The notes under the pieces are model-generated. The model saw only the letters and a list, made by a program, of their open reading frames with translations. It searched no databases and was not told where the DNA came from. A stretch of DNA of 64,000 nucleotides, from positions 880 through 64,879 of the forward strand of contig JAGOSC010000005.1 of NCBI GenBank assembly GCA_018062515.1, given 5' to 3'. The stretch's first letter is position 1. Each line of letters opens with the position of its first letter. The DNA comes from Candidatus Omnitrophota bacterium (GTDB taxonomy: Bacteria; Omnitrophota; Gorgyraeia; Zapsychrales; Zapsychraceae). This document shows positions 1 through 64,000 of this stretch, in pieces. The translations under genes were made by a program, and so were the position numbers.

Positions 1-2
1 TT

Positions 3-128
3 AGCCGAATGGAAAATAATAAATTAACAGGGAGCATTAAAACCTATATTGCGATTGCGAATGTATTAGGCTTTCGATTAAGTGAGATGTTTGCCATGAT
101 TGAACAGATTGAAAAAAGTCGAAATTAA
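3..128 (+). CDS. HTH XRE-family transcriptional regulator, C-terminal fragment (5' end outside window)
   Basis: Frame 3 reads ...LTGSIKTYIAIANVLGFRLSEMFAMIEQIEKSRN*. This matches the last helix of HTH_3/XRE repressors. It is open to the left edge and stops at 126-128. Confidence 0.4.
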   Translation, partial: SRMENNKLTGSIKTYIAIANVLGFRLSEMFAMIEQIEKSRN

Positions 129-144
129 AAGGAAAGGTATTACC

Positions 145-699
145 ATGACAAAGAAAGAGTCAGCAGAAAACGCGGTTAATTTAATACCCCACGAAAAAAT
201 TGAAAATAATATTTATTTAATTAGGGGCAGAAAAGTAATGCTTGATGAAGAATTAGCCGAACTATATGGTGTCCCAACAAAGTCGTTAAATTTGGCAGTT
301 AAACGAAATTTGACGCGTTTCCCGTCGGATTTTATGTTTCAATTAAATGAAAAAGAGAGCCAGTTTTTGAGGTTTCAAAATGAAACCTCAAATAAAGGCC
401 GTGGTGGTCGCAGATACTTACCTTATGTTTTTACTCAAGAAGGCGTTGCTATGCTTTCGAGTGTATTAAACAGTGAAAGGGCCATTCAAGTCAACATCCA
501 GATTATGCGGGCGTTCGTAAAGCTTCGAGAATTGATGATTTCACATAAGGGATTAGCCCAAAAAATCAATGAATTGGAAAAAAAATTTAAGGATCATGAC
601 AAAAGTATCGCCTTGATTTTTAGGGCAATCAAGGAATTATTGGAAAACCCACCTGAACAGGATAAATCTAAGCAAGGAATTGGTTTTCATGTGAGGTGA
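145..699 (+). CDS. ORF6N-domain DNA-binding protein (phage/ICE-associated)
   Basis: Motif block [18 protein letters not shown]...[13 protein letters not shown]...[22 protein letters not shown] is the ORF6N/KilA-N-like domain. GGAAAGG is a plausible RBS before the ATG at 145. The ORF table begins at 100, but that start has no better RBS. Confidence 0.7.
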   Translation: [184 protein letters not shown]

Positions 700-702
700 A
701 AT

Positions 703-897
703 ATGGCTGTCAGTGTAAACAAAAGGTTTTTAAACGTGGAAGAATTAGCTGAGTTTTTGGGAATTGCTGAAGGCACCGTTTATGTTTGGGTCTGTCATCG
801 AAAAATACCGTTTTTAAAAGTTGGACGTTTGGTTAAATTTGATCTTAGGAAGATAGAAAAATGGCTAGAACAAAAATCAGTTGAAATGTATAATTAA
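703..897 (+). CDS. excisionase / AlpA-like helix-turn-helix DNA-binding protein
   Basis: 64 aa with LNVEELAEFLGIAEGTVYVWVCHRKIPFLKVGR, an HTH_17/excisionase-type motif, immediately upstream of the integrase. Confidence 0.6.
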   Translation: MAVSVNKRFLNVEELAEFLGIAEGTVYVWVCHRKIPFLKVGRLVKFDLRKIEKWLEQKSVEMYN

Positions 898-929
898 TCA
901 TTAACTTTTAATATATATATTGATTAATT

Positions 930-2012
930 ATGGGCGTATATTTTAAAAATCAAAATTGGCATATTGACTATCGTTTGAAAAACGGCATACGTAGGCGTGA
1001 GAAAGTTGGAACGAGTAAAAAGCTTGCAGAAACCGTTTTAGCAAAACGCAAAGTTGAGATCGCTGAAGATAAATTCTTAGATGTAAATAAAAAAGAAAAA
1101 ATTCGTTTTGAAGAATTTTCAATCGAATTTTTAAACATTCATTCCAAACCAAATAAAAAAAGCTGGATTTCGGATTTATACAATATAAATCGTTTAAAAA
1201 AATCCTTTAAAGGTAAATATATTTTTAGTATTACTTTAAAAGATATCGAAAAATATAAAGCTGATCGCAATGAAGAAGTTTCTTCTGCCACTGTAAACCG
1301 TGAATTGGCAACTTTAAAAACAATGTTATCTAAAGCTGTTGCGTGGGGAAAATTATCTTCAAATCCAGCTCAGAATGTTAAGTTTCTCAAAGAACCTAGT
1401 GGGCGTCTTCGTTTTTTAGAACGTGAAGAAATCTTAAAACTACTCACCAATTGCAATAAACACATGAAATCGATTGTTATACTTGCCTTAAACACCGGAA
1501 TGCGAAAAGGTGAAATTTTAGGACTTAAATGGCGGGATATAGATATTAAACGTAATATAATTACTATATTAGATACAAAAAACGGTGAAAAAAGAGAAAT
1601 TTATATGAATGAACAGGTGAAAACGGCCTTGATTAGAACCCCGAAGCATCCTGATAGCCAATTTATTTTTTGTAAAGAAGATGGTAAACCGCGTCAGGAT
1701 ATACGCAAATCATTCTTTACAGCCCTACGCAAATCTGGTATAAAAGAATTTCGTTTTCATGATTTGAGGCATACTTTTGCAAGTCAATTGGTTATGTCTG
1801 GTACAGATATTAATACTGTAAGAGAATTATTAGGACATAAGGATATTAGAATGACACTTCGATATAGCCACTTGTCACCAAGTTATAAGCAACGGGCGAT
1901 TGATATTTTGGGCAGAAAAATGGACACTTTTTGGACACTTGGCCAATCACAGGTTATTTCTGAAAATTCTGAATTATCACAAACCCTTGATAATAAATCA
2001 TTAACAGTTTAA
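930..2012 (+). CDS. int: tyrosine site-specific recombinase / phage-type integrase
   Basis: C-terminal catalytic block HDLRHTFASQLVMSGTDINTVRELLGHKDIRMTLRYSHL carries the R..H..R..Y signature. An N-terminal SAM-like domain is present. The stop abuts a tRNA gene. Confidence 0.9.
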   Translation: MGVYFKNQNWHIDYRLKNGIRRREKVGTSKKLAETVLAKRKVEIAEDKFLDVNKKEKIRFEEFSIEFLNIHSKPNKKSWISDLYNINRLKKSFKGKYIFSITLKDIEKYKADRNEEVSSATVNRELATLKTMLSKAVAWGKLSSNPAQNVKFLKEPSGRLRFLEREEILKLLTNCNKHMKSIVILALNTGMRKGEILGLKWRDIDIKRNIITILDTKNGEKREIYMNEQVKTALIRTPKHPDSQFIFCKEDGKPRQDIRKSFFTALRKSGIKEFRFHDLRHTFASQLVMSGTDINTVRELLGHKDIRMTLRYSHLSPSYKQRAIDILGRKMDTFWTLGQSQVISENSELSQTLDNKSLTV

Positions 2013-2086
2013 CGGGGCGTAGCGCAGCTGGCTAGCGCACTTGTATGGGGTACAAGAAGTCGTGAGTTCAAATCTCACCGCCCCGA
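2013..2086 (+). tRNA. tRNA-Pro (anticodon GGG)
   Basis: Cloverleaf folded by hand. Acceptor CGGGGCG/CGCCCCG with C1:G72 and discriminator A73, both typical of bacterial tRNA-Pro. D arm GCGC-AGCTGGCTA-GCGC. Anticodon stem CTTGT/ACAAG with loop AUGGGGU, giving GGG. T arm GTGAG-TTCAAAT-CTCAC. No encoded CCA. Confidence 0.85.
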
Positions 2087-2114
2087 TTTTAATTTAAAAC
2101 TAAAAGGAGCTATT

Positions 2115-2501
2115 ATGCTTCCCAAGAAAAAAGAAGAATCCTTTACTGAAAAACGTAAATACAAACGTTTCCGAAAGCATTTCTTATTACGTTATTACGA
2201 CATTAGGACCCCACAAAATAAGGAAGAGCTAACGCAGTTAAAAAATATTAGCCAAGGCGGAATGTGTTTTGTCACAACATCAGCGTTTCCCATCGGCACG
2301 CACATGGGTGTTGAATTGAATACACCTTTTATTACCGGCACGACCATACTTGAAGGCATTGTTCGCGGCAGTAATGAAAAAGTCAAAAATATGATCTATG
2401 AAACACGCTTGGAATTTGAAAACCTAAATACCGAGGCATTGGTTGTCCTCGATAAGTTGATTACCTTTTTTAATCGGGCTGAAGGAGCTACACATGATTA
2501 A
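2115..2501 (+). CDS. PilZ-domain protein (c-di-GMP binding candidate)
   Basis: RxxxR motif (KRKYKRFRK) followed ~30 aa later by N-I-S-Q-G-G (the D/NxSxxG motif). SD AAAAGGAG upstream. The 3' end overlaps the hom start. Confidence 0.65.
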   Translation: MLPKKKEESFTEKRKYKRFRKHFLLRYYDIRTPQNKEELTQLKNISQGGMCFVTTSAFPIGTHMGVELNTPFITGTTILEGIVRGSNEKVKNMIYETRLEFENLNTEALVVLDKLITFFNRAEGATHD

Positions 2502-3804
2502 ACACCGCAAAATTTCAGATCGAATGAACGTTGGGCTCGTCGGATATGGTGTTGTCGGCCAAGGAGTGGTTCAAATTTTAAAGAAAAACAGACGAACCTT
2601 CCAAGAAACGTATAACACGGATTTTAATCTCGTCGCTATCTGTGACCGCAGTATTCACAAAAAAAACACATCCGGCCTAACTGGAGTTAAGAGGACAAAA
2701 AATATTGATGATGTCCTCAATGATCCTAATATCGATATCGTGATTGAACTTATCGGTGGAAAACAGCCGGCTAAACAAATTGTTGAACGGGCCTTGAAAA
2801 ATGGCAAGGACGTTATCACCGCGAATAAAGATTTAATCGCGAATCATGGCCTCGAGTTATTTAAACTTGCCCAAGACAATGGCCGGCATCTTTACTATGA
2901 ATCTGCCGTTGGTGCTGGTATTCCGATCATCAAAATGATTTCTGAAACGATTGCCGGAAATTCCTTTAAAGGTCTTTACGGAATTATCAACGGGACATGC
3001 AACTTTATCCTCGATGAAATGACCACCAAACATTGTTCCTTTCAAGACGCTTTAAAAGATGCTCAAGCCAGAGGTTACGCGGAGTCTGATCCGACGCTGG
3101 ATGTCAATGGGATGGACACTACCCATAAACTCGCCATTTTAACTTTTCTTGCCTTCGGAAAAATGTTTCCGGTTAAATCTATTTATACAGAAGGGATCAG
3201 TGATATTTCTCACATTGATATTACTTATGCCGAAAGCCTTAATTTATCGATCAAATTACTCGCCATTGCAAAAGAAACAAAAGGAAACTTGGAAGTACGC
3301 GTTCATCCGACGCTGATTTCTAAAAACCATCCATTGTCGACGGTACGCGGAATTTTCAATGCTGTGTATTTAAACACAGATCCTCTGGGAAATGTGATGG
3401 TTTCCGGCGAAGGAGCCGGCCAAATGGCCGCTGCCAGCGGCGTTGTCGCCGATCTTATCAATGCGGCGAATGCTCCCAACAATCCTATGTATTGTAACCG
3501 TTATGTGCAATCAAAAGGCATACGGCTCAGAACCATTGATCATATTGAAACAAAATTTTATATACGTATTCTCGCCGCTGATAAGCCGGGCGTTTTGTCA
3601 CAGGTAACCGGTATTCTCGGTCGCGCTGGTATCGGCATCAATTCGGTAACACAGCAAGCCCATGATGCAGATTTGAAGGCCGTTCCGGTTATTATGTTGA
3701 CCGATTATTCGACGGAAAAAGCGTTACGGAGCGCGCTAAATAAGATTGAAAAATTATCCAGCGTTAAAAGCAAACCTGTAGCAATCAGGATGGAGCAATT
3801 ATAA
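2494..3804 (+). CDS. hom: homoserine dehydrogenase
   Basis: N-terminal Rossmann fold VGLVGYGVVGQGVVQIL, a central catalytic domain, and a C-terminal ACT domain (ILAADKPGVLSQVTGILG). SD GAAGGAG. Confidence 0.9.
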   Translation: MIKHRKISDRMNVGLVGYGVVGQGVVQILKKNRRTFQETYNTDFNLVAICDRSIHKKNTSGLTGVKRTKNIDDVLNDPNIDIVIELIGGKQPAKQIVERALKNGKDVITANKDLIANHGLELFKLAQDNGRHLYYESAVGAGIPIIKMISETIAGNSFKGLYGIINGTCNFILDEMTTKHCSFQDALKDAQARGYAESDPTLDVNGMDTTHKLAILTFLAFGKMFPVKSIYTEGISDISHIDITYAESLNLSIKLLAIAKETKGNLEVRVHPTLISKNHPLSTVRGIFNAVYLNTDPLGNVMVSGEGAGQMAAASGVVADLINAANAPNNPMYCNRYVQSKGIRLRTIDHIETKFYIRILAADKPGVLSQVTGILGRAGIGINSVTQQAHDADLKAVPVIMLTDYSTEKALRSALNKIEKLSSVKSKPVAIRMEQL

Positions 3805-4862
3805 TGAGTTACAAAGGCCTCATTCATCAATACAGAAAATTTTTACCACCGATCAAAGATGAAAACATCGTGACTCTTTTGGAATGCAACACCCCATTGA
3901 TTTATTCCGAGGATTTATCTAAACGCACCGGTTTAAATGTTTATCTTAAATATGAAGGGCTTAATCCGACGGGATCGTTTAAGGACCGCGGAATGACCAT
4001 GGCTATTTCGATGGCCAAGGAAAAAAACGCCAAGATCGTTATGTGCGCCTCGACGGGAAATACATCTGCCTCCGCGGCTGCATACGCCGCTAAAAGCGGG
4101 AGCATGGAATGCGTGGTTCTTATTCCCGAAGGTAATATTTCCCTCGGTAAATTAGCGCAAGCGATGATTCATAATGCCAAAGTCATACAGATTAAAGGAA
4201 ATTTTGATCACGCGCTTGAATTGGTCAAAAAAATTGCCGACGAGTTTCCCGTCGAATTGGTTAATTCGATTAATCCTTATCGCATTGAAGGTCAGAAAAC
4301 AGCGGCATTTGAGATTTGTGATGTACTCGGCGACGCGCCGCATTTTCATGCCATTCCCGTCGGAAACGCAGGAAATATCACCGCGTATTGGAAGGGTTAT
4401 AATGAATACGAACAGGCATGTATCAGCGAAAGGTTGCCGAAAATGCTTGGATTTCAAGCCGCAGGGTCAGCGCCGATTGTTCATAATAAAATTATTGAGA
4501 AGCCGGAAACAATCGCAACAGCGATTAAAATAGGAAACCCGGCGAGCTGGAAACAGGCTGTTGCCGCGCGAGATGAGTCTGGCGGATTAATTGAAGCTGT
4601 CACCGACGAAGAAATTCTTGAGGCTTATAAAATTTTAGCTAATTACAGCGGTGTGTTTTGCGAACCAGCGTCGGCAGCTAGCGTCGCAGGTGTTCTCAAA
4701 TTACATAAACGTGGTTATTTTAAGAATGATTCAGAAGCAAATTTAGTGTGCACCTTGACGGGACATGGACTAAAAGACCCGACTTCTGCTATTAATCTCA
4801 TTGGTAAACCAGTAACGGTTGAGGCTGATATATCGGCTGTACTTAAAGAAATAGGATTATAG
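3804..4862 (+). CDS. thrC: threonine synthase
   Basis: PLP-binding lysine motif NPTGSFKDRGMT. The 352-aa length matches short-form ThrC. The ATG overlaps the hom stop (TAATG). Confidence 0.9.
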   Translation: MSYKGLIHQYRKFLPPIKDENIVTLLECNTPLIYSEDLSKRTGLNVYLKYEGLNPTGSFKDRGMTMAISMAKEKNAKIVMCASTGNTSASAAAYAAKSGSMECVVLIPEGNISLGKLAQAMIHNAKVIQIKGNFDHALELVKKIADEFPVELVNSINPYRIEGQKTAAFEICDVLGDAPHFHAIPVGNAGNITAYWKGYNEYEQACISERLPKMLGFQAAGSAPIVHNKIIEKPETIATAIKIGNPASWKQAVAARDESGGLIEAVTDEEILEAYKILANYSGVFCEPASAASVAGVLKLHKRGYFKNDSEANLVCTLTGHGLKDPTSAINLIGKPVTVEADISAVLKEIGL

Positions 4863-4930
4863 AAGTCACAAGACACAAAGTCACAAGTCACATCTGACCT
4901 TGTGACATGTGTCCTGTGACATGTGACTTA
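4863..4930. repeat. heptamer-built imperfect inverted repeat (GTCACAA-type), copy 1
   Basis: GTCACAAGACACAAAGTCACAAGTCACAT-ctgacc-TTGTGACATGTGTCCTGTGACATGTGAC. It fills the thrC-coaB spacer. A 19-mer ACAAAGTCACAAGTCACAT is identical to the copy at 6776-6834. Confidence 0.6.
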
Positions 4931-4933
4931 TAG

Positions 4934-5575
4934 ATGAGTAAACTTAAGAACAAATCAGTGCTGATCACATGCGGGCCCACATGGGTTCCGATTGATGATG
5001 TGCGGGTCATTAGTAATATATCGACGGGTGAAATGGGACAAACTCTTGCGCTCGAATGCAAAAAACGAGGAGCTAAAGTTACTTTAATTGAAGGTCCCGT
5101 CGAACGTCGCTTAGTCTCCAAGGGAATTAATGTTAAACCATTTAAATATTTTACCGATTTGGCAAAAATCATTCGGAAAGAATTGAAGAAAAATTACGAT
5201 GTCATCTTTCATGCGGCAGCGGTGAGTGATTACGCCGTGAATAAACCGTCTAAAAACAAAATCAAATCGGATCGATCACGTTTAACTTTGAACTTAGTTC
5301 CATTACCAAAATTGATCCAGTCATTACGGAAATTTAGCCCTAAAGCATTCATTGTTGGATTTAAACTGGAATCTGACATGACGGAAAAAACCGCACTGGA
5401 GTCGACTCGCGGATTATTTAAAAAATCATTTTGTGATCTTGTCATCGCGAACACCGTCCGGAAACAGAAATATCTGGGTTATATTGTTGAGCAAGATAAA
5501 GTTTTAGCGAAGGGAATCACATCGCGCTCGGCAATGGTTAAAAAAATATTAAATACGGTTGAAAATAAAATATGA
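4934..5575 (+). CDS. coaB: phosphopantothenate--cysteine ligase (CoaB domain, stand-alone)
   Basis: VLITCGPTWVPIDDVRVISNISTGEMG matches the CoaB signature ITAGPT.E.ID.VR.ISN.SSGKMG. No CoaC flavoprotein domain is fused. Confidence 0.75.
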   Translation: MSKLKNKSVLITCGPTWVPIDDVRVISNISTGEMGQTLALECKKRGAKVTLIEGPVERRLVSKGINVKPFKYFTDLAKIIRKELKKNYDVIFHAAAVSDYAVNKPSKNKIKSDRSRLTLNLVPLPKLIQSLRKFSPKAFIVGFKLESDMTEKTALESTRGLFKKSFCDLVIANTVRKQKYLGYIVEQDKVLAKGITSRSAMVKKILNTVENKI

Positions 5576-6774
5576 AATACGTCGTGATTGTGCCGGATGG
5601 TATGTTCGATCATCCGCTGGAAAATTTTGATAATCGTACACCTCTGGAAATCGCTCGCACACCGAACATGGATTATCTCGCGAGAAATGGAATGAGCGGT
5701 TTGGTGCAGACTATTCCTGATAAGCTTCCCCCAGGGTCTGACGTCGGAAATATGGCCATACTTGGTTATAATCCTGAAATTTCTTTGACTGGGCGATCGC
5801 CGCTGGAAGCTGCGAACATGGGCATCGATTTAAAGGAAGATGAGATTGCATTTCGCTGCAATATGATTACCGAAATGAATGGAATCATGGCAGATTACAG
5901 CGCCGGGCATATCCGGACAGAAGAAGCAGCAATTTTGATCGAAGCGTTAAAAAACCACCTCGGAACTAGAGAGGTAAAATTTTACGCGGGAAAAAGTTAC
6001 CGCCACATTATGGTTCTAAAAACCACGAATCTTAATGAATTTCTAGCGATTAAAACTGTGCCGCCGCATGACATCATCGACCAACCCATTGAAAAGTATT
6101 TGCCGCATGGCCCATTAGCGGATAAACTCATCGGTATTATGGAACAATCCAAAGCGATTTTTGCGGAAAATTCCATTAATCAAGTCCGCATTGATTTAAA
6201 AGAAAATCCGGCGACGATGATTTGGTTGTGGGGACAAGGGACGAAACCAAATCTTATACCTTTTAAAAAAAAATATGGGATTAGCGGATCCATTATTTCC
6301 GCCGTGGATCTTGTCAACGGTTTAGGACGATTGGCCGGATTAAATGTGATTGATGTCCCAGGCGCGACGGGTTACTACGATACCAACTACCAGGGAAAAG
6401 CGGATTATGCGATGGAATCGTTAAAGAAACATGATTATGTCTATATTCACATTGAATCACCCGACGAAGCTGGCCATAACGGAGATGCGCAAGCGAAAAT
6501 TGAAGCGATTGAAAAAATTGATAAGTATGTCGTCGGAACTGTATTAAATCACTTTGGGGACCATCCGGATGCGCGTATCCTAGTTTTACCAGATCATCCG
6601 ACGCCAGTTGTATTACGTACTCATACTCATGAGCCGGTCGGTTTTGCTATGTACGGGCGCGGCATTCCACCCAGCGGTGTAGATTCATACACTGAATCAT
6701 CGACACAAGAAATAGGAATGAAATTCAAGAGTGGCGAAGAAATGATTGAATACTTTATTAAGAAAAATTTATAA
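5572..6774 (+). CDS. cofactor-independent phosphoglycerate mutase family protein (archaeal-type iPGM/ApgM-like); candidate homoserine kinase analog
   Basis: MKYVVIVPDGMFDHP...NMDYLARNGMSGL...DVGNMAILGY is the ApgM-type metalloenzyme N-terminus. It is 400 aa and embedded in the hom-thrC-lysC cluster. ATGA overlap with coaB. Confidence 0.8.
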   Translation: MKYVVIVPDGMFDHPLENFDNRTPLEIARTPNMDYLARNGMSGLVQTIPDKLPPGSDVGNMAILGYNPEISLTGRSPLEAANMGIDLKEDEIAFRCNMITEMNGIMADYSAGHIRTEEAAILIEALKNHLGTREVKFYAGKSYRHIMVLKTTNLNEFLAIKTVPPHDIIDQPIEKYLPHGPLADKLIGIMEQSKAIFAENSINQVRIDLKENPATMIWLWGQGTKPNLIPFKKKYGISGSIISAVDLVNGLGRLAGLNVIDVPGATGYYDTNYQGKADYAMESLKKHDYVYIHIESPDEAGHNGDAQAKIEAIEKIDKYVVGTVLNHFGDHPDARILVLPDHPTPVVLRTHTHEPVGFAMYGRGIPPSGVDSYTESSTQEIGMKFKSGEEMIEYFIKKNL

Positions 6775-6775
6775 A

Positions 6776-6834
6776 TGACACAAGATACAAAGTCACAAGT
6801 CACATGTGTCATTGTGACCTGTGTCTTGTGTCTG
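6776..6834. repeat. heptamer-built imperfect inverted repeat (GTCACAA-type), copy 2
   Basis: GACACAAGATACAAAGTCACAAGTCACATG-TGTCATTGTGACCTGTGTCTTGTGTC. It lies directly after the iPGM-like stop. Confidence 0.6.
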
Positions 6835-6856
6835 ATATGAAAGGACATAATCACTC

Positions 6857-8083
6857 ATGAAAAAAGATATTGTCGTGCTAAAATTCGGCGGTTCTTCCGT
6901 CGCAAATATTGACCGCATTAAAAACGTAGCCCGGCGCATTGTCGACTCAAAAACGAAAACGAATAATTTAGTCGTTGTCGTTTCGGCCCTGGGAGATACG
7001 ACGGATGAATTAGAAGAAATGGCCTTTAAACTCTGTGATAATCCGCCGGACCGTGAAATGGATTTACTCATGTCAACTGGCGAACAAATTTCTTCTGCGC
7101 TTGTGGCTATGGCGATTAAATCACTGGGTCTTGACGCCATTGCCTTTACCGGCCCGCAAGTCGGAATTAAAACCGATAAATCGCATACAAACGCACGGGT
7201 CATGTCGATAGAATCGCCGCGCATCAAAAAAGCGCATCAGCAAAATAAAATTGTCATCGTCGCCGGTTATCAGGGAATTACCGAGGATGATGAGATTACA
7301 ACACTTGGGCGAGGCGGATCGGATCTGACAGCCGTTGCTTTAGCCGTCGCTCTTAAAGCCAAGGTATGTGAAATTTATACCGACGTGACCGGCATCTTCA
7401 CGACGGATCCACGCAAAGTTAAAGATGCGCGTAAAATAAAAACCATCACGTTTGAAGAAATGCTCGAAATGGCTTCTCTGGGCGCGCAGGTTATGCAGGC
7501 CCGCTCAATCGAAGTCGCCAAACGTTTTAATGTGCCAATCCATGTTCGATCAAGTTTTTCTAAGGAGGAAGGAACCATGATAGTGAAAGACGCACCTAAA
7601 ATCGAAGATATCGCCGTACGCGGCATTACCAGCAATACATCTGAAGCAAAAATTACCATACACGCCGTTCCTGATCAAACAGGTATCGCGGCGAGTATAT
7701 TTACGGAGATTTCTAAAAAAGGTGTCAACGTCGACATTATCGTCCAGAATGTTTCTAACACAGGCTTGACGGATATTTCTTTCACGGTTCCAAAAAAAGA
7801 ATTAGGGAAAGCTTTAGACGCATCCAATAATGTCGCCAAAAAAATTAAAGCCGGGCAAGTTACGTCGGCATCCAACATTGCCCGCGTGTCAATTATCGGT
7901 TCAGGCATGCGCTCGCATAATGGTATTGCAGCTAAGATGTTTGACACATTGGCTAAATTAAAAGTCAATATTGAAATGATTTCCACGTCGGAAATAAGCA
8001 TTTCTTGTATCATTAACGAAAAGCACGCCGAAAAGGCAACACTGGGATTACATAAAGCGTTCGCGCTCGATAAAATAAAATAA
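6857..8083 (+). CDS. lysC: aspartate kinase
   Basis: N-terminus VLKFGGSSV with VVVVSALGDTTDEL (amino-acid kinase fold) and two C-terminal ACT domains. SD AAAGGA. Confidence 0.9.
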   Translation: MKKDIVVLKFGGSSVANIDRIKNVARRIVDSKTKTNNLVVVVSALGDTTDELEEMAFKLCDNPPDREMDLLMSTGEQISSALVAMAIKSLGLDAIAFTGPQVGIKTDKSHTNARVMSIESPRIKKAHQQNKIVIVAGYQGITEDDEITTLGRGGSDLTAVALAVALKAKVCEIYTDVTGIFTTDPRKVKDARKIKTITFEEMLEMASLGAQVMQARSIEVAKRFNVPIHVRSSFSKEEGTMIVKDAPKIEDIAVRGITSNTSEAKITIHAVPDQTGIAASIFTEISKKGVNVDIIVQNVSNTGLTDISFTVPKKELGKALDASNNVAKKIKAGQVTSASNIARVSIIGSGMRSHNGIAAKMFDTLAKLKVNIEMISTSEISISCIINEKHAEKATLGLHKAFALDKIK

Positions 8084-8120
8084 TCAATCCATACAAATTC
8101 TATTTGGAGGATTTTCATAC

Positions 8121-9689
8121 ATGCAACGATTTATCATTTATGACACGACATTACGCGACGGCAGTCAAACCGAGGGTGTCAGTTATACGGTAAGCGACAA
8201 AATCAAGATCACCCACAAACTCGACGAGCTGGGCGTGCATTATATCGAAGGCGGTTGGCCGGGTTCTAATCCAAAGGACCAGGAATATTTCGCGCATTTT
8301 AAGGGCAAGAAATTAAAAAGCGCCGTTATTACCGCGTTTGGTTCGACTCGACGGGCTAAATCACCGACGGCAAAAGACGCGAATATCCGCGCACTCATTC
8401 AATCCGGAGCCAAGACCATTTGTATTTTCGGTAAATCGTGGGATTTGCATGTGACCGATGTCATCAAAACAACACTCGAAGAAAATCTAAGCATGATTTA
8501 TGATTCGGTTCAATATCTTAAAAAACAAAAGAAAGAAGTCTTCTACGACGCTGAACATTTTTTTGACGGGTTTAAAAATAATCCGGAATACGCGCTTAAG
8601 GCCGTCTTAACCGCCCAGAAAGCAGGGGCCGATTGTATTATTTTCTGCGATACCAATGGCGGAACCCTTCCAAGTGAAGTTTATAAAATCATCAGCGAAA
8701 TCAAACATCACTTTGATATCCCTTTGGGTATCCATTGCCATCATGATATGGAATTAGGTGTAGCGAATTCAATTGCAGCCGTCGAGGCTGGATGTAAACA
8801 AATTCAAGGAACATTTAATGGTTTAGGCGAACGTTGTGGAAACGCGAATCTTGCGACAATCATCGGCATTTTGCAAACAAAAATGAAATTCGAATGTTTA
8901 CCCAAAGCTAATTTAAACAAGTTAATGGACACTTGTTATTTTATCAGTGAAATCTCGAACAATCTTATTCCGAACAATGCCGCGTTTGTCGGTCATTCAG
9001 CATTCGCGCATAAAGGTGGCGTGCATATTGATGCCATGATGAAAAATCCGCTCGCGTATGAGCATATTGATCCTAAGCTCGTTGGAAATCACAGCCGATT
9101 TATCACATCGGAACTCGCCGGAAAAATGCCGATTGTTAAAAAAGCTGAACAGATGAATGTTGTACTCGATAAAAAGTCCCCTCAAACGAAAAAATTGATG
9201 AAACAACTGCAAGATAAAGAACACAGTGGTTATCAATTTGAAGCGGCGGATGCATCTTTTGAACTGTTTTTGAAACGCCAATTGAAAAAATATAAACCAT
9301 TTTTTATCCTCGAAGGTTTCCGAACCTATTCTGAAAAACGTCAGGATGGACGAGTGTTTGCGGAAGCGACTGTACGCTTAAGTGTTGACGGTCAGGAAAA
9401 GTACGCGGCCGTTGAAGGCGATGGCCCCGTCGACGCATTGGATAAGGCTTTACGGCAAGCATTAAATCCTTTTTATCCCAAGCTCCAGGAAATGCGTTTG
9501 TCTGATTATAAAGTCCGGGTGTTAGATACTAAAGAAGGAACGGGCGCTAAGGTGCGGGTCTTAATCGAAACACATGATGAACATGATTCTTGGACCACCG
9601 TCGGAGTTCATGAAAATATCATTGAAGCCTCGTGGGAAGCCTTAACCGATGCAATCGAATATAAATTATTAAAAGACCAAAAGAAATAG
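8121..9689 (+). CDS. cimA: (R)-citramalate synthase (LeuA/CimA family, Geobacter-type)
   Basis: YDTTLRDGSQ...IEGGWPGSNPKD...AFGSTRRAK...YDAEHFFDG...GIHCHHDMELGVANS...AFAHKGGVHIDA plus a LeuA-dimer-like C-terminus (VRVLIETHDEHDSWTTVGVHENIIEASWEAL). Co-linear with TIGR00977-type citramalate synthases as I recall them. SD GGAGG. Confidence 0.85.
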   Translation: MQRFIIYDTTLRDGSQTEGVSYTVSDKIKITHKLDELGVHYIEGGWPGSNPKDQEYFAHFKGKKLKSAVITAFGSTRRAKSPTAKDANIRALIQSGAKTICIFGKSWDLHVTDVIKTTLEENLSMIYDSVQYLKKQKKEVFYDAEHFFDGFKNNPEYALKAVLTAQKAGADCIIFCDTNGGTLPSEVYKIISEIKHHFDIPLGIHCHHDMELGVANSIAAVEAGCKQIQGTFNGLGERCGNANLATIIGILQTKMKFECLPKANLNKLMDTCYFISEISNNLIPNNAAFVGHSAFAHKGGVHIDAMMKNPLAYEHIDPKLVGNHSRFITSELAGKMPIVKKAEQMNVVLDKKSPQTKKLMKQLQDKEHSGYQFEAADASFELFLKRQLKKYKPFFILEGFRTYSEKRQDGRVFAEATVRLSVDGQEKYAAVEGDGPVDALDKALRQALNPFYPKLQEMRLSDYKVRVLDTKEGTGAKVRVLIETHDEHDSWTTVGVHENIIEASWEALTDAIEYKLLKDQKK

Positions 9690-9697
9690 AAAAATAA

Positions 9698-9795
9698 CTA
9701 AGTGGTAAGTGGTAAGTGGTAGGTGATAAGTGATATGAAATTTTACTAACCACTCACTGATGACTTACCACATATCACTTACCACTTATCACTCT
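9698..9795. repeat. heptamer-built imperfect inverted repeat (GTGGTAA-type)
   Basis: AAGTGGTAAGTGGTAAGTGGTAGGTGATAAGTGATATG ... ACTTACCACATATCACTTACCACTTATCACT between cimA and valS. It overlaps the ORF-table start of valS (9760). Confidence 0.6.
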
Positions 9796-9798
9796 AAT

Positions 9799-12408
9799 AT
9801 GGAACTAGATAAACGTTTTGATTTTAAAACTGTTGATGCCAAGTGGACGGCTTACTGGGAAAAGAATAATTGTTTTCACGCCACACCCAGCGATAAGAAG
9901 CCTTATGTCATCACCATCCCGCCCCCGAATGTTACCGGTATTCTTCACATGGGACACGCACTCAATAATACTTTGCAAGACATTCTCATCCGTTACAAAC
10001 GCATGCAAGGTTTTGAAACCTGCTGGATGCCGGGAACGGACCATGCTGGGATCGCCACGCAAAACGTCGTCGAGAAACAGTTAGCCAAAGAAGGGACTAA
10101 CCGTCATGCGGTCGGGCGGGAAAAACTTCTGCAACGCTTGTGGGAATGGAAACAGCAGTATGGGGACACCATCATCAATCAACTTAAAGCTATTGGCGCG
10201 TCCTGCGATTGGCCCCGCGCCGCCTTCACGATGGATGAACAATACAGCGAAGCCGTTAAAAAAGTTTTTATTGAGCTTTACAAAAAAGATCTCATTTATC
10301 AAGGCGAGCGAATTATCAATTGGTGCCCGCGTTGCCGCACCGCTTTATCTGATGAAGAAAGCGAACACGAAGAAAAACAGGGCACGTTAACGCATATCAA
10401 ATATCCGCTTAAAGATGATCCAAATCAATTTATTACGGTAGCGACCACCCGTCCTGAAACCATGTTAGGAGATACCGCCGTCGCTGTTCATCCGAATGAT
10501 GAACGCTACAAAAACCTTCATGGTAAAACACTTATTTTACCTATATTACGTCGAGAAATTCCTATTATTACCGATGAATTCGTGGATCCGACATTCGGCA
10601 GCGGAGCTGTCAAAGTAACGCCAGCGCATGATCCCAATGACTTTGATATGGGACGTCGCCATAATCTTAAATTTATCCGTGTCATGAATGAAGATGGAAC
10701 AATGAATGAACAAGCCGGCCCTTTTGCTGGTCAAGACCGTTTTGTCGCCCGCAAAGGTGTCCTCGAAGCTCTTAAAAATGAAGGCGTGTTTGTGAAACAA
10801 GAAGACCACACACATTCAGTCGGGCATTGTTATCGATGTCACTCAATCGTTGAACCTTATTTATCCAAACAATGGTTTGTCCGTATGGAACCGTTGGCTC
10901 GTCCAGCCATTGAAGCTGTCCGTTCCGGAGAAATAAAATTTCATCCCGCGCGTTGGGAAAAAGTCTACATGAACTGGATGGAAAATATCCGGGACTGGTG
11001 TATTTCTCGTCAGATTTGGTGGGGCCATCGCATTCCAGTTTGGTACGATGAACAAGGCAATCCTTATGCGGCGAATAATGAAGAAGAAGCGATCAAACTT
11101 TCCGGAAAGAAAAATTTACGCCAAGATGAAGATGTTCTCGATACCTGGTTCTCGTCGTGGTTATGGCCATTTGCCACGTTTGGTTATCCCAACAAAAATA
11201 AAGATTTGGAATTTTTTTATCCAGGCGATGCGCTTTTTACCGCCTCAGAAATTATCTTTTTTTGGGTGGCGCGTATGATCATGGCCGGATATGAATTCAT
11301 GGGCGATTTACCATTTAAAGACGTTTTCATTCATGGAACCGTGCGCGATGCACAAGGTCGTAAAATGAGCAAATCGCTAGGCAATGCCATTGATCCTCTG
11401 GAAATCGTCGACGAATATGGCGCCGATGCTTTAAGATTTTCTTTGATTCATAATTCCGGGCAAGACTTGTATATATCCAAAGATAATTTTGAGGTAGGAC
11501 GAAACTTTGCGAATAAAATTTGGAATGCTTCACGCCTTATATTAATGAATGTAGAATCCCGCGAATCCAAAAACACGAGTTCACTTGTTCCTATCGATGG
11601 AGATTTGGCCAGCAAGTGGATCGTTTCCCGGTTTTATTCAACATTAAAAAATGTGGAGGAAGCCATCGAGAATTTTCGTTATTCCGAGGCTGAACATTTG
11701 ATTTATGAATTCTTCTGGACGAATTTATGTGATTGGTATTTCGAAATTATTAAAAGTCAAAATCGATGGAATGAACCAGCTGTACAAAGATTGGTAGTAC
11801 AAATTCTCGAAGAATCCTTAAAGATGATGCATCCGTTTATTCCCTTTGTCACCGAGGAGATTTGGGAACATTTAAACAAAGAAAAAGGGCCACTATGCCT
11901 TCAAGATTGGCCTAAAGTTAATCAACAATTCATCAATGCTGAAATTGAGTCAGACATGCAGCAATATATCATGAACACGACTATTGCTATACGTGATATC
12001 CGAGCCACGCGGAATATTCCTCTCAAAAAAAATATACCCGTTAGCTATGATGGAGAGACCGAAGACATTGAACGTTTTCTGAAAAACCAAGATATTGTCA
12101 CATCCCTTACAAACTCTACAGTAAGTCTGGGACGAATAGTAACGGTTAACTGTGCTACTGCAATCGTCGGTAAAATCACATTGACCGTTCCCTTGGAAAA
12201 TCTTATCGACAATGAGGCCGAAAAAAATCGCATCCAAAAACAAATGGACACAGCGACAAAAAGTTATGATTCGTTGAAAAACCGACTCTCCAATGAAAGC
12301 TTTCTCGCTAAAGCCCCCGAAGATGTAGTCAAGAAAGAACAAGAGCGCTTAAAGACGTTAGAACATGAAATTACTGAATTTCAAAACGTTTTAAAAAACT
12401 TGAAATAG
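9799..12408 (+). CDS. valS: valine--tRNA ligase
   Basis: Class I motifs HMGH (PPPNVTGILHMGHA) and KMSKS. CP1 editing domain present. C-terminal coiled coil. The ATG at 9799 (MELDKRFDF...) is preferred over the in-frame 9760, which lies inside the palindrome. Confidence 0.93.
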   Translation: MELDKRFDFKTVDAKWTAYWEKNNCFHATPSDKKPYVITIPPPNVTGILHMGHALNNTLQDILIRYKRMQGFETCWMPGTDHAGIATQNVVEKQLAKEGTNRHAVGREKLLQRLWEWKQQYGDTIINQLKAIGASCDWPRAAFTMDEQYSEAVKKVFIELYKKDLIYQGERIINWCPRCRTALSDEESEHEEKQGTLTHIKYPLKDDPNQFITVATTRPETMLGDTAVAVHPNDERYKNLHGKTLILPILRREIPIITDEFVDPTFGSGAVKVTPAHDPNDFDMGRRHNLKFIRVMNEDGTMNEQAGPFAGQDRFVARKGVLEALKNEGVFVKQEDHTHSVGHCYRCHSIVEPYLSKQWFVRMEPLARPAIEAVRSGEIKFHPARWEKVYMNWMENIRDWCISRQIWWGHRIPVWYDEQGNPYAANNEEEAIKLSGKKNLRQDEDVLDTWFSSWLWPFATFGYPNKNKDLEFFYPGDALFTASEIIFFWVARMIMAGYEFMGDLPFKDVFIHGTVRDAQGRKMSKSLGNAIDPLEIVDEYGADALRFSLIHNSGQDLYISKDNFEVGRNFANKIWNASRLILMNVESRESKNTSSLVPIDGDLASKWIVSRFYSTLKNVEEAIENFRYSEAEHLIYEFFWTNLCDWYFEIIKSQNRWNEPAVQRLVVQILEESLKMMHPFIPFVTEEIWEHLNKEKGPLCLQDWPKVNQQFINAEIESDMQQYIMNTTIAIRDIRATRNIPLKKNIPVSYDGETEDIERFLKNQDIVTSLTNSTVSLGRIVTVNCATAIVGKITLTVPLENLIDNEAEKNRIQKQMDTATKSYDSLKNRLSNESFLAKAPEDVVKKEQERLKTLEHEITEFQNVLKNLK

Positions 12409-12413
12409 TCTCT

Positions 12414-13196
12414 ATGGAATACTTGATCGTATGCTTAGCATCACTCCTCGCCTCGGGATTAACATTATTTTCCGGGTTTGGTTTAGGGACTATTCTTACG
12501 CCGGTATTCGCCATATTCTTTCCCGTTCCCGTCGCTATTGCCGCCACCGCCGTTGTCCATTTAGCCAATAATATTTTTAAATTATTTTTAGTCGGCCAGA
12601 ACTCAAATAAAAAAATCCTAATCCGTTTTGGCATACCCGCCGTCGTTGCCGCCTTTTTGGGGGCATTTCTTCTCAAGTATGTGAGCGCTTTTCCTGTTCT
12701 TTGGTCTTATTCCATAGCTGAACACAGACATGAAATTACGCTCGTTAAATTAATCATTGGATTTGTTATTATTCTTTTTTCTGCCCTTGAACTTAACCCG
12801 CATTTCCAAAAAAAATCGATCGACGAAAAGTATATGCCGATCGGCGGAATATTATCCGGTTTCTTTGGCGGCCTGTCTGGTCATCAAGGCGCGCTAAGAT
12901 CTATGTTTTTAATTCGCGCCGGGCTTAGCAAAGAAGAGTTTATTGGGACCAACGTGGCATTAGCCATCATGGTCGATATGGGAAGACTTATCGTCTATGG
13001 AATGGGGTTTTATTCCTCAAAATTTTTAGCGATGGACGATATAAAGGGCCTGGTGTTGGCTGCTACTTTTTTCGCCTTCATCGGCGCGTATATCGGAATG
13101 AAATTCTTTAAAAAGGTGACTTTAACTGTTATACAAAATCTCGTCGGAATTATGCTGATTTTTCTTGGGTTGGGATTAAGCACTGGCCTGTTATAA
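12414..13196 (+). CDS. TSUP (TauE/SafE, DUF81) family membrane transporter
   Basis: Two 4-TM repeats with the GGLSGHQGALRSMFL-type motif. Confidence 0.75.
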   Translation: MEYLIVCLASLLASGLTLFSGFGLGTILTPVFAIFFPVPVAIAATAVVHLANNIFKLFLVGQNSNKKILIRFGIPAVVAAFLGAFLLKYVSAFPVLWSYSIAEHRHEITLVKLIIGFVIILFSALELNPHFQKKSIDEKYMPIGGILSGFFGGLSGHQGALRSMFLIRAGLSKEEFIGTNVALAIMVDMGRLIVYGMGFYSSKFLAMDDIKGLVLAATFFAFIGAYIGMKFFKKVTLTVIQNLVGIMLIFLGLGLSTGLL

Positions 13197-13208
13197 TAAA
13201 ACCCGGAG

Positions 13209-13622
13209 GTGGTGATGATAAAACATTTTTTTATTCTGTCATTTTTATTTCTTTTTTCCTCAACAGCTCAGGCTGAACCACAAACCTATGGAGCATTTGA
13301 TCTACACCTTGAATCTTCTAAAAAAGCATTTGCCGTAGAGGAAAATTTAAATATCAAAATAGTTATCTCACACTCGTATCCAGCTGCCTTGCCAGGAACA
13401 TTTAAGGTCGAGCTTTTTCATGATGGAATTAAGTGGTCGGAAAATTTAATTAATCTCGAGGCCATTTTGCCCGGAGAAAATGATTTTACTCTTAAAGAAT
13501 TTAATATTCAGCCATTTAATCGCGACAATTCCAGCGTCGGAAACTGGCGCATCCGTATTTTTCCTATAACGGATGAAAAAAAAGCGCAAGAGATACGGAT
13601 AACCATTCATCCACAAAATTAA
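13209..13622 (+). CDS. hypothetical secreted protein
   Basis: Signal peptide MVMIKHFFILSFLFLFSSTAQA followed by a hydrophilic 110 aa. SD GGAGGTGG. Confidence 0.45.
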   Translation: MVMIKHFFILSFLFLFSSTAQAEPQTYGAFDLHLESSKKAFAVEENLNIKIVISHSYPAALPGTFKVELFHDGIKWSENLINLEAILPGENDFTLKEFNIQPFNRDNSSVGNWRIRIFPITDEKKAQEIRITIHPQN

Positions 13623-13646
13623 TTGTTTTTTAAAAATGATTTGCGT

Positions 13647-13720
13647 GCGGGTGTAATTCAGTGGCAGAATGTAAGCTTCCCAAGCTTAATACGACGGTTC
13701 GATTCCGTTCACCCGCTCCA
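13647..13720 (+). tRNA. tRNA-Gly (anticodon CCC)
   Basis: Acceptor GCGGGTG/CACCCGC. Anticodon stem TAAGC/GCTTA with loop UUCCCAA. T arm GACGG-TTCGATT-CCGTT. Discriminator U. CCA is encoded. Confidence 0.85.
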
Positions 13721-13751
13721 TTAACAAATGTAAATCAACCGAAGGAGAGAT

Positions 13752-14213
13752 ATGTATAATTTGACTTTATTCGTTCATTCATGGTTACGCTGGGTGATTG
13801 TTATTTTATTAATTCTTTTAGCGGTTAAGTCATGGAGAGGATGGCGGAGTAATAGCACGTATACGAAATCAGATAATATTCTTCGCTTAGTCACCGTTTT
13901 AGTTTTTGATCTGCAAGCTCTCGTGGGAATTTATCTGTATTTTTTTCTCAGTCCCGTCGTGAAAGCGGCTTTTGAACCGAACAGTCATTTCATGAAAGAT
14001 TCACAATTAAGATTTTATGCGGTCGAACATATATTTTTGATGACCATAGCTTTGGTTATTTTGCATGTCGGGAACTTCTTGTCTAAAAAGGCACTGCAAC
14101 CACAACAAAAATTCAAAAGGATGGCGATAACCATTGCCTTGATTTTAATTTCCGTTTTAATATCGATTCCATGGCCGGGCCTGCCATATGGACGTCCGTT
14201 ATTACGATTCTAA
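13752..14213 (+). CDS. hypothetical small membrane protein
   Basis: Four predicted hydrophobic helices. SD AAGGAGAG. Convergent 4-nt overlap with the minus-strand gene. Confidence 0.45.
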   Translation: MYNLTLFVHSWLRWVIVILLILLAVKSWRGWRSNSTYTKSDNILRLVTVLVFDLQALVGIYLYFFLSPVVKAAFEPNSHFMKDSQLRFYAVEHIFLMTIALVILHVGNFLSKKALQPQQKFKRMAITIALILISVLISIPWPGLPYGRPLLRF

Positions 14214-15388
14214 ACAAATTGAGCGGCGGCATGGCCTGACGACCAGGCCCATTGAAAATTATAACCTCCCAGATGGCCGGTCACATCCACCACTTCACCG
14301 ATAAAATAAAGACCTTTGACTTTATGCGATTCCATAGTCTTAGATGATAGTTCGTCGGTGTCAATACCACCGAGCGTTACTTCTGCTTTTGAATATCCTT
14401 CCGTCCCGGCTGGATAGATATCCCAACGATGTAAACGCTGCTCAATCTCGGTTAACTCTTTAACCGAATACTGATTCAATGGTTTATTATCTAAATACAA
14501 TTCACAAAAAACTTCAGTAAACCGCTTAGGAAGATGATTAGCGAGAAAATTTTTAAGAGTAATTCTTGATGAAGAGGATGATTTAAAAAGTTTATCTTTT
14601 TTATTAGGAAGAAGATCGACGAGAATGGGCTGGTTCTTATTCCAATAAGAGGAAATTTGCAGGACAGCCGGGCCGCTTAAACCACGGTGAGTAAAAAGTA
14701 AATTTTCTCTAAACCTTATTTCAGGCACGGAGACATCAGCGTCGAATGATAGGCCAGACAGTGCTGCGAAATGCGCTAAATCAGCTTTACTTAAAGTTAA
14801 AGGAACAAGGCCTGGTAGACGAGGGCGGAGCTTGATACCAAATTGATCCGCCAATTTATATCCAAAATCAGAAACACCCAAAGGGGGAATGGAAAGACCT
14901 CCGGTAGCAACGACGAGACTTTGACATAAAATACTTCCCTGATCCGTGTGAACTAAAAACTTATCCGTCTTAACAACTTCTTTAACACGTGTGTTTAATT
15001 GGATTTTAACCTTAACAGCCGCGCATTCTTTTAATAACATATCGATAATTTGCTGCGCGCTTTCATCACAAAAGAGTTGGCCAAGCTTTTTTTCATGAAA
15101 ACGGATATGATTTTTTTGTACGAGTTGAATAAAATCCTGCGGAGTATAACGAGAGAGGGCCGAACGAGCAAAATCTGAATTTCCGCTTAGATATTGTGCA
15201 GAACCGGCATAGACATTCGTAAAATTACAACGGCCGCCTCCGGAAATACGAATTTTTTTACCGACTTTGTCATTGTGTTCGAGAAGAAGAACCGATCGCC
15301 CGCGCTGCCCGGCTTGCATGGCACACATTAATCCAGCAGCACCAGCGCCGATAATCACGACATCATATTGTTTTTTTTGTTCAGACAT
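14210..15388 (-). CDS. HI0933/BaiN/YhiN-family FAD-dependent oxidoreductase
   Basis: YDVVIIGAGAAGLMCA dinucleotide-binding motif, ...ISGGGRCNFTN..., and a C-terminal GHLGGYNFQWAWSSG block typical of this flavoprotein family. Confidence 0.85.
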   Translation of the reverse strand: MSEQKKQYDVVIIGAGAAGLMCAMQAGQRGRSVLLLEHNDKVGKKIRISGGGRCNFTNVYAGSAQYLSGNSDFARSALSRYTPQDFIQLVQKNHIRFHEKKLGQLFCDESAQQIIDMLLKECAAVKVKIQLNTRVKEVVKTDKFLVHTDQGSILCQSLVVATGGLSIPPLGVSDFGYKLADQFGIKLRPRLPGLVPLTLSKADLAHFAALSGLSFDADVSVPEIRFRENLLFTHRGLSGPAVLQISSYWNKNQPILVDLLPNKKDKLFKSSSSSRITLKNFLANHLPKRFTEVFCELYLDNKPLNQYSVKELTEIEQRLHRWDIYPAGTEGYSKAEVTLGGIDTDELSSKTMESHKVKGLYFIGEVVDVTGHLGGYNFQWAWSSGHAAAQFV

Positions 15389-15566
15389 AATTATCCTAAT
15401 AACCCGCGCTCATTGTAATCATTCACCTCAAAAGATCAATAAAAAATTAGCACCAATTCCACCTAATAAAACATTTGATATGTTTATATAACAAAAATAA
15501 ACTTTGTAGTAAAATTTTTATATGTTGATTTTATTTAATTAATTATTATTTTATTTTTCGAAACTT

Positions 15567-17228
15567 ATGACCGTTCATTATAAACCTTCGATCATTTTAC
15601 TCAGCATTATTGTCCTGGCCGCTTTTGCCATCCGGATCTCCTATCTAAACGCACTCAAAACCCATCCGCTCCCGATTCTTGCCAATCACGCGGATGAATT
15701 TGACCAATCACGCTTTATGAATCTTGCTGATAAAATAAGCGCGGGAAAATGGGAAGAGGCAGGTAAATCATTTTTCTCACCCGTCTATTCGATCTTAATA
15801 AGTCTGATTTTTTATTTCTTTGGCCACGATTTTTATAATGTATTTCTTTTTCAAAGCATCATCGCTTGTCTATCGATCATTACGGTTTATAAAACCGCGG
15901 AATTAGTATACAACAATCCGAGGATAGGCATTATTGCCGCATTCCTCATGGCTTTCTACGGGCCACTGATTTATCATGACAGTAAAATTGAGCGAGGCGC
16001 TTTAATCGCTTATTTAAATCTAACAAGCTTTTATTTCCTGGTAAAATTTCTCCAATTTAAAAATAAAATTTTTTTAGTTCTTTCCGGATTTGTGACGGGA
16101 TTATCCTTCATTATGAGAGACAATTTTTTGCCTTTTGTGGTTTTACCGTATCTTTTTATTAACGTGGATAAAAATTTTAAGGATAGAATTCTTTCTTGCG
16201 TACTTTTTTTATCAATTTTAGCTATTCCGATCGGATCCTTAATTATATTGCAAAAAACCTCTGAAAATAAAGGGATATTCACGACTCAAGGTTCTTCAGT
16301 TTTTTGGATTGGAAATACTCCGGATGCGATGGGAATCGGCCTTTACCGGTCACCGATACGGGAAGTTTATGATCAAAAAACCGAAGGAAAAGCATTAAAA
16401 ACCATCGGTCTTTTTTTAAATGAAGTTGTACATAATCCTTCGGTCTATTCAAGATTATATTGGCGTAAAATTCAAATGTATTTCAATGGTTATGAAATTC
16501 CCGGCAATTTAAGCTTTGACCTTTTCCGTGAAGATATAAAAATACTTCGTATAGGATTTGTTACTTTTACTTTTATTTGCCCTTTAGCACTTATGGCGAT
16601 GTTGATTGGCTGGAAAAAATTTGCTTATCATCGGCTTTTGGTTCTGTTCACGTTCGTTTTAAGCATGTCGGTCATTGCTTTTCATATTCAGGGACGTTAC
16701 CGTATTCCTTCCATACCATTTTTTATTTTATTAGCTGCTTTTACGATTGAATGGTTTATTCAAAAACTCGGCAATAAACAAACACTGAAGCTTATAATTG
16801 GAAGCGTAGTGTTCCTTTTATTGTTTAATTTCTGTTCTCCCAATGAGAGGATTATAAAAACATACTTCGGGGATAAAGTACGTCCGCTTGATTACGTTAA
16901 TACCGCCATTGCCTATCATTATTTACTTTTAACATATCCAGAGCGGTATCCATCTTCCCAAAAAGCAATCATTTATCAAAAAGTGATTGAATATTTTTCG
17001 AAGGCAATCGAAAGCACCCCCGGTACAGCAAAAAACTTTCGAACGGATCTTTATATCAATAAAGGATTGTTTGAAAAGTTGACCGGCCAAGAAAATGCCG
17101 CCGAAAAATCTTTTCAGGAAGCCTTGAGCCTTAATAAAGGAAAAGAAGACACGATATGGACAAATATCAAGGAAAGATGGCGCGTGTTATCCATTAGCCC
17201 TCAAGACACACAATACGTATATTTTTAA
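15567..17228 (+). CDS. GT-C fold membrane glycosyltransferase-like protein (ArnT/PMT family 39-like)
   Basis: Polytopic protein with an acidic DEF motif in the first extracytoplasmic loop (HADEFDQSRF) and a C-terminal soluble TPR-like tail. Confidence 0.5.
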   Translation: MTVHYKPSIILLSIIVLAAFAIRISYLNALKTHPLPILANHADEFDQSRFMNLADKISAGKWEEAGKSFFSPVYSILISLIFYFFGHDFYNVFLFQSIIACLSIITVYKTAELVYNNPRIGIIAAFLMAFYGPLIYHDSKIERGALIAYLNLTSFYFLVKFLQFKNKIFLVLSGFVTGLSFIMRDNFLPFVVLPYLFINVDKNFKDRILSCVLFLSILAIPIGSLIILQKTSENKGIFTTQGSSVFWIGNTPDAMGIGLYRSPIREVYDQKTEGKALKTIGLFLNEVVHNPSVYSRLYWRKIQMYFNGYEIPGNLSFDLFREDIKILRIGFVTFTFICPLALMAMLIGWKKFAYHRLLVLFTFVLSMSVIAFHIQGRYRIPSIPFFILLAAFTIEWFIQKLGNKQTLKLIIGSVVFLLLFNFCSPNERIIKTYFGDKVRPLDYVNTAIAYHYLLLTYPERYPSSQKAIIYQKVIEYFSKAIESTPGTAKNFRTDLYINKGLFEKLTGQENAAEKSFQEALSLNKGKEDTIWTNIKERWRVLSISPQDTQYVYF

Positions 17229-17355
17229 TAGAAAGATATGCCTACATATATAGGAAATTTTTAATACACATAAAAAATCAATGGAATAACCACCCCGGAT
17301 ATGTTGTAATGAAATTTAGTATTTCGAAACCTCCTCATAAAACGGCATATTCAAC

Positions 17356-17835
17356 ATGACAAATCTGTTCGACTTTATTCAATCAACCCTGTATGGAATT
17401 TTTCCACATCCGGATATTACCGGTTTTTATGGAAACAGCCATGTTATTTACTTTGTAATTTACACACAGATCGTTTTACTTACTTTACTCATCAGTTTCT
17501 TTAAACCCTTACAAAAATATTTTGATCCATTTTTAATCTGCTTCTATCACGGCTGGAGAAACTATTTCTTTTCCCTTTTTATTTTCTTTTTTCTTCTGAT
17601 TTCTTTTACTCAGATCAGCATGCATGTTCGGTATTTTTCAAACCGCTATACCCGCCTGGTCAGTTTTGGCCCAGGCTATTTTAATAATTCCACACGCATC
17701 AAAAATTTTGCAAATGGATGTCAGCAATTTTTTGGGAAAGAACGCTTAAAAGGAAAGCTGATCACTGATTTAGACATAACGGATGATCCCGGTATGATTA
17801 TGCATAAGAATTTGCGTACCAAGCTTACCCGGTGA
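17356..17835 (+). CDS. hypothetical protein (weak)
   Basis: ORF only. Low-complexity hydrophobic sequence with no recognisable motif. Confidence 0.25.
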   Translation: MTNLFDFIQSTLYGIFPHPDITGFYGNSHVIYFVIYTQIVLLTLLISFFKPLQKYFDPFLICFYHGWRNYFFSLFIFFFLLISFTQISMHVRYFSNRYTRLVSFGPGYFNNSTRIKNFANGCQQFFGKERLKGKLITDLDITDDPGMIMHKNLRTKLTR

Positions 17836-17982
17836 TCAATATTCGTGCGCACAATCGGCAGGAACAACCGGATTGCCTCGTCTATTTTTATAAGCTTAAT
17901 GCCCAACAATTCATTCCAGATGGATACGAAATTAAGTATAAATTTGATGAAATAAACATGATCGCGATGAAAAAAGAATCCA

Positions 17983-19344
17983 ATGGAAATCCTTAAACTT
18001 ATTTACAGCCTATCTTTACCCTGGTGGATGGGATATCAAATTTTATTCTTGATAGGTGGAAGAAATAAATTAGATTGGACCGTTTCCTCAGCTATTGCTT
18101 TCGGGATTGGATTCGGCATTTTGAGCCAAATCATGCTCATATTAGGTATTTTGAATGTTGAATTTTCCGTTTTTAATATTAGCGCTGTGCTTATTTTTCT
18201 AGGAGGAGGGAGCTGGCTGATTAAAAAAATAAGAACGTCCGGTAAAGAGGTTATGCCCATTATCCTTCCACATAAATTATTCACCGGCTATGATATTTTA
18301 AGTCCGTCCATGATCATTCTGATCAAGGCGATTATCGTTTACTATATTGTATACGTATTTTGGAATGCTATCAGTTTTCCTGTATACGAATGGGATTCCG
18401 TTTCGACCGCTATTTATAATGCCAAAGTTATATACTTTGACCGGTCATTAAAATCATTTGAATTTTTAGCTCATCGGGCTTACCCATTGCATATTCCATT
18501 TCTGACGGTATGGATTTCCACTAATTTAGGATTCTGGACAGAACAAACCTTTAAGATTATTTTTCCATTAACCCTGTGCATGTTTACCGGAGTGTTTTAT
18601 CAATATTTAGCGTCTCAAACCAATAAAAACTGGTCGCTGTTGGGTGTTTTTATGCTTTTTTCATCGAACTTGCTTATCTTTCACGCCAGTGCGACTTACC
18701 GTGATTTATCACTCATGTTTTATAACTGTTCCGCGATTATTTTTTTGCTCATCTGGAAAGATCAAAAACAAGACACATTTCTCATTTTGGCTGCGCTATT
18801 TTCCGGATTTGGTACTTTCATCAAGCAGGAAGGCACTGCCTATCTTTTAGTACATATTCTGGTTATGTTGACGATATTGATAAAATATAAGACCGAAAAT
18901 AATAAAGCGAAGGCGGTAAAGGCGGCAATTTTTTTAATTTTGACTTTAGGAATTTACTCGCTGTTTTTCGGCTATAAAATCCTGAATGGTTATAATACGA
19001 CGGAGTATTTGAGCTTTAATTTTTATTCTGCCTTTCAGCAGATTCCATTGATCCTTGTAGCATTTATCAAAGCCCTTTTTTTCACGGCTAATTGGAACAT
19101 ATTGTGGGCGCTTCTCTTTGTAAGCGCTGCCTTTAATATTAGAAAAATTAAAAACGATTCAAATATTCAGGTATTACTGATCACGATCACTTTATTCTTT
19201 GCTTTACTCATGTCTTTGAGTTTGGTAGTTGAAAAGGGACTCATTATTAATGTCTATAATATCTCAAGAATTTTACTTCATTTTTTCCCACTGTGCCCTT
19301 TAGCAATCATTCTTTTGATTAGTCGCTCCGATGAACAGCCTTGA
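17983..19344 (+). CDS. hypothetical polytopic membrane protein (possible GT-C/polymerase-like)
   Basis: 453 aa with more than ten hydrophobic segments. No family-specific motif recognised. Confidence 0.5.
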   Translation: MEILKLIYSLSLPWWMGYQILFLIGGRNKLDWTVSSAIAFGIGFGILSQIMLILGILNVEFSVFNISAVLIFLGGGSWLIKKIRTSGKEVMPIILPHKLFTGYDILSPSMIILIKAIIVYYIVYVFWNAISFPVYEWDSVSTAIYNAKVIYFDRSLKSFEFLAHRAYPLHIPFLTVWISTNLGFWTEQTFKIIFPLTLCMFTGVFYQYLASQTNKNWSLLGVFMLFSSNLLIFHASATYRDLSLMFYNCSAIIFLLIWKDQKQDTFLILAALFSGFGTFIKQEGTAYLLVHILVMLTILIKYKTENNKAKAVKAAIFLILTLGIYSLFFGYKILNGYNTTEYLSFNFYSAFQQIPLILVAFIKALFFTANWNILWALLFVSAAFNIRKIKNDSNIQVLLITITLFFALLMSLSLVVEKGLIINVYNISRILLHFFPLCPLAIILLISRSDEQP

Positions 19345-19492
19345 TAAAATCTTTATTTATCCGCGCCCAGATAAAGATGATTTATCTTTTAAAAAATCGT
19401 TCTTATCTTTTTAGGATAATCTGCTAAGATAGTTCGTTGTATTTTAGAATAATCGCCACACATAGCATTAACCATAGAGAAAGAGGTCATAT

Positions 19493-19867
19493 ATGCAAAA
19501 CCCGCTGGTAGTTACCTTTCATGATCTTCCGCATTATCCCCAAATTGAAAAACTTATATCCGAAAAATTTGCTAAACTTCAAACTATCAACTCCGACGTG
19601 ACTAAATGCCATGTCATCCTCGAAAAATTGAGCAAACATCATCAAAAAGCCAACTCATCGTGCGTGCGCCTCGACCTGAAAGTGCCGCATTTAGATGATA
19701 TTGTTATTACCGAGAAATGCAGCGATGACGAAGCGGATCTTGCTTCAAATGTCATCAAAGTTTTTAAACTCGGACAATTGTCAATGCGCGAAGGAATTAA
19801 ACGTAAGCAAGATCGTCAGCGCGTCCCACGGCCAAATCTGGTAGAATCTGTCGAGGAACCTGAATAA
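19493..19867 (+). CDS. ribosome hibernation factor HPF/RaiA (sigma-54 modulation protein) family, tentative
   Basis: Length and pattern resemble HPF: ...ISEKFAKL...CHVILEK...VRLDLKVPHLDDIVITEKCSDD..., where HPF has ...TAKFAKL...VYVVLKVEK... SD GAGAAAGAGG. Confidence 0.5.
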   Translation: MQNPLVVTFHDLPHYPQIEKLISEKFAKLQTINSDVTKCHVILEKLSKHHQKANSSCVRLDLKVPHLDDIVITEKCSDDEADLASNVIKVFKLGQLSMREGIKRKQDRQRVPRPNLVESVEEPE

Positions 19868-19883
19868 AATTACAGATACGAAC

Positions 19884-20201
19884 ATGCGTACAGATTTATC
19901 CCGGGAAGAAATCCTTAAATTCCGTCAAGACCGAACGAATTATATTTACGGCGGAACGGTGTACGCGTGCAAATCGGATCCATACGTCATTCTCCCTAAA
20001 AAAATAAAGTGGATGGGATGGACCATCAACATGGGGCATCATGACGCCCTTGCAACGTTGATGCTTATTATTTTATGGACGACGATCCCGGTTCTTTTGG
20101 TGATTTTCTTGTTTCAAAATGTACTCGCTATTTTTATCGCCGTTGTTATCGATACAATTTTATTATGTGCGTGGTGTGCCAAGAAGGCCAAGCTCACGTA
20201 A
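19884..20201 (+). CDS. hypothetical membrane protein
   Basis: ORF with two C-terminal hydrophobic helices. Confidence 0.35.
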   Translation: MRTDLSREEILKFRQDRTNYIYGGTVYACKSDPYVILPKKIKWMGWTINMGHHDALATLMLIILWTTIPVLLVIFLFQNVLAIFIAVVIDTILLCAWCAKKAKLT

Positions 20202-20207
20202 ATTTTT

Positions 20208-20444
20208 TTGAATGGAAAAACAGACTTTCTTATGGACAACTCATTATTAGAAAAAAAGATTATTGAACTGGAAAAACAAACGGCATTTTTAGACCAATCC
20301 GTCGATGAGCTTACCGAAGTAGTCAATAGTCAGAAGAAATTAATTGATTCCTTAGAAAAGAAGATTGAACAGCTCAGCATGCAGATGAGTGACGAACGTT
20401 TGGTTCGTCCGCTGGATGAAGAAGATAAACCACCGCATTATTGA
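20208..20444 (+). CDS. slyX: SlyX family coiled-coil protein
   Basis: 78 aa, an all-heptad coiled coil (LEKKIIELEKQTAFLDQSVDELTEVVNSQKKLIDSLEKKIEQL) ending in EEDKPPHY. This matches SlyX size and its PPPHY-type terminus. Confidence 0.7.
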   Translation: MNGKTDFLMDNSLLEKKIIELEKQTAFLDQSVDELTEVVNSQKKLIDSLEKKIEQLSMQMSDERLVRPLDEEDKPPHY

Positions 20445-20453
20445 GAAATTTAT

Positions 20454-21782
20454 ATGACCGTGGATTTCCAAAAAATTAAAAAGTATTTAACAGACGATAT
20501 CTGGCGCATCCGTAAAAGTCAATTGAGTGGACGGCATTCGATGTGGATCAATCAATTACGGATCATGATGTTGGCTGTCCGCCGATTTGACGAGAACGAT
20601 TGCCAGCTGCGCGCCTCGGCCTTGACATTTTATTCTTTGTTATCCATTGTTCCCGTCGTGGCCATGGCCTTTGGCATCGCGAAAGGTTTTGGATTTGAAA
20701 AACTTTTGGAAACACAGCTGTATGAAAAGTTGAGAGGACAAGAAGAAGCTGTTCGTCAAATTCTGGCCTTTTCAAATTCACTTTTACAGAATACACAAGG
20801 AGGAGTCATTGCCGGAGTGGGCGTCGCCATCCTTTTCTATACAGTCATTAAAGTGTTGGGGAATATTGAAAATTCTTTCAACATTATTTGGGGTGTTAAA
20901 AAAGCCCGCTCATTCAGCCGTAAATTCAGCGACTATATGTCGATTATGATGATTTGTCCGATTCTGTTGATCATGTCGAGCAGTTTAACGGTGTTCATGA
21001 CGAGTCAAGTCACCCTCATCGTGGCAAAACTATCTTTTTTAGGGCCCGTCGGGGAAATCCTTTTATTATGTCTTAAAATTTTACCCTTTTGTGTGATGTG
21101 GGCTGTTTTTACTTTTATCTATATATTTTTGCCCAATACAAAAGTTAATTTTAAAGCTGGCCTGGTCGGAGGAATTATTGGAGGAACATTCTACCAACTC
21201 GGGCAATGGATTTACATTAAATTTCAAGTGGGTGTAGCCAGTTATGGCGCGATTTACGGAAGTTTTGCGGCTCTGCCGCTTTTTTTAATTTGGTTACAAA
21301 CCAGTTGGCTCATCGTTTTATTCGGGGCTGAACTTTCTTTTGCGGAACAAAATGTGGATACATATGAATTTGAACCCGACAGCTTAAAAGCCAGCCGGAA
21401 GTTCAAACAAATTGTCGCATTAGGCATAGCTCAAGTATCCATCAAAAGATTTTATCAAGCTGAAGTTCCTTTAACAGCCAATCAAATCGCCCAATCCCTT
21501 GAACTGCCCATACGCTTAGCGAATCAAGTTATTTTTGAAATGACTGAAGCGGGAATTCTCGCCGAGGTAAAATTCAATGAAGGAAAAATTGTCGCCTATC
21601 AGCCCGCCCGGGATATACATCAATTGACTATCCATCAAGTTTTACGTTTGATGGAAGAGAATGGACTATCCAATATTCCCTATGCGGAAACAGCGGAGAT
21701 TAAAAAGATCAAAGAATCCTTGGAATCTTTGTCGAGAAAAATCCAAAGCGCCCCGGAAAATCAGCTCCTCAAAGATATTTAG
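20454..21782 (+). CDS. yihY: YihY/BrkB (virulence factor BrkB) family inner-membrane protein with C-terminal soluble extension
   Basis: LRASALTFYSLLSIVPVVAMAFGIAKGFG is the YihY core, followed by six TM segments and a ~130-aa hydrophilic tail. Confidence 0.7.
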   Translation: MTVDFQKIKKYLTDDIWRIRKSQLSGRHSMWINQLRIMMLAVRRFDENDCQLRASALTFYSLLSIVPVVAMAFGIAKGFGFEKLLETQLYEKLRGQEEAVRQILAFSNSLLQNTQGGVIAGVGVAILFYTVIKVLGNIENSFNIIWGVKKARSFSRKFSDYMSIMMICPILLIMSSSLTVFMTSQVTLIVAKLSFLGPVGEILLLCLKILPFCVMWAVFTFIYIFLPNTKVNFKAGLVGGIIGGTFYQLGQWIYIKFQVGVASYGAIYGSFAALPLFLIWLQTSWLIVLFGAELSFAEQNVDTYEFEPDSLKASRKFKQIVALGIAQVSIKRFYQAEVPLTANQIAQSLELPIRLANQVIFEMTEAGILAEVKFNEGKIVAYQPARDIHQLTIHQVLRLMEENGLSNIPYAETAEIKKIKESLESLSRKIQSAPENQLLKDI

Positions 21783-21822
21783 TTAATTAGTATATCAGTA
21801 TAGATAATTGTTAAAAATATTT

Positions 21823-21851
21823 TTGACAATGGATCGACTTTAATGTATACT
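21823..21851 (+). promoter_or_regulatory. near-consensus sigma70-type promoter (TTGACA-17 bp-TATACT) upstream of giant operon
   Basis: TTGACA at 21823-21828 and TATACT at 21846-21851 with a 17-bp spacer. It sits in an AT-rich 236-bp intergenic region ~170 bp before the gene A start. Confidence 0.45.
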
Positions 21852-22018
21852 CGTTTCAATTCAATAAGTAGTTCCAAATTCCCCAATCTTTAGAAGTTAA
21901 ATTTCACCCAACTTTAGTTAATTTTATTTTTTGCAGCGCGTCTTTTTTTTGATGCCCTTTATATTTTTTTGTCAAATTTAGATAAAAATTTGTTTAAACT
22001 ATTGAGAGGAAATGAGTT

Positions 22019-25000
22019 ATGATGATTTTTAAAAGAAATAAAAGAAATTTAACCCGAAAAATAACTTCCACCTTTGTCTTATTTTCATTTATTTTCTCAT
22101 CAATACTACCTCCTCAAGTCTCGGCGCAGAGCGTATTCCATTTACCTATACCTGGGACCCTGTTTAATGTTACAAATACCTTTAATCCTTTTATCATTCA
22201 AGGGCTTACTGTAGATCCGCAAAATCCTCTTCATTTCAGTTTTATTATTGACACCGGCGACACGCAAACAAACGATCCAGACGCTTTCCGCTTAGAATCT
22301 ACAAAACTAGTCAAATATTTCTTAGCATCCTTAACCGTTCCCGAAGATCAAATGTGGGTTAACCTTTCTCCGTATGAAGGCAACCGCATTATTTCGGACA
22401 CATTTGGTCAAACCGAAATGGGCCGTGACTTATTAGCTCAAGATTATATTCTCAAACAAATGTCGGCTTCTTTAACGTATTCAGAAGAAGAATTGGGTGA
22501 AAAATTTTGGCACAGGGTCCACCAACGCGCAAAAAAAGAATACGGCGTTAAAGATATTCCTTTAAATACTTTTAATAAAGTATGGATCATTCCTCAGAAG
22601 GCAACCGTTTATGAACATGACGGCAGCGCGTATGTCGTCAATAGCCGGTTAAAAGTAATGATGGAAGAAGATTACTTAGCCTTAAACAAAAATATCGGTG
22701 AGCAAGCTTTTGGTATGAATAATGTCAAGCAAGATGAGGCGGAATCCACGAGTAAAGTTACTTCCGCCATCATTAAAGAAATTATTATCCCGGAACTCGA
22801 GAAAGAAGTGAATGAAGGCAGCCATTTTGCCAATTTGCGTCAAATTTATCAGTCGATGATTTTAGCGACCTGGTACAAAGTGAATTTAAAAGAATCACTT
22901 TTAGGAAAAGTTTATATTGATCAAAATAAAGTCCAAGGAATTGATTTAAACGACAAAAACGCGAATCAGAAAATTTATGAACAATATTTAGCCGCCTTTA
23001 AAAAAGGTGTTTACAACTATATTAAGGAAGACTACGATTCAGCCACTCATAAGTCAACACCTCGTCAATATTTCGCCGGCGGATTTGTTCCAAAAACCGA
23101 AGATAATGCGACTTTAGCAGAATTGATCACACGAGAGAAGACCACTCGTTTAGCCGCTACGGATCAGGCAGCTTTAACTCCGAAAGGAAACCAGATTCGA
23201 GCTGATTTCGCTTTATTAGAAGACTTAACCGATGAAGATGCTCCAAAGGTACAAAAACCGATTGAAAAAATTGAAGACGCGCAGATAGCTGTGGACCCTA
23301 ATTGGGTTGAGGACTATTTGGAAAATCTTTTCCCTGAAAACAGCTTTCCTAAACCAGTCAAACAAGAACCAGTCATTATCAGCAAAGAAAGAAAAGAATT
23401 AGAAGACGAATTAATCGCCAATCGTTCTCAATTCTCGGGCTCTAGAATAAATCGGAATATTAAGGAAAAAACAGGGCTTGACGTTCCCGAGGACACTGTC
23501 GATTATTTCGTCGAGCATAGTGGAACCCTCCCTGGATTAAATCACCGTGCTGACCGTTCCCAGGTTATAGGGCAACTTATCCGCAATCATCGTCCTTATG
23601 AAATCTCTAAATTATTTGCCTTATCAGAATCCAAAAATTTTGAAAGAAAATATTATCCTGCCTGGATCCAAGCTTTATCAAAAATATTTACTTTTTTGAA
23701 AGATAAAAATTCAACCATTAATACAGAATTAACCGTTCAAGTCAATTTAGACGGAATTCTTTTAATTAAAGACGGCTCGGGAGAAGAACTCAAGGCGTTT
23801 CAGAAATTGGATCAATTGCACACGGAAAAAGCTTCCGTCGGTGCACTGGCCCTTCAAATTGTCAAATTATTAACCCATGATTACGACGGTTTGGAACTCA
23901 CCAACACTAAAGAATTGTCAGATGATTTAGTATCCATCTTTAATATTTTCGGAATCAAGCCGACGGTGATTAATGATGCGTGGATGCAAACTGTCCTGGG
24001 ATACGGAGATTCTTCATTAAATCTTCAAGCTCTAAAAGAAGGCGTTGAAGTAACTGAAGCTGATGTCGACACTTATCTTTTCCGTCTGGACACAGAAAAA
24101 AGTTTAGCTCGTCAAGCCGGAGAGACTGTATATCTTTCTACGCGCTCAGAAGCCGTCGCTGAAATGATTAAAGAAAATAAATATGATTCTGCTCTTTTAG
24201 CCTCCATCGATGAAAAGGCTTTAACACCGGAAATTCTTACTGCTTTTGGCGGAAATGTAACGGCCGCACAAACGGTCGTGGCCGAGCGTCTTGAGGCTAT
24301 GCGCGTCGCTGATCCGAATGCCACCGTCGAGCAAGCTGTCGCCCGTTTAGCTTGGGAATATAAGCCGCGCGATATTCAAAACGTTTTTCCTGGAGACAAC
24401 TGGAAATTTATGTTTTTGGCCGCCAAAGCCGGCATGAAAGCTCCGATTCTTTTATTAGACTTGGAAGACGCAGTTGCGACAACTCGTAAAGAAATTGCCC
24501 GCGGTGTTATCGTACAATTGATCCGGGCTTTTAAAGGTGAAGGATTAACACAAGATGAATTTGATTTCTTGCAGAAGAACGCGCTTCAGGCTGATGATGA
24601 AAAATATCCGATGACTAGTTTCTTTACACAAAGTCTTGTCGACGGAAAAACTGTTTATACGTTAAATCCTGAAAATCAATTCCATAAAGATCAAATGGTT
24701 CTTTTCCGCCCGAATAATTTAAGAACAAAGTGGTCGGCAGGGGATTATTCTCAAGTTTTTCGTAAAGTCGGTCATTTGGTAGACGGTATTTATATGCCTA
24801 AAGTAGAAGGCCCAGAAGATATCAAAATCGGCGCGTCTATTTTACGCGCCATTCAGAAAGAACAAAACTGGGTCGTTGGTCGTCACAAAATTTTTGTTTT
24901 AACCGAACTTCCCGGCGCTGTTTTGACCGCTGAAAATATTTTAAAAATAGCTCCTGAAGTTGAAGAAGTTCAATTAGGAGTCGTCGATTACACCGCAGCG

Positions 25001-28000
25001 ACGGGTGGAAAAAATCAAGTTCAAATCGAACAATTTCCATTTATGCGTTATGCCTTATTACGCTTGGTTGAAGCCGCTAATAATATAGGGAAATCCGCCG
25101 GTTTAGGTATTACCGTTCAATTTACTCCAGAAGCAACAGCCGAGGATACAGTCAAGGCTATTAATATTGGCCTTCATCGCAAATGGAGCGTTCATCCAGC
25201 GCATTTGAAAGGCATGGAATCATTCATCGGAAAATTCCCAAAGATTGTCCGAAAAGATATTCAATATGATGAACTACAAGGATTTGATTTGGTACAGCTA
25301 GATCAATACGCTAGTGAAAGCCGTCCAATTTTAGCTCCTAAAGTTTTAACACCTAAAGATGTGGTTTTATCCAGAGCTGTGGTCACTGTTTCATCCGGAA
25401 ATATTGATGGGCTTAAAAAAGCTCTGGATTCAAATGCTGATACTATTATTTTGGATTTCGGGAAAAAAGAAAATTTGTCTGAAATTAAAAAAATATTAGT
25501 TCAGGCTAAAACAACAAAGAGTATTCTTGTTGTCGATGAGCTTGATTCCCTACAATCAATTAAACAAATTGTAACTGAGTTAAATGGATATTTTCAAGGA
25601 TTTAACCTGAATAACATACAGAATGCATCAACAGTAAGAGATGTGGATGGATTGTTATCAGAAGCAGAAAGTGATTTGGGATTAAACGCAGGCAGCTTAA
25701 AAATTGCCGTCAGCTTTAATGACCCGCAAGTGGTCGAGGAGCAATCCCGCTATCTCGGCACCGATCCAGCTAAAGCTCTTTTGTATTCCAGTCAACGCCT
25801 CAGCTGGGCCATCTTGAATTTGCCTACCATGCCGACTGAAGATTTAGATGATCCGGAAACGAGAGGATACAATTATTATCATTCTTTATTTATTGCCATG
25901 ACCGCTCATGCCGAAGTCGATTCCATCGACGGTTATAGCGCGGATGAGAATTTAACAGAACAAGTTGCGACCTCAGCCATTTGGGGATTTCAAGGAAAAC
26001 TAGCTAACTTGAATCAAGTTGATGAAATTACTGAAGCCATGAGCCCGCAGCGAGCTGGAATTATGCCAGAATTTTCTACTCCAGAGGAACGTAAAGCTTG
26101 GTTAGCTACTGCCGAAGGAAAAATTTATGTAGCACGTTGGAAAAATTCATTAGAACGAGATTTGGAACTGATGGATCTGTATGCCGAAGCGGATCAAGAA
26201 CGGCAATTAGGTGCGGTAGGTTATAAGGATCCTTTAACCGGCGCTATTGAAATCGTCGACGCTGCTTCAGCTCGAATTCCATTCCGACAATTAGAAAAAG
26301 CTTTAAAGACAAATCAATTAACCGATACGGAAAAAGTTCGATATGCAAAATCACGAGAAAAATTACTTTTAGCCATGCGTCCAGGCGGACGAGAAGGCAG
26401 CGGTGAAAAAGTTTTTGCCGGGCAAAAAATTACAGCTCCGGCCATTGTGATGCGTCCTTGGATGGTTAATGCGTTTGCTAAAGATGGCGATCAAAACCGT
26501 TATCATTTAGATGAAGCTTATGCCAACGCCTCAAAATTTAAAGGATTAGTTGCTCATGGATTATTGACGGTAACTAAGGCTTTAAGTTCTTTAAAAGCTC
26601 AATTACCGGCTTATAAAATTGAAGAAGTCGACGACGCTAAATTCTTAGCTCCTGTACGCTTTAATGATACGATTACCCCGGTCATTGATGTTACGAGTGT
26701 CGACAATGAAAAAGCCAATGTAAAAATTAGTGTAATCAATCAAGACGGAAAAACAGTCAGTGAAATCAAAGTTTTATTAATAGAAAGCACTGATTCTCAA
26801 ATCATTCCAAAAATTAATAATGATTCTTTAAAATCAGCAGAAAAGGTGCCGGCTTCTATTCCGGCCGTCATTTACGATTTTACTGATCCACAAAGTCCTC
26901 GAGAACAAACGTTCAAGCAGGAAATCACATCCAGTTATTTAGAAAATGTTCAAGGATCTAATTTGATTACAAGCCGGGATTTATTAAGTCAATTAGCTGC
27001 CTTTAAAATGATGGCCGGTACTTCCGCCAATGCCGTCCCAGGCCACATATTATTGAATGCAACAAATGTAAAATTCGGAGCTGAAATTCATTTAGGTGAT
27101 GTATTGACCGCCAAAGCTACTGTTCCTGCAGCTGATCAAATTAAATTGACTAAAGACAATCTTCCTAAAGTTCCAGTCACGATTGAAATCACGAATCAAA
27201 ATGGAGAAATGGTTTTAAAAGGACAAGTATTAAAACTCATGGAACCGGGTAAAGATCGAGCGATGCTGGCCAAAAAACCATACCTTCTGCCAAGAGGAAA
27301 AATTGTTACATCGCCGGATGAACTTCCAACACATATGGAAGCATATGTAGTCCGACGCGGTGAGCATGGTGACCCAATTGATGCGTTTAAAAAATCCATT
27401 CAACCCGTTCCCGATGTGGGCGATTATGAAGTCCTTGTCCAAGTTATGGCTGGAGGATTAAATTTTAATGGAACATGGGCCCTTCAAGGTCTTCCCATTT
27501 CTCCATTTACTTATCCTTTGAATAAATTCCACGATGAACAACGCTTAGGTAGTGATGCTTCAGGCATTGTTGTGGCCGTTGGCAAACATGTCACACAATA
27601 TAAAATTGGTGATCAGGTTGTTATGGCTACCGGTGAAGATGACCGCGCTGAAAAAGATCCTGATCATGGCGATACCATGCAAAAACGAACGTTTGTTATC
27701 ACCGGGTATGAAACTCCGGATGGAACGTTCGGTCAATTTGTCGCTTTGGATGAACGTCAAGTACATCCGAAAGAGGCAAATATGACTTGGGAACAAGCCG
27801 CCAGTTATCATTTAGTCGCCGACACAGCTTGGCGAGATATGAAATACAAACTGGGTGTTAAAAAGGGAGATACTGTATTAATCTGGGGGGCATCAACAGG
27901 AGTAGGAGCTTTTAATGTCCAGATCGCTAAATATTTAGGAGCCAAGAATATTGTGGCGGTTGTTTCCAGTGCTTCAAGAGCGGAACAAGCCAGAAAATTC

Positions 28001-29941
28001 GGGGCCACTCAAGTGATTAATCGAACTGAACTTCCTAAAATTTTGGGATACAGTGATGCTGAAATTTGGGGTGAACTCTCTAACAATCCCCAAAAGCAGC
28101 AAAAACAAATTGAAATGTTAAATAAGTTCAGAGAATATTTTCTTTCTCTAACGGGTGGTGAATTAGCCGATGCCGTTGCGGAACAAATCGGCCAAACAAC
28201 TTATCCAATTAGTCAATATTTAGCTAAAGATTCCGGAAAAGTCACTCATTTTGCCGGAACATTTGGTTTCAAATTTACCTTTATGGGAAAAGATTTACCG
28301 TTGGATGAGAATACAAAAAAGCAAAAAACGCCACTTCAAATGTTAGAAGAAGCTGGTGTACGCGACGCTAAACGAGTGCTGATATATGGTGCTGATCAAC
28401 TTTCTAAAGAAATTTTTGAGGAAGTTAAAAAATACAGCACTAATATTGCTTTCATCGTTAAAAGCCAAGAAGAACAAAATACAGTCGAAAACTGGGATTT
28501 AGAAAAGACATATATCAAAGGTATTGTAGATTTAAATCCGATTTCTTTTCCTGAAGATATGCCTACACCTCCTCATCCAGACATCCCGGCAGATAAACAG
28601 GCAAAAAATCTTGAAGAATTTAATGAGTATCGTATCAAAGTACTGGATCCAATCCGAGGATCGGTTGTAAAAGCTTTAGGCGGTCAGCCCGACTTAATTG
28701 TTGAAAGAGCGGGGAACAAAAATACTTTGGATATCAGCGTATTTGTCGTGCGTCCTCATGGCGTCGTAACATATGTTGAATCAACAAAAGGAAAACGTTT
28801 AGTCTTTGATGCCCGATTTATTTGGATGTTCCAAAAGCAAATTTATCCTTGGGTTCTTGGGACTCATTATGCGAACCACACACAAACCAAGGAATTAAAT
28901 GATTTAGTTTTAAAAGGCATCATAAGCGTACCTGAACCCGAAGTATTTTCTTGGGATGAATTACCCTTAGCCCAGCAGAAAATGTATGAAAATAAATTAA
29001 TCGCAACCAAAGCGTCTGTTCTTATCGGAGCTGTTAAACCAGGACTGAAAGGTCTGCCCGAAGAAACTGCGGCAGAACTGCCCATAAAAAACGAAGAGGG
29101 ATTGCTTCCGGCTTTCATGATTACCTCAAAAATCATAGAACCCACCATTTCTGATAATCAAATCAATCTTTATAAGAATCCGGCCATTGATCTATCTGAG
29201 AAATTCGCAATATTAGCTGCTAAATCAAAATTTAAAGACCCAAATAGCGCCCTAGGAATGTATGCCTTGGAAACAAAGGCATTTATACCTGCCATTGTTG
29301 AAAAAGTTTTCGGGAACACGGCGGAATTAGGGGAATTTAAATTAAAGGGGTTTACATCATTTGCTCCTAGCGGATTAGATGCTAATGATCAAATTCGAAC
29401 GACATTGCAAGTAAGCCGCAATTTTAAGATCGACGGGGATGATGTATACCTTAATGCCCGTATATCTTTGGATAAATTTTTTGTCGATTCCGGAAAATGG
29501 AAAGAGTTGTTGGTCGGAAATCAAATACTAAAAATGCCAATTAACGACTTAAACTCTTTAGGTTTTTACTTACCGTCTGAAAAAATTGACTCCGCTTTGA
29601 TTGGAGAAAAAAACGATGTTAGCCTGAATAATAATATCGCTGAATCCAAAAAAGAATACGGCGGTATTGACTTTAATTCAAAATTTTTGAATCTTCAGAT
29701 CAAGCGTGATGGACGAGGAATTCCATTGCCGGTGAATCAGCAGCCATTGATGAACATTCACATCAATGGATTTTATCCGGTTCTCATTGAAACAATGCCG
29801 ATTAATTTACCATTGATTCTCGGTTTAGAGACGGAAGAAGAAGATTCGAATTCAAGAACTCAACAAAGTTCACTTGATCCTTTGCATAAACAAGAAGACA
29901 TACGTATCGAAGATTTAGAAACAGCCAGCATACTAAACTAA
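22019..29941 (+). CDS. giant secreted mosaic protein A (2640 aa): signal peptide + shared N-module + CitE-like lyase + MaoC double-hotdog + crotonyl-CoA carboxylase/reductase-like MDR + shared C-module
   Basis: RBS GAGAGGAAA. Signal peptide ...SILPPQVSA|QS. N-module 22127-23085. CitE signature ILLLDLEDAV at ~24445. Hotdog VAHGLLTV at ~26545. CCR-like VLVQVMAGGLNFNGTWALQG at ~27430 with Rossmann LIWGASTGVGAFNVQIAKYLGA. C-module YGGIDFNSKFLNLQIKRDGRGIPLPVNQQP at 29655-29941. Confidence 0.85.
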   Translation: MMIFKRNKRNLTRKITSTFVLFSFIFSSILPPQVSAQSVFHLPIPGTLFNVTNTFNPFIIQGLTVDPQNPLHFSFIIDTGDTQTNDPDAFRLESTKLVKYFLASLTVPEDQMWVNLSPYEGNRIISDTFGQTEMGRDLLAQDYILKQMSASLTYSEEELGEKFWHRVHQRAKKEYGVKDIPLNTFNKVWIIPQKATVYEHDGSAYVVNSRLKVMMEEDYLALNKNIGEQAFGMNNVKQDEAESTSKVTSAIIKEIIIPELEKEVNEGSHFANLRQIYQSMILATWYKVNLKESLLGKVYIDQNKVQGIDLNDKNANQKIYEQYLAAFKKGVYNYIKEDYDSATHKSTPRQYFAGGFVPKTEDNATLAELITREKTTRLAATDQAALTPKGNQIRADFALLEDLTDEDAPKVQKPIEKIEDAQIAVDPNWVEDYLENLFPENSFPKPVKQEPVIISKERKELEDELIANRSQFSGSRINRNIKEKTGLDVPEDTVDYFVEHSGTLPGLNHRADRSQVIGQLIRNHRPYEISKLFALSESKNFERKYYPAWIQALSKIFTFLKDKNSTINTELTVQVNLDGILLIKDGSGEELKAFQKLDQLHTEKASVGALALQIVKLLTHDYDGLELTNTKELSDDLVSIFNIFGIKPTVINDAWMQTVLGYGDSSLNLQALKEGVEVTEADVDTYLFRLDTEKSLARQAGETVYLSTRSEAVAEMIKENKYDSALLASIDEKALTPEILTAFGGNVTAAQTVVAERLEAMRVADPNATVEQAVARLAWEYKPRDIQNVFPGDNWKFMFLAAKAGMKAPILLLDLEDAVATTRKEIARGVIVQLIRAFKGEGLTQDEFDFLQKNALQADDEKYPMTSFFTQSLVDGKTVYTLNPENQFHKDQMVLFRPNNLRTKWSAGDYSQVFRKVGHLVDGIYMPKVEGPEDIKIGASILRAIQKEQNWVVGRHKIFVLTELPGAVLTAENILKIAPEVEEVQLGVVDYTAATGGKNQVQIEQFPFMRYALLRLVEAANNIGKSAGLGITVQFTPEATAEDTVKAINIGLHRKWSVHPAHLKGMESFIGKFPKIVRKDIQYDELQGFDLVQLDQYASESRPILAPKVLTPKDVVLSRAVVTVSSGNIDGLKKALDSNADTIILDFGKKENLSEIKKILVQAKTTKSILVVDELDSLQSIKQIVTELNGYFQGFNLNNIQNASTVRDVDGLLSEAESDLGLNAGSLKIAVSFNDPQVVEEQSRYLGTDPAKALLYSSQRLSWAILNLPTMPTEDLDDPETRGYNYYHSLFIAMTAHAEVDSIDGYSADENLTEQVATSAIWGFQGKLANLNQVDEITEAMSPQRAGIMPEFSTPEERKAWLATAEGKIYVARWKNSLERDLELMDLYAEADQERQLGAVGYKDPLTGAIEIVDAASARIPFRQLEKALKTNQLTDTEKVRYAKSREKLLLAMRPGGREGSGEKVFAGQKITAPAIVMRPWMVNAFAKDGDQNRYHLDEAYANASKFKGLVAHGLLTVTKALSSLKAQLPAYKIEEVDDAKFLAPVRFNDTITPVIDVTSVDNEKANVKISVINQDGKTVSEIKVLLIESTDSQIIPKINNDSLKSAEKVPASIPAVIYDFTDPQSPREQTFKQEITSSYLENVQGSNLITSRDLLSQLAAFKMMAGTSANAVPGHILLNATNVKFGAEIHLGDVLTAKATVPAADQIKLTKDNLPKVPVTIEITNQNGEMVLKGQVLKLMEPGKDRAMLAKKPYLLPRGKIVTSPDELPTHMEAYVVRRGEHGDPIDAFKKSIQPVPDVGDYEVLVQVMAGGLNFNGTWALQGLPISPFTYPLNKFHDEQRLGSDASGIVVAVGKHVTQYKIGDQVVMATGEDDRAEKDPDHGDTMQKRTFVITGYETPDGTFGQFVALDERQVHPKEANMTWEQAASYHLVADTAWRDMKYKLGVKKGDTVLIWGASTGVGAFNVQIAKYLGAKNIVAVVSSASRAEQARKFGATQVINRTELPKILGYSDAEIWGELSNNPQKQQKQIEMLNKFREYFLSLTGGELADAVAEQIGQTTYPISQYLAKDSGKVTHFAGTFGFKFTFMGKDLPLDENTKKQKTPLQMLEEAGVRDAKRVLIYGADQLSKEIFEEVKKYSTNIAFIVKSQEEQNTVENWDLEKTYIKGIVDLNPISFPEDMPTPPHPDIPADKQAKNLEEFNEYRIKVLDPIRGSVVKALGGQPDLIVERAGNKNTLDISVFVVRPHGVVTYVESTKGKRLVFDARFIWMFQKQIYPWVLGTHYANHTQTKELNDLVLKGIISVPEPEVFSWDELPLAQQKMYENKLIATKASVLIGAVKPGLKGLPEETAAELPIKNEEGLLPAFMITSKIIEPTISDNQINLYKNPAIDLSEKFAILAAKSKFKDPNSALGMYALETKAFIPAIVEKVFGNTAELGEFKLKGFTSFAPSGLDANDQIRTTLQVSRNFKIDGDDVYLNARISLDKFFVDSGKWKELLVGNQILKMPINDLNSLGFYLPSEKIDSALIGEKNDVSLNNNIAESKKEYGGIDFNSKFLNLQIKRDGRGIPLPVNQQPLMNIHINGFYPVLIETMPINLPLILGLETEEEDSNSRTQQSSLDPLHKQEDIRIEDLETASILN

Positions 29942-29957
29942 TAAGGGACGCAGCTAA

Positions 29958-32900
29958 GTGATTAATCAATTTAAGAAGTTTCAGCCACGATTTGCTTATA
30001 AATTATTCTGTGCGGTCATCAATGTTGCGTTTATTTCAACTTCGGTTCTCCCACCGAGTTATGCTCAGGTTTTACCAACCGCATTTGCATTACCGCAACC
30101 CGGGGCAATGGTTAACCTAACGGAGAAGTTTATGCCGGTCATCGTGCGCGGCATAACCATTCATCCTGAAAATCCGCTTATGTTTGATTTTATGGTGGAT
30201 CAAGGCGACACAACTCTTGATGCGACCGCCCTCAAAAACGAATCGTTAAAACTAATTAAATACTTTCTCGCTTCCTTGACCATTCCAGAAAAGGAAATGT
30301 GGGTCAATCTTTCTCCGACGGAAAAAGATAGAATTATTCCTGATTCGTTTGGAGAAACCGAAATGGGACGGGATCTCTTAGCCCAAGATTATGTTCTCAA
30401 ACAGTTGACGGCCTCTTTGATGTATCCGGAAAAAGAATTAGGCCAAAAATTCTGGCAGCGCGTCCGTGAACGGGCGAAATCCGAATATGGTCTAACAGAT
30501 ATTCCGATGGATACATTTAATAAGGTATGGATTGTGCCTAAATCAGCGGTTGTTTTTGAAGGTAAAAATTCTGCCTTTGTCGTTGAGAGTGAGTTGGACG
30601 TCATGCTTGAAGAAGAGTATTCCCAGTTAGATGGTGTCATCCAGGCTCAAGGTTCCTCGTCGATAAAAAGTAGTTCAGCAAAAGAAATTATTAAAGAAGT
30701 CATTTTACCGGAAATCAAAAAAGAAGTTAACACGGGAGAGACTTTTGCGAATTTGCGTCAGATTTATAATTCCATGATCTTGGCTTCCTGGTATAAAGAT
30801 AATTTAAAAAAGAGTCTTTTAGGACAAGTATACGTCGATCAGAATAAAATACGCGGCATTGATGTTGAGGATAAAAATGTCAAACTAAAGATTTACGACC
30901 AATATATGAAGGCCTTTAAAAAAGGTGTTTACAACTATATAAGAGAAGATTATGACTCAGCATCTAAGAAAATGGTTCCGAGAAGATATTTTTCCGGTGG
31001 GGAAACATTTACAAATTTAAAAATCACTCGCCAGGATATAGATGATTCCGGGATGCTAAGCGCTTCACAAAAAGATGCAATGAATCCGGGTAATACCGAC
31101 GTCATTGTGACAGTAGCGTTAGCTGACTTTGGAAGCAATGTCGATACGACAACTTTAAAACAAGCCGCAAAAGAACTCAATGAAGATCAATCCATGGTTG
31201 GCGAAAATCCTGAGAATAAAAAGGGAATAACCGGAGGATTTTTAACGGACGGCAATTTGGTTGTATATGATAATCCTAAAATTGTCCTTTATCCGGAAAA
31301 TGTTAAAGATCATCCTGATGTCGACACAATGTATCAAATGTTTGAATCCATCTTGGGTCAAAATTCTGAAATTGTACAATCAGTGGGTGAAAGGATTGAC
31401 ACGAAAGAAATTCACGTCGAAGAACCATATGAAGTTACCGTTAACGGGAAAAATGAATCACGAGAAAGTTTAATTAAACAATTAGGCGGTTTAGGTCTTT
31501 TAGGCATGTCGGTACCGGCTGAATATCGAACCGTTGAACTCGGTGGTGATGGTAAAAAGGCCTTCCCTAAAATTGTTAAATCATTGGCGGATAAATGGGC
31601 ATGGTATGGGAACGCGTCTATTGGATCGCTGGTGCGTGTTCATGGCGGCGTGTCTACATTTCCAATTTTAATTTACGGAACGGAAGAACAAAAGAAAAAA
31701 TATTTGCCAAAATTAGCCTCGGGAGAAATGATCGGCGCTTATGCGTTGACGGAATCGAATCATGGGTCTGATACTCTTAATCAGGAAACTGTATTTGATA
31801 CCACCGGGGTTATCGTCGAGCAAGATGGCAAAAAGTATGTAAAAATAAATGGTTCAAAACAATATATTACCAATACACGTTTTGCGGATATTTTCACCGT
31901 GTTTGTGTCTGTCCAAAATCCTGAATGGAATAAGGATCAACCAGACGCAGCCCCACAATGGTTAAAAAGCGTTTTTGTCGTTGAGAAGAAAGATTCCACA
32001 CCGGATACTTTTTCATTTGGACCCGAAATGGAAAAAATTGGGCTTCCCGGATCTGCGACCCAAGAAATATTTTTTAATGATTTACTGATACCGATGGACA
32101 ACCTTTTAGGCAAATTAGGCCAAGGCGATAAAATCGGCATGAGTATTCTTAATTATGGACGATTAGCGATTGGCGCCGGATCTTTAGGCGGAAGCCAACG
32201 TATTCTCGATGAGAGTATACGCTGGATCCTTACTCGTCAGCAATTCGGACATCCCTTGGCCGACTTTAGCGCTGTTCAAACCAATATCGCCGAAATGGAA
32301 GCGAATATTTATGCGATGGAAGCCTTGGTTTATGCCGTCAGCGCGTTATTAGATAACAATGAAGCACCGGGGTTAGAAGCATCAATAGCCAAGGTCTGGG
32401 GGTCCAACACATTTCAGAAAATTGCCCAGATGGGTGTCAATCTGCGTGATGATGAAGGTTTTCTCAAATCAACGCATGTTAACCGCATACTCGGTGATTC
32501 CGTTGTCATGTCTATTTTTGAAGGGGCGAATGAAGTTCTTTCGTCACAGGTCATCGCCGCTTTATCCATGAAATACTTAGACAAAAAAGATAAATTATTA
32601 GGCAGCTGGACAATCCCTCAAGATAGCCCTGTTTACGACGAGAGTTTGCATATAAAACAGGCTGCCGAAACAATTATGCAAGCCAAGGATAAATTGATTA
32701 AAACCTACGGAACGACGTCGGTCTTGCGGGAGCGCGGGAAAGAACATCTTCAAGAATATTTTAATGCATTTGGATTAATGATCGCCGATCTGTACGTATT
32801 AGTGAATACGCTTAATCGAACACATCATTTGCTTTTGTCAAATCCTCAATCACAACATGAAAGGAATTTAGCTAAATTGGTTGTTGAAGAAGGTATTCGT

Positions 32901-35141
32901 CGAATCGAAAGCAATGCCGGGCTCATCTTGACTCAGGATGAAATTAAACTAGTTAATCTGGGTACCGAAAGCCCTGTGGAGCTCAAAATACAAGTAGCAA
33001 AACATATTTTAGAGAATAATAAATTTATGACGTGGACCCCTGCGACAGCCACCGACGAAGAAATAGTGAGTACGGAAGGCGCAAAACCGGTATCAACATT
33101 CCTCTTTAGTGGTCAAAAAGGTGAATACCCGGAATCAGCTTTACCATTTATGGAAGATAATGAGCAGTTTGCTGAAGGCCCGATGTACGAAGGTCTTAAA
33201 GAAATTTTCGCGGATATGGTCGTTTCTAAACAGATTAATAAAAATTTGGATGAAGGCCATTTAAAACTCACGCAGATTTGGGACGAACTGAAAGAATTAG
33301 GCCTTTTTGATCCGGAATACTCTACCATTGTAAAAAATTGGGTGAATCAATTTGCGGCATATGCCAGCCCGTCGCTAGGACTTACTTTAGCCGTTCATAA
33401 CGGCGTAGGTTCTATGCCCATTAAACTTTTTGGAAGTGATGCGCAGAAGGAAAAATATTTACCGCTATTTAACTCTGGTGAAAATATCGCGGCCATGGCC
33501 ATCACGGAAAAAGAGCATAACTCAGATATTTATTCTGACAATACGGTATTAGAAACGACCGCCACGCCCATCACCGACGAGAATGGAACGATTGTTTCTT
33601 ACCAAATCAAGGGTTCAAAAGATTATGTGATTAATGCGAGTGACAACAGCATATATATTATCTTAGCTTCGGTTTTGAATGAATCACAAGGAAAACAAAA
33701 ATCTTTATTTATCGTCGAGCATAACGATACTGGAAAAATTTCGGTCACAGAACAAAAAAATAAAATGGGTTTGAGATCAGCTATGACCGCGGTTGTTGAT
33801 TTTAATATCACCGTTCCGGCAGACCGCATGATCGGTGAGGCGGATCAAAGCGATATGATCAACCAAAACATTCAAGGTTATACGTGGACTGCTTTGGGTT
33901 CCATTTATTTAGGCGCCAGTGACATTGCGTTTAAAGAAACTTTAAAGTACGTAACTCAGCGCAAACAATTTTCCTACAAAAAAGATAATGTTTTAAAAAG
34001 AAAATTCATCGCGGATTTCGGTGCCGTACAAATATCCTTAGCCAACTCAGAAGCCATGTTATACGCCTTGGAATCGATGGTCTATGCTGTCAATGCAGAA
34101 TTTGATAGCGGCCGTAATCCCGTTTTTGAATCAGCTATTTTGAAAGTGATCGGGACAAACACATTCCAGGATATTGCCCGTCAAGGTGTGCAAAAACACG
34201 GCGGCATGGGTTTCGGGCGGGAAACGGAAGTCGCTAAATATTTCGAAGATTCCATCGCACTCGCGCAGATTGGCGGATCAAATAATGTCCTATTAGGTGT
34301 TGTTATCGGCCCCTTGGGATTAACGGCTTTAAAAGAAAATTCCGGCCTGAGCATTTTGGAAAACTGGAATATTCCGGAAGGCCCGTTGACGGATGATGTC
34401 CTTAGAATAAAAGTAGCCGCTAAAACTATTTTGAATATGGTGAGTGAATTTGAAAAACGCGGCATTACGAAAAATAACCCTTCCGCCAGTATATATTTTC
34501 ACCTGCTTGGAGAAATGTTTGTCCAACTCTATGTGATGACCACGACGGTGAACCGCACTCAACATCGTTTAGATAAGGGCATGGATTCTGCGCATGAAAT
34601 TGGTTTAACAAAAACCATTGTCATTGACGGGATACAAAAAATACAAAAATTAGCGCAAGAATTACGTATTTCTGCGCCATCCACGCCATCCCTAAACAGT
34701 GATCAATTGGTGGCCTTGAAAACAGAAATCGCGGAATCAACATTAGAACGCACGACCGATTGGGAAAAACCACAAACAGAAAAAGATATAGCCATGGTGG
34801 CAGAAACCGAAGATCCATACTTGATGAATAAAGCAGATCTCAATACACCGTCGACAAAAGATAAGGTAGGGGGTATTAATTTAGACCGTTCCTTACTGAA
34901 TATGCAAATCCTCCGGGATGAGGGCGGTGTTCCTCTTCCGCTCGACGATCAACCGCTTTTGGAAATGAATATCGAAGGGTTTATTCCGGTGATCATTCAA
35001 ATTACACCGGCTCTAAATGTGCCTTTATTGTTGGGGTTAGCCGGTGAAAAGAAAGATTCAAATTCAAACAGCCAACGCGGTTCGCTAGACCCTTTGCAAA
35101 AAAAAGAGCATATGCTTGTAGAATATGAGGAACGCAGCTAA
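29958..35141 (+). CDS. giant secreted mosaic protein B (1727 aa): signal peptide + shared N-module + two acyl-CoA dehydrogenase units + shared C-module
   Basis: GTG start 16 nt after A. Signal ...VLPPSYA|QV. ACAD signatures GAYALTESNHGSD (~31740) and AAMAITEKEHNSD (~33490), each followed by a ~150-aa helical extension. C-module GGINLDRSLLNMQILRDEGGVPLPLDDQP at 34870-35141. Confidence 0.85.
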   Translation: MINQFKKFQPRFAYKLFCAVINVAFISTSVLPPSYAQVLPTAFALPQPGAMVNLTEKFMPVIVRGITIHPENPLMFDFMVDQGDTTLDATALKNESLKLIKYFLASLTIPEKEMWVNLSPTEKDRIIPDSFGETEMGRDLLAQDYVLKQLTASLMYPEKELGQKFWQRVRERAKSEYGLTDIPMDTFNKVWIVPKSAVVFEGKNSAFVVESELDVMLEEEYSQLDGVIQAQGSSSIKSSSAKEIIKEVILPEIKKEVNTGETFANLRQIYNSMILASWYKDNLKKSLLGQVYVDQNKIRGIDVEDKNVKLKIYDQYMKAFKKGVYNYIREDYDSASKKMVPRRYFSGGETFTNLKITRQDIDDSGMLSASQKDAMNPGNTDVIVTVALADFGSNVDTTTLKQAAKELNEDQSMVGENPENKKGITGGFLTDGNLVVYDNPKIVLYPENVKDHPDVDTMYQMFESILGQNSEIVQSVGERIDTKEIHVEEPYEVTVNGKNESRESLIKQLGGLGLLGMSVPAEYRTVELGGDGKKAFPKIVKSLADKWAWYGNASIGSLVRVHGGVSTFPILIYGTEEQKKKYLPKLASGEMIGAYALTESNHGSDTLNQETVFDTTGVIVEQDGKKYVKINGSKQYITNTRFADIFTVFVSVQNPEWNKDQPDAAPQWLKSVFVVEKKDSTPDTFSFGPEMEKIGLPGSATQEIFFNDLLIPMDNLLGKLGQGDKIGMSILNYGRLAIGAGSLGGSQRILDESIRWILTRQQFGHPLADFSAVQTNIAEMEANIYAMEALVYAVSALLDNNEAPGLEASIAKVWGSNTFQKIAQMGVNLRDDEGFLKSTHVNRILGDSVVMSIFEGANEVLSSQVIAALSMKYLDKKDKLLGSWTIPQDSPVYDESLHIKQAAETIMQAKDKLIKTYGTTSVLRERGKEHLQEYFNAFGLMIADLYVLVNTLNRTHHLLLSNPQSQHERNLAKLVVEEGIRRIESNAGLILTQDEIKLVNLGTESPVELKIQVAKHILENNKFMTWTPATATDEEIVSTEGAKPVSTFLFSGQKGEYPESALPFMEDNEQFAEGPMYEGLKEIFADMVVSKQINKNLDEGHLKLTQIWDELKELGLFDPEYSTIVKNWVNQFAAYASPSLGLTLAVHNGVGSMPIKLFGSDAQKEKYLPLFNSGENIAAMAITEKEHNSDIYSDNTVLETTATPITDENGTIVSYQIKGSKDYVINASDNSIYIILASVLNESQGKQKSLFIVEHNDTGKISVTEQKNKMGLRSAMTAVVDFNITVPADRMIGEADQSDMINQNIQGYTWTALGSIYLGASDIAFKETLKYVTQRKQFSYKKDNVLKRKFIADFGAVQISLANSEAMLYALESMVYAVNAEFDSGRNPVFESAILKVIGTNTFQDIARQGVQKHGGMGFGRETEVAKYFEDSIALAQIGGSNNVLLGVVIGPLGLTALKENSGLSILENWNIPEGPLTDDVLRIKVAAKTILNMVSEFEKRGITKNNPSASIYFHLLGEMFVQLYVMTTTVNRTQHRLDKGMDSAHEIGLTKTIVIDGIQKIQKLAQELRISAPSTPSLNSDQLVALKTEIAESTLERTTDWEKPQTEKDIAMVAETEDPYLMNKADLNTPSTKDKVGGINLDRSLLNMQILRDEGGVPLPLDDQPLLEMNIEGFIPVIIQITPALNVPLLLGLAGEKKDSNSNSQRGSLDPLQKKEHMLVEYEERS

Positions 35142-38100
35142 GTGATTATTCAGTTTAAAAAATTCCAGTTAAAATTTACCTATAAATTTCTTTGTACGGT
35201 TATCAATATTGCGTTTATCTCGACTTGTGTTCTACCGCCGAGCTATGCTCAGGTTTTATCTTTACCCCAACCTGGAACCATGCTGAATGTAAGCCCGGTT
35301 TATACTCCGCCCATGATCAAAGGACTGACCATTGATCAAGAAAACCCGCTGCATTTTCAATTTATTATTGATACTGGAAATGAACAATATAAAGATAATG
35401 ATCAGCTTCGAGAAGAATCAACACGCTTAATTAAATATTTCCTTGCTTCGTTAACAGTTCCTGAAAATGAAATGTGGGTGAACCTTTCACCCCATGAAAA
35501 AGACCGCATTATTCCCGACGGGTTCGGCCAAACCGAAATGGGCCGTGACCTTTTAGCCCAGGATTATATTTTAAAACAACTCACCGCGTCATTGATTTAT
35601 CCTGAAAAAGAATTAGGGGCTGAGTTTTGGAAAAAAGTGCATGACCGCGCTTGGAAAGAATTTAAAACAAAAGAAATTCCATTGGATACATTTAATAAGG
35701 TTTGGATTGTTCCGGAAAAAGCAGTGATTTATGAACATGAAAGAAGCGCTTATGTTCTGGAAAGTCATTTAAAGGTCATGTTGGAAGAAGATTATCAAGC
35801 ACTTATATCCAATACTTCGTCGACATCCGCGGACAATCAAAAATTAAAAGATGATAATCGGCAACTGACAGCGTCGATCATGAAAGAAATTATTATTCCG
35901 GAAATCGAACGGGAAGTTAATGAAGGTAAAAATTTCACAAATCTACGCCAAATTTACCAGTCGATGATTTTAGCGACGTGGTACAAGATGAACTTAAAAG
36001 AGTCATTACTTGGACAAATTTACGTCGATCAGAATAAACTCATAGGGATTGATCTCGACGATAAGAATGTTAAAGACAAAATTTACGCGCAGTATATAGA
36101 AGCCTTTAAAAAAGGTGTTTATAACTATATCAAAGAAGATTATGATCCTGACCAGCAAAAGACCGTTCCTCGTCAATACATTTCGGGCGGTTTCTCGACG
36201 GTAGGAAAAGATAACGCAACGCTCGTTGATCTCGTTGGCCGAGAAATCATTAAGTCCAGCGCCGGCTATGTGAGCGCGGATCAATATAAACGTATTTCCA
36301 AAGGACTTAAACCCAGCGGTGATCAATTCAGAACAGATGTTCAATTATTAGAAAACGGAAATAATGGAATTATTAACGCCGATCAATCCATGCTGGTTAA
36401 GATCGACGATGCTTTACAAAAAAATCCTTCTCAAAAAGTTCATACGGTTAAAGGATACACACCGGCTGGAAATCCAATTGAAGATGTTCTTACATATCAG
36501 GATATCAGCGACCAATCCAATCAATTTGCCCATGTATTAAAAAATGCGGGGATTGAAAAAGGCGACCGTGTGGCTGTTATGTCGCCGGTCTCAGGTTTGG
36601 AAATGATCGCGTCTTTGGGAATTTGGAAAGCCGGGGCAGTACGTGTACCGTTTAAAACCCAATGGACGTCGAATGAAATTAAAAAATATTTGACCCAAAC
36701 CACGCCTGAAGCGATGGTTATTCTAAATGTGTATTACGATCAACATTTATTGTCAATTTTAAATGAATTTAAAGATTTAAAAGTTTATATCATTTCTTCC
36801 GGCGAAACTATTTCTTCAACACCTCACGTCATGACTTTTCAAAATAGTTTAATCAATCAAACAACGGATTTCTTAAATATTTCTTCCGATCCGAGGGATT
36901 TAGTCCAATTGGCTATTTCCACCGGAACAACCGGTGAATCAAAAATTGTAAAGCAAACACAAGAAAACTTTTATTTCAGTACGCAAGAGTATAGTGAGTG
37001 GCTTGATGATGCTCCTCAAGGCCCTGTCGTCAGCACTTTACCGCCGGGAACGTACGGAAGCCATAGTATTTTAGGAACTGTTCTGCGAGGACGTCCGTTA
37101 TATATCGTTCCCCGTTTACCCAAAAATCAAACGACCGATGAATATACCCAGACATTATCGGAAACATTGAAGAGAACAAACGCGAAAATTTTATTCGGCG
37201 TTCCAACGCAATTTCAGGCTTTAGCCATGACGGGAGAAAAATTCCCCGGCCTTATTGGTTTAAGCCGAGGAGCCGCGTTAAGAGATGTAAAACAATTATT
37301 TGAGTCGGTGACCGGAGGACGGGTTATCGAAGGTTATGGATTGACAGAAGGAACCAGTTCAGTCACCAATCCGATTAATAGAGATAAGCCGGGTACCGTC
37401 GGAATTCCGTCAAAAGATACGACATTTAAAGTCATTAATCCATCCACGCAAAAAGAACTTCCCATTGGTGAAGAAGGTGAATTAGTGTTAAAAGGCCCGC
37501 AGGTTATGGCCGGATATTGGGAAGATCCTGTGGGCACTAAAGCCGCTTTTACAGAAGATGGATTTTTAAGGACCGGCGATTTGGGCTCCATCGACAAAGA
37601 TGGTTATATAAAAATCACCGGCCGCTTAAAAGACATTATTATTTCCGGCGGTGATAATGTCATTCCGTCGGAGGTAGAAAAAATTATTAAAACCAACGCC
37701 GCTATCGAAGAAGTTACCGTCGTCGGTATAAGTGATCCTGGCCGTTTTCCTGATGATCCGGCATTTGCTGAGCTCGTTGAACATTGGGGGGAAGTTGTTG
37801 TCGCGTTTGTCGTCCCGAAAAAGGGCATGAATACTTTAAATTTAGAGCCATCCATACGAGAATTTGCCAAAAAGAATTTGGCTGCTTATAAAGTCCCCAA
37901 AAAAGTTGTTGTCCTCAATAAACTGCCTCTGCTAGGAGACCTTTTTAAAATTGACCGTCAACAACTCATCCGAGGCGACAATGACAATGCTGTTTTAGTT
38001 ATTCCTTCAGCCATCAAGAATATAGAAAATATAAAAGCCAAATTAGTGTTAAATTTTATGATAAATGAGACTTTAAGAAATGGTTTAATTTCCCAAATTG

Positions 38101-41100
38101 ATGGCGAAAAACTTATTCCTTCTGTGGCCATTGATGATGAACAAATAACAGTTGCAAAAAAAGTCAGCGATGAAGAATATGAACTATCCGGAACGAAGGC
38201 GGCTGTTGTCAATGGAGGCCGGGCTTCTTTTTATATTGTATTTGCGCAGCTCAACGGAAAATCAAAAGCGTTCTTAGTCGACAATCCAAAAGGGATAACC
38301 AAAAAATCTGTTCCCACCATGGGCTTGGCTGAAAATAATATTGCTCAAGTTCAGTTTAACCGTGTTAGAGCCAAACTCATCACTGATAATTTAGACGATT
38401 CCGAAATACTTAAAGCTGTACAAAATAAAGAAAATAAAATCATTCGAGCCCTGGCTATTTCCGAAGCCCAAAGGATATATAAAATGGGCGAGAAATATGC
38501 CGCCGAAAGACGCGCCTTTGGACAATCCATCAATAAATTCCCATCTTTAAAACGATTAATGGATGGTATTCAAACGGATGTAGAAAACATCAATGCATCC
38601 CCGAATCCAACCGCCATGCTGGTTGATATAGCCAACCGTGTCCTTCAAATTTTTGCGGCGCGCGGATTTGAAAATAATACGCCGGCTGTAAAAATCTGGC
38701 GTGAGGCACAGGCCCTACATGCCATTGTCACTTATCGGCAATCTTTAACAAAAACAACTCCGGAAAACATATCTCTTGACCCTGAAGAGGTATTTAAAAA
38801 AGGTTCATGGGAAGATTTTGGATTAACACCGGATCAGATTTCTCTAAAATCGAAAATTCGCAATTTTGCGGAAAATATCGTCGCGCCAATGTATGAAGAG
38901 CTTGATCGTGATGGACAGTATCCGCTTTCTATATTGAAGAAAATGGGGGATGCCGGCATTACAAAACCCGGTTATCCAAAAGAAGTTGGCGGTGAAGAAG
39001 CTGACACATTAAGCTGGGCCATCGTCGTCGAGGAACTGGTTAAAGCGGCTCCGGCCTTCGGTATATTTTCCGGTGTTCCGCACACGGCTTCCGTTCCAAT
39101 TCTCAAATCCGGCACTCCCGAACAGAAAGAAATTGTCGCGCAAGTTGTCCGCGGAGAAATTCCTCTATCTTACGGACAGAGCGAACCTCACAGCGGATCG
39201 GACGTTGGCGGAATTAAGACAACGGCTCATTTAACAAAACGTGATGGTGTTGAAGGTTATGTTATTAACGGTGAAAAAATTTGGATTGGAAGCGCGACCG
39301 TAGCTCCGTGGTTGGTATTATTGGCAAAAACAGGCGAGGCTACTGATCGAGATTTAAATAAATTTGCATTTTTCCTAGTCCCGTTTCGGGATCAAGATGG
39401 TAAATTCCAAAAAGGAATTGAAGTTCATGAAATGGATTTATTGGGAATGCGGGGAATTGGCAACAGCCATATCATTATGAAAGATGTATTTATTCCCAAA
39501 GAAAATATATTAGGTGAAGTTGGTAAAGGATTTAAAACCGCTATGCACGCCATGGATAGCGGGCGTATTTTTGTTTCCTCTCGAGGATTGGGCGTGATAA
39601 GCCACGCGGTGGAGAATGCCAAAGAAGCTTTAAAAGAAGCATTGCGAGAAAATCCGAACTTGCCCCACGCTCAAAATTATATTTCTCAGATTGACTTAAT
39701 GGAAGCCGAACGGCTAAGCGTGCGGGCTATGCTGCAAAAAACATCTGACATGAATGACCGAGGCAAACGCATGACTTATGAAACGGCGATCATGAAATGG
39801 ATTGCCGGAGAAGTTGCTGCCGACATTGCTCAGCGTTCCTACGATCTAATTCACACCATCTCATATAATCCATCACGATGGGCGCATTCCGAACGGGTTT
39901 TGCGGGATTCGCGGCAAATTCGTATCGGCGAAGGGACGCCGCAAATTATGCAACGTATCGCTGGTCTTAAAATCCGACGTCAAATGAAAAAAAAGTTAAC
40001 ACATTTATCAAGTGACATTATTTTACAGGATGCCCTAAAACAAATTCTCGACGAAAAAGAAAATGATTCTGTGCCTACCCGTCTGAATATTCTGTTTAAT
40101 ATAGCTCTGGCCGCATACCTCAAAGCGATTAAAGATGGACAATTTGATATTACGCCCGTCGAGCCATATGGCATTGAATTGGATTTGGCTAATTTAGAAG
40201 CCTTGCGTATGCGTGTGAATGATTTTCAAAAAATGCTCACACAAATGGCGCAATCTGGACAACCTTTTCCTTATGGAAATGCTGTTCAGATATTTATGAA
40301 TCAGAAGTATGTCGAAGCTGAGACGATAGTTCATAATATTTTTACACAATTAAGTTTTAAGACCGAATTGGAAGAAATAAAAGACTATGCTATGATCGCT
40401 TCACTGCAAGTCGAAGAGCTTCGCAAACGTTTTAAAGAAACCGGCGGAGCGATCACACGGGAAGAAGCGCAACAAATAGTAAAAGGTGCAAAGCCAGAAG
40501 AGGTTGCAGTTGTCCTTGAGCAAATAGCATATCAGTCAAGCCTTTATGGGCCTGTCAACGATCCTGCCATTAACAGAGTTGATCCAAAAATTTATGAATC
40601 TTTAATTGGAATTCCTGGTCAAGCGCCGTTTGTCCGCGGATTGTTTCCTTCAGTTACGCAGCGCGCTGCTGGCCGATGGCCGACGGTACGACGTTATGGT
40701 TCGTATGGAACTGCGGAAGAATCAAACGCCAATCTTAAAAAACAATTAGAAGCGGGTGTTACTGGATTTAGTATTGCTTTTGATTTACCGACTCAAAATG
40801 GTTATGACACAGGTCATCCTTTAGCTGTTGGAGAAGCTGGCCGCGTCGGTATCGCCATTAACACATTGCAAGATATGGAAGATCTTTTTGATGGACTGCC
40901 TTTAGAGAAAATTAGTACATCAATGACCATTAATCCAACCGCGCCAATTCTTTTTGCCATGTATGTGGCTGCAGCGCGTAAGAAAGGCGTGCCAGACAAA
41001 TTAATTGCCGGAAGCGTTCAAAATGATAGCTTGAAAGAATACACGGCGCGTAATACGTATGTTCTACCTTATAAAGGTATGATGCGCATGACCACAGATG

Positions 41101-44100
41101 TATTTCGTTGGACGAAAGACAATTTGCCGCGATTTAATACGATTACGATTTCTGGTTATCATATCCGTGAATCCAACGTCGATGCGGTTAAAGAAATTGC
41201 TTTTACGATAACGAACGCGCTTCAATATGTCGCCGAATTAAAACGCAAAGGTCTAAGCCGTGATGAAATCGCCGGATCATTGGCCACGATGGCTTGGTTT
41301 ATCAATTTGAAAATGAATACGTTTGAAGAAGTCGGAAAACTTCGCGCACTCCGACGGGTATGGTCGAAAATTGTCCGTGATGGATTAGGCATTAAACCTG
41401 AAAATGTGACTGATCCTAAGCTCAAAGATGTGTATCAAAAAGCAACGAACGCCCGGGTTGCAACCTGGTCGGGTGGAAGCGAAGTCCGGTTACCGTACGC
41501 AACGACACTGAATTTTGCCCGTAACGCTATCCGTGCTTTTAACGCACCGTTAAGCGGCGTTCAAAGTTGGGACGGAGCAGCCTTTGATGAATCCATCGGA
41601 ATACCGACGGATTTTGCTCAAGAAGAAGCTATGCTTCGGCTTTTCGCGGCACAGTCGGAAACAGGCCTTATGGAATTAGATGATCCATTCGGCGGATCAT
41701 ATTTCTTGGAAGCTGAGACAAATCGAATTGAGCAAGGAATTTGGAATGAATTATCTGAATTATCACAAAAAGATTCATTCTTGGATGTTCTCCAATTTAT
41801 GGTCGATGAACGAACGCGCTTAACTGATCAGGACCGAATAGATTTAGAAGGGGGACAACGAAAAATCGTCGGGTACAACATTTCCACCGACGGGGCAGAT
41901 GCTTATCCTCAACCCAAAGCTCGGCCGATGAACACCGAAAATTTCGATGTAAAACAGGGCAAAAGATTAAAGAAAGTTTTGGAAACTCGCGATAATGACG
42001 CTGTACAATCCGCCTTGGATGAACTTGAAAAAGCATTAAAAAATGAAACTGAAAATGTCCTGCCATATATTTTTAAAGCCGTCGAAGTTTACGCTACGGT
42101 TGGAGAGATTAGTGACCGCATGCGACGCATATATGGCGCCTCCGACGGAAAGACTCCATGGAATGCGCAACCTGTTTGGAAAGATTTGAAAGACAAAGAA
42201 TGGACTCCTCCAATACAAGAGAAGCCAGAAATTTTTGATCAAGATATACGGAACTTTATCGAAACACAAAAAAATCTTATTGGGAATAGCTATCAAGAAA
42301 TTTATGACCGAGGGATTGCCCGCGGATATTTCTTGGCTGGCGACATGCCATATGTTAGACATTTGCATGTTGAAGAGCGCCCCGGGGAGTATCCATATAC
42401 ACGCGGAATTATTAAGCAGCGACCAGAAAAATTAAATAACATTAGTGGATATTTATTAAGAGAAGCTGGGATGGATGGAATGCAGGAATTGGCTTTGAGT
42501 TTATTTGCTGCTAAAAAGGAAATTGAAAAAGGAAATACTCCCAGCGAACGTGCAGACATTGCCAATCAAATCCGTATTGTGCTTTCTTCCAGCGATAATT
42601 TTATGGAAGAAACCGCTCGAATATTTTTAGCACGTAGAATGTGGGCTGAAATGCTCAAAGAAATGGGAATCACCGATGAAAATGCATTGCAATTGATCGT
42701 CGGTGTTAAAACCGATGCAACCACATACACGGAAGATAAACATTGGCTGAATATTAGCCGCGGCACACGTCAAGCATATCAAGCTTATTTAGCCGGTGTT
42801 GATCCGCAAGATATTATCATTACCCGTTTTGATGCTCCTTATGGCCATACAGATCAAACTCGATTAGCCGAACAAATTGCCAAAGATACTCTCGATGTAT
42901 TCCGTTATGAATTACCCAAAAAAGTTCAAAATCCTTTAAGCGGAATGTTTGCTTTAGAAGCTAAGATCGAAACAATGGAAGGTGAATTAAAAGCTGAATT
43001 AACAAAACTTGAAGATTTGTCATCTGATAAAAAATCAATATCTATTTCCGCAGAATCTGAAATGAAAGCCCTTATACCTGTTACCAATGTTACTGGATCC
43101 ACGGGTGTTCCAACTTGGTTAACTCCGTCATTAGCGAATTATCTGATCACTTCACTTTTACATTCGCAGGCTGTTCAGCTAGCCAAAGTTACCGCCGGAT
43201 TGACTCCAAAAGTAGGCGAGAATATTAAAACCAGTTCGACGAAATATTTTCCGCCAATGAATACCGAGGCCATGGGTATGAAACTTCTACCGCCATCAGA
43301 ACAAGTCACCATTGATGCCTTAGCCTCTGATTCAGAGGATTTAAGAATTGCAATTGCGGACGCATGGTTCAATCAAGCTGCAAATTTATATACAAAACTT
43401 TTAGGCGCGCTTCATCTTAATAACAGTAATCGTCATATTACAAAACTCCTCAGAGGTTTAGCAGCGGCTAATTTAAGTGTGAATGCTGAACAATTTTCAA
43501 AAATTGCTGAAAAATGGTCAATTATTTCTGAAGGCGATCAATTCACTATTCAGACGGATAATGGATCACAACTGAATATTATCCGTGATACTGATCACCA
43601 AGGGAAAATGGGCATTGAATTGGCGGGAAATGTTTCAGAAATAATGCGGTATGTTTCACAGTATACACTAAAAAATAAAATGACTAAAAAAGATAAATTA
43701 CGTATTCTCGTCGCTAAACCAGGACTTGATGGTCATGATGTCGGTGCACGAACAATCGCCAATGGCTTTCGTGACGCCGGCTTTGATGTAATTTATACGG
43801 GATTGCAAAACACCCCGGAACAAATTGTGGAAACAGCTCGCCAAGAAAATATTGATGTCATTGGGTTAAGCATTCTTTCTAACGCTCATAATTCGATTGG
43901 ACCAAAAGTCGCTAGCCTTTTAAATAAGAATGGAATGGATGATGTTTTTGTCGCCATGGGCGGAATGATTCCTGACGATGATCAGCGTAATTTATTTCGA
44001 AAAAGCGCGGTCAACGCAATCTATATTGCCGGTACAACCATGCAAAAGATTGTTGACGATATCAACCATTGGAATGAATGGCGGGGGAAATCAGATAAAA

Positions 44101-45560
44101 TAAAAATCACAAATGATCATCAGTTTACGGCAACATTATTCGATGGAAGTTCAGTCGAAGTTGTTGTCATCAATAAGGAAATTCCAACAGCTAAACCGGT
44201 CACGGACGTAGAAGAAACGGAAATTCCTCAAACTGCTTTAGCCGTGCCAACAAAACTAGGCCCATTGCATCGATCAAATATTCCCGTCGTTGAAGGCGTT
44301 TGGAGCGATGATCCAGAAATTCGAAACCGTGCTCTACAACACTATGCTTTAGCTGGAGACATATTGTTAGAACAGGTCATAAAAACGAGTCCAGTACTGG
44401 GACGATTTATTATTCCGGTTTCGAATGCCGTTTCTCCTCATATTGAACACGCCACTGTTGCCTCAGCTGGAATTGCTTTAACACCCGAACATTTTGAACA
44501 AGCCTGGGAGGCTAATGGAAACCCTCATCGTTCCAATGTACCGGAAGACGTCCGTGCAGAAGAATTTGAAGTTATAGTAACAATGCCCGATGGAAGTAAG
44601 CGAATTTTGGATATTCTTCGTGATAAAAAGGATGACTTTGAAGCTGGCGATATTGTCCGAAGAAAGATAGACGTCTCACACACGTTGGTTGAAGCATGGA
44701 ATAAAAAAGCTAAAACCAACCCTAAAGCCAAAGATCAAGAAGCAGAATGGTTAAATATGACCATAAAACAAATTCTTAATCCGCCGTTTGCTTCAAATAT
44801 TTTTCCAGCTAATGCGATTGTGATAAAGGTTCAAAACAGAAATAGTGAATTGGACCGAGGTATTATTGAACTTGATCAAGAATTAAATATTTACGTGAAG
44901 GTTCTCGACGTCACCCCATTTAATCAACAAACTGTCGACGGAAAATCATTCATTAAAGCGGATGTCATCGTTAAAGATAAAGAAGAAAACATTCTCATCG
45001 ACAGTATCGTCACAGTCATGAAACCGCTGACCATCGCTCGTCATATTAATGAATACAGTGAAGCGGTGATTCAGCAAGTTGAAGTTTGGACCGACGACAT
45101 TCAAGCGGCTCACAAAGCGATTTCCGCAGCGGCTAAAGATAAAACAAATGGTATTAATGTCGTACTGCCTGTCCGTGACGGAGCGAATGGAACAAAGGTT
45201 TTCTTTACGATGGTGACAATCGAAGGCGGCGTCAAAGTTCTCGTTGAGTTAATTCAAAATCCAAAAGCCGCGGTTGATAACGCTTCGCTCAGCCAATACG
45301 GCGGTATCGACCTTAATCCAGCGCATTTGGATTTGCAAATCAAGCGTGATGGACGAGGAATTCCGCTTCCGGTTAATCAACAGCCAATCATCAATATGCA
45401 TATCGACGGTTTTTATCCGATTATTATTGAAATGACGCCAGTGAATTTGCCGATGTTGCTCGGTTTCGCGGATGAAAATATGCCTGCGGATGAAACAGAT
45501 GATTATTCTCAATCAGAATTAAACGCCAGAGAACCTGAAGATTTAAGTTATTTAAATTAA
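35142..45560 (+). CDS. giant secreted mosaic protein C (3472 aa): signal peptide + shared N-module + AMP-forming acyl-CoA synthetase + acyl-CoA dehydrogenase + methylmalonyl-CoA-mutase-like catalytic region + B12-binding domain + shared C-module
   Basis: GTG start immediately after the B stop. AMP-binding motifs GYGLTEGTS and TGDLGSIDKDGYIKITGRLKD. ACAD YGQSEPHSGSDVGG. Mutase RYGSYGTAEESNANLK...GFSIAFDLPTQNGYD is co-linear with the MCM large subunit. B12 motif RILVAKPGLDGHDVGA (DxHxxG) at ~43700. C-module YGGIDLNPAHLDLQIKRDGRGIPLPVNQQP at 45298-45560. Confidence 0.85.
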   Translation: MIIQFKKFQLKFTYKFLCTVINIAFISTCVLPPSYAQVLSLPQPGTMLNVSPVYTPPMIKGLTIDQENPLHFQFIIDTGNEQYKDNDQLREESTRLIKYFLASLTVPENEMWVNLSPHEKDRIIPDGFGQTEMGRDLLAQDYILKQLTASLIYPEKELGAEFWKKVHDRAWKEFKTKEIPLDTFNKVWIVPEKAVIYEHERSAYVLESHLKVMLEEDYQALISNTSSTSADNQKLKDDNRQLTASIMKEIIIPEIEREVNEGKNFTNLRQIYQSMILATWYKMNLKESLLGQIYVDQNKLIGIDLDDKNVKDKIYAQYIEAFKKGVYNYIKEDYDPDQQKTVPRQYISGGFSTVGKDNATLVDLVGREIIKSSAGYVSADQYKRISKGLKPSGDQFRTDVQLLENGNNGIINADQSMLVKIDDALQKNPSQKVHTVKGYTPAGNPIEDVLTYQDISDQSNQFAHVLKNAGIEKGDRVAVMSPVSGLEMIASLGIWKAGAVRVPFKTQWTSNEIKKYLTQTTPEAMVILNVYYDQHLLSILNEFKDLKVYIISSGETISSTPHVMTFQNSLINQTTDFLNISSDPRDLVQLAISTGTTGESKIVKQTQENFYFSTQEYSEWLDDAPQGPVVSTLPPGTYGSHSILGTVLRGRPLYIVPRLPKNQTTDEYTQTLSETLKRTNAKILFGVPTQFQALAMTGEKFPGLIGLSRGAALRDVKQLFESVTGGRVIEGYGLTEGTSSVTNPINRDKPGTVGIPSKDTTFKVINPSTQKELPIGEEGELVLKGPQVMAGYWEDPVGTKAAFTEDGFLRTGDLGSIDKDGYIKITGRLKDIIISGGDNVIPSEVEKIIKTNAAIEEVTVVGISDPGRFPDDPAFAELVEHWGEVVVAFVVPKKGMNTLNLEPSIREFAKKNLAAYKVPKKVVVLNKLPLLGDLFKIDRQQLIRGDNDNAVLVIPSAIKNIENIKAKLVLNFMINETLRNGLISQIDGEKLIPSVAIDDEQITVAKKVSDEEYELSGTKAAVVNGGRASFYIVFAQLNGKSKAFLVDNPKGITKKSVPTMGLAENNIAQVQFNRVRAKLITDNLDDSEILKAVQNKENKIIRALAISEAQRIYKMGEKYAAERRAFGQSINKFPSLKRLMDGIQTDVENINASPNPTAMLVDIANRVLQIFAARGFENNTPAVKIWREAQALHAIVTYRQSLTKTTPENISLDPEEVFKKGSWEDFGLTPDQISLKSKIRNFAENIVAPMYEELDRDGQYPLSILKKMGDAGITKPGYPKEVGGEEADTLSWAIVVEELVKAAPAFGIFSGVPHTASVPILKSGTPEQKEIVAQVVRGEIPLSYGQSEPHSGSDVGGIKTTAHLTKRDGVEGYVINGEKIWIGSATVAPWLVLLAKTGEATDRDLNKFAFFLVPFRDQDGKFQKGIEVHEMDLLGMRGIGNSHIIMKDVFIPKENILGEVGKGFKTAMHAMDSGRIFVSSRGLGVISHAVENAKEALKEALRENPNLPHAQNYISQIDLMEAERLSVRAMLQKTSDMNDRGKRMTYETAIMKWIAGEVAADIAQRSYDLIHTISYNPSRWAHSERVLRDSRQIRIGEGTPQIMQRIAGLKIRRQMKKKLTHLSSDIILQDALKQILDEKENDSVPTRLNILFNIALAAYLKAIKDGQFDITPVEPYGIELDLANLEALRMRVNDFQKMLTQMAQSGQPFPYGNAVQIFMNQKYVEAETIVHNIFTQLSFKTELEEIKDYAMIASLQVEELRKRFKETGGAITREEAQQIVKGAKPEEVAVVLEQIAYQSSLYGPVNDPAINRVDPKIYESLIGIPGQAPFVRGLFPSVTQRAAGRWPTVRRYGSYGTAEESNANLKKQLEAGVTGFSIAFDLPTQNGYDTGHPLAVGEAGRVGIAINTLQDMEDLFDGLPLEKISTSMTINPTAPILFAMYVAAARKKGVPDKLIAGSVQNDSLKEYTARNTYVLPYKGMMRMTTDVFRWTKDNLPRFNTITISGYHIRESNVDAVKEIAFTITNALQYVAELKRKGLSRDEIAGSLATMAWFINLKMNTFEEVGKLRALRRVWSKIVRDGLGIKPENVTDPKLKDVYQKATNARVATWSGGSEVRLPYATTLNFARNAIRAFNAPLSGVQSWDGAAFDESIGIPTDFAQEEAMLRLFAAQSETGLMELDDPFGGSYFLEAETNRIEQGIWNELSELSQKDSFLDVLQFMVDERTRLTDQDRIDLEGGQRKIVGYNISTDGADAYPQPKARPMNTENFDVKQGKRLKKVLETRDNDAVQSALDELEKALKNETENVLPYIFKAVEVYATVGEISDRMRRIYGASDGKTPWNAQPVWKDLKDKEWTPPIQEKPEIFDQDIRNFIETQKNLIGNSYQEIYDRGIARGYFLAGDMPYVRHLHVEERPGEYPYTRGIIKQRPEKLNNISGYLLREAGMDGMQELALSLFAAKKEIEKGNTPSERADIANQIRIVLSSSDNFMEETARIFLARRMWAEMLKEMGITDENALQLIVGVKTDATTYTEDKHWLNISRGTRQAYQAYLAGVDPQDIIITRFDAPYGHTDQTRLAEQIAKDTLDVFRYELPKKVQNPLSGMFALEAKIETMEGELKAELTKLEDLSSDKKSISISAESEMKALIPVTNVTGSTGVPTWLTPSLANYLITSLLHSQAVQLAKVTAGLTPKVGENIKTSSTKYFPPMNTEAMGMKLLPPSEQVTIDALASDSEDLRIAIADAWFNQAANLYTKLLGALHLNNSNRHITKLLRGLAAANLSVNAEQFSKIAEKWSIISEGDQFTIQTDNGSQLNIIRDTDHQGKMGIELAGNVSEIMRYVSQYTLKNKMTKKDKLRILVAKPGLDGHDVGARTIANGFRDAGFDVIYTGLQNTPEQIVETARQENIDVIGLSILSNAHNSIGPKVASLLNKNGMDDVFVAMGGMIPDDDQRNLFRKSAVNAIYIAGTTMQKIVDDINHWNEWRGKSDKIKITNDHQFTATLFDGSSVEVVVINKEIPTAKPVTDVEETEIPQTALAVPTKLGPLHRSNIPVVEGVWSDDPEIRNRALQHYALAGDILLEQVIKTSPVLGRFIIPVSNAVSPHIEHATVASAGIALTPEHFEQAWEANGNPHRSNVPEDVRAEEFEVIVTMPDGSKRILDILRDKKDDFEAGDIVRRKIDVSHTLVEAWNKKAKTNPKAKDQEAEWLNMTIKQILNPPFASNIFPANAIVIKVQNRNSELDRGIIELDQELNIYVKVLDVTPFNQQTVDGKSFIKADVIVKDKEENILIDSIVTVMKPLTIARHINEYSEAVIQQVEVWTDDIQAAHKAISAAAKDKTNGINVVLPVRDGANGTKVFFTMVTIEGGVKVLVELIQNPKAAVDNASLSQYGGIDLNPAHLDLQIKRDGRGIPLPVNQQPIINMHIDGFYPIIIEMTPVNLPMLLGFADENMPADETDDYSQSELNAREPEDLSYLN

Positions 45561-45566
45561 TAAACC

Positions 45567-48500
45567 ATGAAAAAGAAAATTTTCCTTATGAAAAAGTTTG
45601 TGTCTATATTAATTCTTTGCGCATTTACAATGAACACCATTGTTCCGCCGAGTTTGGCGCAGAGCATATCGTCAACGATCCTACCGCCGGTAGGTTCAAT
45701 GCTAACCATGACACCATCGTTTGTTCCGATACAAATCAAGGGTCTAACCATCGATCCCGAAAATCCTTTGCATTTTGAATTTATCATCGATACCGGCGAT
45801 TCAAAAATTGTAAACGATGAAGAATTGCGCGCCGAAACAACAAAACTGGTTAAATATTTTCTTACATCGCTGACCGTTCCGGAAGAAGATATGTGGGTCA
45901 ATCTTTCTCCTTATGAAGGAAATCGTATTGTTACCGACGGATTCGGACAAACGCAAATGGGTCAGGATCTCTTAGCGCAAGATTATATTCTAAAACAAAT
46001 CACCGCATCATTAATGTTCCCTGAAAAAGAGTTGGGCAAAAAGTTCTGGGATAAAATTTATCAGAGAGCAGAACAAGAATACGGAACTAAAGATATTCCA
46101 ACGAATACATTTAATAAAGTATGGATCATTCCGGAAAAAGCCACGGTTTATGAGCATGACGGCAGTGTTTTTGTTATCGAAAGCCGTTTAAAGGTTTTAT
46201 TGGAAGAAGATTATTTTGCCCAAAGAAAATCTGAAGGAGCCTCCGTCGATCCAAATAAATCTGTGTATACCGACATCGTTCGAGAAATTTTAATTCCGGA
46301 GATTGAAAAAGAAGTCAATGAAGGACAGCATTTTGCCAAACTGCGTCAAATTTATAATGCGATGATCTTAGCGACTTGGTATAAAACCAATCTGCAAAAA
46401 TCCGTCTTAGGACAAATTTATGTTGATCAAAATAAGTTGGAAGGCATTAACGGCGAGAATAAAAACGCTAAGTCAGATATTTATAATCAATATCTCAAGG
46501 CTTTTAAGGCCGGCGTTTATAACTATATTAAAGAAGACTATGATTCGACAACTCGGTCAACGATTCCCCGACAGTACTTCTCCGGTGGATTTGCCGCTAC
46601 TTCAGATAAAGCGGCATTATCCACCGTAGTTAAGGAATCAAACCTGGGTCAAAACAACACGCCGTTATCCGACGAGGACTCAGCACTCATCGCAGATGCA
46701 TTATCCGCGCGAGGCAAACAGTTTAATACAGATATCCTCCTTAGAGAAGCCGTCTCGGGGATAACTTCCGGCGATGAAGCTATTCTTAGTTCTTTTACTG
46801 AAGATGAAATTGTGTCACGAATTCTAAATACTCCATATGATCCGATAAAAATTGGTCAGCAAATGCGGGCATGGTACGCTGATGGTAACCTCGACGCTGA
46901 TATCTTAAAAGCAACCTTGACCAATTTAAGCCGCCGTGTTGTGTACGTAAAAAGTACAGCTGATTTAAAAGACTATGAAAAAATGAAGCCTTTTTTGATC
47001 AAGACCTGGGCGCTGCTTAAAGAAGCGAATGACTCTCAGTATACCGAAAGCATTTCGATCATTGAGAGAACCATGGCCTACTCCTTATATATTTCGGATC
47101 CAAAATTATTTTATGCCGAACCGATTGAATCCATGGTCGCTGATTTAAGAAAAATTAAAGACAGCACCGCGGATGAACGTATTAAATTTGATGAAGCTTG
47201 GACACTGATTTCCAAACGCTACAGCCAAAAAAATCCGCGAGATATTTTTTATATCGCCCGGGCGATGAAACGTCCCAAGGCCTCAGATATTGTTAAAAGT
47301 TCTTTATTTAAAGATTTCATGGAATTGCGGGATGCCAAAGATCCGCTCGACCCTCAAAAAAATGAACGTTACACGCCGACGGAAAATGAGATTCAAGAGG
47401 CCATGTCGATCGGGTTCAAAGATAAATTAGAAGCCCGTGAATATGTCATTGCCAAACGAGACGCCCAATATGATGACGCATCCGTACTTACGGGAATAGG
47501 GACTTTTGTGGATCCAAAAACCGGAAAAGAGACAAAAGTTATGGTTGTTGCTTTACAAAATGGAAGTGATATTAAGGAATTATTTGAAAGAAATGCCGGT
47601 TTAAACCGCCCGTGGGGATATTGGAAAGCGATCCGCGCTTTTCGTTTGGCGGAATCTACAGAGTATAGAATTCCAATTGTCACTTTTGTTGACACGAAGG
47701 GGGCGGATAACACATTACCGTCGGAAATCGCCAATCAATCGGGCGTGGTTTCCTACGCCATACAAGTTCAACAAGAGCTGACGGTTCCGTTTATTTCCAT
47801 CATCAATATCGACGGCGTAAGTGCTGGAGGCATGGTTGTCACTCAAGGCGGCGCATTATATATGATGGATTATTCGAATCGATATTTAGCTGCTCCGGCA
47901 GGGTCTTTAGATATTATCGGCAAAGCAAAAACGACTATTCCCGTCGCTGAGCAACGCGGCGTGAAAGATACAATCGGAATGCAAATCATTGAAAAAGAAG
48001 TGCAAAGTGTGTGGGGAGATGCTTTTCATGCGGACGCGAAAAGATCATTGGAAGAATTAAAAACCATTTCCGGAATTATCCCTGAAGCGCTCGGTGGTGC
48101 GCATCGATTCCCTGAACTTTCTTATGAAATGATAGGCGATGTCATTCACAATTACTTAAAGGAAAATGCCAACAAAACAGTTGCGCAGCTTAAAGCCCAG
48201 CGTCATGACTTTTTCCGTCGATTAGGTGGAATTCCTGAAAAAGATTTTAGAATCGTCGACGATCAAGATGTCCCAACCTTGACCAAATCCATCATCACAC
48301 CGGATGAATTTGCACAGTTGGTGGAAACTATTCTTGACAATAAACAAAATACCGAACGTATGCTCCATGCGTATCGCCAGTACACTTTTACACTGAAATC
48401 AGCGAAACAAAAAAAAGAGGTTGTCGCTGTATGGATGAAAGTTTTTAGAGCTAACCGCAGCTGGTTTGATAATCGCTGGATGGTCAAAGTTTTAAATGCT

Positions 48501-51500
48501 TCGTTAACAGAATTTGAAAAGAAGGGAACGCAAAATGCTAAAACTCTTAAAGAGGCGATGATCAAGAGTTTCTTTCCGGAACCGCGCAGTATTGCTGATC
48601 GTCTCGAACAATTTGTCGACCGCAAAAAAGATGGAAGTTTGGAGATTATTGAAGAATTAAATGCGAATTTAGCCGAGACACCCATCATCGATTTTGATGA
48701 AACCATTCATGAAGCCTATCCCTTTTTGAAGATTGATGGCCAGGATATTGCGGCCAAGTTTGACCAATTCCGCAAATTAACCGGCTCATTAACCGGCGTT
48801 TGGACCGGTTATGTTAAAATCGGCGGAGTAAAGACGATGCTGGTTTTAAAAGATCCACGCTGGTTGAACGCCAGCGCAACAACGGCCGTCATCGGCGAGA
48901 AAGTGACCCGCGCCTTGGAAGATGTGCGTCAAAAATTTGATAAAACCAAAGAAAAAATTCCCGTGATCATGTTGACGACGGCGAGCGGTGCTCTTCAGCA
49001 AGAAGGCCAGCGCGCTATGGACCCGTTAAATAAAAAACTCGCTGGATTGGTTGAATTGAAGGAACGAAATATTCCCGTCGTGATTTTAGGTGCCTACGAA
49101 GTTTTCGGTGGTGATAGCGCCTCCGACGCGACATATCAAGATGCTGATCTTTTACTATTAGAAAAAGGGACAAGAAAAGGATTCACCGGCCACCCGACGC
49201 TGACCGGAGAAAATGATCGACGTAAGAAAAAAGGTGTTAAAGATACTTCGCAAAATGAGGTTGTGCCATTAACCGTTTTGCCTTTTCCATATCAGACTGA
49301 TCAGTTCTTAGACCGGCTTGGATTTATCGATGGAATTGTGACTGTCGAGCAAGAAACGCCTTTATTACAAGCTTTCTTACAAGACGTGACTAATAAAGAA
49401 CTGACTGTTAAATCCGAAGAAATTAAAGAACTTTTAAAAACCTTTAAAGACAAACGTGAAATGCGAGTAAAGCTTGTACGCGCCTTGGAACGAAAACCAT
49501 TTAAGACGACGTTTCAAAATGGAAATGAGGCTGAAGTTTTTAATCTGCGAAATAAGGCAAGACTATTGATGAATCAGCCAGGCATTGGCTGGCGTTATGA
49601 AAAGCCCGCAACAGGCCAAGAAACGGTGAATTCAGATGAAGCCATGCTGACCAACGTTTATGAAAATGCTGAAACGATGTATCAAAATTTGCCGCAAGAT
49701 ATTGAAAAATTTATGATGAGTACGGCATCGAAAATTAACGGCGGTGAAGCTGTAATGAATGATCAAAAAGCGATTACGGACATGATGTCCTTAATCGGAG
49801 AAATTTATGAAAAAGAAATGGACGGCCTGACGACGAAAAATTATCACAATCATATGCATAATCTTTCTGTCTCATTTGGAAGTTTAATTCTCGCCCAAAA
49901 TGCAAATTTAATTAAAGATAAGAATGATTTGATTATCGTCTTTTTAGGATCATTGTTTCATGATTTTCATGTGCGCGATGTCCGTCCTTTGCGTGAACGC
50001 GGCCCGGCAACGCCCGCCTTGGTTAATGAAACATTAGGTATTGAAGGATCAGGTGGGCAGCTCCCTGATTTATTAGCAATAGATGGATTCGTTTATAAAA
50101 ATCCAGCTATTGCCAATGCGCGTTATGGAGTGGTCGGAACCGATGTTAAAAAATCGGCCCGGGAAATCTATCAAACTTTAACTGGTAATGATGGTTCAAA
50201 TGGAATTTATAATGAAATTGCCGCCATTATACGGCGAACTGATTTTTCATCGGATCTCCCGCCAGCTATCGATAAGTATAAAAACCGTACTTTTGTTGTC
50301 CGCGATTTTATGGATGCAAAGGTTAATGAATGGTCACAAACGAAATCAGAAATATCCGACACTGATTTAACGCAACTCATTAATCAGGTGGAAAAACAAT
50401 ACCAGGATATTTATACTGATATGGCTCGGGACAAAGAATTGACTCCTGTAGGAAAAAGGGAAGTTTCCGAGAAGTGGGTAACACGTCAGCGTAATATTGA
50501 ACTGGCCTTCTTAAATGCTTTAACTAAAGTCAGATCTTCTCGACGATTAAATGTTTACCAAATAGCCAATCGTGTTGAGCTGGCCGATCAATCTGTTGCC
50601 TCGTGGATCGGATCCCCGGATATTGCCAAAAATATCACGTTAGGACTTAAAGAGGAACTGCCTTTTGTCAGCATCGAAGCTAATTATCCCTTATTTTATA
50701 CACCGCAATTATTACCCACACGGGTTTTATCACGCTTAAGAGATCTTCCCCTCAATTTAAGAATTAATTTCTTAAAAAATATGGAATATTTTGCCAGTTA
50801 TAGTACTGATTTCGCTAAAAATCTGAATGATGAGCAGAAAACGAAAATAAATGAATTTGTTTATAAGATGATGTTAAATTCTTTAGGAGAGTGGGACAAG
50901 ATTGAAGAAGATGTCCTTATGGAATTACGACTATATGTAGATGAAGAAGGTCAGATTAAACAACAAAGAATGGATCCTGAAGTAGTGCAGGGACTGAGAA
51001 AATCTATTATCGGAACAGTCTTTAACCTACGTGACATACATTCAATGGTTGCACAAAGAACAGTGAAAAAAATAAACTTGGCAGCAAATCAAACGATCAT
51101 TGAAGAAGGTGATGTCATTAATCACAAGAATTCAGAAGGTCTTTACATTATTATTTCCGGGGAAGTTAAGGTTATTGTCGGTGGAAGTCCTGTGGCAACG
51201 CTTAAGGCGGGGGACCATTTCGGAGAATTGGCCATCATCAGTCGCCTACCGCGCAATGCCACTGTTGTTTCCACTAGTCCTACAGTATTGGTTAAAATGC
51301 CGAGCAGATTTTTACATGGATTAAGATTAGTCAGCGATGAATTTAGTGATGCATTATATGCTGAAGCCAGAGCTAAAACGCGAAAAGGAACATCGATTCT
51401 GCCATATTGGGTTGAATCAGAAATTGTCATGAAAATGGCGCGGTCAAACCAAATATTAAATGAACAATCTAAAATTTTAGCTTGGCAGATGCCACAGTTT

Positions 51501-52088
51501 GTTAGGGGAAATGAAAATAAGAGCGAACGTTTAACACTCCAAAGCGTATATGACCGTTTACCAGCTGCCCTTTATGAATTTGAAAATGATTATCCTGAAA
51601 TAGGACCGATTAAGCTTGTTGGAATTGCCTCTAACGGACCGTCCGTCAGTGTTTATGTGGATCCGATTGACCATAAGTCGATTGTGGTTTTCTCCGATGA
51701 TTTCTTTAAGAGAGACTTGGACAACTTTAATCAACGTATAAAAACGGCTTTGCAGACTGCGATGAATGACGCGGCCATGTTCGCTGATGATGAATCTCCC
51801 AACGCTTTAACCAAAGGTGGTATTGATTTAAATCCCCAGGCGCTGGACCTAAAAATTAAAAATACCGGCACACAAATTCCTTTTCCCGTCGATGAGAACA
51901 TCGAACAGTTTATCGATATCAAAGGATTTTCTCCTGTCATTATTAATATAACCCCGATCCACAATCTTCCGCTTATTTTAGGAATCATTGATGGGAAGAA
52001 TGACCAATCTCCCCAAGTTAAAAGTGATCATTTTCCGTTATATAACGTGAAAGGTCGTTTTGAATCCGTCGAGGATTATCCTTCCTAA
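45567..52088 (+). CDS. giant secreted mosaic protein D (2173 aa): signal peptide + shared N-module + carboxyltransferase alpha (AccA-like) and beta (AccD-like) domains + HD-like domain + cNMP-binding domain + shared C-module
   Basis: ATG 6 nt after the C stop. Signal ...IVPPSLA|QS. AccA-like RIPIVTFVDTKGA...PEALGGAHRFPE. AccD-like VIMLTTASGALQQEGQ...VVILGAYEVFGGDSAS. cNMP block GDHFGELAIISRLPRNATVVS. C-module GGIDLNPQALDLKIKNTGTQIPFPVDEN at 51815-52088. Confidence 0.85.
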   Translation: MKKKIFLMKKFVSILILCAFTMNTIVPPSLAQSISSTILPPVGSMLTMTPSFVPIQIKGLTIDPENPLHFEFIIDTGDSKIVNDEELRAETTKLVKYFLTSLTVPEEDMWVNLSPYEGNRIVTDGFGQTQMGQDLLAQDYILKQITASLMFPEKELGKKFWDKIYQRAEQEYGTKDIPTNTFNKVWIIPEKATVYEHDGSVFVIESRLKVLLEEDYFAQRKSEGASVDPNKSVYTDIVREILIPEIEKEVNEGQHFAKLRQIYNAMILATWYKTNLQKSVLGQIYVDQNKLEGINGENKNAKSDIYNQYLKAFKAGVYNYIKEDYDSTTRSTIPRQYFSGGFAATSDKAALSTVVKESNLGQNNTPLSDEDSALIADALSARGKQFNTDILLREAVSGITSGDEAILSSFTEDEIVSRILNTPYDPIKIGQQMRAWYADGNLDADILKATLTNLSRRVVYVKSTADLKDYEKMKPFLIKTWALLKEANDSQYTESISIIERTMAYSLYISDPKLFYAEPIESMVADLRKIKDSTADERIKFDEAWTLISKRYSQKNPRDIFYIARAMKRPKASDIVKSSLFKDFMELRDAKDPLDPQKNERYTPTENEIQEAMSIGFKDKLEAREYVIAKRDAQYDDASVLTGIGTFVDPKTGKETKVMVVALQNGSDIKELFERNAGLNRPWGYWKAIRAFRLAESTEYRIPIVTFVDTKGADNTLPSEIANQSGVVSYAIQVQQELTVPFISIINIDGVSAGGMVVTQGGALYMMDYSNRYLAAPAGSLDIIGKAKTTIPVAEQRGVKDTIGMQIIEKEVQSVWGDAFHADAKRSLEELKTISGIIPEALGGAHRFPELSYEMIGDVIHNYLKENANKTVAQLKAQRHDFFRRLGGIPEKDFRIVDDQDVPTLTKSIITPDEFAQLVETILDNKQNTERMLHAYRQYTFTLKSAKQKKEVVAVWMKVFRANRSWFDNRWMVKVLNASLTEFEKKGTQNAKTLKEAMIKSFFPEPRSIADRLEQFVDRKKDGSLEIIEELNANLAETPIIDFDETIHEAYPFLKIDGQDIAAKFDQFRKLTGSLTGVWTGYVKIGGVKTMLVLKDPRWLNASATTAVIGEKVTRALEDVRQKFDKTKEKIPVIMLTTASGALQQEGQRAMDPLNKKLAGLVELKERNIPVVILGAYEVFGGDSASDATYQDADLLLLEKGTRKGFTGHPTLTGENDRRKKKGVKDTSQNEVVPLTVLPFPYQTDQFLDRLGFIDGIVTVEQETPLLQAFLQDVTNKELTVKSEEIKELLKTFKDKREMRVKLVRALERKPFKTTFQNGNEAEVFNLRNKARLLMNQPGIGWRYEKPATGQETVNSDEAMLTNVYENAETMYQNLPQDIEKFMMSTASKINGGEAVMNDQKAITDMMSLIGEIYEKEMDGLTTKNYHNHMHNLSVSFGSLILAQNANLIKDKNDLIIVFLGSLFHDFHVRDVRPLRERGPATPALVNETLGIEGSGGQLPDLLAIDGFVYKNPAIANARYGVVGTDVKKSAREIYQTLTGNDGSNGIYNEIAAIIRRTDFSSDLPPAIDKYKNRTFVVRDFMDAKVNEWSQTKSEISDTDLTQLINQVEKQYQDIYTDMARDKELTPVGKREVSEKWVTRQRNIELAFLNALTKVRSSRRLNVYQIANRVELADQSVASWIGSPDIAKNITLGLKEELPFVSIEANYPLFYTPQLLPTRVLSRLRDLPLNLRINFLKNMEYFASYSTDFAKNLNDEQKTKINEFVYKMMLNSLGEWDKIEEDVLMELRLYVDEEGQIKQQRMDPEVVQGLRKSIIGTVFNLRDIHSMVAQRTVKKINLAANQTIIEEGDVINHKNSEGLYIIISGEVKVIVGGSPVATLKAGDHFGELAIISRLPRNATVVSTSPTVLVKMPSRFLHGLRLVSDEFSDALYAEARAKTRKGTSILPYWVESEIVMKMARSNQILNEQSKILAWQMPQFVRGNENKSERLTLQSVYDRLPAALYEFENDYPEIGPIKLVGIASNGPSVSVYVDPIDHKSIVVFSDDFFKRDLDNFNQRIKTALQTAMNDAAMFADDESPNALTKGGIDLNPQALDLKIKNTGTQIPFPVDENIEQFIDIKGFSPVIINITPIHNLPLILGIIDGKNDQSPQVKSDHFPLYNVKGRFESVEDYPS

Positions 52089-52110
52089 AATAATTCGTTA
52101 AAAATATTAG

Positions 52111-52182
52111 TATAATCCTGAATATTTTCGTTATAATACTACACAAAAGTTATTCCAACCTATAACGTCAGGATTATATATG
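52111..52182 (+). promoter_or_regulatory. imperfect inverted repeat carrying TATAAT boxes, overlapping start codon of downstream TPR gene
   Basis: TATAATCCTGA(atatttt)CGTTATAAT ... CTATAACGTCAGGATTATATATG. The right arm contains the ATG at 52180. Confidence 0.3.
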
Positions 52183-52773
52183 AACCCATCGATCAATTTC
52201 AGCGACCTACGAAAATCTCTGGATGAAGCAATCACGTTCGCCGAGCTCGAAAAAGCCGAACAAATTGCCGATCAAGGTTTAGAATTTGCCCTTTTTAAAG
52301 AAGACTTGGGCGAAATTATGTACTTCCAAGCACAACACGCCATTCTCGATGAGAATTTTAATCTCGCTATTCGATTTCTAAAAGAAGCGGTTGAATATAA
52401 CCCCTTCGACGGAGCCGCGTACAATGATATTGCTTTGTGTATGATTGAAATCGAAGAAGATGTTCACGAAACAATGTCTTATTTCGACATTGGCATAGAA
52501 GTAGAACCCGACTATGCCACCATTTTCCATAATAAAGGTTGGTTTTTGAATCAACTCGGACGCCCGCAAGAGGCAATTGCCTATTTAAATAAGGCATTAA
52601 CGATTGAACCAGATAGAGCGGTGACTTTCGAGAATTTAGCCGACGTTTATATAAAACTCGGTGAAACCGCCAAGGCCATCTCGGCCTATCAGACGTCCTT
52701 ACGTCTTCTCGATCAATCCTATCCTGATATTCGTCAGCAAATTTTCGAAAAACTCAAAATCCTGATGAGCTAA
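52180..52773 (+). CDS. TPR-repeat protein
   Basis: Three to four TPR-like 34-aa repeats (AIAYLNKALTIEPDRAVTFENLADVYIKLGETAKAISAYQTSLRL). Confidence 0.6.
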   Translation: MNPSINFSDLRKSLDEAITFAELEKAEQIADQGLEFALFKEDLGEIMYFQAQHAILDENFNLAIRFLKEAVEYNPFDGAAYNDIALCMIEIEEDVHETMSYFDIGIEVEPDYATIFHNKGWFLNQLGRPQEAIAYLNKALTIEPDRAVTFENLADVYIKLGETAKAISAYQTSLRLLDQSYPDIRQQIFEKLKILMS

Positions 52774-52780
52774 TCTTTGT

Positions 52781-53143
52781 ATGATTCATATTCCCGATAC
52801 TTTTCTCCCCAGGGATGAAAACGGACAAATCATCTGTCCAAAATGTAAACTTCCGACAAATAAATGTCAATGTCCTTCTTACGATCCGACACAGCCTAAA
52901 ACGGAACGCTATAGTCCGACGATCAAGTTAGAGAAGGCAGGCCGTTCAGGAAAAATTGTTTCGGTTATTCAGCATTTACCCAATGATGAGGCCTACTTGA
53001 AACGATTGATAAAAATAATTAAAACGAGGACAGCCAGCGGCGGAACCTTTTATATCCTCGACGCTGAAGGTGTCATCGAAATTCAAGGCAATCATCAAGC
53101 GATCATTGAAAAAATATTAGGTGATGAAAATTTTTCAGTGTAG
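52781..53143 (+). CDS. yciH: translation initiation factor SUI1/YciH family protein with N-terminal zinc ribbon
   Basis: CPKCKLPTNKCQC followed by the SUI1 core ...IKLEKAGRSGKIVSVIQHL...TASGGTF...IEIQGNHQAII. Confidence 0.7.
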   Translation: MIHIPDTFLPRDENGQIICPKCKLPTNKCQCPSYDPTQPKTERYSPTIKLEKAGRSGKIVSVIQHLPNDEAYLKRLIKIIKTRTASGGTFYILDAEGVIEIQGNHQAIIEKILGDENFSV

Positions 53144-53157
53144 GAAAAATTAATCCC

Positions 53158-53814
53158 GTGGAAAAAATCCAATTTGATTTAGCGCAACACGACGGTAAAT
53201 TAAGTTTATTGTTTGCGGATGAACTTAAAATTAAACCAATTTCTGTTGATTTTACGTCGGACGTTTTGAATTATCGCCTCAAACATGGAGGCGGAAAAAA
53301 ACAATTAATCGCCCGCGCCGTCGGGATAAAATCAGGAAAAGATCTTCCCACCATCTTGGATGCCACGGCGGGTTTTGGACGTGATGCCTTTGTTTTGGCT
53401 TCGTTGGGATGCCGAGTACACATGCGAGAACGTTCAGCGGTAATTCGGGCTTTATTAGAAGACGGTTTGAACCGCGCTAAATTGGATCCTAAAATCGGCA
53501 GTTGGGTGGAAGAGCGTTTAAGTTTAGCATTGAATGATTCACAAAAAATACCGTTTAAACCGGATGTTGTTTATCTTGACCCTATGTATCCAACTAAAAA
53601 AAAATCAGCGCATGCTAAACAGGAAATGCGGATCATTAAAATGGTGGTGGGTGAGGATCCTGATGCGGATGAATTGCTGGAACCGGCCTTAAAAATAGCT
53701 TTAAAGAGAGTGGCTGTCAAACGTCCGGCCTATGCGGGCTGGTTGGCTGACCGAAAACCCGACGCTGTGATCGAATCTAAAAACAGCCGATTTGATATTT
53801 ATATGATTAAATAA
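53158..53814 (+). CDS. rsmJ: 16S rRNA (guanine1516-N2)-methyltransferase RsmJ
   Basis: LDATAGFGRDAFVLASLGCRVHMRERSAVIRALLEDGL...VVYLDPMYP.KKKSA..KQEMRI...LLEPALKIALKRVAVKRPAYA is co-linear with E. coli RsmJ. GTG start. Confidence 0.8.
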   Translation: MEKIQFDLAQHDGKLSLLFADELKIKPISVDFTSDVLNYRLKHGGGKKQLIARAVGIKSGKDLPTILDATAGFGRDAFVLASLGCRVHMRERSAVIRALLEDGLNRAKLDPKIGSWVEERLSLALNDSQKIPFKPDVVYLDPMYPTKKKSAHAKQEMRIIKMVVGEDPDADELLEPALKIALKRVAVKRPAYAGWLADRKPDAVIESKNSRFDIYMIK

Positions 53815-53908
53815 TACCAAAGATCGTGATAGATTCTGTGTTGACGATGTGTACAATATCAATTATATTATTTACACATATCCACGGTCTAAACGCTTAA
53901 AAAAATTC

Positions 53909-55177
53909 ATGAATAAAATGCGAAAATCAATTTTTATTATGGGCAGAAAATTTACGATTTTATTATCCTTATTTTTAATTTTCTTAACATGTCAAGAAAG
54001 CTGCGTATTCGCTTCACAGGAAGAAGACATCAAGACGGTCGCTGAAAATAATCAGCAATTTGCCTTTGATTTGTATTCTCAAATTAAAAACAATGATGAC
54101 AATCTGTTCTTTTCTCCATTTAGTATTTCGATGGCTTTGGCCATGACCTACGCTGGCGCCCGCGGAAATACAGAAAAGCAAATGGCGGAAACTCTCCATT
54201 TTTCTCTCAACCAAGATGAGTTACATCCGATTTTCCTAAAAATCAACCGGGATTTACAAGCTGATCAAGGGGAAAAAGGTTTTGAACTTTCGATTGCGAA
54301 TGCCCTATGGGGAGAAAAAAGTTTTAAATTTCATAAGTCTTTTATCGATCTAACAAAAAATTATTATGAAGCCGGGTTTAAAGAAGCTGATTTTAAAAAC
54401 AACGCCGAACCCGAACGTCAAACGATCAATAGCTGGGTTGAAAAACAAACCAAAGATAAGATCAAAGACTTACTTCTCCCGAGAGTTTTGACAGAAATAA
54501 CAAAATTGGTTTTAGTAAATGCCATTTACTTTAAAGGACATTGGATATATCCATTTGAGAAAGAATACACACAACCAAGAAAATTTGAATTAATAAGCGG
54601 AGAGCAAATTGAAGTGCCGACGATGAATCAGGAAAGTTCGTATGGATATTCGGAAAATGAAACGCTTCAAATTCTTGAAATGCCTTACAAAGGCGATGAG
54701 CTGTCTATGGTTATTTTTCTTCCTAAAAAAGCGGGCGGAATAAAAGAATTAGAGGCTTCGCTTAAAACAGAGAATGTCCGAAATTGGCTTTCAAAATTAG
54801 AGAAACAAGAAGTCACTGTATTTTTACCAAAATTTACAATGACCAGAGAATTTTCTTTAAAAGAAAACTTTGAATCACTCGGAATGACCGATGCGTTTAA
54901 TCCATACGCGGCTGATTTTTCCGGTATGTCTCCGCTAGCCTTAGATACAGAATATCATTTATGCATATCGGAAATAATTCATAAAGCCTTTGTGGATGTG
55001 AATGAAGAAGGTACTGAGGCTGCTGCCGCGACCGCTGTTGTCATGGTCAAGATGACTGCCGCAGCCGTAGAACCAAAACCTATTTTTAACGCTGACCATC
55101 CGTTTATTTTTATTATTCGTGATAAGATTTCCGATAATATTTTATTTATCGGCCGGGTAATGGACCCTTTAAAATAA
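53909..55177 (+). CDS. serpin (serine protease inhibitor), secreted
   Basis: Serpin core NAIYFKGHWIYPF. Reactive-centre-loop hinge EEGTEAAAATAVVM. C-terminal signature HPFIFIIRDKISDNILFIGRVMDP. Signal peptide after M at 53909 (KFTILLSLFLIFLTCQESCVFA). The upstream in-frame 53849 start is unlikely. Confidence 0.85.
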   Translation: MNKMRKSIFIMGRKFTILLSLFLIFLTCQESCVFASQEEDIKTVAENNQQFAFDLYSQIKNNDDNLFFSPFSISMALAMTYAGARGNTEKQMAETLHFSLNQDELHPIFLKINRDLQADQGEKGFELSIANALWGEKSFKFHKSFIDLTKNYYEAGFKEADFKNNAEPERQTINSWVEKQTKDKIKDLLLPRVLTEITKLVLVNAIYFKGHWIYPFEKEYTQPRKFELISGEQIEVPTMNQESSYGYSENETLQILEMPYKGDELSMVIFLPKKAGGIKELEASLKTENVRNWLSKLEKQEVTVFLPKFTMTREFSLKENFESLGMTDAFNPYAADFSGMSPLALDTEYHLCISEIIHKAFVDVNEEGTEAAAATAVVMVKMTAAAVEPKPIFNADHPFIFIIRDKISDNILFIGRVMDPLK

Positions 55178-55178
55178 T

Positions 55179-55496
55179 ATGAACTCAAACAATAAAGAAG
55201 TCAAAGAAGTTGACATCAATCAAGCCAAAGAAATGCTCGGGCGGGATGACACCATCATCATCGATATTCGTCATATATCCGATTATGAAGCCGGAAATAT
55301 CGAAGGCTCTCAACATCTAACGCCTGAAACATTCAAAGATTTTCTCGAATTAACTGATAAAACAAAAACAATATTATGTTATTGTTATCATGGAATCAGC
55401 AGCCTGGACGTATGCGAAACTTTGAAGGATCATGGATTTCAAAATCCTATCAGCCTCAAAGGCGGCTTCAGTGCCTGGCAGACAAATCAACCCTAA
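55179..55496 (+). CDS. single-domain rhodanese-like sulfurtransferase
   Basis: IIIDIRHISDYEAGNIEGS...ILCYCYHGISS (active-site Cys loop)...LKGGFSAWQ. Confidence 0.75.
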   Translation: MNSNNKEVKEVDINQAKEMLGRDDTIIIDIRHISDYEAGNIEGSQHLTPETFKDFLELTDKTKTILCYCYHGISSLDVCETLKDHGFQNPISLKGGFSAWQTNQP

Positions 55497-55508
55497 AAGG
55501 AAATACCT

Positions 55509-55991
55509 ATGCAAATTGCGGATAAAAAAGTGGCTCAGTTTCATTTTTCTTTAAAGAATGATCAAGGTGAAATACTGGATTCTTCTAAAGGAGAAACACC
55601 ATTAGGATATATTCACGGTCAAAATAATTTAATGCCCGGGCTTGAAAAGGCGCTGGCTGGCCACAAAAAAGGCGACAAATTCAGCGTTAAACTTGATCCG
55701 GAAGACGCTTTTGGGTCTTACGCGGAAGAATTAATCAAAGAAGTACCGCTCAATGAATTTGAAAACCCAAAAGAATTAAAGCCGGGAACAAAAATGCAGG
55801 TCCACAGCCAACAAGGCGACCAAATCGTTACAGTTCTCGATATCGTTGGAGAAACGGTGCGCGTTGATTTTAATCATCCGTTTGCCGGCCAAACATTACA
55901 GTTTGATATTGAAGTTCTTGAAGTTAGAGATGCGACCGCGGATGAATTATCTCACGGCCATTTGCACGGAGACGGCGGTTGCTGTCATTAA
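55509..55991 (+). CDS. slyD: FKBP-type peptidyl-prolyl cis-trans isomerase SlyD
   Basis: FKBP plus IF domain, co-linear with E. coli SlyD, and a metal-binding tail HGHLHGDGGCCH. Confidence 0.85.
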   Translation: MQIADKKVAQFHFSLKNDQGEILDSSKGETPLGYIHGQNNLMPGLEKALAGHKKGDKFSVKLDPEDAFGSYAEELIKEVPLNEFENPKELKPGTKMQVHSQQGDQIVTVLDIVGETVRVDFNHPFAGQTLQFDIEVLEVRDATADELSHGHLHGDGGCCH

Positions 55992-56049
55992 TTTTTATTT
56001 ATCAGCGTCGATCATTTGAAAAATAATTGTCAATGAAAGGATCAATAAG

Positions 56050-56475
56050 ATGAGTTTAAACAGTGTCAATATGCTGGGGAATTTGACCCGGGATCCGGAA
56101 ATGCGCTTTACCACCGCCGGGCGTCCGGTCTGCAATATATCCATCGCGAATAACCGTATTTATACAAAAGACGGACAAAGAGTCCAGGAAGTATCTTACT
56201 TTGACGTTGAGGTATGGGGCACGATGGCGGAAAATTGTAATAAATATTTATCCAAAGGCAGCGGAATTGTCGTCGAAGGCCGGCTCAAACAAGACCGTTG
56301 GGAAAAAGACGGCAAAACACAAACCCGCGTGCGGATTGTCGCTAACAATATCCATTTTCTACCTAAGAAAAGTGGAGATAATTCAGCCCCGTCGGGAAAT
56401 GACTATCAACCAGAAGCTCAAATGGCCCCGGCCGCTCAAGATCCTGGCTATGATACAACCTCATGGGACGGATAA
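56050..56475 (+). CDS. ssb: single-stranded DNA-binding protein
   Basis: OB-fold: NSVNMLGNLTRDPEMRFTTAGRPVCNISIANN...FDVEVWGTMAENCNKYLSKGSGIVVEGRLKQDRWE.DGKTQTRVRIVANNIHFL, then a Gly/Pro/Gln-rich tail. Confidence 0.85.
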   Translation: MSLNSVNMLGNLTRDPEMRFTTAGRPVCNISIANNRIYTKDGQRVQEVSYFDVEVWGTMAENCNKYLSKGSGIVVEGRLKQDRWEKDGKTQTRVRIVANNIHFLPKKSGDNSAPSGNDYQPEAQMAPAAQDPGYDTTSWDG

Positions 56476-56478
56476 TTC

Positions 56479-56856
56479 GTGAGTGAACAGTATCAACATC
56501 CCAGTTTTATTGCTCAAGAAGTAGATGACCTGATCATTGTTCGCCTCTACGGTGATTTCAATCAGCATACGCTGCATCAATCACGGAAAATGATTGATGA
56601 AATGATGCGTATTCATCAAATCAATGAACGGCATAATCTCAGCATCATCATCGACTATCAAAATGTCAATGATGTTGATTCCTCGACGATAGCGGACATC
56701 TTGGAACATATTGAAGAGAACAGTGAGCATTCGCATAAAGTGGCATTCATCAATGTTCCGGACGAATTTATTAAATTACTGGAAATCTATAAGCTCCAGG
56801 ACAAAATCCTCGTTTTCAAAACAGAAAAAGAGGCTATCAAAGCTCTGCAACAATAA
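56479..56856 (+). CDS. STAS-domain protein (anti-sigma-factor antagonist-like)
   Basis: GTG start. SpoIIAA-like pattern: DDLIIVRLYGDF...IIDYQNVNDVDSSTIADILE. Confidence 0.6.
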   Translation: MSEQYQHPSFIAQEVDDLIIVRLYGDFNQHTLHQSRKMIDEMMRIHQINERHNLSIIIDYQNVNDVDSSTIADILEHIEENSEHSHKVAFINVPDEFIKLLEIYKLQDKILVFKTEKEAIKALQQ

Positions 56857-56877
56857 TACATATCAATCTTTCACAGG

Positions 56878-57336
56878 ATGAATGTAAAACCACAATCAAT
56901 AACCGCAAAAACCTTCCGATCATATGGAAAATTGATTGAATATCCTGATCAAAATAAAAAGGGAACGGTAAGGAATTTGTGGCGGATAATCCATCGGGCG
57001 CCGAATAAAAATGGCTGGCGCGTTGCCTATCTGATTTTACGTGATCGTTCTATCGGCCGTTTGGAATGCCATCCAACCAGTGACGAAACATTCGAACCCA
57101 TTAAAAACAGCGCCTTATTTTTTGTATCTAAAACTAAAAACATTGACGACATTGAATGTTTTATCCTCGACCGTCCCATTATTTTATATAAAGGAATTTG
57201 GCATGGGCTCATCACGCAGGGAAATGAAGCCGAAATTAAAATAACCGAAAATTTAAATATTTCCAGCCGTTACTGGCCGTTTGGTTTCCGTATTAAAAAT
57301 TTAACTGATTTAAACCGAAAAAGGACAAGAACATGA
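56878..57336 (+). CDS. cupin-fold protein, ureidoglycolate lyase (AllA)-like
   Basis: Block-wise co-linear with AllA: SITAKTFRSYGKLIE / RLECHPTSDETFEPIKNSALFFVS / LYKGIWHGLI. Confidence 0.5.
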   Translation: MNVKPQSITAKTFRSYGKLIEYPDQNKKGTVRNLWRIIHRAPNKNGWRVAYLILRDRSIGRLECHPTSDETFEPIKNSALFFVSKTKNIDDIECFILDRPIILYKGIWHGLITQGNEAEIKITENLNISSRYWPFGFRIKNLTDLNRKRTRT

Positions 57337-57716
57337 ACAAAACAATTATTCTTTCCACAAACGCACCGCAACCCGTCGGTCCTTATAGCCAAGCCGTTAT
57401 GTCGGGTCAATTCATCTTTCTGGCCGGACAGATTCCTTTGACGAAAGAAGGCAAGAAGATCGACGGTGGCATCACTGAGCAAACCGAACAGGTCATTACC
57501 AATATTATTGCCGTTCTCGCCGCCGGGGGAACAACGCTGGAAAGAGTCGTTAAGGTGACAGTGTTTCTACAAGATATGAATGACTTTAAAGCCATGAATG
57601 AAGTGTATGCCAAATATTTTAAGCCAGGCTATGCGCCGGCCCGCTCAACCGTTCAGGTCGCGCGTTTACCCATGGACAGCCTGGTCGAAATTGAAGCCAT
57701 AGCTGAAATCAGTTAA
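57333..57716 (+). CDS. ridA: RidA (YjgF/TdcF) family reactive-intermediate deaminase
   Basis: APQPVGPYSQAV..G.FIFLAGQIP...TEQTEQVITNIIAVL..AGGTTLERVVKVTVFLQDMNDFKAMNEVYAKYF...PARSTVQVARLPMDSLVEIEAIA. Confidence 0.85.
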   Translation: MNKTIILSTNAPQPVGPYSQAVMSGQFIFLAGQIPLTKEGKKIDGGITEQTEQVITNIIAVLAAGGTTLERVVKVTVFLQDMNDFKAMNEVYAKYFKPGYAPARSTVQVARLPMDSLVEIEAIAEIS

Positions 57717-57744
57717 TCAAGCAGTCTAAAGAAAGGACGCTACG

Positions 57745-59502
57745 TTGATTAAAAATTTACTAAAGGATACGTCAGCCAAATTCATTCATATTTCCGCATT
57801 AATGATCATTGGCCTCATTATCTATGCGAATTCACTCCATGGTGAATTTATAGCTGATGATTTTGGTTCCATTCTCGCGCACGCGAAAGCACTTTCAACG
57901 TTTAATCTTATTGAACTTTGGCAAGCCTACAGCACACGTCTCATCGGAGGCCTGACTTTCGCGATTAATTATCAGCTTAGCCATGAAGATGTGCTTAGTT
58001 ATCATTTTTTTAATGTCATGATACATATCCTCAATGCCGTCCTGTTTTATCATTTTATTCTGCAGATATTCACAACACCCGTCGGGAAAAAATCATCAAT
58101 AGTCGATCATGCCGGCGGCGTAGCTTTCTTAAGCGCGGTTTTATTCCTTGTCCATCCAATCCAGAGCCAAGCGGTGGCTTACATCGTCCAGAGATATATT
58201 TCGCTGGCGACTTCTTTATGCCTGGCATCAATCTTGTTTTATGGGAAAGCCCGATTGATGGGAGATAAAAAATATTATTTTATTTCATTTCTATTTTTGG
58301 TTTTCGCCATGTTCACCAAAGAGTCGGCATACCCATTTTTCATTTTAATTATTTTGTACGATATTATTTTCTGGGGAAAGACAACGGCTTCACTAAAAAG
58401 GGTAGGGGCTTACGGGCTTTCGGCGCTGCTTTTTATTAGTTATATGCTTCGGTTGTCAACGTCTCGCGTTGAACAAAATCTTTTCGTGGATTATCCATCC
58501 TCTTCCATGCCCAGCCTTTGGAATCTTTTTTTAACTCAACTGAATGTTCTACGCACATATTTCCGTCTGCTTATTTTGCCCTATAAACAATCCTATTCCT
58601 ACGACTATAACATTGTTTCTCATTTGGATTTGAACACTTTGGTTTCGATTATTTTATTGTCATCCATTGGTATTCTGGCTGTATATCTATATAAGAAAAA
58701 TAAATTAATTCCGTTTTTTACTATTCTTTGGTATTTTTTAACGCTTTCGATTCATGCTTTATTTGTGATCGTTTATGGCCAAAACGGCGACGGGTTACTA
58801 AACGATCATTGGCTATATTTACCCACGGCCGGTTTCGCTTTATTTATTGTTTATACTCTGGTCGACTTGGTTAACATTAAAAATGCACGGCGAATACTGT
58901 TTATGGTCCTGATTGTTTTTTGTGTACTGACATTCCAACGGAATAAAGTCTGGCGGTCCAGTACTACATTATGGGAAAATGTCGTCAAGAATAACCCGGA
59001 TCGTTTTTACCATACTCTGGGGCTGGGAGGAAGTTATCAAGCGAAAGGTTTAACGGAAAAAGCTTATTCAGTCTATACAGAAGCATTATATCAGCATCGA
59101 TTCGAATCGATTAAAGACATGTTGCCCGCCCAACAGTTTTACATGGCGCAAATGTATTTTAATTTAGGATTAGCGGCAAATGGTCTGGGAAAAAAAGATG
59201 AATTTATTTCATCATTACATGCGGCCGTAGCTATTGCCCCGAAAGAACCTTTCTACACGTACCATTTAGGAATAGCCTATTATCAGTTATCCATACCGGA
59301 AAAAGCGATTTTCTACTTAAATCAGGTTGAAAAAAGATTTCAAAACGCCCCCTATTTGCATTATTATCTAGGCTCCGCGTATCTCCAAATAAACAACAAA
59401 GTTTTAGCGAAAGAACATTTGGACCACGCTTTGACCTTATTCCATGCGGCGGGAGATGTGGTCAAAGAGCAAGAGGTGGAAGCGATGGTCAAAAAACTAT
59501 AA
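57745..59502 (+). CDS. GT-C fold membrane glycosyltransferase-like protein with C-terminal TPR repeats (PMT_2/TMTC-like)
   Basis: TTG start in the ORF table; a downstream ATG at ~57806 is also possible. Acidic loop motif EFIADDF after TM1, ~10 TM segments, and C-terminal TPRs (YHTLGLGGSYQAKGLTEKAYSVY...). Confidence 0.5.
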   Translation: MIKNLLKDTSAKFIHISALMIIGLIIYANSLHGEFIADDFGSILAHAKALSTFNLIELWQAYSTRLIGGLTFAINYQLSHEDVLSYHFFNVMIHILNAVLFYHFILQIFTTPVGKKSSIVDHAGGVAFLSAVLFLVHPIQSQAVAYIVQRYISLATSLCLASILFYGKARLMGDKKYYFISFLFLVFAMFTKESAYPFFILIILYDIIFWGKTTASLKRVGAYGLSALLFISYMLRLSTSRVEQNLFVDYPSSSMPSLWNLFLTQLNVLRTYFRLLILPYKQSYSYDYNIVSHLDLNTLVSIILLSSIGILAVYLYKKNKLIPFFTILWYFLTLSIHALFVIVYGQNGDGLLNDHWLYLPTAGFALFIVYTLVDLVNIKNARRILFMVLIVFCVLTFQRNKVWRSSTTLWENVVKNNPDRFYHTLGLGGSYQAKGLTEKAYSVYTEALYQHRFESIKDMLPAQQFYMAQMYFNLGLAANGLGKKDEFISSLHAAVAIAPKEPFYTYHLGIAYYQLSIPEKAIFYLNQVEKRFQNAPYLHYYLGSAYLQINNKVLAKEHLDHALTLFHAAGDVVKEQEVEAMVKKL

Positions 59503-61166
59503 TGAACAAACAAAACGATTATAAATCAAATAAAATCACTGAATGGAAGAAGAAACTAGCACGTCCGACGAACCCGGTAAGCCTGGCTTGTTTCCGTATC
59601 GGCTTCGGTATATTCATGTTTTTTCACATTTATCTATACCAAACACCGGATGTGATTAATGCTGTTTATTTATCACCGGATTTTCACTTTACCTTTCCTT
59701 TATTTGATTGGTTACATCTACCGATCCCAACAGCGGTGAGCATTTCCATTTTACTAAAAATAATAGCTGTTTCAGCTTTATGTATTGCCATAGGGCTATT
59801 GACCCGTATATCGGCCGGTATTTTTTTCATCACGTTCGGTTACATCTTTCTCCTCGAGAAATCAGAATACAGCCAATATTATTATTTGGTTTTGCTATTA
59901 TCCTTTTTATTTATGATAACCAACGCGAACCGGTTTTTTTCCGTCGACAATCTTATATTCAAGCAATCAAAGAAAAATGCTATTCCCTATTGGAACCTTT
60001 TCTTATTTCAGTTTCAGTTTATTTTGGTGTACTTTTTCGGTGGCATAGCCTATTTGAATAATGATTGGATCAGCGGACGGGTGGTTCAATCGATTTTTGA
60101 AGGGGCGGGCGATTTATTTTTCTTTGCGACTTCGATCAGCGCATTGCTCATCCTGCTCAGCGCTCCGTTAATGTTAATTTATAAACCGTTAAAATATGCC
60201 GGAATCTTGCTTTTGGTGATTTTCAATGCATTTATCAAATATAGTCTTGGTTTTGGAATTTTTCCATATTTGATGATTATCTCGTCGGTGTTATTCATTC
60301 ATTTAGAGGAAATAAGAGGCCTTTCCCGTTTATTCCGTCCTAAGAAGGCTGCGGCAACTATTCAACCGGAAATGGCTCATTCCGAGGCGATAAAGCCGGG
60401 AGTTTGGTTATTTATTATCACTTATGTTTTCTTTCAATTTTTTATCCCCTTACGATTTTTATTAGAAAAAGGACCTGTACAGTGGACACTCAATGGCAGC
60501 CGTTTTTCCTGGAGATTGTTGGCACAAAATAATCTTGGCCATATTGATTTTTTTGTCACCGATATAGTGACGGGAGAAACAAAAGAGGCGCCCCGATTAA
60601 AAGGGATAACCGTTAGCTCTTATCTTCAAATGGCTTGTCACCCCGACATGATTATTCAATATGCAAGGTACCTGCACGACGTTTATCAAAAACAGGGAGT
60701 TTATAATCCCATTATCACGTCAAATTCTTTTGTTTCATTTAACGGCCGGCCTTTTTCTCTATTCATTAATCCTGAATTCAATTTAGCTCACCCCACGATT
60801 CATCCGAACAGCGACAATCTTCTCACGCCCGCGCCTTTTGTAAGGCAAGACACTATGATCACACCAAAAAATGTCGGACGGTTTTTCCCTCCTGAGTATC
60901 AGTTAGCGGTTATCGAAGAGGAGAGTTTACTGCCGGGTGATCATCCGACCGTTGGTGTCATGAACGATTTAATTTATCAATTGATCGGTGACCCGACGGT
61001 GAGCCCGGCTGAGATTTCAGATACCGTCGTAGAACTTCACAATATGCTTTATTCAAAATATGGCCGGCATTTCACCATCAAACAGATTCTGGAGACACTG
61101 TATGATAAAGCCGGTCAAATGACAACTGTACCTTCCATCGACGAACTCATAAAATATTTTCTTTAA
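59502..61166 (+). CDS. HTTM-domain (vitamin K-dependent gamma-carboxylase-like) membrane protein
   Basis: N-terminal LACFRIGFGIFMFFHIYLY resembles the HTTM signature (LA.FRI.FG). Polytopic N-terminal half with a soluble C-terminal half. Confidence 0.5.
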   Translation: MNKQNDYKSNKITEWKKKLARPTNPVSLACFRIGFGIFMFFHIYLYQTPDVINAVYLSPDFHFTFPLFDWLHLPIPTAVSISILLKIIAVSALCIAIGLLTRISAGIFFITFGYIFLLEKSEYSQYYYLVLLLSFLFMITNANRFFSVDNLIFKQSKKNAIPYWNLFLFQFQFILVYFFGGIAYLNNDWISGRVVQSIFEGAGDLFFFATSISALLILLSAPLMLIYKPLKYAGILLLVIFNAFIKYSLGFGIFPYLMIISSVLFIHLEEIRGLSRLFRPKKAAATIQPEMAHSEAIKPGVWLFIITYVFFQFFIPLRFLLEKGPVQWTLNGSRFSWRLLAQNNLGHIDFFVTDIVTGETKEAPRLKGITVSSYLQMACHPDMIIQYARYLHDVYQKQGVYNPIITSNSFVSFNGRPFSLFINPEFNLAHPTIHPNSDNLLTPAPFVRQDTMITPKNVGRFFPPEYQLAVIEEESLLPGDHPTVGVMNDLIYQLIGDPTVSPAEISDTVVELHNMLYSKYGRHFTIKQILETLYDKAGQMTTVPSIDELIKYFL

Positions 61167-61171
61167 TCTGA

Positions 61172-62569
61172 ATGAATCTAAAATATTTCAAAATTATTTT
61201 TCTTATTCTCAGTTTGCAAATGATATATATCCATCCGGCCGTATCTCAGGAATATCCGCCGCTGCCGAAAATTCTCCCTGAAGACCGTATATTAATTATC
61301 GCGCCTCATCCCGACGATGAAACCATCGCCGCCGCCGGTGTTATTCAGAACACACTAGAAAGTAAATCCCAACTTCGAATGGTATGGCTGACGAACGGAG
61401 ACAGCAATGAATATGCGTTTCTCCTCTACAAGAAAAAACCCGTCCTTAAGCGTTCCGCCGTTATAAAAATGGGGACTTTACGACGGAAAGAAGCTATTGA
61501 CGCCATGAAGGTGTTAGGCGTTGATGAAAGCCAACTGACTTTTTTGGGTTATCCGGACTTCGGCACCATGAGTATTTTTAAAGACTTTTGGAAAAGTTCA
61601 AAATCTCTGAAGAGTGTATTAACTCGGGTGCGAAGCGTTCCTTATTACAGCAGCCCATCATTCGGCAAGCCGTATATTGGAGACAGCATTCTCGAGGATA
61701 TGATCCGCATCCTCATTGAATTTAAGCCGACGAAAATATTCGTGACTTTATCGTCCGACTTAAATTCTGACCATCAAGCCGCTTTTCTTTTTTTGCAGGT
61801 CGCTGTTTGGGAAATAAAGGATCTGATCGGAGAGCCGGAAATTTATTCTTATCTCGTCCATTCCGCCCGTTGGCCAAAACCAAAAGGCTATCATCCCGAA
61901 TTGGCGTTTGAACCACCTAAACGGTTTAGTACATCGAGCATTCAGTGGTATACATTAAAATTAAATCCTGAACAAATCGAAAAAAAAAGAGAGGCAATAT
62001 TAAAATATAAATCTCAACGCTACAAGCCTGGTTATCTTTTAGCGTTTGCGCGCAGTAATGAATTATTCGGACAGTATCCCGATATTAAACTTTATGATAA
62101 AGAAGAATCACTTGATTGGAATTCCGTCGAGAAAGAAATGAATATTGAATCCCAAATCTATGATGAAGACTATCCGGGAAGTAATACCATCGAGGAAGTA
62201 CTTTACGCCAAAACGGCCGATTCACTGTATGTAAAAATCAAATCACCGACGTATAAGAGCCGATTATTCGGCGTTAATTTATTCTTGTATGGGTATAAGA
62301 AAGACAAACATTTTAGTGAAATGCCTAAACTGCGTTTTCATTTCCAACGTCCGAATAAAGTGGTTATTTATGATAAACGTCATCCCGTTATGTTGCCGGA
62401 TATTAAATATGAGTACAAAAAAAGAGAGATTGAGGTCCGGATTCCATTGAAATTATTGGATAATCCGGAAATGATCCTGACCAGCGTCTCGTCGTGGCTG
62501 CGCGGAATTCCTCAAGAAACAACGGCTTGGCGTGTATTGGAATTTCCATCGGAAGAGGACAATCCATAA
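61172..62569 (+). CDS. PIG-L/LmbE family N-acetylglucosaminyl deacetylase, secreted, with C-terminal extension
   Basis: Signal peptide, then ILIIAPHPDDETIAAAGVI (the PIG-L HPDDE motif) and ...LNSDHQAAF. Confidence 0.7.
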   Translation: MNLKYFKIIFLILSLQMIYIHPAVSQEYPPLPKILPEDRILIIAPHPDDETIAAAGVIQNTLESKSQLRMVWLTNGDSNEYAFLLYKKKPVLKRSAVIKMGTLRRKEAIDAMKVLGVDESQLTFLGYPDFGTMSIFKDFWKSSKSLKSVLTRVRSVPYYSSPSFGKPYIGDSILEDMIRILIEFKPTKIFVTLSSDLNSDHQAAFLFLQVAVWEIKDLIGEPEIYSYLVHSARWPKPKGYHPELAFEPPKRFSTSSIQWYTLKLNPEQIEKKREAILKYKSQRYKPGYLLAFARSNELFGQYPDIKLYDKEESLDWNSVEKEMNIESQIYDEDYPGSNTIEEVLYAKTADSLYVKIKSPTYKSRLFGVNLFLYGYKKDKHFSEMPKLRFHFQRPNKVVIYDKRHPVMLPDIKYEYKKREIEVRIPLKLLDNPEMILTSVSSWLRGIPQETTAWRVLEFPSEEDNP

Positions 62570-62570
62570 C

Positions 62571-63215
62571 ATGAATGTCATCATTCGTCCCTACGAATCG
62601 AACGATTTAGAAGCGTTACGTCAAATCGCCTGCGATACGGTCTTTATGGGAAAACCCTATCACCACATCGTATCGAATGCCGAAGTTGTTGCCGACGTGA
62701 TAACCCTTTGTTATACGCAGTACGAACCTGAATCCTGTCTTGTCGCGGAAATTGGAGGTAAGGTCGTCGGTTATCTTATCGGGACAAAAGATATACGACG
62801 AATGAACAAAATAAAAGCAAAAATGATACCCCGCATAACGCTTAAAATCATCCGGTATGGTTTATTGTTTAACAAAAAAAATTTAAAATTTCTTTGGTTT
62901 AATTTATTTAGTTTTTTTAAAGGAGAAACTCGGAAGGAAGACTATGCGATAGAATACCCGGCGACAGGTCATATTAATATTGACGCTCAATATCAATCCA
63001 GCGGTATTGCGAGCAAACTACTGGGGGAATCTCTCCATTACTTACGAAAAAATAATATTCCCGGCGTACAAGTATCGATCAACACCGAAGCCGGAAAGAA
63101 ATTCTTTTTAAAGCATAAATTCAATTTTTTATATAGTCAAAAGAGAAGTGAGTTACGATATCTCATTCATCAAGACTTCACCAATTACATTTATGGACTG
63201 AAACTTTCCGAATGA
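62571..63215 (+). CDS. GNAT family N-acetyltransferase
   Basis: The ATG at 62571 (MNVIIRPYESNDLEALRQIA) is preferred. Acetyl-CoA-binding-like block HINIDAQYQSSGIASKLL. Confidence 0.6.
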   Translation: MNVIIRPYESNDLEALRQIACDTVFMGKPYHHIVSNAEVVADVITLCYTQYEPESCLVAEIGGKVVGYLIGTKDIRRMNKIKAKMIPRITLKIIRYGLLFNKKNLKFLWFNLFSFFKGETRKEDYAIEYPATGHINIDAQYQSSGIASKLLGESLHYLRKNNIPGVQVSINTEAGKKFFLKHKFNFLYSQKRSELRYLIHQDFTNYIYGLKLSE

Positions 63216-63236
63216 TGGTCGGGCAGGAAATAAAAA

Positions 63237-63326
63237 TGGCGGAGAGGCAGGGGTTCGAACCCTGGGTCCCGTTTCCAGGACAACTGCTTAGCAGGCAGCT
63301 GCAATCGACCACTCTGCCACCTCTCC
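63237..63326 (-). tRNA. tRNA-Ser (anticodon GCU), long variable arm
   Basis: Reverse complement: GGAGAGG-UG-GCAGAGUGGUCGAUUGC-AGCUG-CCUGCUAAG-CAGUU-GUCCUGGAAACGGGACCC-AGGGUUCGAACCCCU-GCCUCUCC-G-CCA. Anticodon loop CU-GCU-AA. Class II long variable arm. CCA encoded. Confidence 0.85.
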
Positions 63327-63446
63327 GACAATATTTTATGGTAATACTTTGGCTAGATATTTAGTTAGGAAAATAACGAGAACTCTTTATACCAGACTTT
63401 ATCTTCAGTGTAAAGAGCGAAGTTTCGGAATCAAGGAAGAATGTAA

Positions 63447-63577
63447 GAGTTATTGAGTTATTTGTGTTTATTGCGTTTGCTGAGTTAAACACGGCAACTC
63501 AAAAACTCAATCAACCCAATCAACTCGACCAACTCAATTAACTCAATTAACTCAAGAAACTCAACAAACGCAAGTTT
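63447..63577. repeat. heptamer-built imperfect inverted repeat (ACTCAAT-type) in tRNA-Ser upstream region
   Basis: Left arm GAGTTATTGAGTTATTTGTGTTTATTGCGTTTGCTGAGTT. Right arm is ~10 degenerate tandem AACTCAA(T) units ending ...AACTCAACAAACGCAAG, which is the complement of the left arm. Confidence 0.5.
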
Positions 63578-63707
63578 ATTTGACATTTCGTCAAATATAG
63601 TTTATTCTTTCTTCAGGTAATCGCCTCCCCAATAGTTCTACCCATAAACAGGCAAGCCTACGAAGGGTGTTAACATTACAAGTCTAATAATTCGGAATAA
63701 CCTGTTT

Positions 63708-64000
63708 ATGTTCAAAAATCCTATTCTTAAAATCATCCTTCTGATCGCAGCGGTTTTGTCCTTTTATATAAGGGAAGCCGACGCGATGAAACAAATCGAA
63801 CCCCGCGATAATAAAGTCCTAATCAACTTTACCCACAACGGAACTTGGCAAACCGTCAATCTTACGCCAATTCTTAATTTCAGCGGTTCTACCAAATTGG
63901 TAACAATCATGATTGTTTCAAGCGCGGACAGAAAGGTCGGGATCCGTCCGACGGGAACAACGTTCGGGGACGATAAGACCCGCTGGAGAACTGATCCGAC
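63708..64000 (+). CDS. hypothetical secreted protein, 5' partial (runs off right edge)
   Basis: ATG at 63708 with signal-peptide-like MFKNPILKIILLIAAVLSFYIREADA, open to the window end. A weak promoter-like TTGACA (63580) ... TATTCT (63603) lies upstream. Confidence 0.3.
   Translation, partial: MFKNPILKIILLIAAVLSFYIREADAMKQIEPRDNKVLINFTHNGTWQTVNLTPILNFSGSTKLVTIMIVSSADRKVGIRPTGTTFGDDKTRWRTDP

Follow-up and report, generated by a model that had tools for sequence, protein, structure and literature searches.

Two genes, one CoaB-like and the other called iPGM-like in a sequence-only reading, stand between the threonine synthase gene and the aspartate kinase gene of an Omnitrophota operon, and a long hairpin built from seven-nucleotide units lies on either side of the pair. 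The question raised by this locus is whether the hairpins are the scars of an insertion which brought the two genes into a classical thr/lys cluster, signals which act on the transcript, or repeats with a history of their own. The window, i.e. the whole stretch of DNA that was analysed, has a length of 64 kb, and the features discussed here are collected in Table 1. Our answer is that the hairpins are not insertion scars and fit best among the REP-like intergenic repeats, as a type already known.

Table 1. Heptad hairpins, flanking repeats and genes of the operon in the window.
Feature	Position	Strand	Basis or remark
hom (homoserine dehydrogenase)	2494..3804	+	NF004976, 492 bits
thrC (threonine synthase)	3804..4862	+	TIGR00260, 326 bits
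Left TTATAGA, perfect 7-nt direct repeat abutting E1	4857..4863	+	sequence; contains thrC stop TAG
E1, heptad palindrome, thrC/coaB gap	4863..4930	+	MFE-fold pairing 4865-4920
Right TTATAGA	4928..4934	+	sequence; runs into coaB ATG (4934-4936)
CoaB-like (DFP-family) gene	4934..5575	+	own score below curated cut-offs; PF04127 on orthologues
apgM-type gene, 'proposed homoserine kinase' (the iPGM-like gene)	5572..6774	+	TIGR02535
E2, heptad palindrome homologous to E1, apgM-like/lysC gap	6776..6834	+	paired 6777-6832
lysC (aspartate kinase)	6857..8083	+	profile match
cimA (citramalate synthase)	8121..9689	+	TIGR00977, 738 bits
E3, heptad palindrome, cimA/valS gap	9699..9788	+	MFE -43.8 kcal/mol, z -8.0
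valS	9799..12408	+	start most likely ATG 9799

The basic description of E1 and E2 given by the sequence-only reading stands. They share an identical 19-mer, ACAAAGTCACAAGTCACAT, which is found exactly twice in the window (4875-4893 and 6787-6805); allowing up to 3 mismatches brings no third match in the window. The expectation is 0.02 matches, and none of 100 shuffles reached two. Each hairpin consists of four forward heptad units (GWCACA-N) followed by four inverted units. The 5' arm of E1 reads GTCACAA GACACAA(A) GTCACAA GTCACAT and its 3' arm, beyond the loop, TTGTGAC ATGTGTC CTGTGAC ATGTGAC. In the 64 kb, hexamers matching GWYACA/TGTRWC are grouped in threes or more at just two places, 4865-4927 and 6777-6832, and all six window matches to GTCACAWGTSACA fall inside E1 or E2, compared to an expectation of 0.12. 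The RNA fold of E1 has an energy of -32.5 kcal/mol (z -4.2) and that of E2 -31.3 kcal/mol (z -5.6), and in neither case did any of 200 shuffles equal it. Both are imperfect hairpins, as proposed. The homology extends beyond the 19-mer to about 57 nt, with a 6-nt spacer followed by TTGTGAC in both, and an alignment (A1) of E1, E2 and the orthologous E1 of two relatives has a mean column identity of 81%. The outermost heptad pair shows a compensatory change, GTCACA/TGTGAC in E1 against GACACA/TGTGTC in E2.

It was also correctly seen that E1 and E2 fill the only two gaps from hom to lysC: hom and thrC overlap by 1 nt and coaB and the apgM-like gene by 4 nt, while the thrC/coaB and apgM/lysC gaps are 71 and 82 nt. 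The claim that they bracket exactly the two genes is true within this segment but not for the operon as a whole, where a third hairpin, E3, which had been missed, lies two gaps past apgM/lysC and is stronger than E1 and E2. It has at least five units, (TGGTAAG)n in the 5' arm and CTTACCA-type in the 3' arm. E1, E2 and E3 were detected by hexamer clustering, a sliding RNA fold and lag-7 autocorrelation; a default ungapped-extension repeat search missed all three. Among lags 5 to 8, repeat segments appear in the window at lag 7 only, and none appear in 20 shuffles. By the same autocorrelation the remaining 54 kb contain no heptad hairpins; the copy number is two plus one in 64 kb, all in one operon. 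The three hairpins are 57-90 nt long with stems of 20-32 bp and 23-32 paired positions; they begin 2-9 nt past the upstream stop codon and finish 4-25 nt ahead of the downstream start. The start of valS given in the open reading frame list, 9760, falls inside E3; the ATG in Table 1 is the most likely start, judged from the N-terminus MELDKRFDFK which it gives and which relatives conserve.

One reading takes the hairpins for the footprints or ends of an insertion that carried the coaB/iPGM-like pair into a classical hom-thrC-lysC cluster. In its favour, E1 and E2 are homologous and, between hom and lysC, enclose precisely this pair. The gene content says otherwise. The apgM-like protein scores 520.9 bits with TIGR02535, 'proposed homoserine kinase', for which the cut-off is 446.3 bits, and a homologue carries the name 'Predicted functional analog of homoserine kinase'; because of this match and this name we regard the gene as a member of the threonine pathway and not as an interruption of a classical cluster. 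We then looked at synteny in nine relative lineages, ranked by the identity of the apgM-like protein (62-83%). The order PilZ-hom-thrC-coaB-apgM-lysC-cimA-valS is kept in all nine as far as the contigs reach, the CoaB-like gene of every relative has thrC on one side and the apgM-like gene on the other, and thrC-coaB-apgM-lysC is found both with and without the elements. About 103 kb of operon loci from the six lineages at 62-71% identity show the same gene order and are free of heptad arrays; the junctions of these lineages are short, mostly 1-27 nt, with 66 nt at thrC/coaB in one of them (L179). The sequence-only reading had itself named the same gene order without the elements as evidence against MITE-like ends of an insertion. 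Together with E3 at cimA/valS and the hairpins in nearly every gap of the relative L121, these observations leave an insertion of the gene pair scarcely any probability. The coaB and apgM-like pair is an old and stable component of the Omnitrophota threonine/lysine operon, and a false signal of horizontal insertion is removed. The annotation gains in two places, as the iPGM-like gene is re-read as a proposed homoserine kinase and the valS start is shifted.

A related idea is that the hairpins are integron attC sites and that the pair is a gene cassette, with the tyrosine recombinase at 930-2012 upstream of it. The elements are imperfect palindromes of 57-68 nt right after the stops of co-oriented genes, and the recombinase does match the integron-integrase model TIGR02249 weakly, at 83 bits. 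This is, however, far under the IntI cut-off of 265 bits, and the gene adjoins a tRNA-Pro and a phage Rha/ORF6N gene in the manner of a phage-type integrase. No R'' (RYYYAAC) or R' (GTTRRRY) cores are present at the elements, the heptad periodicity is foreign to attC sites, and the gene content is invariant in the nine relative lineages. We give the attC interpretation practically no weight at all.

The relatives also show how the hairpins change with time. At thrC/coaB a homologous GWCACA palindrome, with a differing order of heptads, is present in the window, in L121/L122 and in L125/L126. At apgM/lysC the window has a GWCACA palindrome, L125-127 a 6-bp remnant and L121 a palindrome of CCCAG units, and at lysC/cimA a CCCAG-type palindrome is found in L121 and L125 and none in the window. 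In L121, an 82% relative, nearly every gap of the operon is occupied: six gaps hold heptad palindromes, of no fewer than four units, and one more lies in frame within a variable linker of ValS. The units seen at the different sites are GWCACA, TGGTAAG, GACCAG, CCCAG and GAGACA. Arrays are identical between independent assemblies of the same populations (L121/L122; L125/L126/L127) and show no slippage. The palindromes have thus been shown to have colonised very short junctions of an ancient operon in one Omnitrophota clade, consisting of the window and its 82-83% relatives, and to have remained at these junctions ever since, with gain, loss and exchange of heptads. A candidate view of the hairpins as an operon-specific feature throughout Omnitrophota was rejected, as the six distant lineages have the operon without them; the association of hairpins and operon is clade-specific. 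The elements are also dispensable: besides these six lineages, L125 has a decayed element and the window lacks one. One and the same operon is available as a natural series with no elements, three or seven, in which units turn over at fixed sites.

How the palindromes came into the junctions is a separate matter. They could be copies of a small non-autonomous mobile element of the MITE, REPIN or RPE kind, inserting at stop/start junctions, and as posed also occasionally in frame into genes, with the enzyme supplied in trans. E1/E2 homology covers both arms and the spacer. E1 is flanked by the perfect TTATAGA repeat, and in silico removal of the hairpin with one TTATAGA copy restores a TAG/ATG junction, which could weakly suggest a target-site duplication. 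TTTGTA stands on both sides of the L125 remnant, a heptad palindrome lies in frame in the L121 ValS linker, one 30-nt arm occurs at two L121 sites, and the GWCACA architecture with its arm order is common to several phyla. MITE-like terminal inverted repeats are trivially present, the whole element being an inverted repeat, and multiple copies amount to two homologous ones in the window, where no parent IS was seen. Against a mobile element it must be said that units vary by site, so that no single sequence-specific enzyme fits, and that most elements have no clear flanking duplication: about 12 elements with A/T-rich flanks were inspected and the duplication was convincing in E1 and the L125 remnant only, with none clear for E2, E3 and the L121 elements. 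The near-identical left arms at 6449 and 15841 of L121 have unlike loops and right arms. The copy number in the window is low, 14 kb from a second region in the assembly of the same sequencing run as L125 contain no heptad hairpins, none of the 32 scanned window proteins matches a transposase family, and GTAG or CGTC end tags are lacking. We consider a mobile element unlikely.

The next question is whether the hairpins act on the transcript. The sequence-only reading had suggested REP-like transcription terminators, and this has to be divided. The REP-like part is borne out by intergenic palindromes past stop codons in a co-directional operon and by a family that is found in unrelated junctions. 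As terminators or attenuators the hairpins would split the operon into separately regulated units, and strong stem-loops immediately past stop codons invite this thought, the more so as the inner E2 stem is picked out, in either orientation, by a terminator consensus scan. Hairpins without U-tracts serve as terminators in some phyla. Yet the 'tail' flagged at E2 is the 3' arm of the larger hairpin, and none of the tails after E1, E2 and E3 (TTATAGATG, TGATATGAAAGG and CTCTAATATG) contains a U-tract. The scan finds 14 sites against 15.4 in shuffles, i.e. no enrichment. Neither coaB nor valS has a promoter-like site or a Shine-Dalgarno sequence between hairpin and start, and both genes would therefore depend on read-through; lysC has a Shine-Dalgarno-like AAAGGA 3' of E2 and then ATG 6857. 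A similar hairpin stands between pyrK and pyrD, which code for two subunits of one enzyme. A role in termination is accordingly very improbable.

Two further analyses at the RNA level were carried out. Rfam 15 gave no match at gathering score for the hairpins, only chance-level matches to miRNA hairpins (E 0.7-0.9; 22-30 bits vs. 53-80). Selection on the RNA was assessed from the stability of the sense and antisense folds and the number of G-U pairs, and the two sets of hairpins contradict each other. In the operon set the sense fold is the more stable in 5 of 12 elements, with 13 G-U pairs in sense and 37 in antisense; in hairpins from other genomes it is the more stable in 8 of 10, with 29 G-U pairs in sense and 14 in antisense.

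Heptad hairpins are not ubiquitous, and within the sampled DNA they cluster in this operon, but they do occur elsewhere. In other Omnitrophota and in Planctomycetes, GWCACA palindromes sit flush in the junctions asd/truA, pyrK/pyrD, ispH/rpsA, nitroreductase/DAO oxidoreductase and unknown/uvrA. A degenerate heptad scan of genome contigs gave 18 loci labelled Omnitrophota among the at least 120 listed; many of the 120 are microsatellites, spread over many phyla, that consist of nothing but (GTCACAA)n or (GACACAA)n. A scan of metagenome contigs with the 19-mer gave 43 loci, none of which is the thr operon and only about four of which are heptad hairpins; the majority are copies of a dispersed repeat without relation to the elements, from samples Ga0209145 and Ga0209783, or lie in other contexts. 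The arms keep a consistent order across loci, with a ratio of 35:3 for GWCACA palindromes and of 36:13 for the remaining units, and in the 5' arm the trinucleotide (A/C)AG is conserved where one unit meets the next, in units as different as TCACAAG, TGGTAAG and CCCCAG. A search of the literature on these heptads or on Omnitrophota repeats gave nothing specific.

The strict 7-nt period, this conserved boundary and the arm order might indicate that the units are read by a protein. The hairpins would then be arrays of binding sites which regulate translation or decay of the downstream cistron. Candidate readers are OB-fold proteins (cold-shock or S1 type), HutP-like RNA binders and DNA-binding regulators. 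There is a precedent in CspB, which binds one heptamer per protein and has been discussed in connection with TAACTGA repeats (PMC4679880). On the other hand the heptads are unconstrained from site to site at four of their seven positions, and pairing of the arms would mask the single strands that such a protein needs. No suitable protein is associated with the elements, and relatives have the same operon without them. There is only a slight chance that this is their function.

The same regularities could be taken one step further. Heptad palindromes of Omnitrophota, Planctomycetota, Elusimicrobiota and Acidobacteriota might form a distinct, actively generated intercistronic class with a dedicated mechanism for writing or reading them, defined by the 7-nt period, the (A/C)AG unit boundary and the fixed order 5'-(NNNN[A/C]AG)n ... 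(CT[G/T]NNNN)n-3'. We regard this as rather improbable. If it were true, the writer could be a unit-templating step of a polymerase or primase at stop/start junctions, sometimes in frame; alternatively a heptad-reading OB-fold protein would control translational coupling or decay. The mechanism would have been recruited in this clade for tuning the hom...valS operon. The consistent arm order and the in-frame valS copy are the observations most likely to lead somewhere new.

The explanation which we prefer, by a little over an even chance, is that E1-E3 are inverted pairs of short heterogeneous intergenic heptamer SSR arrays of the Xanthomonas type, probably passive REP-like stem-loops. The arrays would change by slippage of whole units, and the arms would stay complementary through repair, either inside one hairpin or from one copy to another. 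The hairpins would be transcribed as part of the polycistronic mRNA and form long stem-loops of helices of about 6 bp split by single mismatches; as there is no U-tail, transcription should pass through them. Folding would return the upstream stop and the downstream start to within about 8-20 nt of each other. The hairpins may be tolerated because the fold brings stop and start close and so preserves the translational coupling of the compact ancestral junctions. Whether they do more is a weaker point: a REP-type effect, i.e. a barrier to 3'-exonucleolytic decay which sets the relative stability of mRNA segments, has somewhat less than an even chance of being real and selected, and the alternative is that the hairpins are neutral passengers. 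It should be noted that an origin in situ leaves unaccounted the whole-length homology of E1 and E2, the 30-nt arm shared within L121, the TTATAGA repeat and the arm order.

Interpreted as SSR arrays, the hairpins extend the poorly studied excess of 7-nt repeats and their pairing into hairpins in bacterial intergenic DNA to uncultivated phyla of the PVC group. The natural series is suited for asking how such palindromes originate, how they are maintained and what they do to the expression of an operon.

The elements resemble several known systems in part. The Rickettsia palindromic elements (RPE) are families of 100-150 bp with conserved sequence and no heptad periodicity. The palindrome in frame in an essential gene, the valS linker of L121, is like an RPE; the heptad period is not.

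REP and BIME sequences are units of 20-40 bp, with stems of 8-9 bp in the CGTC families, a loop of 4-5 nt, an unpaired GTAG/CGTC tag, high copy number and a link to the RAYT transposase (Di Nocera et al., 2013, PMC3733652). In common with them the heptad hairpins are small extragenic palindromes 3' of ORFs, between unidirectional or convergent genes, plausibly transcribed and occasionally inside genes, and for either kind a part in stabilising mRNA can be proposed. The differences are the length of 57-90 nt with longer, heptad-built stems, the absence of GTAG or CGTC from E1 and E2 (the one GTAG of E3 is inside the stem), the low copy number in the sampled DNA and the absence of a RAYT among the 32 scanned window proteins.

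The cyanobacterial STRR and the TAACTGA repeats, the latter found in Beggiatoaceae, Cyanobacteria and Bacteroidetes (MacGregor, 2015, PMC4679880), are likewise tandem 7-nt units in mostly intergenic positions. TAACTGA-type repeats often end a few nucleotides from a start codon and contain mixed heptamers per region, and neighbouring relatives have shorter gaps without repeats, all of which is also seen here. They are, however, essentially direct arrays (of 170 sets in the Guaymas genome a single one is inverted) and are predicted to be unstructured, whereas E1-E3 are palindromic and strongly structured.

The closest likeness is to the heptamer arrays (GGGAATC) of Xanthomonas, of which there are about 185 per genome, intergenic, perfect or heterogeneous and of 2 to about 14 units (Rehm et al., 2015, PMC4692102). 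The hairpins described here belong to another phylum, and no quadruplex is expected as their units are A/C-rich or mixed without G-tracts; several unrelated units occur in one operon, the arrays are short and fused into a compact hairpin which fills the intercistronic gap, and the copy number appears low and clustered in the 64 kb sampled. Polymerase slippage has been proposed as the reason for the heptamer excess in Xanthomonas, where 70-75 convergent pairs of arrays per genome are able to form stem-loops; E1-E3 likewise have tandem 7-nt units, four per arm in E1 and E2 and at least five in E3, and complementary convergent arrays whose stem-loop folds have the z-scores given above. Two related Xanthomonas species have the arrays mostly in the same gene gaps, where length and sequence vary and the single or paired type is kept (PMC4692102), and in the same way the thrC/coaB, apgM/lysC and lysC/cimA positions are common to the window, L121 and L125, with variation.

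The two elements around the coaB and iPGM-like genes in the sequence-only reading (E1 and E2; see table) are present in the window exactly as noted. They share the 19-mer ACAAAGTCACAAGTCACAT, for which 0.02 occurrences are expected by chance in the window, and a search of the window allowing up to three mismatches gave no further site. Hexamers of the GWYACA type and their complements form just two clusters in 64 kb, in each of which four forward units precede four inverted ones, and as single strands both elements fold into long imperfect hairpins (E1: -32.5 kcal/mol, z -4.2; E2: -31.3 kcal/mol, z -5.6; 0 of 200 shuffles as stable for either), which bears out the proposed heptad-built structure. 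The gap list also agrees that E1 and E2 fill the only two gaps of the hom-to-lysC stretch. Outside the 19-mer both have a central spacer of 6 nt followed by TTGTGAC, and in alignment A1, which contains E1, E2 and the orthologous thrC/coaB elements of two relatives, all match full-length with a mean column identity of 81%. The outermost heptad pair shows a compensatory change, GTCACA/TGTGAC in one element versus GACACA/TGTGTC in the other.

Coordinates of the features in the window and in the fetched loci of relatives (L-numbers)
Feature	Sequence	Position	Remark
ORF6N/Rha regulator	window	100-699	phage-type
Tyrosine recombinase	window	930-2012	
tRNA-Pro(GGG)	window	2013-2086	adjoins recombinase, just upstream of operon
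hom	window	2494-3804	NCBIfam
thrC	window	3804-4862	NCBIfam
E1	window	4863-4930	thrC/coaB gap
TTATAGA	window	4857-4863, 4928-4934	perfect 7-nt direct repeat either side of E1
GWYACA clusters	window	4865-4927, 6777-6832	
ACAAAGTCACAAGTCACAT	window	4875-4893, 6787-6805	
CoaB-like (DFP-family) protein	window	4934-5575	NCBIfam
apgM-type protein	window	5572-6774	NCBIfam; the iPGM-like gene
E2	window	6776-6834	apgM/lysC gap
lysC	window	6857-8083	NCBIfam
cimA	window	8121-9689	NCBIfam
cimA-valS interval	window	9690-9798	
E3	window	9699-9788	cimA/valS gap
valS	window	from 9799	NCBIfam
Four contiguous giant ORFs	window	22019-52088	2640, 1727, 3472, 2173 aa
Serpin, bacterial	window	53849-55177	425 bits
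HTTM / vitamin-K-dependent gamma-carboxylase-like protein	window	59502-61166	
cimA-valS interval	L121	14183-15933	
In-frame palindrome in valS	L121	17695-17770	CCCAG-type heptads
cimA-valS interval	L123	14087-16326	
Element remnant	L125	about 2401-2436	flanked by TTTGTA pair
hom/thrC gap	L171	7936-8193	258 nt
cimA-valS interval	L172	14009-14752	
cstA (carbon starvation)	L178	11209-12855	between apgM-like gene and lysC

A third element, E3, absent from the sequence-only reading, was found by a sliding fold and lag-7 autocorrelation. It consists of TGGTAAG-type units and their complements (TGGTAAG/CTTACCA) and is the strongest of the three hairpins (-43.8 kcal/mol, z -8.0). The start of valS in the ORF list (ATG 9760) falls within its 3' arm; the conserved ValS N-terminus MELDKRFDFK begins at ATG 9799, and likewise in L121 and L123. 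The elements lie flush with stop and start codons. Of the four operon gaps that measure 25 nt or more, three contain an element, versus none of 13 such gaps elsewhere in the window (Fisher about 0.006, post hoc and hand-calculated from the gap list), and the remaining 54 kb of the window contain no heptad arrays. Another 14-kb region, assembled from the sequencing run that also yielded L125, has none in its 9 gaps either.

The operon was retrieved from nine relative lineages, graded by identity of the apgM-like protein: L125-127 (83%), L121/L122 (82%), L179 (71%), L123/L124 (70%), L171 (69%), L172/L173 (66%), and L177 and L178 (62%). The first two groups form a clade with the window genome. 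L121 has heptad palindromes in six gaps (tRNA/PilZ, thrC/coaB, apgM/lysC, lysC/cimA, cimA/X and X/valS) made of at least four different units, GACCAGN, GWCACAN, NCCCAGN and GAGACAA, and one more in frame within valS, in a variable linker that follows the KMSKS region, which makes its ValS about 16 residues longer than those of the window and L123. All three clade genomes retain a GWCACA palindrome at thrC/coaB; at apgM/lysC the window has GWCACA, L125-127 a 6-bp remnant and L121 a CCCAG palindrome; at lysC/cimA L121 and L125 have palindromes of the CCCAG type and the window has no element. The position persists while the units turn over.

It had been suggested that the elements might be footprints of an insertion which brought in coaB and the iPGM-like gene, and an unchanged gene order in relatives free of the elements was chosen beforehand as the observation to refute this. 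That is what the comparison gave. The order (PilZ)-hom-thrC-DFP-apgM-lysC-cimA-...-valS (DFP being the CoaB-like gene) is found on every relative contig to its limits, apart from one contig with an added cstA and several with one or two added genes before valS. A lag-7 scan of about 103 kb of operon loci from the six lineages at 62-71% found no heptad arrays, and their junctions are mostly 1-27 nt or overlapping (66 nt at thrC/coaB in L179). The insertion is thereby refuted: coaB and the apgM-like gene have long been part of the operon, the hairpins came later, and they are dispensable in relatives. Nor does the iPGM-like gene interrupt a thr/lys cluster, since it scores 520.9 bits against TIGR02535 ("proposed homoserine kinase"), above the cut-off of 446.3, and one homologue is named "Predicted functional analog of homoserine kinase"; it is a member of the threonine pathway. 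The cstA of L178, which lacks heptad elements, shows that genuine gene insertions do occur at the apgM/lysC junction. The cimA-valS junction, where E3 sits, is variable: valS follows cimA directly in the window and L177, and the extra genes elsewhere encode unknown proteins of 520 aa or 147+511 aa or, in L172, an NTase/HEPN-like pair. The hom/thrC gap of L171 holds a palindrome about 200 nt long and not built of heptads (-74.5 kcal/mol), which may be a MITE-like element of another kind in the same operon.

The heptad palindromes themselves could have arisen from a mobile element. E1 and E2 are homologous end to end, two L121 sites have a 30-nt arm in common, one copy lies in frame in valS, and when E1 is deleted with one copy of the TTATAGA repeat the thrC stop TAG abuts the coaB ATG. 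Such an origin, unlikely in our view, is a serious rival. The L125 remnant has a comparable TTTGTA pair on its flanks. Many contigs of metagenomes Ga0209145 and Ga0209783 (loci L128, L131, L134, L137, L138, L140, L141, L148, L156, L160-L162 and L169) also contain the 19-mer, there without a hairpin and as part of an unrelated dispersed repeat (...ACAAAGCTACAAAGTCACAAGTCACATTCAGTTTCAAAGTGTCTCC...).

A degenerate three-heptad pattern, searched in one genome per species, matched at least 120 loci, 18 of them labelled Omnitrophota among the matches listed, many of which are plain microsatellites. Mixed-heptad palindromes recur, among the matches listed, in Omnitrophota, Planctomycetes, Elusimicrobia and Acidobacteria. 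In eleven cases inspected the palindrome nearly fills the gap between mostly co-directional genes; the first arm begins typically 1-9 nt (up to 39) after the upstream stop, and the downstream start either follows the second arm by 5-10 nt or overlaps the end of that arm. The genes on either side form unrelated housekeeping pairs (asd/truA, pyrK/pyrD, ispH/rpsA, nitroreductase/DAO oxidoreductase, unknown/uvrA). From these unrelated pairs and the gap-filling elsewhere it follows that the elements are generic and unconnected with gene insertions.

Inverted heptad pairs from many phyla (L001-L120, L121 and the window) have in the 5' arm the form of the unit that contains AG, typically NNNN(A/C)AG, and in the 3' arm the CT form; the elements being palindromic, the 5' arm is identical whichever strand is read. 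The tally is 35:3 within the GWCACA family and 36:13 among other units (p about 0.001, kinship ignored), and E1, E2, E3 and all L121 elements follow the rule. For units outside the GWCACA family, GT, GG and AA also outnumber their complements in the 5' arms. An arm order is not expected from simple hairpin thermodynamics. That period, boundary trinucleotide and arm order together reflect a dedicated mechanism seems to us very doubtful.

As to how the elements change and act, the arrays would change by unit-wise slippage, with either selection or repair inside the hairpin upholding the complementarity of the arms. They would be transcribed along with the operon, and folding would return stop and start codons to within about 8-20 nt. 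No Shine-Dalgarno sequence lies past the hairpin before coaB and valS, which in relatives start 4-45 nt from the upstream stop; both could remain translationally coupled through hairpin folding. If active at all, the stem-loops might be REP-like barriers to 3' decay. A comparison of sense with antisense did not support selection at the level of the transcript, and we therefore entertain a selected RNA function only tentatively.

No Rfam family matched the elements. Intrinsic terminators were rejected: a U-tract is absent, terminator-like sites are no commoner than in shuffles, and in two such calls within E2 the tail is its own 3' arm. Integron attC sites were rejected as well, for core sites are absent and the recombinase nearby reaches 83 bits, the integron-integrase cut-off being 265 bits; its own neighbours are the tRNA-Pro and the phage Rha/ORF6N gene. 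At the equivalent spot L177 has an integrase with conjugation (T4SS) genes and L121 small phage-like genes, and the tRNA-Pro(GGG) site looks like an integration hot spot. Elsewhere in the window, the three giant ORFs scanned (2640, 1727 and 2173 aa) fuse domains of metabolic enzymes: HpcH/HpaI aldolase-citrate lyase, MaoC dehydratase, zinc alcohol dehydrogenase, two acyl-CoA dehydrogenase modules, ACC carboxyltransferase and a cNMP-binding domain.

The REP-like reading holds in spirit, for these are generic intergenic elements which would work as REPs do, yet they are not REPs: the GTAG/CGTC end tags are absent and the stems are far longer. Xanthomonas genomes have about 185 heptamer arrays each, and in 70-75 cases two convergent arrays on opposite strands could form a stem-loop (Rehm et al., 2015, PMC4692102); heptamers are over-represented among bacterial SSRs, for which polymerase slippage has been proposed as the reason (relayed in Rehm et al., 2015). 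TAACTGA heptamer arrays stop just short of start codons, and in relatives the gaps are shorter and the repeats absent (MacGregor, 2015, PMC4679880). E1, E2, E3 and their like differ from these arrays in phylum, in units, in forming one compact fused hairpin and in the mixture of units in a single operon, but they have the architecture and evolutionary behaviour in common and therefore belong to this already described kind.

What the first reader, a model, noticed from the sequence alone, without database searches (positions are those of the whole stretch)
22019..52088. ~30 kb operon of four giant genes encoding mosaic multi-enzyme proteins capped by shared N- and C-terminal modules
Four co-directional ORFs of 2640, 1727, 3472 and 2173 aa are packed with gaps of 16, 0 and 6 nt and are preceded by a consensus-like promoter. 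All four share the same architecture. Each has a Sec-type signal peptide, then a ~310-aa module that is clearly paralogous across the four (roughly 60-70% identity by eye), then a long unrelated core of fused metabolic enzyme domains, then a conserved ~60-aa C-terminal module and an acidic tail. I do not recognise this arrangement from any described system. The domains are not repetitive adhesin/RTX-type repeats. I saw no NRPS/PKS condensation, KS, carrier or TE motifs. It looks like a cassette system in which interchangeable enzyme cargos are fitted with common targeting or assembly ends.
Basis: seen in the sequence. Interest (0 to 1): 0.97.

Follow-up and report, generated by a model that had tools for sequence, protein, structure and literature searches.

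The report
Omnitrophota end-capped exported multi-enzyme protein family
Four tandem giant genes belong to a huge, previously unnamed family found only in Omnitrophota bacteria, in which an export signal, one shared head domain and one shared tail domain bracket interchangeable sets of normally cytoplasmic enzymes (here an acyl-CoA pathway, elsewhere even glycolysis), which raises the question of where these bacteria run that metabolism.

Summary
Four uninterrupted co-directional ORFs (2640, 1727, 3472 and 2173 aa; gaps of 16, 0 and 6 nt) share the same layout: a Sec-type signal peptide, a ~315-aa N-module, a variable enzyme core, a ~65-aa C-module and a tail. The window is an Omnitrophota MAG contig.

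The bracket defines an enormous phylum-specific family. There are 8,390 clusters at 50% identity. The N-module always lies at residues ~40-360. The C-module is at the extreme C-terminus in 82/82 full-length hits from one search. Neither module matches Pfam, NCBIfam, PDB sequences or PDB folds.

Cargo is cassette-like and often forms a coherent pathway:
- Here: acyl-CoA ligase, four ACAD units, crotonyl-CoA carboxylase/reductase, MaoC hydratase, malyl-CoA-lyase-like domain, B12 mutase and carboxyltransferase, a set resembling the ethylmalonyl-CoA pathway.
- Elsewhere: GAPDH-PGK-enolase-aldolase, TIM with malate synthase and isocitrate lyase, glycogen enzymes, response regulators, kinases.

Multi-enzyme giant (>=10 kAA) proteins with signal peptides are already described in Omnitrophota preprints, but I found no description of the shared end modules. 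My best reading, which is inferred, is that these are Sec-exported modular carriers. The ends would be common sorting, anchoring or assembly handles, and the cargo would work outside the producer's cytoplasm at the host interface. I rate this a new variant of a known kind, with high interest.

The parts
21823..21851 (+). sigma-70-like promoter match TTGACA-17-TATACT, ~170 nt upstream of G1
   Evidence: 11/12 match; consensus scan only, not evidence of function
22019..29941 (+). G1, 2640 aa (NCBI MBP9853540.1, annotated 'zinc-binding dehydrogenase'): SP, N-module, lyase, hydratase, Ccr, C-module
22019..22129 (+). G1 Sec-type signal peptide (K/R-rich n-region, hydrophobic core, 'PPQVSA|Q')
   Evidence: sequence; hydropathy; family statistics
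22136..23086 (+). G1 N-module (aa 40-356), conserved family domain with no recognised fold
24650..25093 (+). G1 HpcH/CitE-like (malyl-CoA-lyase-like) domain, aa 878-1025
   Evidence: Pfam PF03328 1.6e-15; NCBIfam malyl-CoA lyase models; PDB 4l7z and 5ugr
26420..26719 (+). G1 MaoC (R-specific enoyl-CoA hydratase-like) domain, aa 1468-1567
   Evidence: Pfam PF01575 3.1e-11; PDB 5cpg
27326..28996 (+). G1 crotonyl-CoA carboxylase/reductase-like domain (aa ~1770-2326) with a ~170-aa insertion
   Evidence: TIGR01751 341.7 bits against a cut-off of 378.55; PDB 4gi2 2.3e-69 and 6eqo
29651..29851 (+). G1 C-module (aa 2545-2611), followed by an acidic tail
   Evidence: HMM 108 bits; alignment
29958..35141 (+). 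G2, 1727 aa: SP, N-module (30084-31004), two acyl-CoA dehydrogenase units (31440-32561 and 33300-34673), C-module (34857-35063)
   Evidence: The second ACAD unit lacks the catalytic Glu motif ('IGGSNNV'), read
35142..45560 (+). G3, 3472 aa: SP, N-module (35256-36197), acyl-CoA ligase (36486-37931), ACAD (38826-39959), methylmalonyl-CoA-mutase-type barrel (40608-42137 plus a second partial stretch), B12-binding domain with DxHxxG (43701-44033), C-module (45291-45488)
45567..52088 (+). G4, 2173 aa (MBP9853543.1): SP, N-module (45678-46595), carboxyltransferase alpha-like (47469-48227) and beta-like (48687-49382) domains, cNMP-binding domain (51075-51317), C-module (51810-52007)
29941..30074 (+). 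G1/G2 junction. It is duplicated (81% identity) at the G2/G3 junction 35125-35258 and includes the shared 'GGAACGCAGCTAAGTGATTA' around the GTG starts
   Evidence: (repeat D6)

Best explanation
WHAT IT IS (shown). The four genes are a tandem array from a very large family restricted to Omnitrophota. A Sec-type cleavable signal peptide and a ~315-aa N-terminal domain, plus a ~65-aa C-terminal domain, bracket a freely exchangeable core. The C-terminal domain has a conserved beta-hairpin 'GGIDLN..LxLqIkRDG', then a proline-rich hydrophobic stretch 'GFxPVIIxITPxxNLPxLLG', then a short acidic or mixed tail. The core is built from domains that normally work in the cytoplasm.

In this window the cargo is one coherent acyl-CoA set: acyl-CoA ligase, four ACAD units, crotonyl-CoA carboxylase/reductase, MaoC hydratase, a malyl-CoA-lyase-like domain, a B12-dependent acyl-CoA mutase and a carboxyltransferase. 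In that order these are the chemistry of the ethylmalonyl-CoA route. Catalytic and cofactor motifs are mostly intact.

HOW IT WORKS (inferred).
1. The polypeptides are threaded through Sec and the signal peptide is removed.
2. The two conserved ends then serve as common handles for what follows. This could be sorting or anchoring in the envelope, or N-to-C docking that closes a molecule or links molecules. The four co-expressed proteins would thereby be placed together.
3. The cargo works outside the producer's cytoplasm, most plausibly at or in the attached host or prey cell. CoA esters, ATP, NADPH, FAD and B12 are available there. This amounts to an externalised, host-directed metabolism of an epibiotic parasite or predator.
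4. The described >=10 kAA 'multi-enzyme' giants of the phylum would be the long form of the same phenomenon.
For: Architecture.
- The N-module profile hits 8,390 clusters at 50% identity, always at residues ~40-360, in proteins of 420-5312 aa.
- The C-module lies within 90 aa of the C-terminus in 117/147 representatives, in 80 complete ORFs from 79 genomic loci and in 82/82 full-length hits.
- Tandem arrays of 2-4 genes are common.
- All named records are Omnitrophota apart from likely mislabels.

Export signal.
- In 146 representatives the n-region net charge is >=+2 in 141, an AxA-like site follows the hydrophobic core in 140, and a twin-arginine motif occurs in only 2.
- G1-G4 have only two hydrophobic segments each: the signal peptide and the C-module stretch.

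Cassette cargo.
- document it. Examples are GAPDH-PGK-enolase-FBA in P0424 and TIM with malate synthase and ICL in P0409.
- The acyl-CoA theme recurs with a different domain order in L014/P0373 and P0393.

Enzymes look active.
- Ccr scores 341.7 bits, and the N, E and H residues align at the positions that, from my recollection of the ECR literature, form the Ccr CO2 pocket.
- The DxHxxG and GGxIP B12 motifs, the adenylation motifs, and the catalytic Glu in 3 of 4 ACAD units can be read.

Possible N-C docking.
- In the AF2 model of a minimal N+C protein the C-module hairpin has pLDDT 78-94 next to a linker below 45, and pTM is 0.68.

Biological context.
- Omnitrophota are ultra-small host-dependent epibionts (PMC10066038).
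- For V. archaeovorus, open cytoplasmic contact and transfer of predator RNA into prey are reported (PMC13153191).
- Giant Omnitrophota proteins with the same Pfam repertoire are 94% SP/TM-bearing, and their authors place the metabolic domains outside the inner membrane.
Against: - No experiment shows export, signal-peptide cleavage, localisation or activity.
- Sec moves unfolded chains, and FAD-, B12- and NADPH-dependent enzymes have no known cofactor supply in a periplasm.
- No conserved neighbouring secretion or sorting gene was found in 79 loci.
- The end modules have no recognisable fold, so their role is a guess.
- N/C covariation was inconclusive.
- Central glycolytic enzymes among the cargo could mean these proteins serve the cell's own metabolism.
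- The array sits among ordinary housekeeping genes, not in an obvious virulence island.
- The ethylmalonyl-CoA reading rests on domain families only. Ccr is just below its equivalog cut-off, no epimerase, thiolase or biotin carboxylase/BCCP was detected, and one ACAD unit lacks the catalytic Glu.
Confidence: 0.45

Rival explanations
1. Own-metabolism metabolons. The proteins serve the bacterium's own central and acyl-CoA metabolism. The hydrophobic N-terminus and the C-module stretch merely tether multi-enzyme chains to the inner membrane, or hold them in an unusually active periplasm-like compartment. Fusion and end-to-end association channel intermediates in an ultra-small cell.
For: - Cargo is often pathway-coherent and covers core steps: GAPDH-PGK-enolase-FBA, TIM, PGI, PGM, glycogen enzymes and the acyl-CoA set.
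- Catalytic motifs are intact.
- In ~1.3 Mb of flanking DNA, every PGK, enolase and TIM hit lay inside family proteins (a biased sample).
- The genes sit in a housekeeping neighbourhood.
- A natural precedent exists for fused CoA-ester enzymes: propionyl-CoA synthase 6eqo is the second-best PDB hit.
- Published reconstructions credit Omnitrophota with glycolysis.
Against: - The positive-inside rule and AxA sites in ~96% of members predict export of everything after the signal peptide.
- No internal TM helix could return the cargo to the cytoplasm.
- No ATP, CoA or NAD(P)H pool is known in a periplasm.
- Cargo also includes HTH DNA-binding, RNA-polymerase alpha-CTD, response-regulator, ankyrin and HEAT domains, which are not metabolic.
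- Domain scores are well below those of canonical housekeeping enzymes and the domains carry insertions.
- The window encodes a normal free-standing phosphoglycerate mutase.
Confidence: 0.22
2. Self-assembling surface coat or adhesin. The C-module of one molecule docks onto the N-module of another, in a donor-strand-like way. This builds chains or a mesh on the cell surface (the 'velamen'). The enzyme folds act mainly as bulky building blocks or as binders of host molecules, not as a working pathway.
For: - Both ends are far more conserved than the cores across thousands of paralogues, as expected if any N must fit any C.
- The C-module hairpin is confidently placed in the AF2 model, while its hydrophobic, proline-rich part is neither helical nor confident, as if it lacked a partner.
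- Tandem arrays are frequent.
Against: - Catalytic and cofactor-binding motifs are retained.
- Pathway coherence within arrays, and its recurrence in other genomes, argue for selection on activity.
- No multimer model or covariation supports docking.
- There are no adhesin-type repeats.
Confidence: 0.15
3. Polymorphic-toxin or competition effector system. A conserved N-terminal secretion or translocation domain delivers variable toxic modules into rival bacteria.
For: The general layout (conserved N-terminal region, hypervariable remainder, many paralogues per genome) resembles polymorphic toxins. Some cargos are deaminases, including a weak MafB19-like hit in L012. Weak, non-significant Foldseek hits go to ClyA-type MakA/MakE toxins (E 0.2-1, probability <=0.08).
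Against: - In polymorphic toxins the variable toxin is the C-terminal tip and is followed by an immunity gene. Here the C-terminus is the conserved part and no small immunity-like genes follow.
- Cargo is dominated by metabolic and regulatory enzymes, not nucleases, pore-formers or ADP-ribosyltransferases.
- No RHS, TPS, LXG or PT-VENN domains were found.
Confidence: 0.05
4. Assembly or annotation artefact. The giant ORFs would be chimeras or collapsed repeats of ordinary separate enzyme genes.
For: MAG contigs can be chimeric. The four genes share paralogous ends that could mislead an assembler. Some relatives are split into two ORFs.
Against: - The paralogous DNA is only 62-79% identical, with no long exact repeats.
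- A second assembly is identical over 12.9 kb.
- The reading frames are uninterrupted over 30 kb.
- More than 250 independent proteins from many samples show the same N...C architecture.
Confidence: 0.02

Closest known systems
Omnitrophota 'multi-enzyme metabolic cluster' giant proteins (Nielsen & Lui 2026, bioRxiv 10.64898/2026.06.07.730766; West-Roberts et al. 2023, bioRxiv 10.1101/2023.11.21.568195)
   Same: Same phylum. Many unrelated cytoplasm-type Pfam domains are fused in one polypeptide. The repertoire overlaps (PGM/PMM, starch synthase, GT1, ROK, response regulator, methyltransferase, GNAT, HATPase, radical SAM). An N-terminal signal peptide is present. Function is unresolved and is suggested to be extracytoplasmic or host-directed.
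   Different: Those studies cover proteins of >=10,000 aa (up to 147,155 aa) with tens to hundreds of TM helices. The present proteins are 0.7-5 kAA with no internal TM helix. Neither paper mentions a shared N-terminal domain or C-terminal module. Whether the giants carry these modules was not tested.
MARTX toxins (multifunctional autoprocessing RTX toxins of Vibrio and relatives); comparison from my own knowledge
   Same: Conserved N- and C-terminal regions flank a mosaic, strain-variable array of enzymatic effector domains. The ends are thought to deliver the middle into another cell.
   Different: MARTX ends are long glycine-rich RTX-type repeats. Secretion is by T1SS without a Sec signal peptide, and a cysteine protease domain releases the effectors. 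None of these features is present here, and the cargo here is housekeeping-type metabolism.
Type IX secretion cargo (Sec signal peptide + functional domains + conserved C-terminal sorting domain)
   Same: Sec signal peptide at the N-terminus, a variable functional middle and a small conserved C-terminal domain shared by many otherwise unrelated proteins of one phylum.
   Different: The C-module does not match Por_Secre_tail or T9SS CTD models. T9SS cargo has no shared N-terminal domain. T9SS is a Bacteroidota-lineage system.
Two-partner secretion exoproteins (TpsA/CdiA)
   Same: A signal peptide is immediately followed by a conserved ~250-300-aa N-terminal domain that acts as the secretion handle for very long proteins with variable remainders.
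   Different: The TPS domain is a beta-helix (Pfam Haemagg_act). The N-module is predicted to be mixed alpha/beta with long helices and has no Pfam or fold match. No TpsB-like neighbour was found. The C-terminus is conserved here and variable there.
Ethylmalonyl-CoA pathway enzymes and fused CoA-ester enzymes such as propionyl-CoA synthase (PDB 6eqo)
   Same: The cargo of G1-G4 contains the enzyme types of the ethylmalonyl-CoA route: Ccr, B12 acyl-CoA mutase, ACAD, MaoC-type hydratase, malyl-CoA-lyase-like domain and carboxyltransferase. Fusion of successive CoA-ester steps has a precedent in propionyl-CoA synthase.
   Different: Those enzymes are cytoplasmic, separate or trifunctional, and lack signal peptides. 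Here 3-6 units are fused behind an export signal and between the family end modules. No epimerase, thiolase, reductase or biotin carboxylase/BCCP was detected, and substrate specificities are unknown.

Membership tests
Omnitrophota SP / N-module / cargo / C-module family (defined here) | Sec-type signal peptide directly upstream of the N-module | tested here: met
   G1-G4 sequences. In the family, 141/146 have a positively charged n-region, 140/146 have an AxA-like site and 2/146 have a twin-arginine motif. This is a sequence-rule prediction only.
Omnitrophota SP / N-module / cargo / C-module family (defined here) | ~315-aa N-module at residues ~40-360 | tested here: met
   HMM scores of 500-531 bits for G1-G4. 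8,390 clusters match the profile.
Omnitrophota SP / N-module / cargo / C-module family (defined here) | ~65-aa C-module within ~90 aa of the C-terminus | tested here: met
   101-109 bits for G1-G4. Present in 117/147 and 82/82 of the other members examined.
Omnitrophota multi-enzyme giant proteins (Nielsen & Lui class 1) | Length >=10,000 aa | tested here: not met
   The four proteins are 1727-3472 aa.
Omnitrophota multi-enzyme giant proteins (Nielsen & Lui class 1) | Many distinct enzyme Pfams tiling one polypeptide, signal peptide or TM present, Omnitrophota origin | tested here: met
Omnitrophota multi-enzyme giant proteins (Nielsen & Lui class 1) | Multiple internal TM helices (about one per 370 residues) | tested here: not met
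   Only the signal peptide and the C-module stretch are hydrophobic (Kyte-Doolittle scan).
NRPS/PKS megasynthases | Condensation, ketosynthase, carrier (PP-binding) or thioesterase domains | tested here: not met
   None appears in the Pfam scans of G1-G4 at E<=0.01. The AMP-binding domain scores best against acyl-CoA ligase models.
RTX / MARTX toxins | Glycine-rich RTX repeats, cysteine protease domain, C-terminal T1SS signal without a Sec signal peptide | tested here: not met
   No such Pfam hits. A Sec-type signal peptide is present.
Type IX secretion cargo | C-terminal Por_Secre_tail / T9SS CTD | tested here: not met
   The C-module gives no Pfam or NCBIfam hit even at E<=10.
Two-partner secretion TpsA | N-terminal TPS (Haemagg_act) beta-helix domain and a TpsB partner gene | tested here: not met
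   No Pfam hit. The predicted fold is mixed alpha/beta with long helices. No conserved neighbour was found.
PEP-CTERM / exosortase-type sorting signals | Short motif, then a TM helix, then a basic cluster at the extreme C-terminus | tested here: not met
   The hydrophobic stretch is proline-rich and is followed by an acidic or mixed tail of 0-74 aa.
Tat-exported cofactor enzymes | Twin-arginine motif in the signal peptide | tested here: not met
   2 of 146 members and none of G1-G4.
Ethylmalonyl-CoA pathway | Crotonyl-CoA carboxylase/reductase | tested here: inconclusive
   TIGR01751 scores 341.7 bits against a cut-off of 378.55. Best PDB hit is Ccr 4gi2 at 2.3e-69. There is a ~170-aa insertion.
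Ethylmalonyl-CoA pathway | B12 acyl-CoA mutase, methylsuccinyl-CoA dehydrogenase, mesaconyl-CoA hydratase, malyl-CoA/beta-methylmalyl-CoA lyase, propionyl-CoA carboxylase | tested here: inconclusive
   The domain families are present: MM_CoA_mutase with B12-binding, ACAD, MaoC, HpcH/CitE-like and carboxyltransferase. No equivalog-level assignment was reached, and no biotin carboxylase/BCCP, epimerase, thiolase or acetoacetyl-CoA reductase was found.

The most novel reading that the evidence does not exclude
Omnitrophota possess a phylum-wide, previously unnamed protein-sorting or assembly system. Whole blocks of normally cytoplasmic metabolism and signalling (lower glycolysis, glycogen turnover, the glyoxylate shunt, an ethylmalonyl-CoA-like route, response regulators and kinases) are exported through Sec. 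They would then be held together or delivered by a new N-terminal domain and a new C-terminal docking or sorting module, so that the epibiont runs part of its metabolism outside its own cytoplasm, at or inside the host cell. The >=10 kAA 'multi-enzyme' giants would be covalent versions of the same assemblies. Genome-based metabolic reconstructions of the phylum would need revising, because they count these exported domains as ordinary cytoplasmic enzymes.
Probability: 0.25. Interest if true: 0.95.

Novelty: new variant of a known kind. Interest (0 to 1): 0.8.

Why it matters
- The family is very large: 8,390 clusters at 50% identity, with many copies per genome. Yet it has no Pfam or NCBIfam model, and its members are annotated by whichever enzyme they contain ('zinc-binding dehydrogenase', 'phosphoglycerate kinase', 'glucose-6-phosphate isomerase').
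- Recognising the common bracket turns a puzzling list of giant multi-enzyme ORFs into one definable system with testable parts: a signal peptide, an N-domain of unrecognised fold and a C-terminal module.
- If the sequence-predicted export is real, Omnitrophota place glycolytic, glycogen and acyl-CoA enzymes outside their cytoplasm. That bears directly on how these ultra-small epibionts exploit their hosts.
- It also bears on published metabolic reconstructions that count these domains as cytoplasmic pathways.
- If export is not real, the family is instead a new way of tethering and assembling metabolons.
- Either outcome gives a tractable entry point (minimal 440-550-aa N+C proteins exist) into the open question of what Omnitrophota giant proteins do.

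Tried and rejected
1. Known-domain explanations for the ends all came back empty.
   - Pfam at E<=0.01 and E<=10, and NCBIfam.
   - PDB sequence and profile searches.
   - The weak MakA/MakE (ClyA-type toxin) and Prc hits are not significant and were not used.
   - afdb50 was unavailable.
2. The length lists from the first two homologue searches suggested that typical members are short (<=555 aa, <=125 aa). This proved to be a tool property (hits of query-like length only) once the exhaustive representative search and a full-length query were run (versus 39 and 89).
3. A conserved neighbour gene as candidate sorting machinery was sought. Clustering all non-family ORFs of 79 loci found nothing beyond a response-regulator-like gene in 12 loci.
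4. N/C covariation (MI-APC, 252 sequences) as a test of physical docking was inconclusive and underpowered.
5. A test for free-standing glycolytic genes found only family copies, but only in the fetched flanks, which are a biased sample. No conclusion can be drawn.
6. NRPS/PKS, RTX/adhesin, T9SS, TPS, PEP-CTERM and Tat readings were each rejected on a tested defining feature (see the membership table).
7. Repeat-collapse or chimera artefact was rejected.
8. A 98-sequence alignment for structure prediction failed. A 49-sequence alignment was used instead.

Full report
1. OBSERVATION

The window holds four uninterrupted + strand ORFs at 22019-29941, 29958-35141, 35142-45560 and 45567-52088. They encode 2640, 1727, 3472 and 2173 aa and are separated by 16, 0 and 6 nt. 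I call them G1-G4. A TTGACA-17-TATACT match lies at 21823-21851. It is a pattern match, not proof of a promoter.

All four proteins begin with a K/R-rich segment, a hydrophobic core and a 'PP..(S/Y)AQ' site. A conserved module follows. It is 57-62% identical to G1 within the module and 49-58% identical over the first 430 aa. All four end with a conserved ~65-aa module and a short acidic tail.

The DNA copies of the N-module are only 62-79% identical, and there are no long exact repeats. A Logan assembly of run SRR11088468 is identical to window 43591-56454. The G1/G2 and G2/G3 junctions are themselves duplicated.

2. SOURCE AND SURROUNDINGS

The proteins are NCBI entries from a 64,894-bp contig of a 'Candidatus Omnitrophica bacterium' MAG. 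G1 is annotated 'zinc-binding dehydrogenase' and G4 'cyclic nucleotide-binding domain-containing protein'.

The flanks are ordinary chromosomal genes:
- Upstream: homoserine dehydrogenase, a PLP-dependent (PALP) enzyme, a DFP-domain protein, phosphoglycerate mutase, an amino-acid kinase with ACT domains, an HMGL-like synthase with a LeuA domain, ValRS and BrkB.
- Downstream: TPR, SUI1, a PF04445 SAM-dependent methyltransferase, serpin, rhodanese and FKBP proteins.

I saw no secretion genes next to the array.

3. CARGO OF THE FOUR GENES

- G1: an HpcH/CitE-like domain whose best PDB relatives are malyl-CoA/beta-methylmalyl-CoA lyases; a MaoC hydratase; and a crotonyl-CoA carboxylase/reductase-like domain. 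The last scores 341.7 bits on TIGR01751 (cut-off 378.55) and 2.3e-69 to PDB 4gi2, and carries a ~170-aa insertion.
- G2: two acyl-CoA dehydrogenase units.
- G3: an acyl-CoA ligase, an ACAD, a methylmalonyl-CoA-mutase-type barrel (492 bits) with a second partial stretch, and a B12-binding domain.
- G4: carboxyltransferase alpha- and beta-like domains and a cNMP-binding domain.

Motifs read from the translations appear intact:
- adenylation motifs in G3;
- 'DGHDVG' (DxHxxG) and 'GGMIP' in the B12-binding domain;
- the catalytic Glu in three of the four ACAD units (G2's second unit has Gly instead);
- N, E and H residues aligned at the positions that, from my recollection of the ECR literature, form the Ccr CO2 pocket.

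Placed in order, the domains are ligase, ACAD, Ccr, mutase, ACAD, hydratase, lyase, carboxyltransferase and mutase. That is the chemistry of the ethylmalonyl-CoA route. This is an inference from domain families. No epimerase, thiolase, reductase or biotin carboxylase/BCCP was found, and no NRPS/PKS domains.

4. THE ENDS DEFINE A HUGE FAMILY

A profile of the N-module hits 8,390 clusters (50% identity) among 1.84 billion representatives, 6,786 of them at E<=1e-30. The module always starts at residue ~40. The 150 best hits are 420-5312 aa long.

All were in Omnitrophota MAGs, a few of them titled 'uncultured Planctomycetales', and several loci often came from one genome.

HMM scans of the fetched loci and proteins show the bracket is the rule:
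- 80 complete ORFs of 781-3349 aa carry N at the start and C at the end.
- 117 of 147 representatives do so, and the rest look truncated.
- 82 of 82 full-length hits from a whole-protein query do so.
- Minimal members of 438-549 aa consist of N plus a linker plus C only.
- Tandem arrays of 2-4 genes are frequent.
- Exceptions look like frameshift splits.

5. THE ENDS ARE UNKNOWN DOMAINS

- Neither module matches Pfam (even at E<=10), NCBIfam, or PDB sequences or profiles.
- The AF2 model of the G1 N-module has pLDDT 72.8. The model of a minimal N+C protein has pLDDT 69.9 and pTM 0.68. Both are mixed alpha/beta with long helices and two long hairpins.
- In the N+C model the first part of the C-module (the 'GGIDLN..LxLxxxRDG' hairpin) has pLDDT 78-94 beside a linker below 45. 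This hints that it packs on the N-module. I could not inspect coordinates or PAE.
- A covariation test was inconclusive.
- The C-module's second half is a proline-rich hydrophobic stretch. Apart from the signal peptide, it is the only hydrophobic segment in G1-G4.
- Tails are 0-74 aa, rich in E, S, L and D, with loosely conserved 'LS(Y/F)', 'DP(M/L)D' and terminal '..LS.LN' motifs.

6. EXPORT SIGNAL

Among 146 gene-called representatives, the n-region net charge is >=+2 in 141. An AxA-like site follows the hydrophobic core in 140. A twin-arginine motif occurs in 2. By standard sequence rules this is a Sec signal peptidase-I signal, so everything downstream is predicted to leave the cytoplasm. 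This is a prediction, not a demonstration.

7. CARGO ACROSS THE FAMILY

Pfam scans of 56 complete members gave response-regulator, HTH, methyltransferase, GNAT, protein kinase, PP2C, ROK, UDPGP, PGM/PMM, PPDK, GH116, HATPase, GGDEF, ankyrin, HEAT, aldose epimerase, glutamate dehydrogenase, HPr and RNA-polymerase alpha-CTD domains. Most families appeared in only one or two members, and the one member reported individually without any hit was P0387.

The full-length search added core carbon metabolism. By source names and Pfam accessions this includes phosphoglycerate kinase, glucose-6-phosphate isomerase, triose-phosphate isomerase, enolase, GAPDH, class-II aldolase, FBPase, and glycogen synthase, branching enzyme and phosphorylase. 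It also includes isocitrate lyase, malate synthase, NDK and NAD-salvage enzymes.

I verified three architectures directly:
- P0424 is N / GAPDH / PGK / enolase / aldolase / C.
- P0409 is N / TIM / malate synthase / ICL / C.
- P0393 is N / ACAD / mutase / B12 / C.

The acyl-CoA theme of this window recurs with a different domain order in a tandem pair of another genome. One gene carries AprA-type MT, MeaB, mutase, B12 and ACCA. The other carries PPTase, ligase, AT, MaoC, HpcH and ECH. Cargo is therefore cassette-like and often pathway-coherent.

8. LITERATURE

- West-Roberts et al. (2023 preprint) and Nielsen & Lui (2026 preprint) describe giant Omnitrophota proteins, including a 'multi-enzyme metabolic cluster' class. 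Its Pfam repertoire overlaps the one above, and 94% of the proteins carry a signal peptide or TM helices. The 2026 authors place the metabolic content on the periplasmic or extracellular face and leave function open. Neither text mentions shared N- or C-terminal modules.
- Seymour et al. 2023 document ultra-small, host-dependent lifestyles and infer Embden-Meyerhof glycolysis from gene content.
- A 2026 paper on V. archaeovorus reports predator RNA in prey cells and cites micrographs with open cytoplasmic contact.
- An eLife paper proposes a predatory effector role for Omnitrophota giant proteins.

9. INTERPRETATION

Shown: the architecture, its scale, its restriction to one phylum, the lack of known homologues for the ends, the Sec-type signal, and the cassette nature and frequent pathway coherence of the cargo.

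Inferred: the proteins are exported. The ends are common handles for sorting, anchoring or N-to-C assembly. The cargo works outside the producer's cytoplasm, most plausibly at or in the host, where its cofactors exist.

Main rival: the chains are membrane- or periplasm-tethered metabolons of the cell's own metabolism. Glycolytic cargo favours this rival, while the topology signals and the non-metabolic cargo count against it. A structural coat reading and a toxin reading are weaker, and an artefact is essentially excluded.

10. VERDICT

The phenomenon is related to the described Omnitrophota multi-enzyme giants. The end-module bracket, the mid-size family and its central-metabolism cargo appear undescribed. 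I rate it a new variant of a known kind, with interest 0.8.

The decisive tests are a census of bracketed versus free enzyme copies in complete genomes, multimer modelling of the N and C modules, export-reporter fusions, and localisation proteomics.

Noticed in passing
window 59502-61166 (with 57745-59502 and 61172-62569): A bacterial homologue of the vitamin-K-dependent gamma-carboxylase (HTTM domain 4.5e-49 plus VKGC lumenal domain 7.2e-32). It sits between a TPR-containing membrane protein and a PIG-L-type deacetylase.
   Followed up: no
window 53849-55177: Full-length serpin (Pfam 2.8e-127) with a hydrophobic N-terminus, downstream of the array. It is followed by a rhodanese and an FKBP protein.
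   Followed up: no
window 100-2012: ORF6N-domain protein and phage-type integrase in a stretch of GC 0.33 against ~0.40 elsewhere. This may be a mobile-element remnant. It lies 20 kb upstream of the array, so is probably unrelated.
   Followed up: no
window 33300-34673 (G2, second ACAD unit): The second ACAD unit reads 'IGGSNNV' where the first unit has 'FEGANEV' and G3 has 'GEGTPQI'. The usual catalytic glutamate is therefore missing in one of the four ACAD units. It may be an inactive or differently wired subunit (read).
   Followed up: partly
window 29941-30074 and 35125-35258: The G1/G2 and G2/G3 junctions are 81% identical. The similarity covers the GTG starts, the upstream 'GGAACGCAGCTAA' (which encodes the end of G2 at one site but is intergenic at the other) and near-identical signal peptides of G2 and G3. 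This is a trace of tandem duplication or gene conversion.
   Followed up: partly
L017, L020, L021, L055, L063, L065: In several MAGs a family gene is split into an N-module ORF followed directly by an ORF ending in the C-module. These are frameshifts, sequencing errors or pseudogenes.
   Followed up: no
P0014, P0075, P0119; loci titled 'uncultured Planctomycetales' (e.g. L002, L010, L012, L014): Family members occur in records labelled Heimdallarchaeota, Pacearchaeota, Sciscionella or Planctomycetales. These are most likely mis-binned or mislabelled Omnitrophota contigs.
   Followed up: no
P0473 (1502 aa): One family member has a precomputed hit to PF18962, which from memory is the T9SS-type Por_Secre_tail family, inside its cargo. 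It still ends in the regular C-module.
   Followed up: partly
P0122, P0152, P0154, P0234, P0239: Short ORFs (65-115 aa) consisting of little more than a C-module lie on long contigs (49-248 kb). They could be stand-alone C-module proteins or 3' fragments of disrupted genes.
   Followed up: no
tool behaviour, versus 39 and 89: the search for homologous proteins listed only hits of roughly query-like length. Short-module queries therefore gave a misleading picture of family lengths until the exhaustive search and a full-length query were run.
   Followed up: yes

Follow-up and report, generated by a model that had tools for sequence, protein, structure and literature searches.

Among the described systems that the proteins reported here recall, the TpsA proteins of type Vb secretion (e.g., FHA and CdiA) carry a Sec signal, often extended, with a conserved N-terminal TPS domain of ~250-300 aa immediately behind it; they are very large, Cys-poor exoproteins with variable downstream parts, such that one domain type precedes many cargos. 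T9SS substrates of Bacteroidota combine an N-terminal Sec signal with a conserved C-terminal sorting domain (CTD) that is found on dozens of unrelated cargos per genome, some of them giant, and end up either secreted or attached to the cell surface. The LapA and SiiE adhesins, which use type I secretion, are giant, Cys-poor and acidic, with an N-terminal retention module that keeps them on the cell surface and a secretion signal in the last ~60 residues. In the cellulosome, a secreted multi-enzyme system, a C-terminal dockerin of ~60-70 aa docks diverse enzymes onto a common scaffold. Within Omnitrophota themselves, a preprint describes the "Archaeovorins", whose repertoire includes HEAT, GT5/starch synthase, PGI, PGM, PPDK, NUDIX, radical SAM and HATPase_c domains, and which are predicted to be extracellular, a prediction doubted by its own authors (West-Roberts et al., preprint 10.1101/2023.11.21.568195).

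Here, we describe four ORFs (A-D) in a 64,000-nucleotide stretch of Candidatus Omnitrophota DNA, the whole of which is termed the window. With intergenic gaps of 16, 0 and 6 nt (A/B, B/C and C/D), they make up a single compact operon for acyl-CoA enzymes with linked functions, comprising a CoA ligase, acyl-CoA dehydrogenases, a hydratase, a lyase, an enoyl-reductase-like domain, a B12 mutase and a carboxyltransferase. A preliminary description of the window had reported that these giant proteins share an N-terminal module behind a leader; indeed, an alignment of the first ~355 residues shows 56-59% identity. It had overlooked a second shared element at the C-terminus, as well as the absence of Cys from the mature chains, and its domain picture was to that extent incomplete. 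The features, all on the forward strand (+), are as follows.

22019-29941, +: ORF A, 2640 aa
22019-22126, +: protein A putative Sec-type leader, 36 aa, K/R-rich n-region, uncharged h/c region, ending ...PPQVSA|Q
22127-23085, +: protein A N-module (head), predicted novel alpha/beta domain, mature residues Q37-G355
24650-28255, +: protein A cargo, including the next three
24650-25093, +: HpcH/HpaI lyase (Pfam E 1.6e-15)
26420-26719, +: MaoC hydratase (Pfam E 3.1e-11)
27422-28255, +: Cys-free ADH_N/ADH_zinc_N reductase-like domain (Pfam E 8.5e-17)
29660-29833, +: protein A C-terminal element (GGIDFN...LQIKRDGRGIPLP...INGFYPVLIETMPINLPLILG)
29834-29941, +: protein A acidic tail, 35 aa, ending ...ASILN, and stop codon
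29958-35141, +: ORF B, 1727 aa
29958-30065, +: protein B putative leader, 36 aa, GTG start, ending ...PPSYA|Q, with the sole Cys of protein B (C18)
30066-31001, +: protein B N-module
31440-34673, +: protein B cargo, two acyl-CoA dehydrogenase/oxidase-like units (31440-32561 and 33357-34673)
34869-35045, +: protein B C-terminal element
35046-35141, +: protein B tail and stop codon
35142-45560, +: ORF C, 3472 aa
35142-35249, +: protein C putative leader, 36 aa, GTG start, ending ...PPSYA|Q, with the only Cys of protein C (C18, C29)
35250-36197, +: protein C N-module
36486-44033, +: protein C cargo, including the next four
36486-37931, +: AMP-binding acyl-CoA ligase (2.3e-54)
38826-39959, +: acyl-CoA dehydrogenase (Pfam about 1e-22)
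40608-42137, +: methylmalonyl-CoA mutase (Pfam 1.7e-147)
43701-44033, +: B12-binding domain with intact DxHxxG (Pfam 1.6e-22)
45300-45470, +: protein C C-terminal element
45471-45560, +: protein C acidic tail, ending ...DLSYLN, and stop codon
45567-52088, +: ORF D, 2173 aa
45567-45659, +: protein D putative leader, 31 aa, ending ...PPSLA|Q, with the sole Cys of protein D (C18)
45660-46592, +: protein D N-module
47469-51317, +: protein D cargo, including the next two
47469-48227 and 48792-49079, +: carboxyltransferase, ACCA (2.4e-36) and Carboxyl_trans (4.8e-05), respectively
51075-51317, +: cyclic-nucleotide-binding domain (Pfam 1.7e-12)
51816-51989, +: protein D C-terminal element
51990-52088, +: protein D tail and stop codon

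The head spans ~315 aa, and the four copies (56-59% identical to one another) share 150+ invariant columns. Every conserved block quoted in the preliminary description is present in their alignment, which contains LPxPG, NPLxFxF..DxGD, KYFLASLTxPE..MWVNLSP, FGxTEMGRDLLAQDYxLKQ, NTFNKVWIxP, EVNxG..F..LRQIY.SMILA.WYK, GVYNYIxEDYD and YFxGG. The boundaries given there likewise correspond to the mature module, position 22127 of A encoding Q37, the first residue past VSA, and the starts in B, C and D shifting by no more than 6 nt. When the window was translated in six frames and searched with an HMM built from the four copies, exactly these four were retrieved (E 1e-208 to 1e-222), and no fifth. 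A repeat or assembly artefact was rejected, as protein identity between the copies is no higher than 56-59%, their cargos differ, and thousands of homologues occur in independent assemblies.

The earlier impression that the module belongs to no known family was borne out. No match was found in Pfam (E up to 10), NCBIfam (E up to 1) or PDB sequence profiles, nor by fold with Foldseek against the PDB (E at least 0.14, TM about 0.1) or against BFVD (E at least 0.064), and these searches gave no clear match to a characterised enzyme fold with a catalytic role of its own. Foldseek matches to ClyA-type pore-forming toxins (probability at most 0.05, TM about 0.1) and to PX domains were rejected as noise. 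Structure prediction points to an alpha/beta domain of novel fold. In 97 aligned sequences, 34 positions of the head are invariant, many of them aromatic or polar; the polar ones include N115, T132, K146, Q147, E263, N265, R274, Q275 and K287. The head lacks Cys, and no His, Ser or Asp triad is invariant in the alignment.

In each protein, the leader follows the Sec/signal peptidase I pattern of a positive n-region, a hydrophobic h-region, small residues at -3/-1 and a helix breaker near -6; in protein A, these are a PP pair, V at -3 and A at -1. The window's other exported proteins have leaders of a similar kind. Across 228 family members, the median leader is 37 aa long with a median n-region charge of +4, followed by an uncharged stretch of 16-22 residues; -1 is A, -3 is A, S, V, G or T in 88%, and Pro occupies -6 in 129 members and -5 in 89. 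The A|Q site itself was found in 237 of 260 members, and the cleavage contexts first proposed for the window (VSA|QS, SYA|QV and SLA|QS) proved correct. The -3/-1/Pro pattern, the near-invariant A|Q and a fall in Cys from 1.9% to 0.04% at that site argue for the cleavable Sec-type leader originally suggested rather than an internal helix, and no known cytoplasmic domain with an uncleaved internal helix was recognised; cleavage at A|Q would be carried out by signal peptidase I.

Behind the cargo lies the C-terminal element (C-element) of ~57 aa, with the consensus GGIDLN..LDLQIKRDG.GVPLP...I.GF.PVIIN.TP..NLPLLLG, followed by a tail of 0-48 aa that is usually acidic. The C-element was detected in 121 of 139 independent full-length members (~87%), with a median distance of 32 aa to the C-terminus, and is lacking in ~13%. 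Among the loci collected, head and C-element occur together in 57 ORFs, and each case with a C-element only was truncated, either at the end of the locus or by a frameshift. Beyond the family, a profile search for the C-element gave only short unannotated contig-end fragments, and no sorting-domain model of NCBIfam (E up to 1) matched the last 200 aa of A-D or of P0031, a minimal natural head-linker-tail member. In an AF2 model of P0031 built on a hand-checked alignment, the C-element reached a pLDDT of 46-62. Apart from the leader and the C-element, proteins A-D contain no TM-like segment.

The head is a large new family without annotation in Pfam or NCBIfam, comprising 8,249 clusters at 50% identity, in all of which it is single-copy and N-terminal (residues ~1-390). 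The members named or fetched are almost all from Candidatus Omnitrophota; one genome has at least eight loci, and the longest among the members listed is 5,358 aa. The preliminary description had tied the module to four cargos; it is on all four, yet it is not specific to them, being present on thousands of proteins across the phylum. No partner machinery (Omp85/TpsB, secretin or sortase-like enzyme) adjoins the operon within the window, and none recurs across 79 loci, where clustering of 434 neighbouring ORFs yielded only a syntenic trp operon and murA as recurrent neighbours. Full-text searches of the literature, sequence motifs included, turned up no account of the module.

The head (residues ~37-355) lies directly after the signal peptide, as a TPS domain does. 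However, it has no Pfam Haemagg_act/TPS match (E up to 10), and the NPNL/NPNGI motifs are absent, a single "NPL" being conserved. Unlike the right-handed beta-helix of TPS domains, its predicted fold is alpha/beta with many helices; no TpsB (Omp85-type) gene is found among the annotated genes of the window or the recurrent neighbours in the 79 loci. Moreover, the present family adds a conserved C-terminal element, and its cargos are metabolic enzymes rather than adhesins or toxins. The C-element is shorter than a T9SS CTD (~57 vs ~80-100 aa) and has an acidic tail behind it; it matched no model in Pfam or NCBIfam, Por_Secre_tail type A or B included, and its AF2 fold is not confident. T9SS substrates also belong to another phylum and lack a conserved N-terminal head. 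LapA and SiiE have no Sec leader and carry RTX GGxGxD repeats, whereas the proteins here have a Sec-type leader and no RTX match in Pfam scans, the "GGIDLN" of the C-element lacking the third Gly of GGxGxD. In contrast to dockerins, the C-element shows no Dockerin_1 match, internal duplication or duplicated calcium-binding segment; cellulosomes carry glycoside hydrolases rather than intracellular-type enzymes, and have no counterpart of the head. An autotransporter (type Va) would have a C-terminal beta-barrel of ~250-300 aa rather than ~57 aa, and no Autotransporter Pfam match was obtained. Archaeovorins share with the present family its Omnitrophota origin and cargos such as HEAT, GT5, glycolytic and NUDIX domains. 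They exceed 30,000 aa, with many predicted TM helices and an N-terminal C39 or S8 peptidase, whereas the window proteins measure 1,727-3,472 aa and no peptidase domain was found in them; head module, C-terminal element and cysteine exclusion do not appear in the preprint (10.1101/2023.11.21.568195).

The mature chains of A-D contain no Cys in 9,868 residues, where ~88 would be expected from the 0.89% rate in the other 34 ORFs of the window (P about 5e-39); protein A has none at all. Loci elsewhere hold 43 Cys in 147,991 mature residues, against 1.09% in neighbouring ORFs, and an independent full-length set holds 94 in 251,206, with 107 in its leaders. Over 228 members, the Cys content steps from 1.88% in leaders to 0.037% in mature chains exactly at the A|Q site. 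In bacteria that lack a Dsb system, avoidance of Cys is a recognised hallmark of proteins destined for export (PMC2823432). By a crude calibration, the remaining signal-bearing ORFs of these genomes still contain 0.72% Cys; the purge is ~20-fold stronger, and export alone is thus not a sufficient explanation. Near-total loss of Cys would fit chains that are threaded unfolded through a narrow channel, or that reside in a space hostile to thiols.

The cargos have very high Pfam scores (e.g., MCM, 1.7e-147, in protein C, and PGI, 3.4e-198); protein B matches Acyl-CoA_dh_1 (5.8e-55, two stretches), ACAD9-ACADV_C and ACOX_C_alpha1. Other cargos include GAPDH, PGK, PEPCK, PPDK, isocitrate lyase and a radical-SAM enzyme, alongside signalling-type domains (response-regulator, HATPase and cNMP-binding). 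Those residual Cys that were checked are catalytic, lying in radical SAM CxxxCxxC, GAPDH SCTTN and ICL KKCGHM, and the cargos therefore appear to be active enzymes; dead pseudo-enzymes were rejected, since these cysteines and the B12-binding motif are kept. Such enzymes need ATP, NAD, CoA, FAD, B12, SAM/Fe-S or cyclic nucleotides, none of which is expected in the periplasm or outside the cell, and this weakens the export reading. We know of no precedent for Sec export of apo-proteins that later gain B12, FAD or an Fe-S cluster.

We lean, without great confidence, towards reading the architecture, distribution, leader statistics, cysteine exclusion and retained catalytic cysteines established here as the signature of an Omnitrophota-specific two-ended export, sorting or anchoring tag on enzyme strings. 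Export of the tagged proteins is well supported, but indirectly; the architecture of A-D and the loss of Cys suggest that these tiny bacteria export working enzymes of core metabolism. Each protein would be made with its long (~37 aa) Sec signal peptide, which signal peptidase I would remove at A|Q, exposing the head; head, variable cargo (one to many enzyme domains), C-element and tail would then follow in order along a mature chain located outside the cytoplasm or at any rate routed through some non-cytoplasmic compartment. As the ends are constant while the cargo varies, both may be handles read by a shared envelope machinery or scaffold. By analogy, the head could serve as a retention or docking domain in the manner of the TPS domain or a LapA-type retention module, and the C-terminal region as a sorting or translocation signal in the manner of the T9SS CTD or dockerin. 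As A-D form one operon of linked acyl-CoA enzymes, the tag would also place a whole pathway at one location. The targeting, anchoring or oligomerisation role first suggested for the module fits the data and remains the preferred class; for oligomerisation, the sole test, the AF2 model of P0031, gave no confident contact.

A bolder form of this proposal, which we put forward as speculation with the balance against it, is that Omnitrophota place a substantial part of their acyl-CoA and central carbon metabolism beyond the confines of their own cytoplasm, in secreted Cys-purged strings at the cell surface or in the cytoplasm of attached prey, sorted by a previously unknown system of head and C-element. 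The enzymes that would be so placed are those of glycolysis/gluconeogenesis, GAPDH, PGK, PEPCK, PPDK, isocitrate lyase, the B12 mutase, acyl-CoA dehydrogenases and a radical-SAM enzyme.

A further reading, unlikely in our judgement, refines the final destination of the exported proteins: they would be enzyme effectors, secreted by Omnitrophota cells (often predatory or epibiotic), that act inside the cytoplasm of a prey cell attached to the producer or on what that prey releases, with head and/or tail as delivery handles, loosely likened to the conserved ends of MARTX toxins and the TPS domain of CdiA. No other reading accommodates both the Sec leader with extreme Cys exclusion and active, cofactor-dependent enzymes with signalling domains. 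Omnitrophota are ultra-small, and V. archaeovorus is described as preying on both bacteria and archaea (PMC12583861, citing Kizina 2022). Support also comes from some Omnitrophota classes, which carry ATP/ADP translocases and Tad or type IV pili (PMC10066038), and from the giant Archaeovorins, with the same domain repertoire and a predicted extracellular location (preprint 10.1101/2023.11.21.568195). Against these stand the lack of any detected translocation or pore-forming fold, the ClyA-type matches being those dismissed above, and of injection machinery nearby, in the window or the 79 loci. To our knowledge, delivery of dozens of housekeeping-type enzymes of 1,000-5,000 aa into another cell would be unprecedented.

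The cofactor problem would disappear if the chains never left the cytoplasm. In a membrane-tethered metabolon, the leader would be an uncleaved anchor, with head, cargo and tail on the cytoplasmic face and the head clustering enzymes of a pathway; cofactor-dependent cargos and the response-regulator, HATPase and cNMP-binding domains are then explained without further assumptions, and A-D do form one pathway-like operon. Even so, we consider this improbable, given that an n-region charge of about +4 before 16-22 uncharged residues predicts an N-in/C-out topology, that the -3/-1/Pro pattern is that of a signal peptidase I site, and that the head is followed by no second hydrophobic segment that would bring the chain back inside. 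In the same genomes, cytoplasmic proteins contain 1.1-1.4% Cys, against the family's 0.03-0.04%, and the change falls exactly at the end of the leader.

The strong coupling of one head and one tail per protein would also suit a self-assembling coat or filament, in which a head binds the C-element of another chain (cohesin/dockerin-like or by strand complementation) to build a fibre or a lattice of the S-layer type. Cysteine is typically absent from S-layer proteins, and the very strong conservation of the head (34 invariant positions in 97 sequences) also speaks for this reading. This, too, seems to us a poor prospect: about 13% of full-length members have no tail, neither Dockerin nor cohesin was matched, and the AF2 model of P0031 shows no confident head-tail contact, a weak negative with only 8 alignment rows spanning both ends. 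That the head is itself an enzyme (e.g., autoprocessing, transpeptidase-like or isopeptide-forming) that attaches or releases cargo is very improbable, its invariant polar residues and a conservation unusually high for a purely structural tag being outweighed by the lack of any matched enzyme family or fold, of cysteine and of an invariant His, Ser or Asp triad.

Even if the more exotic reading of the two-ended tag is wrong, the head stands as a large, unannotated family with a predicted novel fold, and the proteins offer a natural library of Cys-free acyl-CoA dehydrogenases, B12 mutase, PGK and PGI, together with two new portable tags. The main point of interest is that ATP-, CoA-, B12- and SAM-dependent enzymes working outside the cytoplasm would need explaining. 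If true, the proposal would back the extracellular prediction for Archaeovorins, and the localisation of thousands of unannotated proteins would become predictable from one simple sequence criterion (leader, head and tail present, cysteine absent). Should the tag act as the sequence statistics imply, a whole phylum would export catalytically competent, cofactor-dependent enzymes of core metabolism, which would contradict the textbook division of labour between cytoplasm and envelope and would provide a molecular handle on how the ultra-small, possibly predatory Omnitrophota feed.

Four giant proteins, A to D, are encoded by adjacent genes in head-to-tail order, with intergenic gaps of 16, 0 and 6 nt. 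Each carries an N-terminal Sec-type signal peptide (the leader), a ~315-aa uncharacterised domain (the module, or head), a set of enzyme domains (the cargo), and a conserved stretch near the C-terminus (the C-element) followed by a tail. The mature chain is the protein after the leader site.

Genes A-D and their parts
ORF A, 22019-29941, + strand, 2640 aa; mature chain 22127-29938, no Cys; C-element 29660-29833
ORF B, 29958-35141, + strand, 1727 aa; mature chain 30066-35138, no Cys; C-element 34869-35045
ORF C, 35142-45560, + strand, 3472 aa; mature chain 35250-45557, no Cys; C-element 45300-45470
ORF D, 45567-52088, + strand, 2173 aa; mature chain 45660-52085, no Cys; C-element 51816-51989

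A shared N-terminal module lying outside known families had been proposed in the preliminary description, and both points are confirmed. The first ~355 residues of A-D align at 56-59% identity, all quoted sequence blocks were found, and the coordinates proposed for the module are those of its mature form, offset by at most 2 codons. A profile derived from all four matched only A-D in a six-frame translation of the window (E 1e-208 to 1e-222), and searches of the module against Pfam (E <=10), NCBIfam (E <=1) and, by profile, all PDB sequences returned nothing meaningful. An AlphaFold2 model built on a 97-sequence alignment (mean pLDDT 79.1, pTM 0.78) predicts a leader helix followed by an alpha/beta domain with two long beta-hairpins and about eight helices, the linker beyond residue ~330 being disordered. 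At two homologous loci (L064 9781-13200 and L066 5941-13227), the profile match is split in two by an insertion at a variable loop (profile positions ~222-243), indicating that this loop tolerates large insertions.

The gene directly upstream of the operon (20454-21782) combines a BrkB/YihY-family membrane protein with an Rrf2-like winged-helix domain (weak match, E 5e-4), an unusual fusion that could regulate A-D. A possible border of a mobile element lies at 100-2501, where GC is lower than anywhere else in the window (0.33); the genes there encode an ORF6N/Rha-like regulator (100-699), a tyrosine integrase (930-2012) and a PilZ protein (2115-2501).

The module family is large. A word-seeded profile search recovered at least 1,471 proteins, the named ones nearly all from Candidatus Omnitrophota MAGs, and 1.84 billion cluster representatives, searched exhaustively with HMMER, yielded 8,249 clusters, 6,505 of them at E <=1e-30. 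Among the best 150 of these 8,249, the module occupies residues ~1-390, as one unbroken match in nearly all, and protein lengths reach 5,358 aa. At least 555 module loci were found in GTDB species representatives; the best 80 all lie in Omnitrophota assemblies (some labelled 'uncultured Planctomycetales'), with up to 8 of the 80 in single genomes and tandem module genes frequent. The few matches labelled as other phyla are short contigs, probably mis-binned. Two family proteins, P0001 (432 aa) and P0044, bear odd database labels (a precomputed ribosomal protein S9 Pfam match; 'RecJ exonuclease, partial'), probably because gene calls were merged or annotations carried over on short contigs.

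In 228 members, leaders are 37 aa long at the median, with an n-region of median net charge +4, then an uncharged stretch of 21-23 residues, Pro at -6/-5 and, in 88%, A/S/V/G/T at -3. At least 90% of 97 aligned sequences have Ala at -1, and at least 90% have Gln at +1; 237 of 260 sequences show an A-Q dipeptide in their leader region. From these patterns we infer cleavage at A-Q. Ordinary leaders of the same style occur on other window proteins, namely those at 13209, 53849 and 61172, which are likely exported; the second is a bacterial serpin (53849-55177; Pfam E 2.8e-127) with a Sec-type leader holding two of its three Cys. The leaders of B (29958-30065) and C (35142-35249) both begin with GTG and, by eye (VINQFKKFQPRFAYKLFCAVINVAFISTSVLPPSYA vs VIIQFKKFQLKFTYKFLCTVINIAFISTCVLPPSYA), are much closer than the B and C modules, pointing to a recent duplication, or to gene conversion, at the 5' ends.

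Alignment of the cargo parts of 43 complete homologues revealed the C-element, absent from the preliminary description, with the consensus GGIDLN..LDLQIKRDG.GVPLP...Q......I.GF.PVIIN.TP..NLPLLLG. In A-D, the common ~57-aa stretch (GGIDLN..LQIKRDG.G.PLP...I.GF.PVII..TP..LPLLLG) is followed by a mostly acidic tail of 30-35 aa. Across the window and 79 loci, head and C-element occur together on 57 ORFs, all 10 tail-only ORFs are cut by a locus edge or frameshift, and the C-element is always single-copy, 0-48 aa from the C-terminus. Of 139 proteins in an independent representative set, 121 (87%) have it, with a median distance of 32 aa to the C-terminus. The C-element is not covered by any model in Pfam or NCBIfam, and a profile search with it returned unannotated fragments only. 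Many tails show a loose terminal motif, ...[LI]S.LN-COOH (45471-45557, …EDLSYLN; 29834-29938, …ASILN), and an internal [DE][LV][SG][FY] ... P.D/NRK patch (further tail examples are P0203, P0316, P0199 and P0253). Residual cysteines lie in the last 70 residues in 28 of 99 cases, where they are often paired as C-x(3-9)-C within the acidic tail (in P0215, P0249, P0262, P0296, P0244 and P0326). These motifs or pairs could be a recognition or processing site.

Beyond the leader, the family is almost devoid of cysteine.

Cysteine content of module proteins and comparison sets
Window, mature chains A-D: 0 of 9,868 residues, 0%
Window, other 34 ORFs: 92 of 10,296 residues, 0.89%
99 module ORFs of other genomes, mature: 43 of 147,991 residues, 0.029%
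224 neighbouring ORFs: 922 of 84,246 residues, 1.09%
139 representatives, mature: 94 of 251,206 residues, 0.037%
Leaders of 228 members: 162 of 8,614 residues, 1.88%

At 0.89%, ~88 Cys would be expected in the mature chains of A-D, versus 0 observed (Poisson P ~5e-39). The sole Cys of B (C18), C (C18 and C29) and D (C18) are inside leaders, the 139 representatives have 107 Cys in their leaders alone, and content falls from 1.88% to 0.037% at the A-Q site. A crude classifier applied to the same loci, with visible false positives such as Rossmann-fold N-termini, gave 0.72% in other signal-bearing ORFs and 1.36% in cytoplasmic-type ORFs; by the former rate, the purge is ~20-fold stronger than in ordinary exported proteins. 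The window also encodes untagged housekeeping enzymes of normal Cys content, indicating that the tag is selective rather than proteome-wide. Cysteine is typically excluded from autotransporter and TPS passengers, from type I secretion substrates and from S-layer proteins. In bacteria that lack dedicated disulfide machinery, its exclusion is also documented as a mark of exported proteins (PMC2823432). So extreme a purge points less to simple residence in the periplasm than to chains that cross a narrow channel unfolded or are exposed to a thiol-hostile space.

Taken together, the cargos of A-D resemble the enzyme set of a single acyl-CoA, propionate or methylmalonyl-CoA pathway. A carries an HpcH/HpaI lyase, a MaoC hydratase and a zinc-free (cysteine-free) ADH-like reductase; B, two acyl-CoA dehydrogenase/oxidase units; C, an AMP-forming CoA ligase, an acyl-CoA dehydrogenase, a methylmalonyl-CoA mutase (E 1.7e-147) and a B12-binding domain with its DxHxxG motif intact; and D, a carboxyltransferase and a cyclic-nucleotide-binding domain. 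Just upstream of the C-element of C, 44958-45270 gives a weak, non-significant NCBIfam match to methylmalonyl-CoA epimerase (E 0.086), which, if real, would mean that C and D jointly supply a full set of mutase, epimerase and carboxyltransferase. In other family members, the cargos include PGI, PGK, PEPCK, transketolase, PGM, UDPGP, NDK, PDH-E1, starch synthase, GH116, Glu/Leu dehydrogenase, ROK and HAD, together with HEAT repeats, response regulators, HATPase_c and many stretches that match nothing in Pfam.

The few Cys remaining in cargos are placed non-randomly. Residual cysteines were checked in 550-aa segments whose families were confirmed by Pfam, and each segment held known catalytic Cys only: a radical SAM CxxxCxxC in P0262 (aa 658-665; Radical_SAM 1.6e-24, with a B12-binding domain), the GAPDH 'SCTTN' in P0279 (aa 2526) and P0295 (aa 3220), its usual second Cys replaced, the UDP-glucose dehydrogenase 'GGYCIPKD' (GGxCxPKD) in P0270 (aa 1076), the isocitrate lyase 'KKCGHM' in P0209 (aa 765; E 8e-47), and 'CGEHG' of a PPDK-type PEP-utilising enzyme in P0267 (aa 1471; E 5e-46). 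P0305 shares the motif of P0270, and P0271 that of P0209. Going by the active-site signatures of these families, we take the motifs to be catalytic sites; selection has thus removed every dispensable Cys while keeping catalysis, and the cargos appear to be active enzymes.

Most likely, as the simplest account of the C-element coupling, leader pattern and Cys exclusion, these proteins form a Sec-exported family with two constant handles, head and tail, which a shared envelope machinery or scaffold would read for sorting, retention or assembly. AlphaFold2 modelling of a minimal natural member (P0031) gave no confident head-tail contact, and no recurrent partner genes were found near module loci. 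In the manner of working only, the closest analogues are the TPS domain and LapA-type retention module for the head, and the T9SS CTD and dockerins for the tail; tested for membership, head and tail failed in each of these families. Pfam, NCBIfam and full-text literature searches yielded no account of the module, C-element or Cys purge; an earlier mention in Kizina et al. 2022 is possible.

Export of such cargos presents a conflict: they would need ATP, NAD, CoA, FAD, B12, SAM with Fe-S, or cyclic nucleotides, yet the leader and Cys evidence places them outside the cytoplasm. The radical-SAM/B12 enzyme, which follows a Sec leader, is a particularly difficult case. The tagged enzymes could act in or on the cytoplasm of prey, consistent with reports of ultra-small cells and of predatory or epibiotic lifestyles in the phylum (PMC10066038, PMC12583861) and with the Archaeovorins, giant Omnitrophota proteins that share the domain repertoire of the tagged cargos and were predicted, with doubt stated by the authors, to be extracellular (10.1101/2023.11.21.568195). 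Alternatively, a surface-displayed enzyme coat could act on lysate. An uncleaved anchor holding a cytoplasmic metabolon could also reconcile leader and cofactors, but topology and Cys content are both contrary to it. Extracytoplasmic or prey-directed core metabolism is the more radical reading, which we consider rather unlikely. The two handles themselves we class as a protein-sorting or anchoring tag made from entirely new parts, borne by an unprecedented class of cargo.
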